DNA of 64,000 bases, from contig RDEW01000018.1 of assembly GCA_011109175.1 (NCBI GenBank), forward strand, positions 426,618 to 490,617. Reading direction: 5' to 3'. The DNA comes from Dicyema japonicum. Lineage: Eukaryota; Animalia; Dicyemida. The notes under the pieces were generated by a model. That model did no database searches and had not been told where the DNA came from. It worked only from the letters and a program-made list of their open reading frames with translations. Positions 1-64,000 of this stretch are shown piece after piece (the stretch's first letter is position 1; every line of letters starts with the position of its first letter). The position numbers and the translations under genes were made by a program.

Positions 1-1499
1 TAAATCTCAACCAAGAGCATATCGAGGATTATGGTATTTCAGTTTTATTATTCAGAAAATTATGTAAATAAATTACTTATAGAACCACCAAACGAATACT
101 CGGAATCGTCTATTCATTCCCAGTCATGGGAGAACATCATGGATGAAGTCGAAAATACTAGTAAATATTATTTTCATGTTAAAGACGATTCTTCTACAGA
201 ATGTTCATGGAGTTCCACCAATGTAACCAAGTCAACCAAGTTTTTCTACTGTGCTAATCCGTAGTTTTTAGTGTCTACCTTCCTGTTAAACTGTTAAATG
301 TTACTATTTATGGTTATAAACTAATATAATGTTAATTATTGTAAGACCACCATTAAATTAAGAGGGGTAGACCATCAGCAGATTAAATCTTCGTACAAAT
401 TAACTCATTTATTTTTGTAAAAAATAACAGTTAACTGCTAGATGCTATCATAATTAAGAAAGGGTAGATCGGTTCTCCCATTTTGCCTCGGTGTTTTCCA
501 TATCCCATATATTGTTATATTCTCAAGATATATAGTCTAAACCAATGGGGGAGGGACCTCAGTGAAGAAGTCAAGCTCTCCAAGGCAGGACCTCATGTTT
601 AGCCTTACTTATGTGCGTTATAATTATTGCCTTATAATAAGAAGGTAACATGCTATGAACTGCGTGCCTATCCTCATGACTAGGGTCTCAAAGGGGGTAG
701 GGTCTTCACTAGGACGGAAAACTTGTTTAGATTTCCACTAACTAAAGGCTGGGAGTAATTGAATTCAACTCATGTCGCCACAGTCTCCTTGATGATTTCT
801 CTCAATAAAAATAATATTTCTTGACACTCATTCTCTAGAGTACTCATTACACAGTGAGCCATGAACTATTCGGTGTTTTTGAGTGAACCAACATTCAAGT
901 CATCCCTCCACCAAAGTTTGGTACTCAAATACTTCTTTGACTTAACGTAACGTCAAGGCGACATGAATATAATTGAAAGCATGCTATCAATAATTCATTG
1001 TCGAGTATGTATTGCCATGACAACCTGAATGAATTCCGATTAACCAGAGGGATTTCTTGTGAGGAAAGTCTCCGTGGGAAAAAAGAAAATGATCTTTTAG
1101 TTTCTATTAACGAATCGCATACAATGTTCGATACATGGAAGCGACCAACATCGAAAATCTAGATGACTCTGAGTCAACCTTTGAAAGAGATTCCAGGAGA
1201 ATCCTACCACAAATCCGCTCAGGAAATTCCGTCTCTGAAATTTGGTTCCCGCAACCTGGCCATCTATTATTATCAAATCTTTTCAGGACTAGAGTCATCA
1301 ATGACTCAAAGAAACTTGTGGAAGCGACCAAAACTCTCAGCTGGAAACTTGATGGGAGTAGATCTCCGACATGTTAACGAGGTCGAAGTAACTAACTAAT
1401 TGATTTCAACTACGCTTGATTTCGGGTATCGCATATTATAGAACTGTGCAGTCGAGATTATTATTATCGGAGCCGTAGAGAACACAAAAAACAAAAAGT

Positions 1500-1752
1500 C
1501 AATTAAGGGTGTGCCGCCTCAATCGCACTTTGTTTCAGTATCATCCAAGGTCCCCTCTTTTTCGCAAGTTCTCTTATTTCATCGAGATCGTCGGCCGTTT
1601 TTAGTTTTCTGCTGACGCCCTTTAATTCTTCATTTAACATAGGTAATGTTGTTCTGGGCCTTCCTTGGAATAATCGTCATTGAAATTATTTTCTGGTGCT
1701 CTCAAGTCCATCCTAAGTCGAGAATTGACTAAGTTTATTTGTTTTATTTTTG
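1500..1752 (-). mobile_element. RTE LINE, degenerate 3' fragment
   Basis: Minus-strand translation gives RMDLRAP...FQGRPRTTLP...KLKTADDLDEIRELA..RGPW, matching the C-terminus of the RTE ORFs at 5009-5800 and 20979-21821. Confidence 0.7.
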
Positions 1753-2280
1753 ACACATGGGGAAAGCCAATAAGTTTGGATCCGTATTAGGATACAGTGA
1801 GGAAATCGTTCGAAGAAAGACCTTTGCTACAACTGTCCTGAACAAAGTTAAATAGAACTGAATGGACAGGAGACGATCAAGTGTATCATTCTGACTAAGA
1901 TATACAACGCCTTTGTTATATTGTAAAATTCGATGCCCAAGGCTGAAGATCTCTGGATAGACTTTAATCTAAGCACTCAGGATATTGCTCAGACTAAATT
2001 AGGAAAAGAATCAACGAGAAAGTTCTATATGGTGTTTGTTCCATTGGTCCTTTGAGTCTCAAGATTACTAATTTGAGATGGAGTCTCTTTTACATATAGG
2101 AAATGGATACTCCCGCTAACATTTCGATGGAGGAATAGAATGGACCACGTTTTATAAATGCTCAGGAGTCACACTTTCCAGGATACTTGATGCTGATCTC
2201 AAGTATGTAAAAAAATTAAGGGAGGTTGCACACAAACGTGGAAGGTGGACATCTCCAGTGCAAACTAAGCAATCTCCTTA
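1753..2280 (+). mobile_element. RTE LINE, degenerate 3' fragment (second copy)
   Basis: Broken-frame motifs NKFGSVLGYSEEIVRRKTFA, IYNAFV, PLSLKITNLRWSLF, DTPANISMEE and LREVAHKRGRW are collinear with the other RTE copies. Confidence 0.65.
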
Positions 2281-3101
2281 TCTTTGTTCAGTGTTCCTCG
2301 AGGATACCACACACTTCTCGTAGGCTCGAGAAGAGTTCAATTCTCACTATGGTATATTAGGTGGTAGAGTTTATCAAAGAAAACGAAAATTTCTTTATTG
2401 ATCGAATTAATGTATGTAATATTAGAATAAATGCACTTATTGAATGATTATATATTTATTGAATAACCCCGGATATACTGGAAAAAGGTTGAGTCAATCT
2501 CCAAGTCTTATTTTCCCGCCCTTGTTGTTCTAGAGTGGAACATGTGATTCGCACGCCAATAGAGAGGCATGAAATAATGTCAATTACTTTCTTCACTCCA
2601 CTAGAGGGATCCTAAACCTGCAAAAACTTGATGTTCTCTTTTCTTTCCAGTGGTTATGGATGGATTTAAGTGCCATTGGACGGATCCTCTGCTTATGCGA
2701 CCGTGGTAACTGGATACACTTACTGTTAACTCTACCAGTGTAGCCTGGGTTAACAAATGATAACTAATTAAGGTGAATCCGTTTCCGCGGTCAGATTGAA
2801 ACACATCCTGTTTAAGCATCGCGTCCATTCATATTCCAGAAAAGATAGATTTTTTTGGATGCCGGCCAGTCATTGATCGTCCCCTGAAAATTGACTTTCT
2901 TAGGATTTGAAAAGGGACAAGGGAATCCTTAGACCAGGAGGGTAACTGTGTGGAATCGAACCCACGACTCTAGCACAGCACTAACAACTGTACTTCATCC
3001 GTTTACTAATTCACATATCAAAGATCTCCCACATGAAAAAATCACTAAAACTAAGACAAATAAAGAAGTCAAAGAAAACTCAAATATGAAAATCTACAAA
3101 A

Positions 3102-3666
3102 CTAATGATAGCTCATTTGATGTTCCACCAGATCATCATTTGTCTTACATAAGTCTCCGCATTCCTCACATCTAACAAAGTCATCACATGGGTAGTCCTT
3201 ATCAATTTCCTCACACTTTACGACTCCCATAGCTGGATGAGTACGTCTCATCTGTTTGGAATCTATCACAAACTGAACAAAATCATCCTCCACAAACTGA
3301 GACTCCCACAAGCAGGTCTCTATGTTTTGAAAGAGTCCCTCCAGTTGGTCCTCGGACATTAATTTATTCACTTTGTCAAAACATTAAACTACATTTTTGG
3401 GGTTGATTGGGCAGACCGGTCGCACATGGACGTTTCATGGAGTGGATGTCCGCATATTTAGGTTCCATTGAATACACAGAGTCGATTGTTGGTAGAGATT
3501 CCTTGACTTCGAGAGATGACTGCATTTTGATTGGACTTTTGTCTTGCGTAGTCATTTGAGGGCTGTTTTGTGGGTTTGTAGTATGAGTTGCTTCTGAAGG
3601 GGCTTGTGGCATTGTAGTCTGTAGATAAGGACTTGTTTTCTTAGGTGGACTCTGTTTTTCTAGCAC
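3102..3666 (-). CDS. Uncharacterised S/T/P/Q-rich protein with a C-terminal C2H2 zinc finger; one homopolymer frameshift; host gene or TE ORF
   Basis: ORFs 3376-3666 and 3102-3371 join if one T is removed from a TTTT run (ATG TTT GAC AAA). The product ends in CEECGDLCKTNDDLVEHQMSYH (C-x2-C-x12-H-x4-H). Confidence 0.4.
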
Positions 3667-3936
3667 TGGGGAAGAAAAAATGTTAGAGGTGTTTCTGTAG
3701 TCTATATCTTTGTAAGTAGCGTGGCTATTTGGGTTTTGTGACCTTAAATATTATTTTTATTCAGACTTTTGAGGGTTTTGCCCGAAAATTTGATTGAGTA
3801 ATTTTTGAGCTTCAGTCGTTTTAGACATTTGAACTACCACGAGAAACGATTGTTAATTACAATTTAAATTATTATGATTTTATGATTCTTTTTTTTATAA
3901 ATTAATACATAAAATTTATTTAATATACTTTCTAAC

Positions 3937-4281
3937 GTTACTTGCATCGACACGTTTGCCTCTTGCAACGTACTCCAGAGTGCCTCTGGAGCCTGTCTGC
4001 CGCTGAGAAGGCCGAGAAGATGAAACCGGAAAAGTACGCGGTCTTACCCAAGGAGTTTTTGTTTGTTCCACTCGCCGTTGAGATATCTGGTTTTTTTGCG
4101 CCTGCGACGCTGGTTTTCTTGAGTCGTCTAGGTAATCGGATCGGTACACGAGCAGGAGACCCTCGTGAGCGCTGCTGGTTATTTGAGCGAATCTCGCTCG
4201 TCATCCTGAGGGGGAATAGCCACGCAGTCAGGGCAGCCGCTATATAAACCGTTTACTTTTTTTCTTCAATAAAATTTATTT
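3937..4281 (+). mobile_element. CRE-type (RLE) non-LTR retrotransposon, 5'-truncated 3' end with TSD
   Basis: KY..L...FLFVPLAVEISG...RERCWLFERISLVILRGNSHAV is the RLE C-terminal motif. A direct repeat ACTTTCTAAC lies at 3927-3936 and 4282-4291. Confidence 0.8.
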
Positions 4282-4399
4282 AACTTTCTAACACATCATA
4301 AATAAACTTTTGGCTATTTGTCATCGTCCACGAGGAACCATGACCGCGGTTTCTTGTGTTTGTGCAAAGAACAGGAAACCCATTGTGCAAACAACAGAC

Positions 4400-4790
4400 G
4401 ATGTGATTGCTCGCATGGCTTCAGAACAGGCCGTTCTACAAAGACTCATTTGGGATCTGTCCCCCATTCACTACAGATGGCTTCAAAATGAAAATGCACT
4501 TACAGACGGCTTTGAAATCTATCGATATACGGAAGGTCTTCAACTCTGTTTCGAGGACATTCATAACGAAAAATATCTGTAGTTCGAATTTACATCCGAA
4601 CTTCATGCTATGGCTGAACATTTTCTTAACTGGCCACGTGGAAGAGTCCGGATCGGTAAAACTACTTCAAAATTAAGATTACTCCCTAATTGGGTTTTAC
4701 AAGGCTCCCCTTTACCTCTTTTCTTTTTAAGCTATTTCCACACGACTTACCTACTAACAAAGATATAATTGGTGACCCACTAATACTCCC
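4400..4790 (+). mobile_element. I/Jockey-group LINE RT fragment
   Basis: TALKSIDIRKVFNSVSR...FMLWLNIFLTG is followed by a GVLQGSPL-like motif (RT DxxKAFD and PQGS regions), degenerate. Confidence 0.55.
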
Positions 4791-4999
4791 GAAGTTATCA
4801 CCTCCTTCTACTAGAGGACGTTATGAGATTTAGCTTTTTCATGTGGTGCCCAGTGCATGGGTATCATGAAAATGATGATTTGCTACCCCCAATCCACTGG
4901 ATAGGTTCCAGCAATTGGAAGCACTGTACGCTTTCTTTTTTCTGGATGAAGATGTGTGTGATGTGAGAGGTCTCAGTGCTTCTGTGAAGGTGGGAACTA

Positions 5000-7900
5000 G
5001 TTAGTTACTTAGTTAAGAGCTCTTTCGCGTGGCCCTAAAAGGGGTTCGCTTGAGCCATGTTTTGCAGCCATCCTCCTCGCCATCCTCGCCCACGCCATCT
5101 TGTTCCTGGCCCTCATTCGAACATCATCCAGATCGTCCGCTGTCACCAATTTACGACTATTTTGTTCGTAGTCATCTTTTAAGCAGGTTGGAAGTGTGTT
5201 TCTTGGTCTGCCTCGAAATCCGCGACTTCCGGCGTAGTAGAAATATTCTTCCATTATTCTGTTACATGGCGTAGTCGGGTCCAGTCTGAGGATATGTCCA
5301 AATAGTCGCCATCTCGATAAAATAACATCGGTGCTGAGTGGTCTGGATTTACATCGTGAATATAGATTTTCATTTGAGATTTTTCTCGGCCAAAAAATTC
5401 CAATCAACATGCGGAGTTGGTTCCTGTGAAAAGTATCTAGCTTCTCTAAATCAATTTTAGAACATGCCCATGTTCCGGAATTGTATAGCAAAATTGGTTT
5501 AACAAACGTGTCGTATAGTCTGACACGAAGTTTCAGTGATACATGTTTTTTCCTTATCCAAATTTGGTACATTTTTTTGAAGTATATGGTAGCCAGCATT
5601 TTCCTTCGACAAATATCCTCAGCATCACCTAGCAGTGAGCCGAGTTTTTTGGTATGTCTCCAGCACTCATCGTTCCTTGATTCTGCTCGTTCGACTCGTG
5701 TATAATCAGTTTTTTTAATGTTTATGCGTAAATCCCAATTCTTAAAAATACGTTCGGCTTGAAGTAAAATTTGGTCAAGTATTTCTTGGTCGGTAGACAC
5801 AAAGTCTACATCATCCGCATAAATTAACTCTGTTATGTCCGGTATTTAGGACCCATGACATTTCTCAATTCCTTGAGCGCAGCTTCGAGGTAAACAATAA
5901 ATATAATTGGGGACAAGGAATCTCCTTGTGGAGTGCCCATGTTGGTACTGAAACTCTTCGAATGCTTTGTTCCTATTCTCACGGATAGGTCAGTTTCGGA
6001 AAGTAATAAACTTATTAGTCTCAGGCAGTCCTCGTCAAGCAGTTCCTTTAGAACAATCATGAGTTTTTCTCTATTGATGCTGTCAAAAGCCTTCGTTAGA
6101 TCAATTCCTAGGATGTAGATTACTTTCGTGTATTTTTGACATATTGATGTGAGCCATCGATGACTCCACACAATATCTGAGGTTGATCTTCCACTTCTAA
6201 ACCACTTTGACTTAGGGAAAGGTATTTTTCCACTGGCTCTCGTATACGGTTAAGCACTATGATCGATAAGGTTTTCCTGATAACTGACAATAGAATAATA
6301 GGTCTTAGTCCGTCCAACGACCCTTCTTTTTTCCCAGGTTTATGTATTGGAATTAAGACTCCATGTCCCAAAGGAAGTGGACAGTGAAGTTCCATCGACT
6401 CATTTAAGATATTCGTGATTATATTCCCAACAGTAACCGGGGCATGTTTTAGTAACTCACCCGGAATGCCATCATAACCAGCCGACCGATTTCCCTTTAG
6501 ATGCATAAATGCATCGGTTACTTCCTTTATTGTAATTTTGTTTGTAAGGGGTCTCGGATATCCAATAAATTTAGGTACATTCATCCCTTCAGATTTAAAC
6601 AACGACTCGAAGTGTCTAGCAATATAATTTGCTTTATCCTCAGGGTTTTGAAGATATTGACCTTCGTCGTCACAGACTTTCAGTGGTTTCTTTGCAGTTC
6701 CTCGTGTAAGTAGTCTAACAGCAGAGAACATTCGTCTTCCATACTGACAGTTTTCGATTTCAGTTGCTTTATCGTCCAAATATTTGTGCCAAAGGATATT
6801 TGATCGTCTTCTTATCAGATGCGATATTTGATTGCGTTTTCTCCTTAATGCACATTTATTCGAATTTGAACTTCCCAGTTTCGAACGTATTTCTTTCTGC
6901 TGCTCAGACAATTCTCGAATTAAGGGGTCATGAATCATTCGTCTATTTTGGTCTTTTTCCTGGTATCCAACAGTCTCTATCGCCGACAGTTTTAGAATAT
7001 CCAAGATCTTCCCGAGGTCAGTCGAGGGGGTGCCACTGGGTTCAACTCCACGTAAACGTTTAGAGACATTTTGTTGGTATCTCTTTTGCCAAGTGTCAAA
7101 AGTCAACATTTCCACAGCCAAACGTCTATCTAGAGGTGTGCTTTTCCTCTTGACTGCCTCAATTCCGTAGTATCGTTTGAGATTTAATCTGGCCACCGTT
7201 AGCTTATGGTCACTGTCAGTAGTGGTTCCTCCATAACTCCTAGAGTCAGACAGAAGTCTCTTCAAGGAGATAGGGCAGATAATGTAGTCTATTTGGTTGA
7301 ATATGCACGTATGTTCGTCTTTGGACCTTCTTATGCCAACCCAGGTAGTTCTATGTTTTATGGGTGTTTAAAAGTGGTATTGCATAGATACAGATTTGAT
7401 GAATTACAAAAATCCATGAGTGAGTGTCCGAGAGATTACGATACCCTCTGCCATATTTTCCCATACAGACTTCGTCGTGCCTTCTCATGCCAGCCTTGGC
7501 ATTCCAGTCACCACAGATAAAGATAAGTGCAGATCGATGAACTCGCATATATGTATTCGATAGGATTTGATAAAACTCTTCTAACTCATCCATATTTTTG
7601 GAAACTCTGCCATGTGTGGGGCATATACATTGATAACAGTCATCATAGTATTGTTTGTAGATGATAAACACAATTTCATAACGGCAACACGATCACTGAC
7701 TGTCCATACATTATGCAAGCAGTTCACTAGGTTCGAGTTAATTGCCTAACCAAGACCGTAATGCCGATTTTCTGATGGGAGTAGAAGAATCAGGTAGTTA
7801 CCAATGGTTTCATCGGATTCTAGGGCGTTCTTTGTTTCCTGTATGCAGCAAATGTCGATTTTGTAACGGGACAGATTTTCGGATAATAGTTCCCTCTTGA

Positions 7901-8026
7901 TCAGAGATGAGAGGCCACGAACGTTGTATGTAGCGATGAAAAACAAGGATTTTGCATTTAGACATGATAAAGACATGAATTTTTTAGAGAAGAAAAACAG
8001 AAGCACGTCACCACTTCAACCAAAAT
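5000..8026 (-). mobile_element. Full-length RTE LINE (APE endonuclease + RT), disrupted
   Basis: APE motifs ATYNVRGL, QETK, GDWNAK and SDH, plus RT motifs DLTKAFD, PQGDSLSP and ADD. Perfect 12-bp TSD AGGTGGGAACTA at 4988-4999 and 8027-8038, a (TAAC)-type 3' tail and a 5' UTR of about 50 nt. An in-frame TAG at 7746 and several frameshifts disrupt it. Confidence 0.93.
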
Positions 8027-8549
8027 AGGTGGGAACTAATTTCATTTAATTCCTTGCTAACTATTTGCTGTTTCTGTATCAAGAGATACAAATGTCTCTA
8101 GAGACGGTCAATTCCTGGTCAGTAACCAAAAATCTATATTTTCCCTACTGCACATTTGGGGTTCCCAAAATGGAAGTGATCCTTGTAGAAGATGAGTTTC
8201 ACTGAGTCGTAGGAACTAGATATACCGTGATTTCTTTAACCTCTTTCCGGTTTATCCGTGTTATTAACTAAAATATATTCAATCGACTTGTGGAGGATGT
8301 GTCTCGTTGATGGTTGTCTGACACGCTTTACCAACCCTTAAACTACTAACTACACATCAGATTACCCTTCATGTTAAGAAAATCTCCCAAAGCCTTTATG
8401 TCGCTATATGGACGGCCAGAGTCAATAGTCTTGACTTTAGTTAATCACAACATTTAGGAATGCGTTGAAGACTACTCAGAAAGGTGGTGGTCACCAAAGG
8501 ATGGAGGGATGAATCTGATAAAAGAATTTTTTATTTTCTCCATCTAGCC

Positions 8550-11132
8550 CAGGGGTTCTCAACCTGGGGTCGATTCGACCCCCAGGGGTCTAAAATCAAT
8601 CCAGATCGATCGTAAGGGGGTCGAAAATGAAATATTTGGGGGTCGAAAATATATTTAATCTTTTTCANGTTTACTCGCCTGGCTTCGATCATCATACGGA
8701 TATACAAGACTACATGAACAGAATCGGACGATCGGTTTGTCGCTATACCCTTTCTGTTTTCTAGACGACCAGATGACTGGACACCTCTCTTTTTTTGGTT
8801 GCCTTCGTGTTCTGCGCCACACCAGATGCACCAGATGCATCTCTGTGAGCTTTTGGTGGTTACTTTCCTGTTAGCCATCTGTTTCCTTCTCTTGAAGAGA
8901 CCGGAAATAATAATTGAAGGCACCAGGGGTCCATATACACAACTTAAAGAGTTATAATCTTTTTCAATTTAAATTAAGTAGTTTATTTTTAAAGTGGTAA
9001 ACCTTTGTTCTTTAAAATTTTTAAAATTACCATGCTTGTTTTTGTTCGTGTATGAGTCGTTTTTCTACATTAAAAATTCGTCAATATAAAAATGAATATT
9101 TGTCATTTGGATTTATAAAAAAATTATTTTGATAATAGACCATATTATTTACTGTGTAATAAGTCATTATCAAATGATGCAATTAAACTGTCCAAATTGT
9201 GGATCATCTTAGGAGAAAACATTCTGATAAAAAGATAAACCATTATTTTGAAGAATTAAAGGATTCTTTTCGTAAACAAAAAACGATTGACACTGTTTTT
9301 ACAAATAGTAGTGAAAGAAACAATAGTCGTATTTATTTTAAATTATATTTAGGAGGACTAATTGCATCCTATAAAATTGCAATGATTATTGCCAAAAATG
9401 AGAGTTCCCATGTTTCTGGTGAAAATCTCATCAAACCATCTATCAGTGATTCTATCAGATCTTATGGGTTTAAATCTCGATGAAATTTTAAATTCCGTAC
9501 CAATTAGCAATGATTCAATTCGCCGCATGATTGACGAAATGGCAGATAATGTTGAACATATTTTATGTGAAAGGCTAAAAATACTATTTTTTCGCTTCAA
9601 ATTGACGAAAGTCATATATGTCTAATGGGATATGTCAACCAATCAATTCTAATGGGATATGTCAGTTAATCTTATTAGAAGCTTACCCTTTAAGATATTT
9701 CGACGATCATGCTCTTCTTACTGATACGACTGAATTTTCTATTTTTCCGTAGTCAAATTATTTTTGGATGACATGAAGATTCCATATGAAAATTTGGTTT
9801 CTTGTGCCACAGATGGTGCAATGTCTATGGTTGGAAAATATAAAGGATTTGCGGCATATTTGAAAAAAATATGTCCAAATGTGATTCATGTACATTGCGT
9901 TCTACATAGATAACATTTGGTTTCAAAAGCTCTTACGCCAATTCTAAATGAAACGTTAAATATAGTTATTAAAACCATAAACAAAATTAAAGCAAACAGC
10001 AAGTATGACCGTTTTTTTTTAAATTTTGCTAAGAAACATATGTCCGTCTTGTGTTCACACAGGTTATAATTTCCAATTTTATTTTACAGATACGATGGTT
10101 ATCAAAGGGAAATGCATTAGAACGATTTTCAATATTATTTGACATAATCGTAAATTTTCTTACTTCTGAGGGTGAGAAAATTTAGCAGATTTAATTGTAT
10201 CGAAAAAGAAAGAAATTGTTTATTTGACTTGGATTTTTGGAAAATTTAATAAAGTTTATTAGAACTTCAGAGAAAGTATGTGACGTTAATAGATTGTAAA
10301 AGAATTATTCAAATATTTATCGAAAAAATTAAGTTACATAAATATATTTGGAAAAAAGAAATTATTATAACATTCCTAAATTCTACTCAATTGGTCAAAC
10401 ATTTGATGATGAAGATATTAAAAATTTTTTGCAACATTTATTAAGTATAAAAAGATTTGATTCTTCGATTCCAAGATATTCTTGAATTAGAAATTTCATC
10501 TTGGATGATTAATCCGTTTTTGTCAAAGCCAGAAGAACATAAAGAAGTTATTAAAGAGGAATTAGTTATGTTAAAATTCAATCCAGAATTAAAACTATAT
10601 TATAATGATTCACAATCACCTGTTATTTTTTGGCAAAATATGAAAGTGAAAGAGAGTTATCCAAAATTGTGGACAGAAATAGCACAATTGCTACTCTATT
10701 TTCCGACATTATACTGTGTTGAATGCGGATTTAGCATTCTACATCGAATTGTAAATAAAGAACGAAACAGATTGGAAGTGTCCATTAGAGGAGATCTTCG
10801 TTTTAAAATCACACAAATAGAGCCAGATATCGAATCTTTGGTCAGAAAACATCAGTCATAGGGATCCCATTGGTATTTAATTTTTTATTATAGATTTATA
10901 CTAAGATACCAGCTTAACATCGAGTATATACTTTTTTTGTTTTATTTGATTATTAACAATGAATTCATTTTAGATAGTTAACTAATTTTACTTAGAATTA
11001 TCTGTTCAATTAATTAATTTTACTTAAAATTATCTGTTCAAAATAAAAAAGTTTCAAGGGGTCGAGTAAATATTAGGGGGGTCGAAAAAAAAGTCAAGGG
11101 GTCGACGAGTAAAAAAAGGTTGAGAACCCCTG
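8550..11132 (+). mobile_element. Complete Buster-family hAT DNA transposon with a fragmented transposase
   Basis: 16-bp TIR CAGGGGTTCTCAACCT at both ends and a perfect 8-bp TSD ATCTAGCC (8542-8549, 11133-11140; nnnTAnnn). Transposase motifs YLSFGF, DHLRRKH, TDGA, HCVLHR, RWLSKG and ECGFS...RNRL lie across about 9080-10861. GGGGTCGA subterminal repeats are present. Confidence 0.93.
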
Positions 11133-12362
11133 ATCTAGCCGATCCGTATGTCTGGACGGTTTATCTCATCTCGAGATGTGAGGTGTTGTACGGTCAACCA
11201 AATTCTCATGCTCTGAATGCTTGATCCAAACCGTTAAAGAGTTTAAAAAATGCATTAAAATCATTAAAAGTTAAAAAATGCATTAAAATCAATAAAGTAC
11301 TAAAGTTTTATTGCTGCGTCTGGGAAGCCATGTAACAACGTCTAACAGTCATGGTTTCTTTTAGTAACCCTGGATATGCCCAAAATAGGTTTTTTCCAGT
11401 TCCTCCGCTTGGATTCCCTTTTCCAGGATCACGTCATTTCTATATTTCCGCCGTAATGGGAACCTTTCGACCAGATTATAGACTAATTCTTTTGGACGCC
11501 AGTCTGGGATTGGGGATTTTTGATAGGGAAAGTGAGATTAATGGTCGAGAAACCCTATAAAAGTTAGTTGGATCCAATTAGAAGGTAAGAAAAAATCCTC
11601 AAGACATTTTTTTGAATGGAAAGACTCAGTGAGAATAGCCGTCTTACTACGTCTTGGCCTTAAAGTGTGTGGTGAACGAAACTGTTGCTATAAACGTTGA
11701 ATCGATCCCTATGGTCATGCATAGAACGATGCTGGCAATTGCAGAGGGTGTCTCTCGAAATCCTAAAGAGAATAGGCACTCACTTATGGCCTACTAACTT
11801 TAATTATGTAGATTTCGTTTTGATCACTAATCGCTTTTATTTTTAATTTTTAAAAAGCATAAAATATAAATATAAATAAAACCAATTAAAAAAATAAAAT
11901 TGAAATATAAATAAAACTTATTGCCTAGGAGATATAATGGAGTCTTGTGGAGTTGATAAAATACAGGTATTACTGACAATCACAAATAGGCTATCATCGA
12001 CTCCTTCATTGTGAGATCTAAATTTAAGAGACTGAGAAAAGAATACGAGGAGATATTCTTTTGAAATTGAACAACAGGACATAATAAAATGGGGATCAAA
12101 CTGTTTGTCCTTTCCAAAGATAACTCCACGTGATACAATCAAAACTGAAATTAGTGAACTGAACAACTTACTCCAACCAAATAGCAATATTACTCCCAAT
12201 CAAGAGATCCTGAGAGAGTCCGACCAAAGTAACATCTTAACTCAACAAGAACGTGTCCTTAATGATGATTTGGATAAAGTTAATATTACCGAATGTACTA
12301 CATTCAACAGATCAGCTCAACCATGTTGCATTATTAGATATAATCGGAAGCAGGATGACAAC

Positions 12363-12830
12363 CTGAGGGTTTCTTGTACTTCCTCAGAGACAGACGCTAA
12401 TAAAAGTGGAAGTACTAACCTAGCTTTACCAATTAACCAATCAGAGGGGGAGCATAAAGACGAAAGGATTGAGAATACAAGTAACTCAAAGCTGAGGATT
12501 ACTTGTACTCTCTCAGATACAGACGCTAATATAAGTGGAAGTAATAACCTAGCTTTACAAATTAACCAATCAAGGGACCTAAGATGAGAGGGTGGAGAAT
12601 ACAAGTAATACGAACTTGGGGAGTATTCCCACTAACTCAGACAAAGACATTAACAAAAGTGGAAGTACGGATACACATGGAAGTACTACCCAGATTGGAG
12701 AGGGGAGAATACAAGTAATACGAACCTGGGGAGTATTTCTACTAACTTAGACAAAGACACTAACAAATGTGGAAGTACGGATACACATGGAAGTACTAAC
12801 CCAGATGGGGGAGAGGAGAATAAAAGTAAT
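12363..12830 (+). repeat. Degenerate coding-like tandem repeat (units of about 129 and 110-111 bp) inside a decayed N/S/T-rich ORF
   Basis: CTGAGG unit starts at 12363 and 12492. The GAGAATA(C/A)AAGTAA anchor recurs at 12471, 12595, 12705 and 12816. It translates as repeated DANKSGS / ENTSN peptides. Confidence 0.8.
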
Positions 12831-13659
12831 TCGAAAATTACCCAAACAATCGCAAATCAAGAACCAGAGGACAAGCCAAGGAAGCATATAAAGGCGGGAG
12901 AGACTGTAATCGACAAGAAGTACGTAAAAACGGCAATAAACTCATTTATGACGGCGGAACCTGAAAATGTAATAAAAGACGCTTTTCTCGATAATTTGAA
13001 GAAAATATATAGAAAATGTAGTTTATATAATTTAAGCAGTAAAATTGTGTCCCTCCAACTCTGAGAGGGAGATGGAACTTTTGTGGGTTGAGGAAGCTAT
13101 ACAAAGCAGAGTCAAAGTGAATTTTGCATTAAATTTAGTTTTTGGAGACCAAAAGATCATTGACTACTGGGAAGACCAGCAAGAGATTCTCTCTTGGTGA
13201 TGGAAGGAATGGAGAGTTGGATGATAGTTTGGAAGTGAGAGTGACTTGTAATAGTAGGGCAAGCTAGTAAAATCAGAAGACAGCAGTCAACAAATTATTA
13301 GTTCCCCAAAAATGAGGAATTAATGGGAATTATAAAACAAGTAATGTATTTGGTGAGGTAGATTGAATTGCTGAAAACTGAAATTAGAGAAAATTCAACT
13401 AAAAATGACTATGAGTGCACTCCAAATCTCACTAGGAAAGAAAACTCTGCGCTAAATAAGGCGAGAAAATTTTTATCGTCGAACGCTTATTCAAGTAAAT
13501 GATTATTGTATACTCCCAGTTTTTGTTATTTTATAAAAATATTTTACTTATTTTCCAATCGATTTTTATGGATAATGATGGACTATATAATAATGTAAAA
13601 ATGATCTTTGGAGACCACAAGGGATCGGTTCTTAACCTCTATATATGCACTTTATAAAC

Positions 13660-13778
13660 GATCCTATTCTGTAGTGAGATATTCACTGATGACGGCGTCA
13701 CTCGTCAAGCCAAAGCATCGTAGATGCCTGAAACCTTTAATCGGAATGTACAGCAGCGAGATTCAAACACATCAGGCC
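13660..13778. repeat. Dispersed repeat of about 120 bp; second copy at 15199-15317
   Basis: Shared blocks AGTGAGAT, GGCGTC.CTCGTCAAGC, TGAAACCTTTA.TCGGAAT and AGCAGCGA occur in the same order in both copies. Confidence 0.65.
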
Positions 13779-14149
13779 TCTTGCCCAACACTCATAAGGG
13801 TTGCTAATTTGCCTATGCGAATTATTTCATATATGTGAGGGAAAATAAAATGTTTGTAGTTGTGACAAAACCTAAGGTTAGGAGCGAATTATTATAAACT
13901 TGTGAAAAATACTCGATAGGAAAGTTACAACTAGCTAAAGGGGTTTCAGCCAAAGATGGCTTATCTCAGAAATGAAAACTTAGTTGCCCTTAGAAAGTGC
14001 AGAGGAAGCCAGAGGTATTCTTTTTGTAAGATTTCTAATTTATAACAAAGAATCTGGAGATCTTTGATGTCACATTGTATTTCAGAAATTCGTGCTTCAT
14101 TTTATAGAAATCCTCAAGAAAAGACTTTGGAAGGTAAGCAGACTGAAGA

Positions 14150-14614
14150 TTAACAGAAAAGTAGTACATCCGCCGTCAGGCAGACATAGCGCTGGGGTAT
14201 TCCCTCGTCACGTCATGTTAAACTAGATTGTCAAGAGGGCTATCGAAGACTCCTGGTTTACCTTCCTTCTGGAACACGTTGGACATGACAGGGATTAAAC
14301 ATGCACAAACAATTTCTTTAACGCGAATCTGTTCAAGTCATCACTGCGCGTGGGTATCACAGCAAATTAAAAAGGGATTGATTCGCATTCCAGCAAATCT
14401 CCGTTTAAATGTCTGACATTCGTGAACCTAGCACGTCCCAGTTTATCAGGTTAATCGGGTGGCTTTCAAGATTGCGGAAGGGAGCCTAAAATGACACGAT
14501 GGCTATTCCAGAACATTGGGGTCGCGATTATAAGAAGTAACTCCAATGTTGCAGGTCATAATGAGACCTTGTCATTACAGCTGACTTTATTGCTTTTATT
14601 AGAATAAATGCTTT
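14150..14614 (+). mobile_element. CRE-type retrotransposon, degenerate 3' fragment
   Basis: SAGVFPRHVMLNxIVKRA...LLEHVG and TRWLFQNIGVAIIRSN, followed by AATAAA. Possible 8-bp TSD ACTGAAGA (14142-14149, 14615-14622). Confidence 0.6.
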
Positions 14615-15403
14615 ACTGAAGAAGATATTTGCTGAAAGATTTATACCCCCGACTTACGCCACCGAACTGTTGAGTTGTCTTATTCTGTTTGGAGATTCAA
14701 TTTTCTTTCTCAGAGACCGCGAATGTCGACTGAAAACATATACTGAGAGTTCCTGAGAGTACTAGATGTTAACTTTTTTTAATTTTGATTAAATCTCTGG
14801 TGATTAAATACCTCATTTTGTCGACCTCTTCTAACTCGAGGATCAGTATCAAACAAAGACTTGTCTTTCTCCCGTGACAATGGACGAAAAACTCTGGAGA
14901 CAGCGGAAACCCTATCTCTTGAACAAGTAGTATGCACCTAAGAATCTAATCCACCAAATATTTAAAAAAACAACAAGGATCAACTATCAAAAGCTATACG
15001 TGTAGGTTGGGAGTCAAGATTTCGAAAGCCAAACAAGATTTGTATATATAGATTAATAAATAGTAACATTCCATTAACGAGAGCCACATGGGCATGACAC
15101 ACACTTTATTATTAAAGTAAATAACAGTTTCTTACGGTTGAGAGGAGAACAATTAATGTCCATAACTTCTCTCTTTGATTACCTCCAGTCGCTGTAGAGA
15201 ATCCTGTTAAGCAGTGAGATCTCAGTGAGGATGGCGTCCCTCGTCAAGCAAAAAAAATCCTAAACGCATGAAACCTTTAGTCGGAATAGATAGCAGCGAT
15301 ATTTGAATCAATAAGCATCTGAATCCCGTCCAGAAGTAATCTGAGGAAATACCAACTATTTCAAATTCTCCCTAATTAACCTCCAAAACAATTTATTAAA
15401 TAA

Positions 15404-16179
15404 TCATTTAGAAAAAAGTGAGTTAAACTGACTATTATACGGTCGCTTTCTGTCATCTACCACATCATTGTCTACACTAGGCATTGGGGTACCCTTCTTC
15501 TCAGCCAACAATTTTAAGACCCGCAGACTCTCCTCTCTCTCCCTCTTTAACCTAAAACGTGCACACCCACATATACCTCTCACTACGCAGTCTATCGATC
15601 GTCTTACTTCCAGACGTAACACTCGACTCCTTCCTCTGAGTAGATTTGGGGGGAGAAGACCTTTTGATCTCATTAATTGGGTCATGGTACTTCTTCCTCT
15701 TGCAATCCCTTTCTTCCTTTCTACCAGTAACTATAATGGACAACATGTCAATCTCAGTTTTCCTGATTCTGGGTCCTTCCAGGAACCAAGGCTCAGATAA
15801 GTCTGGATTATCCTGATTCAGTTGCCCCAAATAATTGAGGTACCCAATCTTCTTCTCGAATGCTTCTTGTTCTTCCTTTTTTTCCCGCTCAGTCTCCTCG
15901 TTTTTAGCATCCTGGGCAGCCAATCCTTTCTCTTCACGTTCGAAGAGGTTTATATGTTCACAGACCGGGTCTTCGGTCTCAAAGGTTTGGTTTGCTCGAT
16001 TTCTAAGTAGTTTCATGCGGAAATCAGATTCGTTGTTATCCAATCGCTTCATTATCTCGAGTTCCCTTTCGCGGGCTTTGGCTTCGTCCTTTCTGACGAT
16101 AGCAATGTTATGTTTATTTCGCACATGCCACCTAAACTTTTAAAATAGTTGTTTACTCTTTCTTTGGGTTAATATTCAT
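15404..16179 (-). CDS. LENG1: LENG1 (Cir_N-domain spliceosome-associated protein), 3 exons
   Basis: Splicing out the 25-nt GT-AG introns 16132-16156 and 15552-15576 gives [27 protein letters not shown]...HINLF...YLGQ...PWF...DP...RLRSERLKRE...YNSQFN, which are LENG1 hallmark motifs. Confidence 0.88.
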
Positions 16180-16577
16180 AACAGACAACAAACAACAATA
16201 TTGAATTAATATATTAAATAAATATTTTATTAAATAAAATGTTTAATAAATAAATTTTATTAAAAAACCAAGTTTACAGCATAGTAAATAAATGATTGAA
16301 AATAAATCCATAAATGGTCCCTCATATTGGATTAAAAGTCAATCCGCTACTCACGGAAGAAACGATTCCTAATCGCAGATCCTGATTTTTTCGGGATTGT
16401 GAGGACGATGGAAACTCACTTCGCCTGTCCATTTCCAAAGCAACAGAAAACGGATTGTCAAAAGAAACCCTTTCCATTGATTCTTCTGCAGGGATATAAG
16501 AGAAGAATCTTTTTTGAAGTGGAACAAAAAGCCACGAATGTTGGATGGCTCAATAGATTACTGGAAACTGTGATCAC

Positions 16578-18186
16578 TAGGCGATTTTTGTCAATAAAGT
16601 CAAAAATTCATATGTTTTAAAATTGTTTAAAACTTATAAAAATGTTATTTTTAATCAAAAATATTATATTAGTCAAAGTTATAAAGTCAAAAAAGTTAAA
16701 ATTTTTGTAATGTCAAAAAAATCAAAATTTAAATTTTTTAGGTCAATAAAGTCAAAATTTTATTGATTTTTACGCGTTCAACCAAGAATGAAATTGAAAA
16801 GAATAAGTCTGTTGTTAGAATCCAATGAATTTTCTATCATTCACATGAAATCTCTTTTGTAATTTATGTGGGACATTTTTAACTACAAAATCAATTTTTT
16901 TATCGAATCACATCGATCGTCTAGAAGCATATCAAATTAGCAGGTTTATTATTTTTATTACTATTTAACACATGTCAATACTATAAAACTGATTTTCTCG
17001 TCCATCTTCCGCCACATGGGCAGATAAAGTCATAAGGGTTTTGTCGAATTCGATATCCCTTGCATAAGCTGAACAGTAAAGCTTACGAGACTTGTATTGG
17101 AGATAATCTTCCTTCTACTTACGCTTGCCGAAAAAAGTGTAGAAAATTTATGCCAGAAGCAGCTTGACAGAATTAGCCATTTTGAGGTTTTATTTGCATT
17201 TATAATATATCTGAATTTTTTTTGTTTTAATTGACGAAACTGATATCCGGGGACAGAAGTATGTCATTGCACTTATTAGTAGAATTTCTGATCCCAAGAA
17301 AATATTTTTAACGTCTTGTCCATTGTCTTCTGCGGCTAACTCGTCGATTGTCTGTCAGGGATTTTGCGATAGATCGCGATAATTTTGTATTACTGATGTA
17401 GCCAGATACATGGTAGCTGGTATCGAAGGTTTTAATACACGATTTGCATCGTGCAACACGTGCTCTTCATCTTCTTCATAACTGTTGCATTAAAATAAGA
17501 AGATATTTTAAGGATGTGGATTTTTTAATTTCATTTAATTCATTGATAAATGTCAAACAAGACACGAAGAGAAAAATTTGCTGAAATTGGGTATTCACCT
17601 GAAGTTATTCTAACAAGATGGGGGAGTTGGATGGAAGCAGCTTTCCATTATTGCAAAAATTACACAGAAATATAAAAAATAATTGAAAGTTTCGACGGAG
17701 AGGGGATTTTAGTCGAAAGATGTTTGCAAGCGGTTTGTCAACAGCGAACTACGTACATATTATGTGAAATAATAGAGAAGGCTGAAGAAACCTATTTCAC
17801 TATAGAGACGCTGTTGAAGACATTAAGAAATTGAATCGGGAAGTATCTAGAATGAAGATTATCTGTAAATCAAGTGCTTTCTATTTCAAAAATGGAGAAC
17901 AACATTTTTCCACATGTATACAACTATCTTAAAAAGTATCCTTCCACATCTGTTGAGAGAAGTTTTTATTTATTGGGAAAATTACTATCTAAAGACCGAA
18001 ATTTTAAAACCCGAAAACGTTTCGAATTACATTATTCTGTATTTTAATAAAGATTTAGATTAGTTTTTATATTAAAAAAATTTTTTGTTGATAAATTTAT
18101 CATAAAGTCAAAAAAGATTAAAATTTTGAAATTTTAAGGTCAAAAAAGTCAATTTTGTGTCAAAAATTCCGATTTATAAAGTCCTA
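16578..18186 (+). mobile_element. Degenerate hAT transposon of the CGGBP1-related group
   Basis: SPEVILTRWGSWMEAAFHY and PSTSVERSF...NF transposase motifs. TAGG / CCTA termini and AAAGTCAAAA subterminal arrays are present. No TSD found. Confidence 0.65.
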
Positions 18187-18523
18187 ATTGCAGATCTAAT
18201 GAGATTAGCGCCTCAGAACTGCTGGTTCTTATTATTATCGCCCAGGACCACTTGGTTAATATAGAAAGGATATCAAGCAATTCCATACAGACAATGTGAA
18301 CGTCGAAAACGCCGTGGACGGGAATTTTGAACTTCTCTTCATATCGAGCTCGTGGTCATTTCGTATTTACGGTGATTTTCGAGGTATTTGACAAAAATCT
18401 CGTTAAGGGATTTGCTCAGTATGTTGTCCATCTTCACAAATTTTCGTTCTTGTTTAAGTAGAAATGCTTCACATAGTCCGACGATTTTGTCAGCCGCTTC
18501 CTGGTTTTTGGTCAATTATAAAA

Positions 18524-18864
18524 TGTGTAGACACGTTTTCAAACACAAATATTTTCAAATCGGTTCAGATACCTAAAGCAGCTGCTTCTACCTCGGAGAA
18601 CCCAAAAATCAAGAAATATTCTTCCTCGGGGACCGCTACCGATTTACTCTTGTTGAGACCGAATCATTGGGAGCCGTTGGTCCAATGACGGCTGAGTTCT
18701 TGCGAGAACTCGGAGGAATGCTTGCCAGAAAGAAAAGAAATCAAAGTGAAGGGTTATGGCTGAGAAAAAAGATTGGAATGGCCATACTCCGAGGGAACTT
18801 GTTCGCAATCCACGCAGCCGGCTTCCTCAGCTAGCATTTGTTTCTTTGGTAAAAAATTACTTTA
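18524..18864 (+). mobile_element. CRE-type retrotransposon 3' fragment with TSD
   Basis: CVDTFS...KIKKY...ETESLGAVGP...WLRKKIGMAILRGN. A direct repeat AATTATAAAA lies at 18514-18523 and 18865-18874. Confidence 0.75.
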
Positions 18865-19518
18865 AATTATAAAAATACAAAATTTAGATTCATCTTAGGA
18901 GGTGGAAATATCGCGAACCGATTTTACACGAATCTTCTGGAATTTTCAAATATTAGCTCCAATCGTCTATTGATCGGGGAGGGCTTTCCAGCAGCTCGTT
19001 TTTCTTTAGGTAACGAATCCGGATATTCTTGAAAAAGGCTTTATCCACTTTCCTTTTCTAGCGATGCTACTAACAAGTGAGCAAAATACTATCCTCCTTA
19101 CAATTACATTTTTTGTACAATACAGGAGACCTTCCTCCTGACATTAGGCTCACAACTTTAGACAAAAATCTAATTGACAATACAGGGGATCTCTCTCCTC
19201 GACGTCATGTTCCCTAATACATTGACCTAACAGTCAGCTACTGTTGATTCGGCTGAGTACGAACCTAGCAAGCAAACTTAAAGAAAATCAGAGCCTTTCA
19301 TTTCTCAGTAATCTTAAGAAGTTTTCGTCCCCTTTTATAGACCCTATCGGCAGAGCCTAGTAAGAAGTTAAACGTCTTCCAGTAACACGAGGCTACAAAA
19401 ATTGCGTATAATCCCTCGAGGAACCATGCGAAGACGAGGTAGCTGCTGAGACTGGAACTAATGGCCACTTGATTTAAATAAACAAATAATGAGACACCAC
19501 ATGCCTTGTTATTTTAAA

Positions 19519-20540
19519 TCAATGTTTATTAAAAATACTTTTATACATTTTATAAACCTTGGATAGCGAATATCTAACAGATTTTGTTAGTCCAGCAGTG
19601 ATAATTCCTTTAAAAGCCTGCGACAAACTAGCCTTCGACACAATTGCTTTGATTGAACTGATAATAACATCCTTTGAAGGATTGTGAGCCAATATCATTA
19701 GAATTTCCTCAATGTCAGGGTTCTTCTGGTCCTTGTTCATTTTATGCCACAACTGGAGTTGGAGATTCTTTGGGAGATGATTTAGATGATGGAGTCTTGA
19801 TGAATATACTAGTTGCTGTTCGAAAATACCATCCTTTTGGTGCCAGTAAAGGTGCCCCCCAAATCCCTCAATGTGGGGACCGTATAGATTCCTAAAGTGA
19901 CTCAGATTCTCACGCACAATGTTCCCAATCTTGCCTTTGTCCTCTCCAAACTAAGGGTCACACAAAAACCTACTAAAAGTCTAAAGTCACCACTGTAGGA
20001 CAGCCACACTATGGTTCTGAACAGCTCCTCCTCCGTGAATGTCTCCGGTAGTAGAAGTAAGGCCACGTGAAGAGCCGAAGCCAGATTTCCTCGTAAAGCA
20101 TCTCCTAGTTCATCAGAAATCCCATTTTTTAATGACAAAACAGGTTTCTGGAGTCTATATCAAATTAAGAGACTCTACCTTCCACTGGCATACAAAAAGT
20201 CCCAGTCGTACAAGTCGGATATAAAATCCCCCGTAGTAATAACGCCGTATTTAAACAATCTACCGTTGTAACTGATCAGTGTGTTGTAGAACATCCTGGC
20301 ACCAAAATTACACTGCAAATTTGCAAGACGACTGGGTCCGGCAAGGCGACACGCTGAATAGTGCTTACGGTTGATTAATGTGTTTTCTGCATGAAATAAA
20401 GTTGCATCGTCAACGATCAAAATAAGGTCAATCACTTTGTGGGTGTTCATTTCGGAAAGAACAGAGGATCCATAGGCAAATGCAGAATTGACTGACTTTG
20501 GTAAAGTGGACAAAAATTCACAGCAACGCTCAATTAACAT
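19519..20540 (-). CDS. TAMM41: Mitochondrial phosphatidate cytidylyltransferase TAM41, 3 exons
   Basis: Motifs FAYGS, DLILIVDD, KYGVI, LYASG-R-LQKPV, LSYSGDFR..FGED.GKIGNIV and QAFKGIITAG..KSVRY. Introns 20155-20178 (24 nt) and 19951-19973 (23 nt) restore a continuous frame. Confidence 0.93.
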
Positions 20541-20606
20541 TATTTAAATTTAATATTTAATATATAATGAAATTCATTTTAATTTTAAAAATTCAAGTAA
20601 ACATTT

Positions 20607-21857
20607 TCTTGCATCTGTTGCTTTGGACCGCTTAAAACATCCTGCAGGAAATTACCTATCAGCATGCCATAGTGGATTTCGTGAAGGAAGGTCGACAGCG
20701 GACATTCTGTGGAGCCACAGGTGGCGGTGTGCAACGGCTCAAAGATACAAAAATGCCACGACCATCCTGGGGATCGATATGTCAAGAGCTTTCGACACCA
20801 TTAGCCGACACAAGCTAATGGTTGTCCTTCATCAATTTGTGGACCAATCATTGCTACGGATAATCAGAGTACTTCTCTCAAGTACTGAACTGTCAGTCCG
20901 AATTGGGAGAACTCTATCCCGACCATTCAAAACTACAATCGGCACTCCTCAGGGAGACTCCCTCTCCCCTTACTATTTGTGATATATCTCGAAGCTGCAC
21001 TAAAGGATCTAAGAACTTGCTATGAAGGAAAAATAAACGAAGTCGTATACGCGGATGATGTGGATTTTATATCCGAGGATACAGAAGCTCTCACACATCT
21101 GCTGGAAAATGCACCGGACAAACTGGGGGAATGGTTCCTCATCGTTAACCGGGCCAAAACGGAAATCACGGAAATCAAAAGAATGGACAACATCCTTAAT
21201 GAACGTTGGCGACATGTTAATAAGCTTGGATCCCTACTGGGGGACACAGAAGACATCATCAAAAGGAAAACACTTGCAGGAGTAGCAATGCGAAAACTCA
21301 AAAAGGGATGGCTGAAAGGACTAGATGTCAATCTGCGGATACGCATGTACAATGCATTTGTGAAACCGATACTGACATACAATGCTGGTACTTGGGCCTG
21401 TACAGGTGCGGAATCAATGGCTCTCGATGGGTTCCACAGAAAACAGCTTAGAGTATTATTTGGCATGCAGTGGCCGGCCAGAATCTCGAATACCGGTATT
21501 TACAAAAAATGCAAGAGTAGGCCTCTAAGCCTGGAAATCACTGACGCCCGGTGGAGACTGTTTGGTCACGTACTACGCATGGATCTTGCTGCCCCGGCTA
21601 ATGTGGCGATGGAGGACCATTTCATGTTCGAGGGCAAATGCTTCCGTGGCAGACCAAGGATGACCCTACCTATCATGCTGCACAAAGACCTCCAAAGGAT
21701 GAAGAAATGCCTAAAGACGGGAGACGATCTGGACATGCTGAGATCGACTGCGTGTAACCGTGGAGGATGGAAGAGGCTAACTAATAACATTGTTTCTTGT
21801 ATTGCACATGCTTTGCTATAACTATTATGGCAAGGCGATAAGTGCTGTAATAATAAT
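20607..21857 (+). mobile_element. 5'-truncated RTE LINE, relatively young
   Basis: RT motifs DMSRAFD, PQGDSLSP and YADD with a C-terminal RWRLFGH/RGRP. It has a (TAA)n tail and a 12-bp TSD AAGTAAACATTT (20595-20606, 21858-21869). Only one frameshift, near 20980. Confidence 0.93.
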
Positions 21858-22366
21858 AAGTAAACATTTGAAATAACCTCGTGGTAGATCAAAATATCAA
21901 TTTCTTTTAAACCAGAGACGTGTCCCGTATTTAATAAGCTCGACCAATATCTAAAACCTCCCCTGGTAGTCTTTAACCTCGAATAAACTATTTCTTACAT
22001 GTGAGCCTGTATTGTCATTCACAACATTAAATAAGGTAGTTGAATATCTGCAGAAGAAAAGGCTTCACCATGCTACTTTTGTTAACATAAAAAAAATATA
22101 CTTTGTTAAGATAAATTTTGTAAAACAGCTTCGGGTATGTCAGAGTTGAATAGGTCTATAGTAAATCAAAAAATACAGCAAACAGTACGACATCCAAATA
22201 TGACTCACACCACGCGGAGTATTTGAGGGTTCGCATTTGACCAAGTCTTTCGTCATAAAATCCATTAAAATTTAATTTTTCTTATATATTATTTAATTTT
22301 TTGTATAAAAGTCATTAATATTTTTTTAAAATTAACTTAATTATAAATTCAAAATTTTGTTAGAAA

Positions 22367-24714
22367 ATGGAAATACCCTCATTATATGAGCATTGCCTTG
22401 TTCATATTCGAACAGACTGTGATGTAAAAAAATATCAAGAATTAAACGAAAAAACTAATATAATGATGTGTAAAAGAATATTTAAGGAAAGGATATATCC
22501 GACAGATCCAAATGAAATTGAAGTTCTATCAGATACACACAAAATTTCAGATGTAGTACAGAAAAATGTTTTTTTTGTTGAATTTACGGATGACATTGAC
22601 GTTATGGGTGTTGTAAAGATGATTCAAGTTTATCCGAATTTATCGAATATTAAATTATTCGAAATTACTTCATCACAAAAGAATCCTTTACTACCATTCT
22701 CACCCAATAATGTCCAATCATTCTCACTTCTGAGATATAATGACCCAGATTTGCTACATTCCCTATTTATGACTGGATTTAACAAAATAACTTCCCTTGA
22801 ACTTGGCTATATATATAATAGTGGAAAAATATTTAAAAACAGCACAATTAAAATAATGGATAAACTGGAAAACATATACTTTATGAACGTTCTAGTTAAA
22901 GACTTTGAAGAATTTGCTGCTAACTTAAACCGTCCAGAGTCTCTATGGTTTAATTTATATCAAATTCAGTTATTTTACGCACATAAATAATTTTTATGTT
23001 TGTGAAACAAATATGAACATTTTTAAAATCAATTGTATTCCTCTTCTGGAAAAAACCAAAAACCTTATTTATCTGAATTTATCGGGGTATATTGTAGATG
23101 TGGAGAGATTAACAAAGTTGTCGTTTCTAATGATCATAGTATAGTGGCCAAAATTGGATTGAAAAAAAATAATTTTGACCAACTTATAAGTTTCAGTGTG
23201 GATATAAATGAATTGGTATTTTTGATGATATAATATAGGATGATAAAGAATCATTTATAAACAACTTTGTCAGACTTCTCTTTGATATAGAAGCTGAACA
23301 AGAAGACTTTAATGTGATTTGCAATGGAAATAACAAATATCGAAATAAATTATTAAGTCAATTTTTGAAAGTATTTTTTAAAACATTAGTTCAGTTTTTG
23401 GATCAGACATATGATAAAAATAGTCAATTTGCAGAATATATCATGTAAGCGAATCGTATTATTCCAGACCAATTCTAAATACTATTACCAAAAACTATCA
23501 AATATCATACTTTAATCGCTGGTATGCGTTGATCCTATTTTTAGTATGATTTATGATGTTGTTCTTAAAATTGTTAAATATACCCAAATTGTTGGAATAG
23601 AATTTGTACTATAATTTTAAACTTTTAGAAAATTTCTGATATTTTAAAGTTATTACACTTTTTGAAACCATGGGAGACATCAATTGTCGTTTGCAAATTT
23701 TTCATTTTAGTTGCCCACGTTTTCATTCCTGATTAAAGTATTGTTCTTGTTGGGAAGACGACAATAGTGATGATAAAGATTGTTGTCAATCTATTATGAA
23801 AAGTATGAACATAGGACTTCTTAGCTATCTTGGCTATTCCGGACTCGTCAAAGTTTGAAATTAATAACAGGATAATTTTAGTACTGCTTCGAACGTCTTA
23901 AAGCATGCAACGACTTTGGTTATGCCATATTCAATGTGTTGAGATATCTTCTAGGTATTTGAAATATATTTATTTAGACGAAAATGAAAAAAATATGGAT
24001 TTGTTTCTTGAATTGGATGGAATTTCTAAAATTCACGATTATTTTAGAAGTTTTCTATTAAACAAGAATAAAAACTGTTATACTGCAATTCAAATCATTA
24101 CAGTCGTAGAAACTCTAGCTAAATTTCCAAAAGCAAGAGGTTTACTTGTTTCGTGTGGAATAATAGAAGATTTATTGTAAAGTCGGTGTTTCATTAAAAG
24201 GAATCCTTATTACGATCAACTTGATTTCAATGCGCACTATTTTATCTACAGTTGCATGTGTATGATATTGGGGGATCCAAATATTATTTTTCCAACATTT
24301 TTAAATTTGAATATCGGTGATTTGAGTCCAAAGGAATTCATTCTAAATAAAATTTGTCAATTTATAAAAGAAAATCCGTATGAAGCAGATTGCGATATCC
24401 ATAGTAGGTAATTTTATTTTCTATGTCGAAGGTCAATGATACCAACAATAAATTATTAAATGTGAACACGGATGAGCGACTTTTGCTTTGGGTTGTGTGG
24501 GAATTTGCTAATTTAACCACTAAATATTGTTAATTTTTATTTTTAAAATAGCAAATGTATTTATGGAGGTGTTGATTCCGCATAACATTATTGAGAAAAT
24601 TGAGAATATATGTTGTCAATCCAATATGGAAGAGATCCATTCCTACGCTGCGATTTTTAGAACAAACTACAATGTTGTTATTTTTGATTTTAGGATTACA
24701 TTCATCGTCACTAA
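22367..24714 (+). CDS. BC-box / LRR-like / ARM-like protein, ZYG11/ZER1-like, paralogue 1 (two apparent frameshifts)
   Basis: N-terminal SLYEHCLVHI fits the BC-box consensus. LRR-like NLIYLNLSG and C-terminal WVVWEFANL are present. Mini-introns are positionally shared with paralogues 2 and 3. Frameshifts at about 23740 and 24455. Confidence 0.7.
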
Positions 24715-25059
24715 TTAAGTATTCAAGTTAACTAATTTCTTTATTAATAAATTATTAACAATATGTATTCATTTCTTAGTCGCTATTACAGAGGCTTGCA
24801 ACTCATTATTTACTGCTAGACTGATTTTTTTCTTAAAAATCAAAATATATTTTTAACAATAATCATATTTTCTGTAAACATAATGACAGTAAAAATTCAT
24901 TTATAGCCATCAATGAATCATTATTTAACATGTAATAGGTCTTCCTGAATCGTTCATAGGTTTTTGGGCAATCACGTGGTATTTAGAATCGGAAATCTAT
25001 TATATAAATTAATTTTCTACTTTAAGTGATTAAAAAACTTGCAAATTGTGTACTCTTGA

Positions 25060-25640
25060 ACAAGGATGATATAATCGTCGTAGTCAAAGACCAGTGCATT
25101 CATACGCTGTTTACCGGATAAGCTTCATTGGACGATCTGAACTGTTGGCTCGTTACGAACATTCTACATACAAGTCACGAAAACCGAGTGGCTTTTCCAA
25201 AGGATATCCCTGGCAGTAGTCAGAGGTAACAGCCACTCGATCATATCCGCTGGACTCAGTAATTAACTAGTCACGAAAAGTGTTATACAACAATTTTCAC
25301 AAAACAGAAGATTGACAAACTCCGCTCAATGTGTAACCATAAATGGAAACTCAATCTCTACGACCAACTCAATCAAGATACTAGGCGTAGTTTACGACCC
25401 ACTCTTGACCTTCAGCAAACACATCGACAACGTCATCTCTTCGGCACAACTAAAGCTAAATTTTGTTAAAACACTCCTTGGACAATATAATTGGTGTTTC
25501 AACTCAAATTTAGACTCGCTCTACATGCAGTATATTCAACCGTCTCTAACTTACGGGTGTGCTGCATGGGGAACCAACCTATCAAACAGGAATGTAGAAA
25601 AAATCAATACCTTTTAAAAAATGGCCAGTAAGGCTTTGTA
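25060..25640 (+). mobile_element. I/Jockey-group LINE RT 3' fragment
   Basis: DDIIV...LDDLNCWL, KILGVVYDPLLTFSKHID and YIQPSLTYGCAAWG. Confidence 0.75.
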
Positions 25641-26179
25641 AAAGTTTTCTTGGACACCTCTAAACCCTACACATTTTGAGAAATTAGTGAGAAAAACCGG
25701 AGCCTTACTACTTTCCAAAAAAAGTTAGAAACTCCCGCCCAATCCGGAACCCGAAAGAACACCAAGCAATCATCTGACGGCTATGTAGTTATTTAATTTG
25801 TCGGTGATTTTTGGTTTTTAATAATAATAATAATTCTTTCAATAATTTTCCGCTTTATTGAAAAATAGGAGTGCAAACATTCTTGCTGCAGTTTATGAAT
25901 CCCTGAATTCCACTTTCTATGGATAGACTCGGAAATAGTTCGCATTTCAGACTTGCTATCTATACAAATAACTAGTCTGTGCTATTCAAAATTTTCGTCT
26001 TTGATGTATAATCGACCTTCAATGACAATAAATTTCTTGGAATTTTTTATTAATTTGGATTTTGCTTGTCTTGTAGATGTTTGTACAGGCTCACCATTTA
26101 GAATGCTCACTATAGTTTGATATTATATAATATTATTGACAGAGCTTATTATTATCATATAAATAGATAAACATTTTAT

Positions 26180-26445
26180 AGAGCACATGTCGCTAACAAA
26201 GCGATGGAAGATTACTTTGACAGTTGCGAAAAACCCTTCCGCGGACGACCTAGATCGACACTTCCGACAGCCTTAAACAAAGACTTAAATCGTGTGAGAA
26301 AAAATCTAAAGACGGGGGACGACCTGGACAAATTGAGATCACTCACATTCGACAGAGGAAGCTGGAAAAGACTAACTATAAATATTGTTTCTTTGAGTGT
26401 TGCACATGCTATAACATTATGGCTTTCGTCCCATAATAATGTTGA
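26180..26445 (+). mobile_element. RTE LINE extreme 3' end
   Basis: ANKAMEDYF...FRGRPRSTLP...LKTGDDLD, followed by the shared GCACATGCTATAA..TTATGGC terminal motif. Confidence 0.85.
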
Positions 26446-26879
26446 ATATGTTTGAATAATGGCAAAATATATTATGTATTTCCGACATGAGTAAAAATGA
26501 AAAGTGATAGACAGGTGACATGTAACCACCACGGAACGCTACAGATGTCACAGGCGCTACGCGTTACATAATGCTCAAATTTACAATTTCAAGCATTTTT
26601 TATTAAACTTTACACATGTTTTTCTCATTTATTATATTTAAATTAAAAAATTCTAATTTAAAAATTTTTGGAAGGCGCAACAGTTTTTAAATTTTAAATA
26701 GCATAATACAGGCGTGTTTTATAAACTTAAGCTGATGGGTCCATCCTTCTTTAAAACAACCAAAGAATAAATTAATATAATGAAAATAATGGAAGAGAAG
26801 GGGATCGTCGATCTAATGACAAGACAAAAAATACCGATTTACTCAAAAGTCAAAGAATTTTTTATCTATCAATCGGAGG

Positions 26880-28900
26880 TTATACCTTAAAGACACAAAT
26901 GGAAACCACAAAATTGTCATTTTCTCTAATAATTAGTGGCCTCGCAAATTCATCAACTGACCTATTGTGGACAAAACACATTGGAACAATAATGTCTATA
27001 TACCCCTCAAAAGTTGTACTTACTTCGTATATCCCCAACATATCCAGACAGTGATGACTAAAGGATCTGCTACTATGCAAAGACTTAAATGCCAAACATC
27101 CGCTCTGGCTCTGGACATATCAGTTGACTTTCGCGGAGATTACATCCTATCTATACCCGACGAACTAACTATTCTCAATTATCAGGATTCCCATACAATG
27201 ACCCCATTCCGAAGATAGGACAGTACAACTTCCCTGGACATATGATTATGCACCTCCTTCCTTGCTGGATATCTTTTTATAGAATTTTCGTTATGGTTTA
27301 ACATGTCGCTACCATAACCCAATTTTGTTGAAACTCAAAAGATCTATTTATCTGCTAAAATGTTCTACTGAGGTCATTTTCAATGCCGACAAGAAATACA
27401 TTCCAAGAGGACTCATTGCAGACTACAATTCAAATTTCACTAAGGAAATTATCGAAAAGATTCATACAAGACGTCGACTCAAAAAATCAAAAATTTATAC
27501 GGCCGAACTATCCAATCTTAATAGCGAAATTACAGAATTAATCAACAAGAGGAAATTGGACCGTTGGAACAATTTCATCACAAAAATTAACCACCGAACA
27601 AAACTAAAGGATTTTTGGAGTACTTTACGTGGAATTCAGTCGAAACAAAATAGAATGGAGACAACCCACGCCACCAGTATTGACAAGAATCAAACACCAC
27701 GTGATTTCACTTATTAGGCAGATGTCATAATGGACCACTACGCAAAAGTGAGTCACATTGATATGAACAAATGCTCTCGTCCATGCAAATTGAAAAACGT
27801 TCAAACTCCTCAAGAAAAACCGATTGAAATCAGTGCGTCAGATGTCGAAAAACTCATCAAAAACGCCAAAAACTCTTCTGCCAAAGGGCTTGATGGAATC
27901 TGCATTTAAAGCACCTGGGAACGAAAGGACTCAAAGCAATAACAGACTTAATTTCTGTGTCCATCAACACATGCAAAATTCCTGCACTATGGAAAAAATC
28001 CAAAATAATCCCAATCCTGAAGCTCAAGAAAGATCTTTCGGATCCGTGATCTTTCAGATCAATTTCACTACAATCTGTAGTATCGAAAATTGTTGAACGT
28101 GTTGTACTGAAACTAATATCGAAGTATTTTCCCATCCCTGATTTTCAACATGGCTTTCGTCCACAATACTCAACATTAACACATCTCTCTACCCTAACTC
28201 AATATATCGCTGATGGTTTTAACAATTATAATCCTCCCAGACGGACTATCCTCGCATCGATCGACCTAACCAAGGCGTTCGATCGAACATCAAGGCGCGT
28301 GCTAAGTAACAAAATTCTTGTATCTGGAATTCCTCTACGTCTACAGAATTGGTTAACAATTTTCCTCTCTGGAAGAATTGGTCGAGCTGAAATTATGTCA
28401 TGTCTATCTCATTACAGACTTCTTCCAAGACTTCGTTTTATCACCCACCTTATTCAACTTACACCTAAGCGACATTGTATGAGGATGACATGATTGTTGC
28501 CTCTAAAGACATAGACGTTAACGAAGCAACGAAAAATGTTCAGATCCACTTGAATACTCTTGAAGAGTGGCTTAAAGCAAACCACCTATCCCTCTCTCCA
28601 TCGAAATCCACCGTCACTGTATTCACGTCCAACCGCCGCCAACTAAATTTTCAACCAATTTTAACAATTCATGGACAACCACTCACCGTTACGAAACATC
28701 CCAAAATACTTGGAGTTATTTATGACCAACTACTAACTTTCTCTAAACATGTGGAGGAACAATGTACAAAGGCCTCTCACAAGATCAACATACTTAAAGC
28801 TGTGTCAGGTCATTCCTTTGGCCAAAGCAAAGAAGCCCTAACCATCATAAACAATTCATTCGAACAACTATTAACTATGCAAGCCCTTGCTGGTCAACCT
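26880..28900 (+). mobile_element. I/Jockey-group LINE (APE + RT), heavily disrupted
   Basis: APE motifs NVYIP and DLNAKHPLW. RT motifs FQHGFRP...GFN...PPRRT...DLTKAFD, YEDD and KILGVIYDQLLTF. Confidence 0.85.
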
Positions 28901-29520
28901 CTGCACCCTGATGGCTGCGCGGGTATCACCTTCGATTAACTTCGACCGAACAGTTTTCTTGAGATGGAGCACTTCGACTTCCTCTTTCTGACCACTTGTC
29001 TCCCTTGGACGGTTAGAAGCCATGGGACAACTTGCGTTGGTCCTCATTTGGTAGCGAGAGAATGCTTTCCGCGACCATCTCGATCAAGTCTCAGTGCGGA
29101 AGGCGCAAAACTGAATATGCGCATCCAATCATGTATTGCGTTGTCCGGAGGTCATCTTCGATCGTTTTGGAAATGGCCTCCGCAGCGACAGGTAGTACGG
29201 TCTTAGGAATCCTCATCGGGATAGTCAGTAAAGAACGTAATTCTGAGAAGAAGCGTAGGAACTTTTCATGGTCCGTGGTTGATGGGTAATTAACGGAAGA
29301 GATAACATTGGCGCTGGCACGGGGAACCTCCATGCATAAGACGAGGCATGACTGGCAGTGCCATACTTCAAGCACGCTCGCTGCGGCTTGGGATAGCTTG
29401 ATACACTCGAGGTGGAAAAAATCTTCACAAGCAGAGCAGGAGATCCCACGTTTCCGAGGTCTGACAAACCGACAGACGAACACATCTCAGTTTACATGGC
29501 TGGTACCTTTTTCCTCTAAG
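28900..29520 (-). mobile_element. CRE-type retrotransposon 5' fragment with PHD finger
   Basis: VC...ISCSACEDFFHLEC...WHCQSC (PHD-like), then IPMRIPK and IEGDTRAAIR, collinear with the N-terminus of the element at 33497. Confidence 0.75.
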
Positions 29521-29629
29521 TGGAAAAGTTATATTCAGGTGCCTTTTTTTCACAACAAACATAATCACAACAACACGTATTATCTGACCTTCCACAACAT
29601 TTTTTTAAATTAAAGTTTAATATAAACCG

Positions 29630-32076
29630 ATGGAATATTGAATCGCTATATTTGAGAGTTTGACATTTAGGAATTTTAGCAGAATCTATAAAATAGAAAA
29701 AATCAGATATTATCGCGCAAACTGATTTGATAGTTGGAAATAATTAATTTATATTTCAGACTACGAACATGGGAAAAGCAGACAAGCATATAGTGTTGGT
29801 GTGCATATGTGAAAGAAACATAAGAGAACAGCTCTTGAAGAAAATGAATATGGATGTGGATAACCATCCAGTTGGTTTTGATTCGACAATGTTAGAATGA
29901 TGACAAGAAAGTACCAAACTTGTACGATTTTGCAGGGATGAAGTTTTTTATTTTTAATGAAAAGAAATTTAAAATTAATGGAATTACCAAAACAACTTTC
30001 TACAAAACTGATCGTTTTTTAAATGTCGTCAACTCGATTATTGACTGCAAAGAAAAAAATATACCAATTGAAAGTAAAATTAATAAATTCACTCAGATTT
30101 CCCAATGTTAAATAAATGGATGGAAGATCCCTCTCAAGATACTAGTTCAAGGAAAATTAGACGTATTGTTATGAATTCTGATGAGGTTTACGTTGAAAAA
30201 GAATTATCGGATAAATTAAGTAAATAAAAATTTAATTTGCAGAAATTTTAGAAATAAATGTCAAAAACTTTTACTACATGATGAAAGATGATAGGTTAAA
30301 TGACTATCAAGAATATTCAAAAGTTTCTAATGCAAGAGAAACTTTTCGAAAAAAAGTTTTAGAACAGAAAAATCTAACAGTTCCAGTGAAAAGTTATTAA
30401 GTTTTTTGGTCTCAATGAATCTGTATTTTTTTAAATTAATTAATTCCAGGATTTTGCTGAACCTTCACAGGATTTCAAAATGTTAAATGAGCTTAGCAAA
30501 AATTTGACTAAAAAGATATTTAGGAAAATATTTTACTTTTTTAGGAATCTTTTTTTTCAGCGTTTTTAAACTATGAAAAGTATACGTAAAATATATAATA
30601 ATGTCAGTAAATTGCATGGGAATAATGATTACAGCGAACCTAATTTTTATGAACAGTTATTAACATTAGAAGTTGATTGGGTAAGCAATCGCAACAAATT
30701 GATAAAACCCGATATTTTAGATAAAGAGTCGTTAGAAACTTTCAGTCTTAACCAGTTTGAACCTTCAGTTTAAAAATTAATCAATTCTAGGATCTTGATA
30801 AACCATTTTTGGAATACATTGGCAAGGCGATAACATTCGTAATGACATTATATGAGAAATATTCATCTACCAGTCATAAACTCTATTAGTATTTTATTTT
30901 TTTAAATTAGTCGCGAAGTTAAAATTATTCTATATCAGGATTTAACATTACTGATTGTATATCCAGTGTTTTTTAAAAAAATACGTCCATTTTTTGTCAA
31001 TAATAGCGAGACCTTTAAAGTATAAAATGACTCACTTTAGAACACTTTGGCTTGTTCTTGGAAGTCATTCCAAAATCTTGAAAATAATGAATCAACATTA
31101 TTTACAACATCTGACGGGAATTTATTAGTAAAAACTATTTCCGAAAGTGAATTAAACATTCTCAAAACATTATTTGATGACTATATCATGGTACATTATT
31201 TTTTGAGTTTTCAGCATTTTTTATTCAATAGAGACACTTTACTTACAAAAGTATACGGAATCTATAGTTATGAAGTTTACTATTTAGATATTGAATTTAG
31301 ATGGAAAATAAAAGTGAGTCATTCATGGTTGTGAATAACATATTTTCCTGAGTAATCAATTTTTCAGAAAAATACGAATTTAATGAGATTACACAGTTTT
31401 TCAGTGAAGGGGAAAATCTAAACGTTTATTCGACGTATAAAAAAGAAGATTTTATGAATAACATCCGAATGGGCTCTTATTAAAGGGTGAACATTTTGAT
31501 CTGATCATGAAAAATCTCGAAAAAGACACTAAGGTTATCTTCTTTGATAGTCTTTAGATGCTCGAAAAACAGAGAATTATTAACTACAGTCTACTTCTTG
31601 GAATTCAAGATTCATGTGAAGAGGTAGTTTTTAAATTTTTTCAAAGTTTAATTCTATGTTGAAAAAGGGGAGTCTCTTCTCGAATGGTAAAAAACTCAGT
31701 GACTGCCTGATTCCTGCTAAAACCTCGAATGGTTCAATTGTCTACCTCAGATTTGGGATTGTAGACATTTCTCAGAAGTACAATAAAACTGACGATTCGG
31801 AAAGTCAATTAAACCGTGATATTTCTTCAGAGGTTTGAAATTTATTTATGCCAGGATACATATGTTACCAGTTCAGTTTACTATCGTCAAAGACTTCTTT
31901 CTTTTGTCAGATCAATTCTACGTCCTGATTATGACGGTGAATTCCCTAAACAAATTTACTTAAAATATTTTCCCGAAAAAAGTGTGGAAAAAGAAATTTT
32001 TAACCTTGGTGTCAATGGAAAAGAATTTGATTTTGTCTATAACACATGGCCACCTGAGACAAGGTCCACACTTTAA
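29630..32076 (+). CDS. Divergent PIP5K-family phosphatidylinositol-phosphate kinase-like gene, multi-exon; probable pseudokinase or pseudogene; 5' end approximate
   Basis: TSDGNLLVKTI..E, RDTLLTKVYGIY, FMVVNNIF, HPNGLLL, DTKML...IINYSLLLGI, FGIVDISQKY and YRQRLLSFV align in order to the PIPK catalytic domain. Introns of 21-27 nt (e.g. 31191-31214). In-frame TGA at 31349-31351 and a -1 frameshift at about 31461. Confidence 0.72.
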
Positions 32077-32589
32077 TTTAAATAGAGTTAATCATAATCA
32101 TAGAATTAAAATTTATTATTAATATTTTTCTTAATATACGTAAACATAGAGCTTGTTAGCTATGTTGATGGCCATATGTTTTTCCTAGATTATAGTATTC
32201 TTCATTCCAGTAAACGATGTAGTCTAGAGCGCGTGCTTTCAATAACCGAGGTAGCCCATTGTTACCGACAATCAGCTGTTGAGGAAGACATTATTGCTCG
32301 TAAAACCGGAAAATTCGTGTTGTTTTACTGAGGACAAATCCTAGAAGCATCCGCGTCGGAAATATGTCGGACAAGCTCGACGGCCGTTCGATTTGGGTTT
32401 TCTTTACTCATTTCAGCACAGAAATCCGAATAATCTGACGGATTTATATGGTTCTTATCAACATCAACCATTAACCGCAACGTGTTAATAATTATATATA
32501 TCTTTAATAGAATTATTTATTATTTATATTTTTTGATTTAAAATTATTTGAAAAATAATTAGTCATGTGAGATATACATAGAAAGCAAT

Positions 32590-33495
32590 TAAAACAACCT
32601 ATTCTAAAGGACCGGATAAAGATTGTAGGAAAAAAAGTCAAGTGAAAAAAGGTCAAATGGAAATAAAGTTTATAAATTAAGATTTTTATTCATGATGGTT
32701 TCATTTTAAAGTTAGCGAGTTTAGAATAACAAATTATTTAAATAGTTAATTTCGGCTAATGTTAATGCTTTAGTTTGTAATTGCATTAAAATGTCCCGCC
32801 ACATCTAAAACTACACGTGGTGGAAATAAATTCTAAAAATAAAACAAATTTTTTCTACTTTTAAAATTTTTTAAAAAATTTAAAATGTTATAAACATATG
32901 ATTTTTAATTAACGTGAATCAAGAGATTATTTAATGTGAATCAAAAGAATATTTAATATTCCATGCAATTGCTTTTAGGGCTTCTCCTACTGTTTTTTTC
33001 CGTCCTGGCGATCCAGACATATATTTAAAAGCCTTTTTTGTCTATCAATCGTTTTTTATCTGTTCTTGTTGAAATTCTTTTTCCAAAGGAATCCTGGCCA
33101 ACACTAGTTTTCGTCATTTTTTCTTCTATAAATTTGGAGGAAACAACGAACCAATGTATATTATTCTATTTTTTCTTCCATATTTTCAATGGGTAAACAC
33201 GCAAAGGCGTCTATCATTGCGCAAAAAATGTTAAAATTAATATTTTCTTTATATTGTTTTACTAGATGCAATTCTTGAATTTTTCTCCAGATTGACTGTC
33301 TTAGATAATAATAACATCCTCTAATATGTATTCGTCTCCCAAATACTGCAAGGACAGCTCGAAATACCGAATCTTCAAAGTCTGCCATAATAGTTTCAAG
33401 ACAAAATTCCAAATTCAAAATATGAATTGCATTTTGAATAGCCTCAAAAAAATATTTGTAAATCTTTCGTGATTTAGAAGGTAATATAATTGAAC
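32590..33495 (-). mobile_element. MULE/Mutator transposon remnant
   Basis: ILPSKSRKIYKYFFEAI...IMADFEDSVFRAV..VF....IRGCYYYLRQSIWRKIQE is the MULE transposase D-FE / GC.FH..Q region. GACTTTTTT/GACC-type terminal sequence near 32600-32660. Confidence 0.75.
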
Positions 33496-33496
33496 G

Positions 33497-36400
33497 TGGT
33501 GTTGTGGTGTATTGGCCGCCGTTCTACCGTTCTACTTTTTGGATTGAAGATGACAACGGAAAAGGATCCGAAACCAACACCGAAACCCAAAGAGCATATT
33601 TCTCGCACGTCTATCCCCATTTTCTGTGGACAGGCAAACAAGAGGAAATATAGTATCCAATGTTCCTGTTGCCCAAATTTTGGACACCTTGGGTGCAACA
33701 AGCTGACAAGACGGACTGCTCAGTGTCTCCCAAGTTGGTCATGCCCCACATGCCTTGGGAACCCCACAAGGCAAAAGGAACCGCTCTCTGGTTCAGTCCT
33801 GGATCTATCTAACACGGACGAATGTTTACGCCGACTGAACCGGCTTGTATCAGAGAGGGTTATTCCACTCAGAATCCCAAAATCGGTGCCTAGCAGCTGC
33901 CACGTGTCTCTCGAAACTAATCACCAAAGCAGTCAGTGACAACACCCAAGAAGCTTGGATTTCTCTGCTTTGCACCTCTTGTCTCGGATCACATCCGACC
34001 GAACTGAAAACGGAATGTCAAGTCAATCATCAAAAAGAACGTTTCTAAATACGAAAGTATCAACCTGGCGGATACACTGGAAAGCATTTCGACTGCTGTT
34101 GACTCACCCTCTTCATCCAGAACAAAGAAAAGGGATCTTCGCAGAGAAATAAACAAGAAGATCATGGTCGGGGACATTCGGGGAGCCCTACGTACACTCT
34201 CCAGCAGCGACAAGGTTCCTTCACCAAGCAAAGAAACCTTAGACCAGTTAGTCCAGAAACATCCGCCCGCACCAGCTGATCTACGTGACACGAAAATTCA
34301 AAAGGATGTCCCACAACTAAATGCCACCCCTGATGATATTAAATGAGCTATTCGTGCATTCCTTGAAAGCAGCGGCGCCGGTCTGGACGGCCTACGCCCA
34401 AGCCACATAAAAGACCTCACCTCTGTAACAACCGTCGACACAGGGGACTCCTTCATCGTCTCATTGAATGCTCTTACGAACCACGTTCTTCGGCAGATAT
34501 CTCGGAGTATGCTCGAGAACTCCTCTTCGCTTCGAGGTTGGTAGCCTTCAAGAAGCCTTGCGGCGGGATAAGATTCATCGCCATTGGTAACGTTCTTAGG
34601 CGCCTATCGTCGAAGATCGCTGCCAGAGCAGCTAGCAAGACTTTGAGTGCCAAACTTAGTCCTGTCCAATTCGGAGTTGGAGTACCTAATGGATGTGAAG
34701 CAGTAATACATTCAATCCGGAATTTTGTTGCCAGCCCTCCTGACGCGCAGGATTCAATTATAGTCAAACTGGACATACGTAATGCATTCAATAGCATCCG
34801 AAGGATAGAATCATAGAAGATAGTGTCTCTAGGATTCCTGAGATCAGCAGGATGGTCAGACTCTCATATGGTTCCCCGTGTACGCTGATCTTTGGACAGC
34901 ACGCCATCAACGCCAAGACTGGAGTCCAACAAGGAGACCCACTTGGCCCTCTACTCTTTGCTTTGGATATCGACTGTGTATCATCTGCGATCAAAACTCC
35001 CTTGAACTTATGGTACCTTGATGACGCGACCATTGGGGGAGTTGGAAAATTGTTGTGGAAGAGATTAAACGCGTCATCCCTGCCCTCGCGGCACTCGGAC
35101 TGGAGCCGAATCCATCGAAGTGCGAAGTTATTAACGTGACCTGTGGAGAGGACGCCTTTGAAATCGCAATAACGACCATTTCTACTTGCCTCCAGGACAT
35201 CAAAGTCACCCGACTAGAAAAGGCGATTTTCCTCGGATCTCCTCTGTATGACATGTCAACTGTCCTGGAGGAAAAGAGTGAATCCGTACAGCTGCTCACG
35301 CACAATCTAAAGGCTTTGGACTCCCACATTTCTCTCTTCATCCTCAAGAATTTTCACCTTACACCACTCCTTTTTTTCTACGAACATCCCCATGTTTCAC
35401 AGACATGGATTTATTGAGAGTTATCGACGAGAAGCTGAGGACCTCTGTTAAAGAAACACTTAACATCTCTCTGGATAAAGCAGGGTGGACCCAATGCAAG
35501 TTACTACTTCGTTATGGAGGAATTGGGATACGCTCGCCACTTGAACTCGCCCTCCCAGCCTTTCTGTCTTCGACATATGCTTCCCGTGGTCTAGTTCACC
35601 AGAGCTACATTAACGGATCGGACACTGAACCAATGGCATGCATGGCTCACGATGTTTGGATTGGACTTAATTTGGGACTCCCGAAAAACTTCAACTTCAA
35701 CAAACAACGAGACTGGAACGAACTTGTATGTTCGAGGACCATCGATGAGCTAAAACCACAACTCGACCGCATCGTCTTGCTTGTCTGGCTACCGCATCAA
35801 CAAACGTAAGTGGTGCATGGCTCAAAGCATTCCCGTGCATTTCACTCGGAACTTTTCTGGACGATGACTCCACGAGGATTGGGGTTTCCGTCCGCCTCGA
35901 AATCGATGTTTGCGCAATCTATCGCTGTAAATGTGGAGGAATAGTCGACGCGAAAGGACTCCACGCACTTTCCTGCCGAAGAGCGCTGGAAGGAGCCTGA
36001 GACATAGTGCAATCAACAAGGTTATTGCGTGGGGACTAGAAGCTGCCGAATTCCCTGTCCAGATGGAGTTCCTAGGACTTGCCACGGCAAACAGAAGGCC
36101 GGATGGAGCGACTCTGTTCCCGTGGATGCTGGGAAGTACCTGGCCTGGGATGCCACCTGCGTAGATAGCTTCTCCCCTTCCAATATTACAATGAGTGAGA
36201 AAATCCAGGCTCAGCTGCAGAGAAAGCAGAAATACTTAAAGCAAAGAAGTACACATGCCTCGGCGAGCAGTACACATTTGAACCTGTCGCAGTCGAAACT
36301 TCGGGAGTCATAGGAAGCAGGTCGTTAGCCCTGCTCAACAAAATTGGATCGTTAGTCGCTAAAAGGAGGAGGGATGTCAGAGAGAAGGGCTGGCTCATTA

Positions 36401-36510
36401 AGCGCATCTCCTTACAGATCGTAAGGGGAAATGCGCTCTCAATCCTGAGAGCAGCCAGTAGCCTTTAACTATTTGGTTTTATTCTTGAATAAATAAATTC
36501 AAATTAAAAA
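33497..36510 (+). mobile_element. Near full-length CRE-type non-LTR retrotransposon (PHD finger + RT + Zn finger + RLE), frameshifted
   Basis: PHD-like CSCCPNFGHLGC...WSCPTC; RT motifs KKPCGGIRFIA, KLDIRNAFNS, GVQQGDPLGPLLF and WYLDD; GGIGIR; RPDG..PW..GKYLAWDATCVD; ETSG; RISLQIVRGNA; AATAAA near the 3' end. Confidence 0.9.
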
Positions 36511-36529
36511 AAATATTCCATAAATAACT

Positions 36530-37345
36530 GTAATTGCACTGGCATAGAACTGAATCCTGATAAAATAGATTTGCTTGAAGATACATGGTGCCATGGAGAA
36601 ATTTCAATCCATTTACCATGGGAACCCTCATTTATGTTAATTTAAAAAAAGAAAAATTATATTTATTACACGTTTGTGTTATAAAGATATACATCAGAGA
36701 AGCTGACTTTAGTTTAAAAATAGAGGGACTTGTATTGGTTTGTATACTTTAAAGTTAGTGAATCTAAGATTTATTCTATTGCTACGGTATCTTTTTTTAT
36801 AACCAATAAATTAAAGATTAAAGTTATTGATCCATATCAGATGATGACAGATCTTATATTCTTCTATCGAGAGATGAAGCCATTTATCCACAAAAACTCA
36901 AACTTTATCAATCTCTTTGAAAAGATTTTAAATTTTCTAAAACCTAAAGAAAAAAATTTTACAAAAAGATAAAAGTAATTTTTAATGTATCATGCAGCCT
37001 TGTTTTCTCAGAAGATTTTGTTGATTCAATGAAAATAAGTTGAACTTTTTATGCAGTTGTTGATAAAAGCGAGCATTCCTACACCGAGGTATATTGCTCT
37101 GAGTTTAGAATAACTCTTATTTCTATAGTTTATTTTTCGTAAGATACCCATTTTTTCTAAGTTTCATTTCTTATTATTATTTATTTTATTTATTAACCCT
37201 GAATACACCGAGAAAAAAGTTAAAGTAAGCAACTAATTAAATGTATCCAGTTTCCACTTCTACGGAAACGAAGTCCATCTGGAATCAGCAAAAAAGGTAA
37301 GACATTACAGTTTTCTTAGCTAAAGAAGCCATTCCAAATGAAGTA
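36530..37345 (+). CDS. Unidentified multi-exon gene or remnant with a predicted hydrophobic segment
   Basis: Open segments are separated by GT-AG spacers of about 20-30 nt (e.g. gtattggtttgtatactttaaag, gtaagacattacagttttcttag). It contains YFYSLFFVRYPFFLSFISYYYLFYLLTL then TPRKK. No family recognised and the frame is not fully continuous. Confidence 0.3.
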
Positions 37346-38778
37346 GTTTCACAGTTCTCATAAAAAATATATAAGAACCGTCTGATTTTACAAAATACAA
37401 TTTATATTTTTTTAAATATATTAAAATTATCGCCAATAAATGAAACAATTTCTGTATCATGTTATGGGTGAAGCATCATCTGCTCCGTAACGAAATGAAA
37501 GCACGCACTTTGTATAATCGTTTTTTGGGGTATATAATAGCGAGTGCAATATTTTGGCATATAAACTTACCGACAATGTAGAATGTCATTATTGCGACTT
37601 GCCAATTTGACGTAATTGACAGAAATCGAGAGTTTCGTTTTGGTGGTCTTATTCGAATAACAGGTTCTTCTTGTCCGTCGAATGTATAACAATTTTTTGT
37701 ATGGTCCGCTGCTCTCACGTTTGGAATGCCAACAGTGAATTCTTAAAACGATCGACTTTAATGTAAAATTGTAAGCCTATTATTATTTATACCTTCACTA
37801 GAATCATAATAATTATGCAGAAAAAGAAATTTTTTTAAATGTTAATTTCTTACAATCACTACGGCACACCACAGTAATTAGCTAGAATTCCAAATGAGTC
37901 GAGGTCATCGTCGGACTTCAGTTGTTTTTTTACACGTTTATGGTCTTTTGAAGCTTGGCAGTTTTACCTAAAACCTTTAATGGAAATGACTCATTAGAAA
38001 AACGTAGTATTCTTTTATCGCTCAGTTCCGTGAGGAAGTCTAATCATCACCAGGATGTTCCTTAATAGTCTCCAGCGAGACGCCATAAAGTTTGTATTAC
38101 AACATATTTCTTATAGATTTTCTTTCCAATCAAGGATTATCCGTAATTCTGCATTTTCAAGTGGACATCCAAGAAAGTAGACTTGCTCACCTGGGAAGAT
38201 AGATATGCCCGGCAATAGATTGTTAAAAATTCCTGCCTCTCAGAGGATTTCGTTTTTCAGGTTTAAAATATGATGAGCTCAATTTTTATGTTGACTTGAA
38301 GGTCAAGATCATACTAGGCAGGTAACAAGTATGATGGACTCTTATATAAATTTCTGTATGTCCTTTAAATTCTTATGTCATCAAGATACCAGAGGTTGAA
38401 ATCGAGTATCCATGAAACGATCCAAATGATCGATCGTCAATGAGAAGAAGAGTGTTGTAGAGTCAAAGGATATATACAAACGCTAGTGCCAATGAAGACT
38501 TTGGAAAGTATATAAGATGATGAGAGGCTTGGAGTATCGATGCCTAGTAAGATATAAAACGGCATAAAATGTCAACTTATGTTAGTCTCTGAATGTTAAT
38601 TGTGCATCGACGTGATGACATCTAACATGGTATTGAGGTTGGTTCCGAGAAGAAAGATCGAGTAAGATTAGAGCTATAAAAAATTTCTTTTACTTAAAAT
38701 TAAAAAAAATATATTTATTGTCTAAAGTCTAATTTTTTTTAAATTAACTTAATTATAAATTCAAAATTTTGTTAGAAA

Positions 38779-41163
38779 ATGGAAATACCCTCATTATATG
38801 CGCATTGCCTTGATCATATTCAAACAGACTTTGATGAGAAAAAATATCAAAAATTAAATGAAAAAACTAAGAAAATGATTTTTAAAAGTTTATTTAAGGG
38901 AATGCTATATCCAAAGGATCCATATCTATATGAAAAGATAAATTACACAAATTCAAAGTTACACAAGATTTCTGATTTTGTTCAGAAAAATGTTTTCTGT
39001 GTTGAACTTACTCCTGACATTGACGTTAATGATGTTGTAAAGATGATTCAAGTTTATCCGAATTTATCGAACATTAAATTATCCAACATAACTTCATCAG
39101 AAAAGAATCCTTTATTACCATTCTCACCCAATAACGTCAAATCATTTACACTTAAGCTATATAATGACCCAGATTTACTACATTCCCTATTTATGACTGG
39201 ATTTAACAAAATAACATCTCTTGAACTTGGCTATATGTGTTATGGTGAAAAAATTTTTAAAAATAGCACAATTAAAATAATGGATAAAGTGGAACACATC
39301 TACTTTATGAACATTGTAATTATAGATTTTGAAGAATTTGCTGCTAACTTAAACTGTCCAGAGGCGCTGTGGTTTAATTTATATAAAATTCAGTTATTTT
39401 ACGCAAATGAATAATCGTCATTTTAATGAAACAGATGATACTTTTAAAGTTAATTGTATTCCTCTTCTCGAAAAAACCAACAATCTTAAATTTCTCGACA
39501 TATCGGGATGTATTGTAGACATGGAGAAATTAACAAAGTTATCGATTATAATAATCATAGCTACTTGGGCAAAAAAGGATTTAAGAAAAATCATTTTGAC
39601 AAATTTATAAGTTTCAATGTGAATATATATGAATCGGTAATTTTGACGATATAATATAGAATGAAAAAGAATTACTTATAACTAGCTTAATCAGGTCTCT
39701 CTTCATGTTCAGAAATGAGGATGATTTGTATGAAATCTTAAATTGGATTTTCAGTTCGAATTACAAATTCCGATATAAATTATTAAGTCGGTTTTTGAAA
39801 GTATTTTGAAAACATTAGTTTAGTTTTTGTGTCTTAAATCTAATTTTGAGTATAGAGATCCATATGAATTCTTGTAAGTGAATTATTTTACTCCAGCTTT
39901 ATCTTAGCCAGGATTATTGAAAACTATCAAATATCGCATTTTAACCGTCGGTATGTGTTGATTTTATATTTAGTGTGATTTATTATGGCATTTGTAAATA
40001 TTTTGAGTATTACCGAAATATTCGTCACGAACTGGTAAATTAATTTAAAATTTAAGGATTTTTGTGATTGTTTAAAGTTATTTCACTTTTTAAAACCATG
40101 GGAATCATCAATTTTCGTTTGCAAACTTTTCATTTTAGTTGCCTTCGTTTTCATTCATCCTTAAAGGAATTTCTTGTTGGTATGAAGACTATAGTCACGA
40201 TTACGATACATATCGTTCTATTTTAAAAGATTTGAGCATAGAATATTTAACTTTTCTTGGATTTTCCGGACTTGTAAAAGTTTAAAATTAATGACAGGAT
40301 TATTTTAGTATTGCTTTGATTCTTGTGAAACATGCTACGTCATGGGTTTTTGCATATTTAATTTTTTGAGATATCTTCTAGGTATTTGAAATTATTTGTT
40401 TAGATGAAAATGACAAAAATGTGGATTTGTTTGTTGATTTGGATGGAGTTGCTCGAATTCACAATTTTTTAGAACGATTTTCATTAGAAGCGGATCGAAA
40501 CCTTAATATCATATTTATGAGTATAGAGATCATAATTCCAATTATTAAAGTTGTAGAAACTCTAGCTAAATTTCCAAACGTAAGAGGTTTACTTGTTTCG
40601 TGTGGAATAATAGAAGATTTATTGTAAAGTCGGTGTTTCATTAAAAGGAATCCTGATTACGATCAACTTGATTTTAATGCGCACTATTTTATCTGGAGTT
40701 GCATGTGTCTAATACTAGGAGATCCAAATATTATTTTTCCAACATTTTTAAAATTGAATATCGGTGATTTGAGTCCAAAAGATTCATTCTAAATAGGATT
40801 TGTCAATTTATTAAAGAAAATCCATATGAAGCAGACTGCGACATCCATAGTAGGTAGTTTAATTTTCTATGTCGTAGGTCTATGATACCAACAATAAAAT
40901 TATTAAATATGAATACAGACGAGCGAATTTGGCTTTGGGTTGTGTGGGAATTTGCTAATTTAACCACTAAATCTCGTTATTCTTTACTTTAATATTAGCA
41001 AATCTTTTCATGGACATGTTGATTCCCCATAATATAATTCAGAAAATTGAGAATATATGTAGTCAATCCAACATGGAAGAGATCCATTCCTACGCTGAGA
41101 TTTTTAAAACAAATTACAATGTTGTTATTTTAATTATTTTAGGATTATATTAATCATCATTAA
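38779..41163 (+). CDS. BC-box / LRR-like / ARM-like protein, ZYG11/ZER1-like, paralogue 2 (most intact)
   Basis: SLYAHCLDHI BC-box and NLKFLDISGC LRR-like repeat. IHSRSMIPTIKLL...WLWVVWEFANL...IIQKIENI resembles the ZER1 C-terminal INYRSFEPILRLL...WATWALYNL. Fourteen GT-AG introns of 22-29 nt give a continuous frame except one missing A at about 40783. Confidence 0.75.
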
Positions 41164-43065
41164 CAATAATTAAATGTGAACCTAATTGCCATATTGATTT
41201 CTAAAAACTCATTATTTATAATTTTTCTCATCGATTGAGTTTGTTACGACGTCTCTATTATTATTATGTCTTATTCGTATTATTTACCGACTAGTCTGTT
41301 ACTCTGGGAACGTTTGATTGAAAAGGATTTAAACAACCTTACAAGAAACACCAACTGACATGCGATCTAACAAAATAAACATCTCTCTCTGCTGTCTACA
41401 AAAGACAAAAACGACCATAGAATGTACAGAACTGTATGACAAATTCCACCTTTTTACCCTTTCATCGGCCTGTCAAAATTATTAGATTTGCAGTCCATCA
41501 AAACCTGATCCACTGTGATACAAGAGTGTGGCAGCATCTGATCGTGCCGCTGTGCTGCAAATCGGAAATAAAATCTACTCACTCATTTTTTATAATGTAC
41601 ATACCCTAATCGTGCAAGTCTTAACAAAAATCGAAAAGCTGGACGCATTTTCTCATTTTCACGAATGTTAATAAAAAAAATTCTCTTAGTGTAAAAATGG
41701 TACTCATAACTAATTTTAAGTACATGGCTTCAATGACTTATGCAATGGCTGCGAAATTCTTTGAGACCTTTACTTTGCTCCTACTACTTTTATTTTCATT
41801 TGTTTCGGCGAACTTATTTTAATAGTTCACACACGTGTTTGTGTGGAACTACTTCTGCCGCATTTCATTGAAGAACTTCTCCAGGCGATTCGACCGTTTT
41901 TGCCTCCGACAAAAGAACAAAGTAATTTGTGGTGGGAACGGTCCATTCTGCCCAGAGAGTGATTCCTCTCACGTGATGACGGCCCACTACGTAGTTACTA
42001 CTGAGATATATGAATATGCTTACAGTAGTGTTCACCTCAAAATTGTTAGTGGATTTGATCGAGGTTCTGCGGAATTTCCGAAATGCCCATTCGTGCTTAT
42101 TTGCTGGCGACATGTCCCGTGGGATGGATCTAGTAAAAATATAGTTCAAATAGACACCAATTTTACCTAAAAGTTGTGACTGCGGGTTATTTAGATGCTG
42201 ACTTTCCTCAATTTTACAAAACTCTCCGAGGAGACTGTCATAGGATTTTTACAATATTAGAAGAGCAAGTCAACTGAATTTGAGGAACATGTACTCTTCC
42301 TTTCCTCTGGTCGCGTCATTGGATCTTCATTACTCAAGAGACGCCCAATTTGGTCGGCATTCAGAAGAATCATTTATTAGAGAGACAATTTCGTTGTCTG
42401 GCAACGAGTTCTGGAATCTAATTCAGCTTCCAAACGTTCTCTAGATCATTGTGCTGGAAAGAAGGTCCTGCTGGAACTCTTCAGTGCCAAGGAATTAGTT
42501 ATTTTTTTACCATCGGTCTTTGAATAATTTTATTATGGATTGCATCTTGTGAATTGACACAACTTACATAGCGAATAGAATGATGGAAGTCTATTATGCT
42601 TGTAGAAAGCTTATGTGTATAAGGTTAAAGTTAGTTCCACAATTGTAACCCAATAATTACCTAAGGACTCTATATTGGGGGTTGAACACTACGTACGATC
42701 TGGAAACTGGTAAACAATAAAAAGGGTTGATGGCAAAAACATTTAAGCTGTGTTTAAGACTGCACATAGGGTACTATATGTACTATGGTTAAGTTAACAG
42801 TGCTTATTAAGAAATCTGATCACGTGCTCAAGTAACGTGCCAAATGTCAAAGTTTAATTTCGGAAATCTGTTTTTAATGCTTAATTATAACTTTATTTAA
42901 TTAATATATTTTAGGAACGTGTATAAGCTAAGAAACTTAAAAATTTAGATACTATGAAATTACTCAAGAAGTCTGGCTGAACTCGTCAAGACATGTGAGT
43001 ACTTCAAATAAATCGGGTTTCACTTAGAATTGAAATATTGATATCAAATAAATAAGCTATTAAAT

Positions 43066-43150
43066 CAGGGTTTCCCAAAGTGGGCGATTTCGCACCCTTG
43101 GAATTCAAAGAGGGCGTTTATGAGTAATCGCCCCCTTTGAATTTTGACAC
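43066..43150. mobile_element. Solo hAT-type terminus
   Basis: CAGGGTTTCCCAAAGT resembles the Buster TIR at 8550. No partner end found. Confidence 0.35.
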
Positions 43151-43169
43151 AGAAATGAGGGTCCTTATT

Positions 43170-44640
43170 GCTAGAAGAAATAGACTAAAAAAACTATTGA
43201 TAAAACAGCATCTTTGAATACTGAAATTACAGATCTGAATAAGGAAATTACCAAAAAGATCAGAAATTAAAAAAAATTGGAAACTGCTTTGAAATTTTAT
43301 GTCAGTTTAAGTCACAAATCATATTTGAAGCTGGATCATCAACCGAATCACAAGAAGAAAAAATATCCATACATCGAATATTTCAAACCACTGGAAGTAT
43401 TTATGCAATTAAATACGTGAAAAATATAAAATTTAAAGGGGCGGATGACATTTCAATAACTGAATTGAAACACTTAGGTCAATAGCGAACGATGCTCACT
43501 GAAATTTTAATTACTCAATGAATAGAAATGAGATTCCTCATTATGGAAAAGATCACTTATACATCCAATACCTAAAAAGAACAAAACTTTAACGACCCGG
43601 AGTTATCGTCCAACATCGATTCTTTATGGCCTTTTAAGAACATTGGAAAAATTAATCCTCCACACGATAATCATTTGCTGATCTTGCAAGTTTACAGCAT
43701 GGCTTCAGATCGGGATACTCAACTTGAACACATCTAACAAAACTAATCAGTTCATCTCGGATGACTGAACTACTCGAAAATACATAAAAGAACGGTACTT
43801 GTCGCTCTGGATATCGAGAAGGTGTTTGATTCGGTACCGAGGAAGACTCTAACGACAAAAATTTTTGACACCGATATCATCAAAAAATCCAGACGTGGCT
43901 GGGCAATTTCATTAATGGTAGAAAAGACAAGTTGTCATGAATAATAGAAAATCAAGACAACGATACCTCCCCAACGGGGTCTCTCAAGAATCCCCTTTAT
44001 CACCAACCTTGTTCAATTTATTTACAAGAGACCTTCCAAATTCAAAATACCATCCTTCTGTCTTATGCCGACGATATCATTGTCGCAGAAAAACACCAAG
44101 ACCATAAAGAAGCTGCACGAAGGGTTCAGGAGACCCTCGACATTATGAACCCATGGTTCCTCAAAAACCACATGAAAATATCCCCTGGGAAGTCGAGCAC
44201 TGCGATTATCTCCTCCTACAGGAAACATACATCCTTCGATCCTAAATTAACTTGGAATGGAGAGCTTATCCCAGTTAATAAGAACCCATCAATCCTTGGA
44301 GTTACATATGACCCGTTGATGACGTTCACACATCATGTGGACACAATAATTTCAAAAGTTCAAAAAAAGATGGGGATCCTCAAAACCTTTGCTAGATCGC
44401 CAATATCTTCACTTTCTCATTTTAAATTATTATACAAACAGTATATTCTACCGACAATGGAACATAAATGATTACACTTTTGTCAATATCCACGCAGAAC
44501 AAATTAGAGGTCATACAAAACTAATGCCTCCGGGTCCTTCCTAAATGTGACAGAATGACACCTACGTCAGAAATAGGAACACATTAGATCTCAAAAAAGT
44601 TATGGAACATCTTGGTGACAAACAACAAAAATTCTTGAAA
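43170..44640 (+). mobile_element. I/Jockey-group LINE RT region, degenerate
   Basis: SYRPTSI..., LQHGFR, VALDIEKVFD, LSPTLFNL, YADD and ILGVTYDPLMTFTHHVD. Confidence 0.75.
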
Positions 44641-44849
44641 TTCTTGCGATATTTTGGTAACCCCTTGAAGATGAGTTTTTTGCCTATTAGAAGTATGCTC
44701 GCAAATTTGAGATCAAACCTTCCCCTTTTGGACGATCATGAAACATTGCAAACAGAGTCGAAATAAAGGAGGACGCACTGACATCGGGATCACTAATAAA
44801 GACGATAACTCTTTCCTCTTTCCTGTGTTCCCGGGGTTTAATAATAATT

Positions 44850-45600
44850 TTTTGGTGTGGTGGTGACGTGCCTCGTTTCTTTTCTGTACAACGGTTAAGA
44901 AAAATGTCTAAAAAGCAGAAGATACAAGAGAATATGCTTACCCAAAACTTCTTACGTTTAATTCTAGAGGAATATCTAAGCCTCATTCAAGAAATACTCT
45001 CTGTGATGACCTAGAAAAATATAACGTTTTTATTAGCTGTATACAAGAGACAAAAATTACGTACTATCTCGATGAAAACCATCAACACTATCGATTATTA
45101 GGCCTACCCAGTGACTCAAAACACTATGGTCTTGGATTCGCTATTCACAGAAAACAATCACCTGACATCAGTCCCATTTGGCGGGTGAATGACAGGATCT
45201 GCGTAATACAACAACCAGTGTTCCCTAAAATACACTAACAATTATAAATGTATATGCACCACACTGTGGGAGAGTGGCAAAAAAACTGGATGAATTCTAC
45301 TTAGCATTATCAAAGACGTATAATGAATATTAGTTGTCCTCACTTATATTCATTGCTGACGATCTAAATGCGAAAATTGGAACAAAAAAGAACTCAGAAG
45401 ATACCTTCATGTGAAGACACGGAAAAGAAAGTTGCCTAGGACCATACTTGGCCATTTCTGTACCGCAAACAAATTGTTCTTGTGCAACACCGCATTCTCT
45501 CATCGTGCATGCACATAACCACTTGGATGGGCGAACGAAAAATCCCAGATGGAAAACTAGCCCTATATATAACCAAATTGATTATATTATATAATCCTAA
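44850..45600 (+). mobile_element. RTE LINE 5' end (APE domain); the matching 3' end lies at 46330-46805 with nested fragments between
   Basis: 5' motif TTTTGGT..GGTGACGTGC as at 8001-8025, then TFNSRG...CIQETK...HYGLGFAIH. The 3' piece has RWRLFGH, FRGRPRTTLP and a (TAA)n tail. Confidence 0.7.
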
Positions 45601-45719
45601 CGGGTAGGGGGCAAATTCCACTAGAAATTCCAATAGTTTTTAAATATTCTTAATATTTTTTAATTAAATCTGTGAACTTTGGACGGAGGGGAGTGTTTTA
45701 ATTAATCTGGAAGCTTAAA

Positions 45720-46140
45720 CTTTGGATAACAAATTTCTTAAGTGGACGGAAGGGACGTGATGCCTCGGAGGACTGAAATCAGTCTCGCGTTTTCTCCCAA
45801 ACGGTGTCCCCCAGGGATCTCCTTTATCCCCCGCCTTAATTCAATTTATTCCTGGCCGACCTCCCGACACCGGAATCCAATAACGATGTACTACTCTCAT
45901 ATGCGGACGACATTGTTTTGGCCTCGCGTGATCGAAAAGACTACAAATTAACCTGAACCAACTCAACGCCTGGGTAATGAAGAACCCACTCTTGATAAAT
46001 TCCAGAAAGTCGGTCACGTCTATGTTTACTTCGGACAAAAGGTTGGGGAAGATGACTGTCAAGTTAAAATTGGACAAGTTGAAATCGCCTTCAGTAAATG
46101 TCAGAAGATCCTGGGCGTGACACTGGATACACACTTATGT
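45720..46140 (+). mobile_element. I/Jockey-group LINE RT fragment nested in the RTE
   Basis: GVPQG..LSP.L.NL.LADLP, YADDIV, PEKSVT and KILGVTLDTHL. Confidence 0.7.
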
Positions 46141-46328
46141 TTGTTACCACACCCCGGTATGCGGGAAGGTGGCCCTGCAAATACAGTCTGCCGCCCAGTA
46201 CGAGCTTGTAGGGTACGAGGGAGGAGCACCGGAAAAGAATAAGGATTTTGGCGGAACGCATCGGATCACGTGATAGTTAGTTTTGGTTTTACCGTGGTCT
46301 TGGGTGTTAAATAAATAAATTAATAAAA
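46140..46328 (+). repeat. Dispersed element of about 185 bp with (TAAA)n tail; second copy 58965-59155 on the - strand
   Basis: Two copies share GCGGGAAGGTGG...CAAATACAGTC.GCCGC.CAGTACGAGCTTGT...GAGGGAGGAGCACCGG...GGAACGCATCGGA...TTTTACCGTGGTCTT, then a TAAA tail. Confidence 0.8.
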
Positions 46329-46809
46329 CAGTGACGATTTATCAGACTGTGACATATTATATGCCGGATTAACGACAAAAGCTCTCTTATATACGAAGGT
46401 TCAACAACTGTCAGCGATCAATAGAAAACATAACTGGAATTTTATGGACATATAAGATCTCGCGAAATGTACTGACTGTACAATAAGTGTGACTGTACAT
46501 CTTAAGTCACGAGATCATTAGCTCTCGTTGGCGACTTTTTGGACACGTCATGAAGGTTGGACCCGATGTCCCCTTCGAATATCGCAATGGAAGATTACTA
46601 CTCTTCCAATGTAAAACGCTTTCGTGGAAGACCGAGAACAACCCTTCCGGTCGATTTACAAAACGATTTGAAAGCCGTGAAGAAACCATTGGCATCTGGT
46701 GACTCACTGAGGACAGAAGAGCTTGGAGCAAGCTAACAAACTCTCTTATATTTTTTGCTAGGCTATAAATATTATGGCTCCCGTGAAAGTGCTGATAATA
46801 ATAACACAG

Positions 46810-47130
46810 TCATCCATCCAAAGAAGACCCCGCCGACAATATCGACGTTGCCTCTCACGTTTGCAACAGACATCAAATGGAAAGCCACCGGGTCTCACGC
46901 GCGTCGTGGCTTTCTAGTGTAACTAGGTGTTTGAGTTTTTTAGGAAGCGAAGCGAATTTTCACTTATTCCTCCAGTTGTCTCGACCACAATCTGATTGAA
47001 CTCGAATCGGTCGCGTAGCGCTTCGTATTTCTTCTCTTTTGCCCTCATCGTTTTTTCTGCAGCATACAGTGTGTCTACCGCGCTCCCGACAACGTTGGAC
47101 AGACAAAATGGATGGACACAAGTAGCGTTC
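46810..47130 (-). mobile_element. CRE-type retrotransposon 3' fragment
   Basis: ATCVH...AKEKKYEALRDRFEF..IVVETTGG...RETRWL...VRGN. Confidence 0.7.
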
Positions 47131-48639
47131 AGACCAAAGGCTTTTAGTCTGCTAATAAACCAGTAATTTTAACAATTTCAGTCCAAACGAATGCTTGTGA
47201 CTAAATCAGTAATTACGCCTAGACCGGTACATTGAGATCTTGTCGAGTAAAGGCAATATTCCACACAAAACGAAAATTATTTTTGGGTAACTATTTTGAA
47301 ATTTGGTGTGGTAGAAAGTGCCATTAGAATATCTGCAAATGAAAGTTCTCGAATCCTGAATAGAATTTTTTTTAAATTGGAACCGTAGAACAAGGAAATA
47401 GGAAAAATTGAAGATGGTGATAATATTTTAATAAGCCACGACAGAGACGCAAACGTAGTTAATAGAAATACCCCTTATACGACAAATTTCAACGAAAAAA
47501 ATATACAGCATATGCCAGATACTAAATTAAACAATTTAAAATAACATTTTTTAATAAATTGTATTGCTTAATTTAGTTTGCTCAACCATTTTCGGGAATT
47601 TTTATATAAATGAAAAACGCGACATTCAATCAATGATTTTGATGTAATGTAGGCTTGCAGGAGGTCACGATCACTTAAATATTAGGGAGAAAATTAATAA
47701 TTTCAAATATTTAATGATAGATGAAGAAAAAACTTCAGAAATGTAATTTTTATAAAGGATTAATAATATTTTTAAAACCTCGCAGTTCTGGCGTCTCGCA
47801 GATATGGACTGACACTAAATTACTTATTTCAATCTTAAGTAACTTAAATCAAAATAAAAATGTCCCAAAAAAAACTAAAAGTACGTGGTCGAAAATTTTT
47901 TTAAGTGAGATAAAACAGTAATTCATTATAATTGTAATACTACTGAGGGTACAGTTTGGTTGCAATCGTTTACTTTAGGGGAAGTTTTGGTCGTAAACTG
48001 TGAACACACTTTGAAGGGTAAATGATATATCCATTTGGTCAGAGGTGGTTACTAAGCTATATTGTCTTTAAATAATGTAAATAAACTTAAATAATTTCTA
48101 TTCATTCCCAGGACCCTCAAACTTTTGAGTAATTTGCTAAACATAGTCGATGATCCATATCAAAATAATCCAAAGTATTTTGAGGGTTACTTGGATCTCC
48201 AAAATTATCATACAGATCAAACTAATTTTTACGGACATGGTATATACTTAAAAGAGAAAAACGGGTTTAAATTTTTGTGCAGATAGGGAGATACGGGAAC
48301 TATTGAAATTTTTTCGAAATTCACCTCTATATTTAAGCACTACACCGTCCATTAGAAAACATGTTTTCTAATTCAATGTTTTCATGTGTATGAATGTAAT
48401 CAAATATGAATGATGGTTTTTCCAGCGACTAAAATCTATCCTTCATATTACGAGGATTTCGAAGACGTCGGATATAGTAGACTGAAGTGAAAGATTCAAA
48501 AACTATAGAAAAACAAATAAGAAACAGCCTAACAGGATTCCGACGTACTAATAAAAAAATCTGCGAGTTTTAAATATTTGCGTTAATTCCGCTATTCAAC
48601 ATGTATTTAACAAAAATATACTTCCGTATATATGGAAAC

Positions 48640-48995
48640 ATTCTCAATGGAACATTTTGACATTTGGGGAACAGAAGAGCAGAGCGGATGTTTGGCATTT
48701 AAGTCTTTGCAGATCCTTTAGTCAACACTGTCTCGATATGTTGAGGATATACGAAGTAAGAACAACTTTTGAGGGTATATAGACATTACACAGTGTAAAA
48801 TATCTCTTCGGAGAAAAAAGATTCAAATGGGGTGATATCCGTAAATTTAAGTCCTTTCTTCAAAATAGTCGATAACCCTCCTCCGAGACTTCTAGTTCGG
48901 TCCTTGCAAAGTATACAATATCCAAGAAAACAAGGTTTTGGGTATTTTCTAGAGAGCTTCGATTCTTGAGTGATCGCAAAGTCCACTATCAATTG
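48640..48995 (-). mobile_element. I/Jockey-group LINE APE fragment, same family as 26880
   Basis: ITQESKL...KDRTRSLGGGL. It shares the nucleotide block GACTAAAGGATCTG...AAAGACTTAAATGCCAAACATCCGCTCTG with about 27056-27108. Confidence 0.75.
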
Positions 48996-49009
48996 GGATA
49001 AGAAGAGTG

Positions 49010-50260
49010 TAGTTTCAACACTTTATTGTCTCTGTAGGTCAAAAGATCTTCGAACAAGGCTCTTTGTAGGTCAAAGAGGTCCTGCGTATGTATCTGCGGT
49101 TATTGTACTTAGCAAAGCGTGAACTGGGTGATTCGGGTCGAACGACTGCCGTAGGAATTGTAAATTACGCATTTCTAGGTGGTCATAGAGCGGGAGGATT
49201 TTCGACTTTCAATGTAAATGGTCGGTGGGGGTTGACTTTAAACAGCCAGTTATTATTCTCAGCGCCGAGTTTTGCACTTTCTGCAGTTCTTGAGAAAGGG
49301 ACAAGGAGATTGAGGGGCGCCCAACTTGGTGAGCGTAGTTGAGTGTAGTCCTGATGAACTGTTTGTAGAGAGAGTTAAGTTTCTTTTTGCTGGACCGTTG
49401 AGTGGCCAGCTACTGCCCGTAATATGTTAAGTTCCGCTTGGCTTTTGTCATTACTTCCTCCACTTGTCGTTGAAACAGAGTGAAGGATCGAAGACAACTC
49501 CAAGGATCTTCGGTATTTATTTTAAGGGGAGTGGTTCGTCACCCAACGAGAGTGTGGGGTTTAGGTTGAATTTTCTTCGATCGTTGTGAACAGGGTAGCT
49601 GATGACTTCGAGGTGGAAACACTCATCCAGTTTAAGTTCATCCAGCGGATAGCAAGTTCAGGTGGTACTGCACTTTTTCGGTGGCCATCGAACATCGCCA
49701 CTCCTGGATGCGATTACTAGATCATCGGCATATGTCAATAGTTAACGTATTTTGGGTTGTTGGATGATTCTTTGACGTAAAGGTTGAAAAGTGAGGGTGA
49801 AAGGCACTGATCCCTGGGAACACGCGTTTGGTAGGAGTCGGTTATCTTGATAGATTTGAATATAGACACGTATGACCCAGTCTTCCCGAGAGGAAATTTG
49901 CGAGCCATGACTTCCATACAGAGGGAATATTTGAAAGAATAGATCTTGTGCAGAGGACCACACGGGAGATTCTGTCGAAAAGCTTTAGTTAGGTCAATAG
50001 AGCGCCAAGACAGTTCGTTCCGGGGTTTGCAAGTTGTTGAAACCGTTGAGATGTATTGGGGTTAGTGTCAGTAATGTGCGTGGTGGTCGAGTGTAAAAGG
50101 ACGGAAACCATGTTGTGAGTCGGAGAGGTTCGAGGTAGGGGGTGATTTCGTTAAGAATGATCCTTTCGAGATTTTTGAGACAACAGATGTTAAGGAAATT
50201 GGCCTGAACGAAGAGGGCAAGGAGGAGGCTTTGTTGTTCTTGAGTATTGGGGACGCAAAG
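49010..50260 (-). mobile_element. I/Jockey-group LINE RT, 5'-truncated
   Basis: SFRPISLTSVVSK, QHGFRP, GFNN..PERT...DLTKAFD, GVPRDQCLSPSLFNLY and YASPSWAPL. Confidence 0.8.
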
Positions 50261-50358
50261 CTAAAATTCCGTAATTGTTAATTAATATTTTTTATAAAAA
50301 ATCATAAAATATTTTTATTTAAAAATTATCTTAATTATAAATTCATTTTTGTTAGAAA

Positions 50359-52733
50359 ATGGAAATACTTTCATTATATGCGCGTTGCATCCAGAATATT
50401 AGAACAAACTTTTGTGAGAAGAAATATCAAGAATTATGCGAAAAATCTAAGAAAATAATTTCTAAAAAGATTATTTAAAGAAATGAGATATTCGAATGAT
50501 TTCCCTTTAAAAAGAGTATTAAAAGATTCAGATTCAAAAATATACAAGATTCCAGATGTAGTACAGAATAATATTTTTTGTGTTGAATTGACTAATCGCA
50601 AAAGTAGACGTTAGAGATGTTGTCAAGATGATTCAAGTTTATCCTAATTTATCAAATATTAAAATAAGTGTCCTATACTCATCAGAAGAGAATCCTATAC
50701 TACCGTTTTTACCTAATCACATCAAATCATTCACACTTTTAGACACTGATGACCCAGATTTGCTACATTCTCTTTTTATGACTGGATTTACCAAAATAAC
50801 ATTCCTTGAACTTTCTAGTGAATCTTCTTATAATCCTACAATTTTTAAAAATAGCACATTGAAAATAATGGAGAAACTGGAACACATAGAATTTTTTAAC
50901 GTTAAAATTATCGACTTTGAAGAATTTTCTGCAAACTTAAACTGTCCAGAGTCTTTATGGTTCATTTTAAAAAGTAAAATTCAGTTATTTTGCGTACATG
51001 ATTTATGGAGATTATAACAAGATATATTTGGATACAAGTATTATTAGCTCTTTTATCAAAAAAGCAAAGAATCTAACTTTTCTAAATTTATCGGGGTATT
51101 TCTTTGACGTTCATAAAGTTACAGAGTAATTGATTATAATAATCTTAGCCAAATGAAAATAAATGGATTGAATAAACTTCATTCTAAGTTGACCATCATT
51201 TTCACTAAAGATATAAACCAATCGGTACATTTGAGAATATAATATAGAATGATCGAGAATCGGCATTAAATAACTTAGTAAGGTTTGCCTATGAAGGACC
51301 TCCCGGACTATTGGATGAAACCCTGAATACGTTGAGCAATATTAAAATTCGAAATAACTTCATAAATCGATTTTTGAGAGTATTTTGAAAATATTATTAT
51401 AGCTTCTTTCTAAGAAATATAAGGTTGATGACTATAAGAATTCAGATAATATTATGTAACTTAATTGTATAAATACAGATCGATTCTTAATGACATCACC
51501 GACAAGCACCAGATTTCATATTTTAATCGTTGGTATGAGTTGATATTATTCTTAGTTTAATTTATGATATTTTTCTTCACGTGACTTTTGGTTACCATGC
51601 ATTTTCGTGAAGATTATGTACTATAATTTTAAACTATTAGTTTATCGATAATTGTCTAAAGTTATTAGAATTTTTAAGACCATGGGAGAGATATCAATTT
51701 TCGTTTGATAAATTATTTCAATTTAGTTTACCTGCGTTGTGTTTAACGTACAAAGGAATATTTTTATTGGGCTACCCCGAATATCAATATTTCCTTTATT
51801 GTCGCCCTATTATAAATTCTATGAGCAGAGAATTTCTATATTTTCTTGGTTCTTCAGGATTATCAAAGTTTAAAATTAATGACATGGTAATTTTAGAAGT
51901 GCGTTGAATGTCTTGAAACGTGTAATTACAGAGACTCTTACATATTAAATGTGTTGAAAGATTTTTTAGGTATTCAAAATATATTTAGTTAGACGAAAAT
52001 GAAAAAAATTTGGATTTATTTGTCGAACTAAATGGAATTTATCATATTCACAATATTTTTAAAAAACTTACATTTAAACGCCGAATTGAAGGAGATCAAA
52101 TCATAATTCCAACAATTTTTGCTTTGGAAACTTTAGCTAAATTTCCAAAAGCTAGAAAATTACTAGTATCGTATGGAATAATAGAAGATTTATTGTAAAA
52201 TTTATGTTTCATTAAAGGAATCTTCCTTACAACGAACTTAAATTTTTTGACCAATATTTTATCTGGAGTTTCATGTGTTTCATATTGGGGGATGCAAATG
52301 ATGTTTGTCTCACATTTGTAAGTTTGGATATCGGTAATTTGAATCCAAAAGAATTTATTCTAAATAAGATTTTTAAATTTATAAAAAAATTTCCATATGT
52401 AGCAAATTATGATAATATCTATAATAGGTATTTTAATATTCTATGTCGAAGGTCATTGATGCCAACAATAAATTTATTAAATTTTACACGGATGAGCGAA
52501 TTTGGCTATGGGCTGTCTGGGAATTTGCTAATTTAACAACTGAATATCGTAAATCTTTATTGTAATAATAGGAAATGAATTTATGGGCATGTTGGTTCCG
52601 CATAACATTATTCAAAAAATTGAGAATATATGTGCAATCCAATATGGAAGAGATCCATCACTATGCAGCAATTTTTATAACAAATTACAATGTTTTTATT
52701 TTATAATTTTAGAAATATATTAATCGTCACTAA
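50359..52733 (+). CDS. BC-box / LRR-like / ARM-like protein, ZYG11/ZER1-like, paralogue 3 (most divergent, several homopolymer frameshifts)
   Basis: SLYARCIQNI BC-box, MIQVYPNLSNIK, DPDLLHSLFMTGF, ETLAKFPKAR and WLWAVWEFANL, with the same intron positions as paralogues 1 and 2. Confidence 0.7.
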
Positions 52734-52949
52734 TTAAGTCTTCAAGTTAACTAATCCTTTTTAACATGTGTGTTTTATGTGTGGTATTATGTGTTTTCTT
52801 AGTTTTAAGGGATCACAGATTTTTTTCTTTTTTTCATATAGCCGTCTTAAACAAAGTAATACTTTCGGATAGATCATCTCTATCTACTCTGTCGAGAAAA
52901 CAAACCAACTTACAACCCACTTTATTTTACCAAAGATAAAAAGTCAATA

Positions 52950-53250
52950 TTCAATAATCAACAACTCTATTGCACCCAATAAGTTTCGGAATTCTTCAAG
53001 CAATTAAAAAGCTAAACACTGGAATGAATATCTGCAAGACCAGAAATTATCTCAGCAGAACTTTTAATATATGCCCGTAAGATCTAGCCAAAATGATCAC
53101 CAATGTTTTCAATGGATCTCTTCATGAAGACCATAAGTTTGAACTGGGGAAGGTTGGCTAATACCTTTACAAAACCCAAGAAAGCTATTGAAATACTTGT
53201 CATTATATGTCCCGTGCATTCGATTTGGTACACATGGGAAAACTTATAAG
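52950..53250 (+). mobile_element. RTE LINE internally deleted RT fragment
   Basis: AIKKL...ISAELL.YA...MITNVFN...LIPLQ, then MSRAFD. Confidence 0.5.
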
Positions 53251-53385
53251 TAGGGCGATTTTTGTCAATAAGTAAAAAATGATGTGTTCTTTATAATTGT
53301 TTTAAACCTATAAAAATGTAGCTTTTAATCAAAAAATGTTATATTAATCAAAAGTGGTAAGTCAAAAAAAGTCGAAATTTTGAGT
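53251..53385 (+). mobile_element. Solo left end of the hAT family seen at 16578
   Basis: TAGGGCGATTTTTGTCAATAA...TATAAAAATGT..TTTTAATCAAAAA aligns with 16578-16710. Confidence 0.7.
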
Positions 53386-54867
53386 TTACTTTAGCCACGT
53401 GTTACATCTAAATGACAGGTCCCCACAAATGTCCAAAATCGCCGAATAATCTCCAAAATCGCATTTTAACTATACTATAAAAAATCAAAATTTCGACCTC
53501 TTCTATCTAGAAACTCGCCCACGTGGTTCCTTGATTTAACTGGGGTGAATTTACCTCGCGATGAATTTACCGGTTACCGAATTGGAAAGCTGTGTTAGTA
53601 GTGGGATTTAAAACTTTTTTCCTATAAAATTCAAATCAATTCATGACCGCCTCTATGAAGAAATCGCCAAGATAACACACAGAAAGTATGCTACAAATGA
53701 ATGGTTTTAATTACGTTCTTACCCCCAAAGGACTTAAAAATAATTATATGCATACAAAGTTGGTTACGAACATGTGAACAGAAAGTTTTCAGATTGTATT
53801 GAGACATACCATCTGATAATAGACAATCTCAAGGTGACTCTGATCTTTGTGCTTGTAATAGACCTTCTGAGTAGGTTACAAAATATAAAATACTCAAAAG
53901 TGGTTATTGACAATCAAACCTAGGATCTCTTAATTATGCAAATAACCACCTCTGTTTATGGAGGACATATAAATATTTTCATGAAAAGAATACACAATAA
54001 TTTAACCGAAATCTCGAAGTCTGAAGCTTGTTTATTTGACAGAATTTATGAATATCGATTTGAGTCATAGATGCTAGAAAAGCAGCATTTAAAAAAATTC
54101 GGTAAGTCAATTTTTGAATATTAATAAAGAGTACCGAATATATGACACTTGCAAGATTGAATTCGGCTAACATAATCAAATCAAAAAATTATCATCTAAT
54201 CTGGCCTCTATTCGTCCTTGTGGTAAGCTCAGTGCTCGAGTAGTAATGTCTTTTTTTATTTTCGAGTAATATTTAAGACCAAGAAATATTAATCATTTTG
54301 CCTGGAAACACACATGTATTTTGTAAAATAGTAAAATTCTCTTTCTGCAGCGATAAAGTATAGGGTTTTAACTATGACTTAATTGCTTAATATTAATTAT
54401 ATTTTTTTCAAAAATGGATTGATAGCGCTTTTTGTGTCAAATTAAGGTTAAGGATGACATATTACTTTTTGATAACCTCGGATATATCTGAAAGAAGTTT
54501 AGTCCAGTTCCCAAGGCTGTATGGGGCGCATCAATTTTACCCATATTCCCCATTACGCGAAATCCTCTATTAGAGTAGGGTAAGGAGAGATATTTTTGGA
54601 GCTAATCCGCATGAATCTGGCCGCGTAGTCCTTATCATCGATTTGATCTTAAATATCTCATTTTCTCAATAATTTTAATACCTCTCTAATTAGGGGGTCC
54701 ATCCTTGTAATAAGAAGAATTCAGAGTCTCAATTATTCAAATGATCTTGCAAAATTTCAATGAATTTCCTTCCTCGCTTGGCTGAATTGTCCCCTTTTAG
54801 AAGTAATATTCGTTCAAAATGACCAAATAAGGAAATTATTCAAAATAAATGATCAAAATGAGAAGAA

Positions 54868-55452
54868 ATGCGAATGAATTCAGAAAATTTAACAAATAAA
54901 GAAAATCCTGTTATCAACAAGGAAAATGTTGTAGAAAAGAAATCAGAAGACTTTGTCACTTTTAATGAATTTGAGCCAATTTTGATAAGAAAGCTAAACT
55001 TTTTCCACGTGGATTACGAGATTCATCCATTACTATCTATCCCCCTGATTATCCCAGAAACAGTGAAACGAATTATCACTAACGATATCCAAAACGCGAT
55101 TCCCAAATACTACATGTACGACTGCAGGACTGAGGAGGAGTTCAAAGGAGGCCATATTTTGGGGGCGACCTTATTTGCGGAGGATGACATCAAGGAAAAA
55201 ATCCAAAATTCTAAAAAAGGAACATTATTTTTGTTTTATTGTCAATATTCGTCACGGAGATGTGTGAAGGCGGTCTCCAAAATAAAGAAGGAGATCATGA
55301 TGAACTCAGACGTCGGGAAAATGACGACATATCCGAATTTATCAATTATCAAAGGAGGGTATGACAGATTTTTCAGAGAATATCCAAAATATTGCAAACC
55401 TCGCGGTTATTTGAAAGAAGAAGATATTTGTGATTTTTACAATTATTTATAA
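54868..55452 (+). CDS. cdc25: Cdc25-like (rhodanese-fold) dual-specificity phosphatase, catalytic domain only, intronless
   Basis: DCR...EFKGGHILGA (CH2A motif), active loop YCQYSSRR (C-x5-R), and YPNLSIIKGGYDRFF..YPKYCKPRGY (CH2B motif). Intact 194-aa ORF. Confidence 0.85.
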   Translation: MRMNSENLTNKENPVINKENVVEKKSEDFVTFNEFEPILIRKLNFFHVDYEIHPLLSIPLIIPETVKRIITNDIQNAIPKYYMYDCRTEEEFKGGHILGATLFAEDDIKEKIQNSKKGTLFLFYCQYSSRRCVKAVSKIKKEIMMNSDVGKMTTYPNLSIIKGGYDRFFREYPKYCKPRGYLKEEDICDFYNYL

Positions 55453-56049
55453 ATATGTTATTTACAATAAATTGATATTATAACTCAAATAGTCGCTTTC
55501 GTTATATTTTTGAGTCTCGATTTAGCTTTTTGATTAAAACTCAATATCTTTTATTTTTAACCCCAATTTCGTTAACTCGAGGAAATTGAAGCTCCCAGAG
55601 ATTCAGTACTTTCAGATCGAGCTCTAGTAGTCCAAGGTTCTTCTTATTTGTCTGTGGTTAGGGCATTCAAGTAATGGAAAGTTGGGTGGTTGGTCTCAGG
55701 AAAATGTCGGAAATATTGAGAAACAATAATTGCATAAGAGATTCCAAAAAAATATTCAAAAAGGTTTTTTTATAATTATAATTTTAGAAAAGAAAATATG
55801 ATGAAATCTACCTCTCATATGGGTTTTTTCAGAACGGATATTATTTACCGCATACGTCAGAATGTGTAATATGCCATCATATAATGCCTGCTCCTGCCAA
55901 CATTTATTGATGAAGCATCCTCATTTAAAGAATAAAGATACCTTTTTCAAAACAAATTGAATGAATCTACACTGTGCAAGTTAGAAATGTCCAATTTTGC
56001 GAAAGACGACAACTTAAAATCGATAAGAGCATCTTATGAAGTATATAAT

Positions 56050-57545
56050 TAGTTTCCGATGCAAGAGGAAGACTTCTACTCTCGCAGTCTGGAAAACTGA
56101 TGATCATTAATGACTCCTCTACACACAAGAACCCTTTTCAGGAATTCTGACCAACCCACATCCCCAGACATCACTCTCTGCTCTCCAACCCTTTCTACAG
56201 GAGTAACTTGGTTTGTCATATACGATACCGGAAGCGATCACAACCCTATTTTATTGAAGATCAGGAAGGAGGTATTTTTTATAAGAAGCCGACCTACATA
56301 TGCAAATCCGCAAACTGGAACCTTTTCCGGATTATTACTGAATATCGTTTGGAGGATTTCTCCTCCCTTGACAAGGCGGTGTATCACATAAATGACATCA
56401 TTCTGCAAGGGAGAAAATGGCTGTCACAATAAGACACACCTGCTACACAAGAGGCTTTGGTCAACGAAAGAAAAAGCCTCAAAAAGGCTGGAATTCGCTC
56501 AACCGAGGCAAAACTCCGACTGAAAGCACTTAATGAAAATATAAAGGCAAGAACTTAAGATACAGAAGTAAAATGGTCACGAGTTCTCAAAGCTTTGAAC
56601 TGAAATCAGACAACCGCCCAAGTATGGAAATTCAGGGCTGATGATAGACCAACCGACGAATCCGGTTAGACCAACCGACAGCATGAAGGATCTGAATTGC
56701 ATCATGAAGTATTATGTGAAAATTGCCCATAAAAAGAAACGAAAGATCAAGACAAATCAACTACCTTTGGAAAAACCGAAGAGAGGCCGCTTATCTTACT
56801 ACTTTTAGAAACGGATGTAAAAGAAGCACTGCTCAATACAAACACTACCTATTCCCACGGCCCAGATGGAATCCCTGTTATCTTGCTAAAAAAAATCTTA
56901 GTCCGGAGGGGATCAGGACCTATACAAAGATCTATAATTAATCTTTAAGGGAAAACGCGATTCCCTCACTATGGAAACTCCTTTACATCCGCCCGATATT
57001 GAAGATGGGAAAACCAAAAAACGACCCGGCATCATTCAGAACGGTATCGTTGCTATTTTCAATGTCGAAAATTCTGGAAAAACTAGTTCTTCAGAAGATC
57101 AGAGGAACAATCTAAGAGAAACCATTCCAACACGGATTTAAATCCCTTCACTCGACGGATTCCCACCAACTATCTGAGTGATTTTATTCGCTCGGGTTTC
57201 ACAAAACAAACCAAAGCACAAAAAGACAATTCTATGTCATGTAGATATTCACAAGCTAGTCGACTGCATCCCAAGAAAATGACTCACCAGGAAAATCTCT
57301 CAGACGGATATACCTGAGAATTTCAAATACTCTTCAACCTTTTCTTGAATGATATCCCGAGTCCGGAGCATGAGGATGATCTTTCACTGGCTTATGTTAT
57401 TGCATCCAGGGACCAAAACGTTCAGGTCGTCTCGGAGAGATTACTTGTAAACTGCTTTATCTACTGGTTAAATAAAAACAATCTGTCGATCAGCCCGGAA
57501 AAGTCGGTTACGTCTCTCCTCCCTCTGATAAGAGAATATTCAACA
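56050..57545 (+). mobile_element. I/Jockey-group LINE (APE C-terminus + RT), degenerate
   Basis: SPDITLCS...DTGSDHNPI, GPDGIP, SFRTVSLL..MSKILEK, QHGFK and SISPEKSVT. Confidence 0.8.
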
Positions 57546-57563
57546 GGACAGTGAATAATAGAA

Positions 57564-57950
57564 CAGTGGTTCTCAAACTTTTTAAAAAAAGACGTCGCGG
57601 TTCTCTTTATTACTTTTTTAATTGCTTGCGGTCCTAAATTAGTGAATTAACATTTTAACACAAAATATTGCAAAATTAATGAGATGGATGCACTTGTTTA
57701 ACCATCAACAGTTTTTCTAACTCGGTTTGTGTTTTGGATAATGCAACCCTCATGACATTTGACACATCTAATCTATTGCGGAATTTTGATTTGATGGTAA
57801 GTAGTGCTGAAAATCCTGTCTCAAACTCAAATGTAGTTGCGAATGGAATAAACACTTTGAGGCCATTTATGCCAATTCTGAATAGGAATCAGATATTTGA
57901 ATCCAAAAATCGGTTTAAGAAACTTTCTTTAAAACGTGTTTAGCATATAC
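57564..57950 (-). mobile_element. Buster hAT 3' end
   Basis: TIR CAGTGGTTCTCAAACTT at 57564. Minus-strand IPFATTFEFETGFSALLTIKSKFRNRLDV is the hAT dimerisation domain. Confidence 0.8.
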
Positions 57951-58439
57951 ATTATTAAACAAATCTATAAATTGTTCTTGAATTATATGGTTTTCAGAAG
58001 GGAGATCCTTAATTGAAATTGCAAATCGGTTGCTGAGAGTTACTAGTACTCATCAAATCCAGAAATATCAGGAAAATATCTAAAAATTTATAAATATCGA
58101 AAAAATACCTAGAAATTTCTCTAATAATAATATATGTTGTTTCATCACAAGTGATCTTGACAAATTAATCCAAGCTCTAAGCTTATCTCGATGCTCCTAC
58201 ATCGATCCTACACACGCTCATTGAGGCCGGGGGTTTTCCTGGTCACTTTAATCAGGTCACCTCAGTTATTCTTTCTGATTAAAAGCTCCAGGGACGTCAG
58301 TATCATGCTCTTTCCGTTCGTTGACAGCTTTTCTCACTTCAAAAGCTTTTTTCGTATAGCCGCGGTTTTCTATGCATTATTCCAAGAGATTTAAGGTCCA
58401 CATTAGCCACCTGCATAGGAAATGCTCGATATATTCACA

Positions 58440-58900
58440 GTATATATTCACAATTCAAATGACTTATTTGATATTTTCTTGTCCGAGATGAATAGGATGT
58501 AACGGATTTTTCTGGGCTAATTGTCAGTGGTTTTCGCTCAGCCACACAAACAAACAGCTCAGGCAATGTTGTACTATCTCCGCGGCTGCCTGAACGTTGT
58601 CTGAATAAGTCAAGAGTAGATCGTTTTTTTCACTCGGTATCGGGTTGTCATCCAAAAGTAAGTTGAAAGTAGCGAGGAAAGTGGTTAACTCTGGGGCACT
58701 CGATTAGGAAATAGTTGAGAGATTGATCTGATATTTCAATGCACACTCGCCCTTTTCCTCTTTAAGAAAGTTAGCAAGCCAGAGTTTGAAATTCCCAGGA
58801 ATATCAGTCTGGAATATTTCAAAGTAAAATTCTTTCTGGGAATAAATTCAAAGAACCTATTACATATATCCACGTGCACAAAACGGACTTCTGATGTCTG
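58440..58900 (-). mobile_element. I/Jockey-group LINE RT fragment
   Basis: TDIPGNFKLWLANFL, RVPQS, LFNLLLDD and ISPEKSVT, homologous to 57300-57545. Confidence 0.65.
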
Positions 58901-60503
58901 CATTTGTTAAAGAAACCAGAGTGAATAAAGTCACTTAGATGACTGTAGTTGAGTGGTATTTTTTAAAATTATTTTATTTATTTATTAAACACCAAAGACC
59001 ACGGTAAAACCAAACTAGCTATTACGTGATTCCGATGCGTTCCACCAAAATCCTCATCCTTTCCCGGTGCTCCTCCCTCGTGCCCACACAAGCTCGTACT
59101 GAGCGGCTGACTGTATTTGTAAACCCACCTTCCCGCGTGCCGGAGTTTAGTTTTATGAGGGCCTCCAGAGTAGTCGGTCAGGTTCTGTGTCTCCCACAAG
59201 TTCGAAGTTGAAGGGGATCGAAGTCTTTCATCAAAAGTCACTGTGATTCTAAAAAGGTTCTCCTCACCCCCAAGACTAAGTCCTTTCTAGGTACTTGTGA
59301 AGAGAAAGAGACGTCTCCAAAACTCCCAAAATATCCCTATAGGAACTTTCTTTTTAGTGGGACTCTGGGAACAAGGAAGGATGACAAAGAAATGGCGTAG
59401 GTCAAAAAGTCACTCGATGCACTGTTATGGCTGTCATTCATGGGGGTTGGAAATTCTATATCCAGGGGGTCATACTGAGAAGAGGAGTTCCACGTAGGTC
59501 TATATTCAGTCTGCTTCTTTTTAATTGTGATGAGTTAGATCCATAATCTGGGGAACCGAATACTCAGATGATTGTTAGCACATTGTTCGTGGACATAATC
59601 GTAAGTAAATTAATTTCTTGGAAAGAGTTGAGTCTCACATTTGAAAATTGAAGAGGGTTGTCGAGATATGGGCTTAACCTAATCACCGTGACATTTCACG
59701 GTTAGTTGGACTGTAAAAACAGGAAAATTTTAACTAATGTGAGAATGCAGGACAAATTATGGCTTCTGAAAATTAACATAACTTGAGGTATGTATAGGAG
59801 TTTTATAAGATCATATTAAATATGGAGGAAGCAACATGAAAGTCATTAACATGGTTCATTTTTTTATACTAGCCGTTCTTGTTATATGGTTTCCAAGGAT
59901 GGCTGGAATTAATGAAGGAAATAAATTTGTAGAACTAGTAGATAAAACTGAAAGATATGCACCCTCCCCACACATTCGGACTTTAGTAGCTAATAGTTTT
60001 GACGTCATGGACTAGTTTTCCTTTAATCATTTTCTTAATTCAAACTTTAAGCAAACATCATCCTCAGAGAGATAATCTTTAGTTGATCATTTCAATATCG
60101 ATATCAGTTTTTCCGTGAGTCGTATAGTGTGACCACTTATATTCATGTTCTCCCACATACTCTTAAGAGTCTTCCTGATCATAACAGTCGGAATACATGG
60201 CTGTCATCCACTTTGTATATACTTTTCCACAATACTCTCTATACTTGGGTTTCCTTTAATTCCTTTTGCAAAGGAGATTCTACTACTTCCCAACTACTTT
60301 TATGTCGAACACGAAAAAATCTGGTTTGTTATTTTGTACCTTCGTATCTGGTGGCAACTATTATATACACTTTAATCTGTTCGCACAATAGACTGCATAA
60401 AGTGTATGTTAAGTCACCAAGTCTCCTTACTTTCACATTAGAGACATAAGGTACAGATTTATGCATTTAACTAACTCATTATGACTTCGCATGTAGTCAC
60501 TGT

Positions 60504-60846
60504 GGGTGGCTTAGTGGTTGAAGTATCTGTAGCTAACTTGTTGGTTGCGGGTTCCAGTCCCAGTGCTGCTGTGCCCGAAAGCTCCGACCGGATTTGACAA
60601 GTTACGCCGTCATGGACGTCCTATCAACAGGAGTTTCCAAACATGAAAGGATCCGATGAACGTTATAGAGCTTCGTACGTATTGATCAGCCACTTAGAGA
60701 TTCTGGTCTCCATTTGGATTAATTAGCCCATTTTGGATAACTTGTTCTCTCTCTTGTTCTTAAAATAAAGTAAGCCAAAAATGTGTGGCTGGCCCGAGTG
60801 AGATGTCGACATGTCGTCTTCATCTCGCGGACGGGCGGAAAAAAAA
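60504..60846 (+). mobile_element. tRNA-headed SINE with A tail and 11-bp TSD
   Basis: A-box TGGCTTAGTGG at 60507-60517, B-box-like GGTTCCAGTCC at 60550-60560, A8 tail at 60839-60846, and direct repeat GTAGTCACTGT at 60493-60503 and 60847-60857. Confidence 0.75.
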
Positions 60847-61012
60847 GTAGTCACTGTTTACCATACGACCACACCTTGTCACTAGTCATCGACACTTTCC
60901 CTGGCAGAATTAAATTTGGCTTAAATAAAATATAATAATTAATTATAATTATGCAATAATTTTATACACAATATATTTATTAAATAATAATAAAATTTTA
61001 CATCGATTTTAA

Positions 61013-63939
61013 ACGTTCAATGCTAGAGGCTTATCTACTACCTGGTCGAGGAAGATTCTCTGTGATGACCTGGAGAGATACGACGTTTCTATTGGGTGTC
61101 TACAAGAGACGAAAGTCACTTGTAGCCTTGATGAAAACTTTGGCGAATTTCGAATTATATGTCAGCCGAGCGACTCAAGACATTATGGACTTGGATTTGC
61201 CATCCACTCAAAGCTGACAAGTGCAGTCCACCGTATATGGAGTGTGAATGACAGGATCTGTGTTATACAAATCCGGCTAAACGACTTACCTCCTTCGAAG
61301 AGCTTTCTGACAATTGTAAATGTTTATGCGCCACACTGCGGGAGAGTAGCGAAAGATCCGACAGAACTAGACGACTTCTATTCAACACTGTTACGGACGT
61401 ACAACGAATATGAGTCGTCATCACTAATACTCATTGCTGGGATTTGAATGCAAAAGTCGGGATGAAGAATAACCCGGATGATGTTTTCTTGGGAGAACAT
61501 GGACGTGGAATAAGAAATTTACCCGGGACAATACTTGGTCACTTTTGTATGGCAAACAACCTTTTCCTATGCAATACTGCATTTACGCATCCTGCCTGCC
61601 ACAAAACTACGTGGATGGGGAAGCGAAGGAACTCAGAAGGAAAGCTGGTCCCAATATACAACCAAATCGATTATGTCATATGCCGGGCTAAAGACAAACA
61701 CCTTCTAGTAAACGCACGTTCATATGAAGGTCGACGACTGTCAGCGACCACAAGATGGTTATTGCGACCTTCACCCTGAAAAAACATGCCATTAAATACA
61801 GGAATGCAAAAAATCACGAATTTGAGAAAATCAGAGGCGACTACGCGACTGAAAGGCTGATTTCTCAACCGGAGACTACTGAGAGATATCAACAATACAT
61901 TCAGACTAATTTGCAGGACGTATTGGTGGATACCACGCTAGAAGACGCCTGGAAACGCACAAAGGACACCATCAACGAAGCTGCTGAAGCATGTCTTGGC
62001 AAAAGGGAGAATAGTAAAATGCACCTGAAGGCTATTCATCCAGATGTTCCTGAGCTTGCGAAAAGTCTAAAAGAAATAAATATGAGAAAATCAAATGCCA
62101 CTGACACTAATGCGATAAAAGCCCTTCAAGGCGAAAGACAACGTGTCAGAAGAAAAATAAAGGGTCTGAACAAGAAGCTTTTCATAGAAGAAATAGCCTC
62201 CTGTATAGAAGAAGTAAACAAAGTGAAAGACAACGCACAGGTGTACGTCGCTGCCCGTTTGCTGCGGCGAACAAACCGAAGTCGACTAACCATAAAAGAC
62301 GAGAACGGTAAGCTGATACTGAACACCAAAGAACAAACTGAAGCCATCGCGGCTCACTTTGAGAAGCTTTTCAACATCAAAACCATAGAAATCCACCCAA
62401 TGGAAGGCCAAGACCCCTTAGATACCAATCACGGCCGAGGAAATCAAAACGGCCTGCCGAAAACTCAAGAATAACAGAAGCCCCGGACCAGATGCGATAA
62501 ACCCAGAACTACTGAAATACGGCCCTGACCTCCTTTTTGAAAAAATCGCTACACTACTAAATGAAATGTTTTCAACTAACTCAACTCTACCTCTGGGTAC
62601 GGGACTACTAATCCCCATACAAAAAACTAACAAAAACAGAGGACCGCTCGAAAATTTGCGACCCATCATACTACTAAATTTCATTACGCAAAGTCTTGGC
62701 AAACATTGTGCTTGAACGAATAAAAGGACTGCTTACAAATACCTACCAGATAGTCAAAGTGGTTTTCGAGAAGGGAGATCCACAGCTGATGCGGTCTGGA
62801 GTCACAGATGGAGGTGTGCAACATATCAAAGATACCGTAACGCCACCAATATTTTGGAATTGACCTATCAAGAGCTTTTGATACGGTTAACAGGAACAAA
62901 TTAATGGGGGTACTGGGCGGATTTCTTGATGAATCGAGTCTAAGGATGATCCGAATTCTACTTTCTAACACTGAGCTCCTTGTGAGAGTCGGAAAAACCT
63001 ATTCAAGAAAAATACGGGGCACTCCACAAGGAGACTCTCTTTCTCCTCTACTATTCACAATTTATTTGGAAGCCGCTATGAGGGAACTTAGACCGTCATA
63101 CCAAGGAAAGACGGAAGAAGTAATCTACGCGGACGATGTAGACCTAATTTCTGAAGACAAAGAGGTCCTGGAAAACCTATTAGAAAAAGCACCAGATGTA
63201 CTAGGGAAATGGTTTCTTACTGTGAACAGAGAAAAACAGAACTCACAGAGATAAGAAGGATGAGTAACGTCCTAGAAGAGAAGTGGCGACAAGTAAAGAA
63301 ACTCGGTTCACTTATGGGAGATAGCGAAGATATTTTACGTAGGAAAACTCTAGCCAATGCTGCGTTATATAAACTGAAGAATTTATGGCTCAATCAAAAA
63401 GGCATCGACACGAAAATGAGAATCCTACTATACGACTCATTCATAAAACCCGTACTTTTATATAACGCTGGAACTTGGGCGACCTCATCAGCGGATATGA
63501 AAAAACTAGACTCGTTCCACAGAGGTCAGCTGAGAAAAATAACAGGAACTACTTGGCCTACGAGAATATCTAGGAATGCTTTATATAAGAGATGCAGCAC
63601 TAGACCTATCAGCTTAGAAGTACTGGAATCCCGATGGAGGCTCTTCGGACACGTGCTGAGGATGGAATTAACTTCCCCACCGAACATATCTATGGAAACA
63701 TACTATGTTAGTCAAGAAGGCCGCTATCGGGAAGACCAAGAACAACACTGCCAATAGTCTTACAAAAAGACCTGGTCAGTATAAAAAAAACTAACAAATG
63801 CCGACGACCTGGACAGCATGAGAGCCTTGGCTAGGAACAGGGGAGCATGGAAAAGGATGACATCTAACCTTGTTTCTTTTGCTGCACATGCGGGGCTATA
63901 ATTAGTATGGCTCTTGTGAAGTGCTTAAATATAATAATA
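61013..63939 (+). mobile_element. Near full-length RTE LINE, slightly 5'-truncated, frameshifted
   Basis: TFNARGL...CLQETK...VYAPH...GDLNAKVG...NQIDY, RT motifs DLSRAFD, PQGDSLSP and YADD, RWRLFGH, and a (TAA)n tail. TSD ATCGATTT(T)AA at 61002-61012 and 63940-63950. Confidence 0.92.
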
Positions 63940-64000
63940 ATCGATTTAAAATCGCTTCTTTCTAGTCATGCAATTTGTAGTCGGACAAAAACTTACCTTC

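Follow-up and report, generated by a model that had tools for sequence, protein, structure and literature searches.

Three frame-broken gene copies in Dicyema japonicum: candidate members of an expanded, highly diverged ZYG11/ZER1-like receptor family

ZYG11B and ZER1, proteins of the ZYG-11 family, are CRL2 substrate receptors for Gly/N-degrons. The first helix of ZYG11/ZER1-type receptors, at the N-terminus, contains a BC box (PMC4878042, PMC13201589), a motif defined as (S,T,P)LxxxCxxx-phi (PMC4878042). The Gly/N-degron pocket of ZYG11B, a protein of 744 aa, involves W522, N523, D526, N567, E570 and A647 (PMC13201589). In Caenorhabditis, a lineage-specific expansion comprises 19–37 zyg-11-like genes, including zeel-1 (PMC3144186).

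The window analysed here, i.e. the whole 64-kb stretch of Dicyema japonicum DNA, contains three copies (A, B and C) of a gene for a protein of about 686 residues, most likely a ZYG11/ZER1-type Cullin-2 substrate receptor that has diverged strongly (Table 1). Like ZYG11B and ZER1, the predicted protein has a BC box in its first helix, followed by a leucine-rich-repeat (LRR) solenoid and C-terminal helical repeats, and its size is similar to that of ZYG11B (PMC13201589). Unlike these receptors, its sequence is too diverged for any exon to match the human proteins, a clear Cul2 box is absent from copies A and B, and the Dicyema family is multi-copy, as compared to one to three genes.

Table 1. 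Positions of the three gene copies and of their features within the window (A, B, C: copies)
Feature	Position	Strand	Details and evidence
Copy A	22367..24714	+	15 exons, 14 micro-introns; +1 in exon 9 (about 23738-23745), -1 after 24449 (exon 13)
Copy B	38779..41163	+	15 exons, 14 micro-introns; sole frame break after 40781 in exon 12
Copy C	50359..52733	+	pseudogene; at least 6 frame changes
Upstream motif ending TTTTGTTAG AAA ATG	22334..22369 (A), 38746-38781 (B)	+	motif comparison
BC-box consensus	38791..38820 (B), 22379-22408 (A), 50371-50400 (C)	+	motif scan
Exon 1 of B, 197 aa	38779..39371	+	LRRs at residues 46-197, running on into exon 2 (39394-39537)
Exons 2-10 of B, variable middle	39394..40381	+	per-exon identity between copies
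Exons 11-15 of B, conserved C-terminal region	40404..41163	+	copy comparison, exon 11 model
Exon 13 of B, SMIPTIKLLNMNTDERIWLWVVWEFANLTTKS	40879..40974	+	sole Pfam ZER1-like_2nd stretch, model positions 282-312 of 356

Alignment of the copies recovered all three on one strand at the positions given in the first-pass annotation, with start-to-start distances of 16,412 nt (A–B) and 11,580 nt (B–C). The DNA of the gene units is 82% (A–B), 74% (A–C) and 73% (B–C) identical, and frame-projected protein identities of 65%, 51% and 52%, respectively, bear out the considerable divergence that had been noted between the proteins. Similarity extends from about 45 nt upstream of the ATG to about 30 nt past the stop codon; the intervening DNA is not part of the duplication, and a tblastn search with each exon found no fourth copy in the window. 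Each copy is interrupted by 14 introns of 20–29 nt, all of them GT..AG and at homologous positions in the three copies, in agreement with the earlier estimate of about 14 common intron positions. In the variable middle, the proteins of the copies are 12–65% identical, depending on the exon, and dN is roughly double the value at the ends.

The first-pass annotation had also ascribed shared flanking motifs to the copies. Upstream of the gene, A and B carry the same 36-mer, AACTTAATTATAAATTCAAAATTTTGTTAGAAAATG, without a mismatch (chance expectation, 0 matches), and a variant with small changes precedes copy C; the motif may be a core promoter or a 5′ element resembling a splice acceptor. The 3′ motif TAATTAAGT.TTCAAGTTAACTAAT, on the other hand, is common to A and C only and does not occur in B. 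The DNA between the copies contains LINE reverse-transcriptase debris, PHD ORFs and hAT sequences, and the protein-level similarity between the flanks of the copies is due to the LINE reverse-transcriptase debris, so that a partner gene co-duplicated with the copies was rejected for this window. Rfam and tRNA scans of the window were empty. Carriage of the unit by a mobile element was considered and rejected, as neither a bounding transposase nor convincing terminal repeats were found. The copies were perhaps once neighbours that were later separated by LINE and hAT insertions.

As assembled, none of the three copies retains the conserved full frame with the 14 shared introns, which the first-pass annotation had not noticed, and therefore none may make the protein. 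Copy B lacks a single nucleotide; when this base is supplied, the copy comprises 686 codons (2061 nt including the placeholder). Copy A is broken twice, and the frame changes of copy C affect exon 1 (two), exons 7/8, exons 9/10, exon 13 and exon 14. The longest open path via candidate GT..AG introns bypasses some of the breaks, at the cost of conserved coding sequence or by keeping conserved introns, and such rescue by splicing was judged to be a chance result. Since protein identity downstream of the lesions in A and B is still 82–93%, these breaks appear to be recent or allelic.

Alternatively, the breaks might be assembly or consensus errors, with A and B being intact, functional genes, which we consider possible but rather doubtful. 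The published D. japonicum assembly was merged from PacBio RS II and Illumina data of pooled animals (PMC6736024), and short homopolymers are the sites of the breaks in B (GA versus GAA) and in exon 13 of A (AAA versus AAAA); the insertion in exon 9 of A, however, is outside any homopolymer, and copy C would require at least six corrections. In the read check of the frame breaks, which covered copy B and used DNA contigs, none of them with spliced joints, contigs with an extra A at 40781 accounted for about two thirds of the depth, but contigs without it made up about one third, and no copy-specific contig spans the site. The neighbouring Tam41 gene (19522–20543) is free of such errors, its three exons being open and collinear; this clean assembly nearby suggests that most of the lesions are probably real.

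Turning to the receptor assignment, the BC-box consensus occupies residues 5–14 in all three copies (SLYEHCLVHI in A, SLYAHCLDHI in B and SLYARCIQNI in C), confirming the S-L-x3-C-x3-I motif previously recognized at the N-terminus; in B it falls into the first predicted helix (residues 4–16, low pLDDT). When the window is translated in all six frames, motifs of this class are found at 1.1e-4 per residue. The N-terminal helix would dock Elongin C, and we infer that the protein binds Elongin C/Cul2. A regular-expression scan downstream of the BC box for the Cul2-box consensus phi-P-x-x-phi-x-x-x-phi matched only in C (IPDVVQNNI); A (ISDVVQKNV) and B (ISDFVQKNV) have S at the P position and did not match.

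Following the box, residues 46–197 fold as leucine-rich repeats according to secondary structure and the structure model of exon 1, the confidence of both structure models obtained being low (pLDDT 52 and 66), and a central LRR domain as in ZYG11/ZER1 is present. When about 20 exon pieces were scanned against Pfam, only two matches were obtained, one of them LRR_4 on exon 2 (E 0.041); hmmscan did not match exon 1 to LRR_Zer-1 (PF25013), and no F-box was found on exon 1 at E values up to 10. By ESM-Atlas features, exon 1 matched a PF25013 LRR_Zer-1 cluster at rank 3 (score 0.92, 166 shared features); its other named matches were the LRRs of FBXL and PRAME receptors. The latter are the best neighbours of exon 1 in shape and features and likewise combine receptor LRRs with a short adaptor-binding box in front of them, at the N-terminus, but the Dicyema copies show no F-box or PRAME match in Pfam, and the C-terminal helical domain is foreign to those families.

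The second Pfam match, to ZER1-like_2nd (PF22964), covers 31 residues of exon 13 of B (E 0.0055; 15.8 bits, below the cut-off of 27), while the corresponding piece of copy C reached E 0.13. Its placement is collinear, because 44 model positions remain for the 47 residues that follow. However, exon 13 (32 residues) also matches RanBP2 in the PDB (E 0.01), and in view of the similar strength of the two matches the Pfam result alone is shaky. The resemblance of the C-terminal block to ZER1 that had been seen by eye is thus reflected in a sub-threshold profile match, which the same exon shares with RanBP2. Exon 11, the one C-terminal exon to which structure prediction was applied, was modelled as three helices and found no match in Foldseek; an Atlas search with exon 12 was blank. 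The C-terminal helical (armadillo-like) domain, which follows the LRR solenoid, would hold the substrate.

Exon-level phmmer and hmmsearch searches with exons 1, 11, 12, 13 and 14 did not find any ZYG11B or ZER1 chain in the PDB at E values up to 10, although the power of such searches is low because the exons are short. The matches obtained, i.e. hydroxynitrile lyase, HTH regulators, p19, RanBP2 and a designed coiled coil, were regarded as chance-level. An exon-1 profile had 0 matches among 1.84 billion representative proteins, the structural matches of the exon 1 model were generic LRRs, and we found no literature linking Dicyema with ZYG11/ZER1. Together with the lack of a Cul2 box in A and B and the ambiguity of exon 13, the failure of the profile and PDB searches would suit an orphan family of LRR-plus-helical-repeat proteins, unrelated to ZYG11/ZER1 and not acting as cullin adaptors, in which the BC-box and W-rich similarities are due to chance or convergence. 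We think this unlikely: two methodologically independent, albeit weak, matches at opposite ends of the protein (the LRR_Zer-1 features of exon 1 and the PF22964 match at a collinear place near the C-terminus) both point to domains of the ZER1 family, in every copy the BC-box consensus coincides precisely with the N-terminal helix, and the domain order and length fit ZYG11B. The proposed membership in the ZYG11/ZER1 family agrees with both weak matches and lacks a counterpart in the exon-level PDB searches; homology is weakly indicated and not statistically firm, and we infer ZYG11/ZER1 ancestry and substrate-receptor function.

The dN/dS values of 0.56–0.65 are significantly below 1, and pN is significantly lower than pS in all three copy pairs, indicating that past selection was relaxed purifying; the description of the copies as a diversifying set was therefore not upheld. 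In contrast, the suggestion of an expanded family was corroborated by the reads: 325 distinct read contigs (one run) map on 2.55 kb, 178 of which are less than 99% alike, and the summed depth of the read contigs is up to about 24 times that of one copy-specific contig, showing many more paralogs. The three copies probably are members of a large, lineage-specific, fast-evolving family of ZYG11/ZER1 type in this parasitic animal with micro-introns. The family may turn over by birth and death, the coding signature having been kept through most of the divergence, and the present copies would be dying, C as a clear pseudogene, A broken twice, and B broken once with an intact form in the reads. That the three loci are instead long-dead repeats without coding relevance, copied as DNA, possibly with mobile elements, and merely inheriting their gene structure, would accord with the broken frames, the sharp ends of the unit and the surrounding LINE/hAT debris, but is very unlikely in view of the deficit of pN in each pair, the intact GT..AG borders of every intron, the conserved protein sequence past the lesions of A and B, the presence of the base missing in B in most read contigs, and the absence of terminal repeats or a transposase with the unit.

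With the zyg-11-like expansion in Caenorhabditis, the probable Dicyema family shares lineage specificity, rapid evolution and clustered or tandem members (PMC3144186); it differs in belonging to another phylum and in the decay of its copies. In addition, neither a transmembrane fusion nor a toxin partner was seen at the Dicyema loci, because the only similarity between the flanks is LINE debris. The first-pass annotation had proposed a candidate for an undescribed system, which is not supported, given that expansions of the zyg-11 family have already been published for Caenorhabditis (PMC3144186) and that the Dicyema copies are broken as assembled. It is conceivable, though quite improbable, that continued turnover of dozens of BC-box receptors is maintained as a system of adaptive recognition, which could target host factors, mobile elements or selfish toxin-antidote partners (cf. 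zeel-1), with a specificity set by the variable middle, i.e. the end of the LRRs and the first helical repeats, rather than by the canonical C-terminal degron pocket.

The yield of the 64-kb window alone is modest, as it comprises three decaying copies of the family. Dicyema, with about 5,000 predicted genes, is among the most gene-poor animals. If the assignment to ZYG11/ZER1 is true, one class of ubiquitin-ligase substrate receptors would have been greatly multiplied in a very gene-poor animal, in parallel to the expansions of zyg-11, F-box and BTB genes in nematodes, and Dicyema would provide a second, independent case for studying why receptor families expand and decay.

Alignment and repeat search confirmed the three same-strand paralogues, here copies A, B and C, which the first-pass annotation had proposed to belong to an expanded family of ZYG11/ZER1-like substrate receptors of the Cullin-2 ubiquitin ligase. 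The duplicated unit extends from about 45 nt 5' of the ATG to about 30 nt past the stop codon, with DNA identities across the gene unit of 82% (A-B), 74% (A-C) and 73% (B-C). By the same methods, the DNA between the copies contained no other duplication, and an exon-by-exon tblastn search revealed no fourth copy in the window. The gene model, obtained as the longest open reading path via candidate GT..AG introns and then projected through the alignment, comprises 15 exons and 14 GT..AG introns of 20–29 nt at homologous positions in all copies, in agreement with the approximately 14 shared intron positions noted before. The claim of shared flanking motifs held in part: A and B carry the same 36-nt upstream motif (0 chance matches expected), C has it in slightly changed form, and the 3' motif is common to A and C only. 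Between the copies, Jukes–Cantor (JC) distances of the micro-introns (e.g. 39372–39393 and 40624–40647) were 0.16, 0.26 and 0.25, lower than the 0.34, 0.49 and 0.58 observed at synonymous sites, which suggests either strong constraint on the 23-nt introns or a dS estimate biased at this base composition.

Features of the window and their coordinates
Feature	Coordinates	Strand	Remarks
hAT dimerisation remnant	10457-10858		
Tam41/Mmp37 (mitochondrial phosphatidate cytidylyltransferase)	19522-20543	minus	intact; three exons, two micro-introns
LINE reverse-transcriptase fragments	25312-25617, 28475-28939, 44145-44471, 20979-21821		between copies
Copy A	22367-24714	plus	alignment and repeat search
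PHD-finger ORF	29094-29483	minus	
PHD-finger ORF	33490-33936	plus	
Copy B	38779-41163	plus	alignment and repeat search
Copy C	50359-52733	plus	alignment and repeat search

As assembled, and with the shared introns applied, none of the three copies retains an intact conserved frame, which the first-pass annotation had overlooked. Copy C shows at least six frame changes and is a pseudogene. Copy A carries a +1 change in exon 9 and a -1 change after position 24449 in exon 13, while copy B lacks one base after position 40781 in exon 12 and, with a placeholder base inserted, reads as 686 codons plus stop. Since protein identity past the breaks in A and B is still 82–93%, these breaks are recent, allelic or errors. 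Pervasive assembly error is argued against by the neighbouring Tam41/Mmp37 gene, which reads cleanly through its exons (Pfam positions 3–121, 121–176 and 182–322, collinear and with uninterrupted frame). When DNA read contigs of the probable source sample were aligned to copy B, those with an additional A behind 40781 (4–5 contigs per run) made up about two thirds of the total depth; as no copy-specific contig crosses this position, the break of B may be an assembly slip, an allele or a real lesion. Rescue by splicing was not credited, because the path search bypassed some of the breaks only by losing conserved coding sequence. In copy A (23689–23738), retention of intron 8 together with removal of a 20-nt GT..AG segment at 23719–23738 would mend the frame over the exon 9 insertion; this arrangement is probably due to chance, but could reflect intron sliding.

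Protein identities, projected by frame, are 65% (A-B), 51% (A-C) and 52% (B-C), with conservation concentrated in the second half of exon 1 and in exons 12–15, and variability in the middle part (exons 2–10). Residues 5–14 of all three copies match the consensus of the BC box (PMC4878042), the Elongin C-binding motif, and when the window is translated in all six frames, motifs of this class occur at a frequency of 1.1e-4 per residue. The strict Cul2-box consensus C-terminal to the BC box is present in copy C only, A and B having serine for proline. The model of exon 11 consists of three helices (pLDDT 66) and gave no match in Foldseek.

ZYG11B (PMC13201589) has a VHL box whose first helix carries the BC box, along with ten LRRs and nine ARM repeats. 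In homology searches run exon by exon, exon 13 of copy B matched Pfam PF22964 (ZER1-like_2nd) with an E value of 0.0055 and a score of 15.8 bits (cut-off 27). The match spans positions 282–312 of 356 and is placed collinearly, given the 47 residues remaining after it; the counterpart of this exon in copy C reached E 0.13, and no other exon matched PF22964 or PF25013 in Pfam. Such short matches are fragile, as the 32 residues of exon 13 also match the RanBP2 Ran-binding domain in the PDB at E 0.01. Exons and exon profiles retrieved no ZYG11B or ZER1 chains from the PDB at E values up to 10, and the exon 1 profile found zero matches among 1.84 billion cluster representatives. In a language-model search with exon 1, the best named match was a Zer-1-like LRR cluster (PF25013; score 0.92, 166 shared features), followed by FBXL and PRAME receptor LRRs. 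Two weak pointers, obtained by different methods and located at either end of the protein, name the ZYG11/ZER1 family. When the BC box and the domain order (box, LRRs, helical region) are considered as well, ZYG11/ZER1 ancestry is the best reading, which we consider fairly probable rather than demonstrated.

The window is AT-rich (GC 28–48%), its genes are interrupted by introns of about 23 nt, and tRNA and Rfam scans of it gave no match. Micro-introns, a GC content of about 36%, LINE richness and the 2019 date of the DNA runs point to the dicyemid Dicyema japonicum as the probable source (PMC6736024; PMC13644364). The flanks of the copies resemble each other at the protein level only through LINE reverse-transcriptase debris, so a partner gene co-duplicated within the window was rejected. 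The copies may have formed an array at one time, since spread apart by insertions. A short tandem array of approximately 110-nt units lies at 12360–12806 within an ORF-rich stretch, and a rhodanese-domain ORF (Pfam E 1.3e-09) at 54868–55452, downstream of copy C.

One DNA run yielded 325 distinct contigs over 2.55 kb of copy B, 178 of them less than 99% alike. Where exon 1 is best conserved, contig depths added up to about 24 times the depth of a contig specific to one copy; as depth is not a copy number, the data state only that many more paralogues exist beyond these three. A 167-nt contig of depth 2, identical to copy B at 40918–41084 including intron 13, occurred in a 2015 run under another organism label and may represent parasite DNA in another sample. 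Most animals possess one or two zyg-11 genes, and the literature searched contained no report of a ZYG11-like expansion in dicyemids. Lineage-specific, fast-evolving expansion of ZYG11-like genes is an already known phenomenon. The interest of the three copies in this window is limited, as they are decaying.
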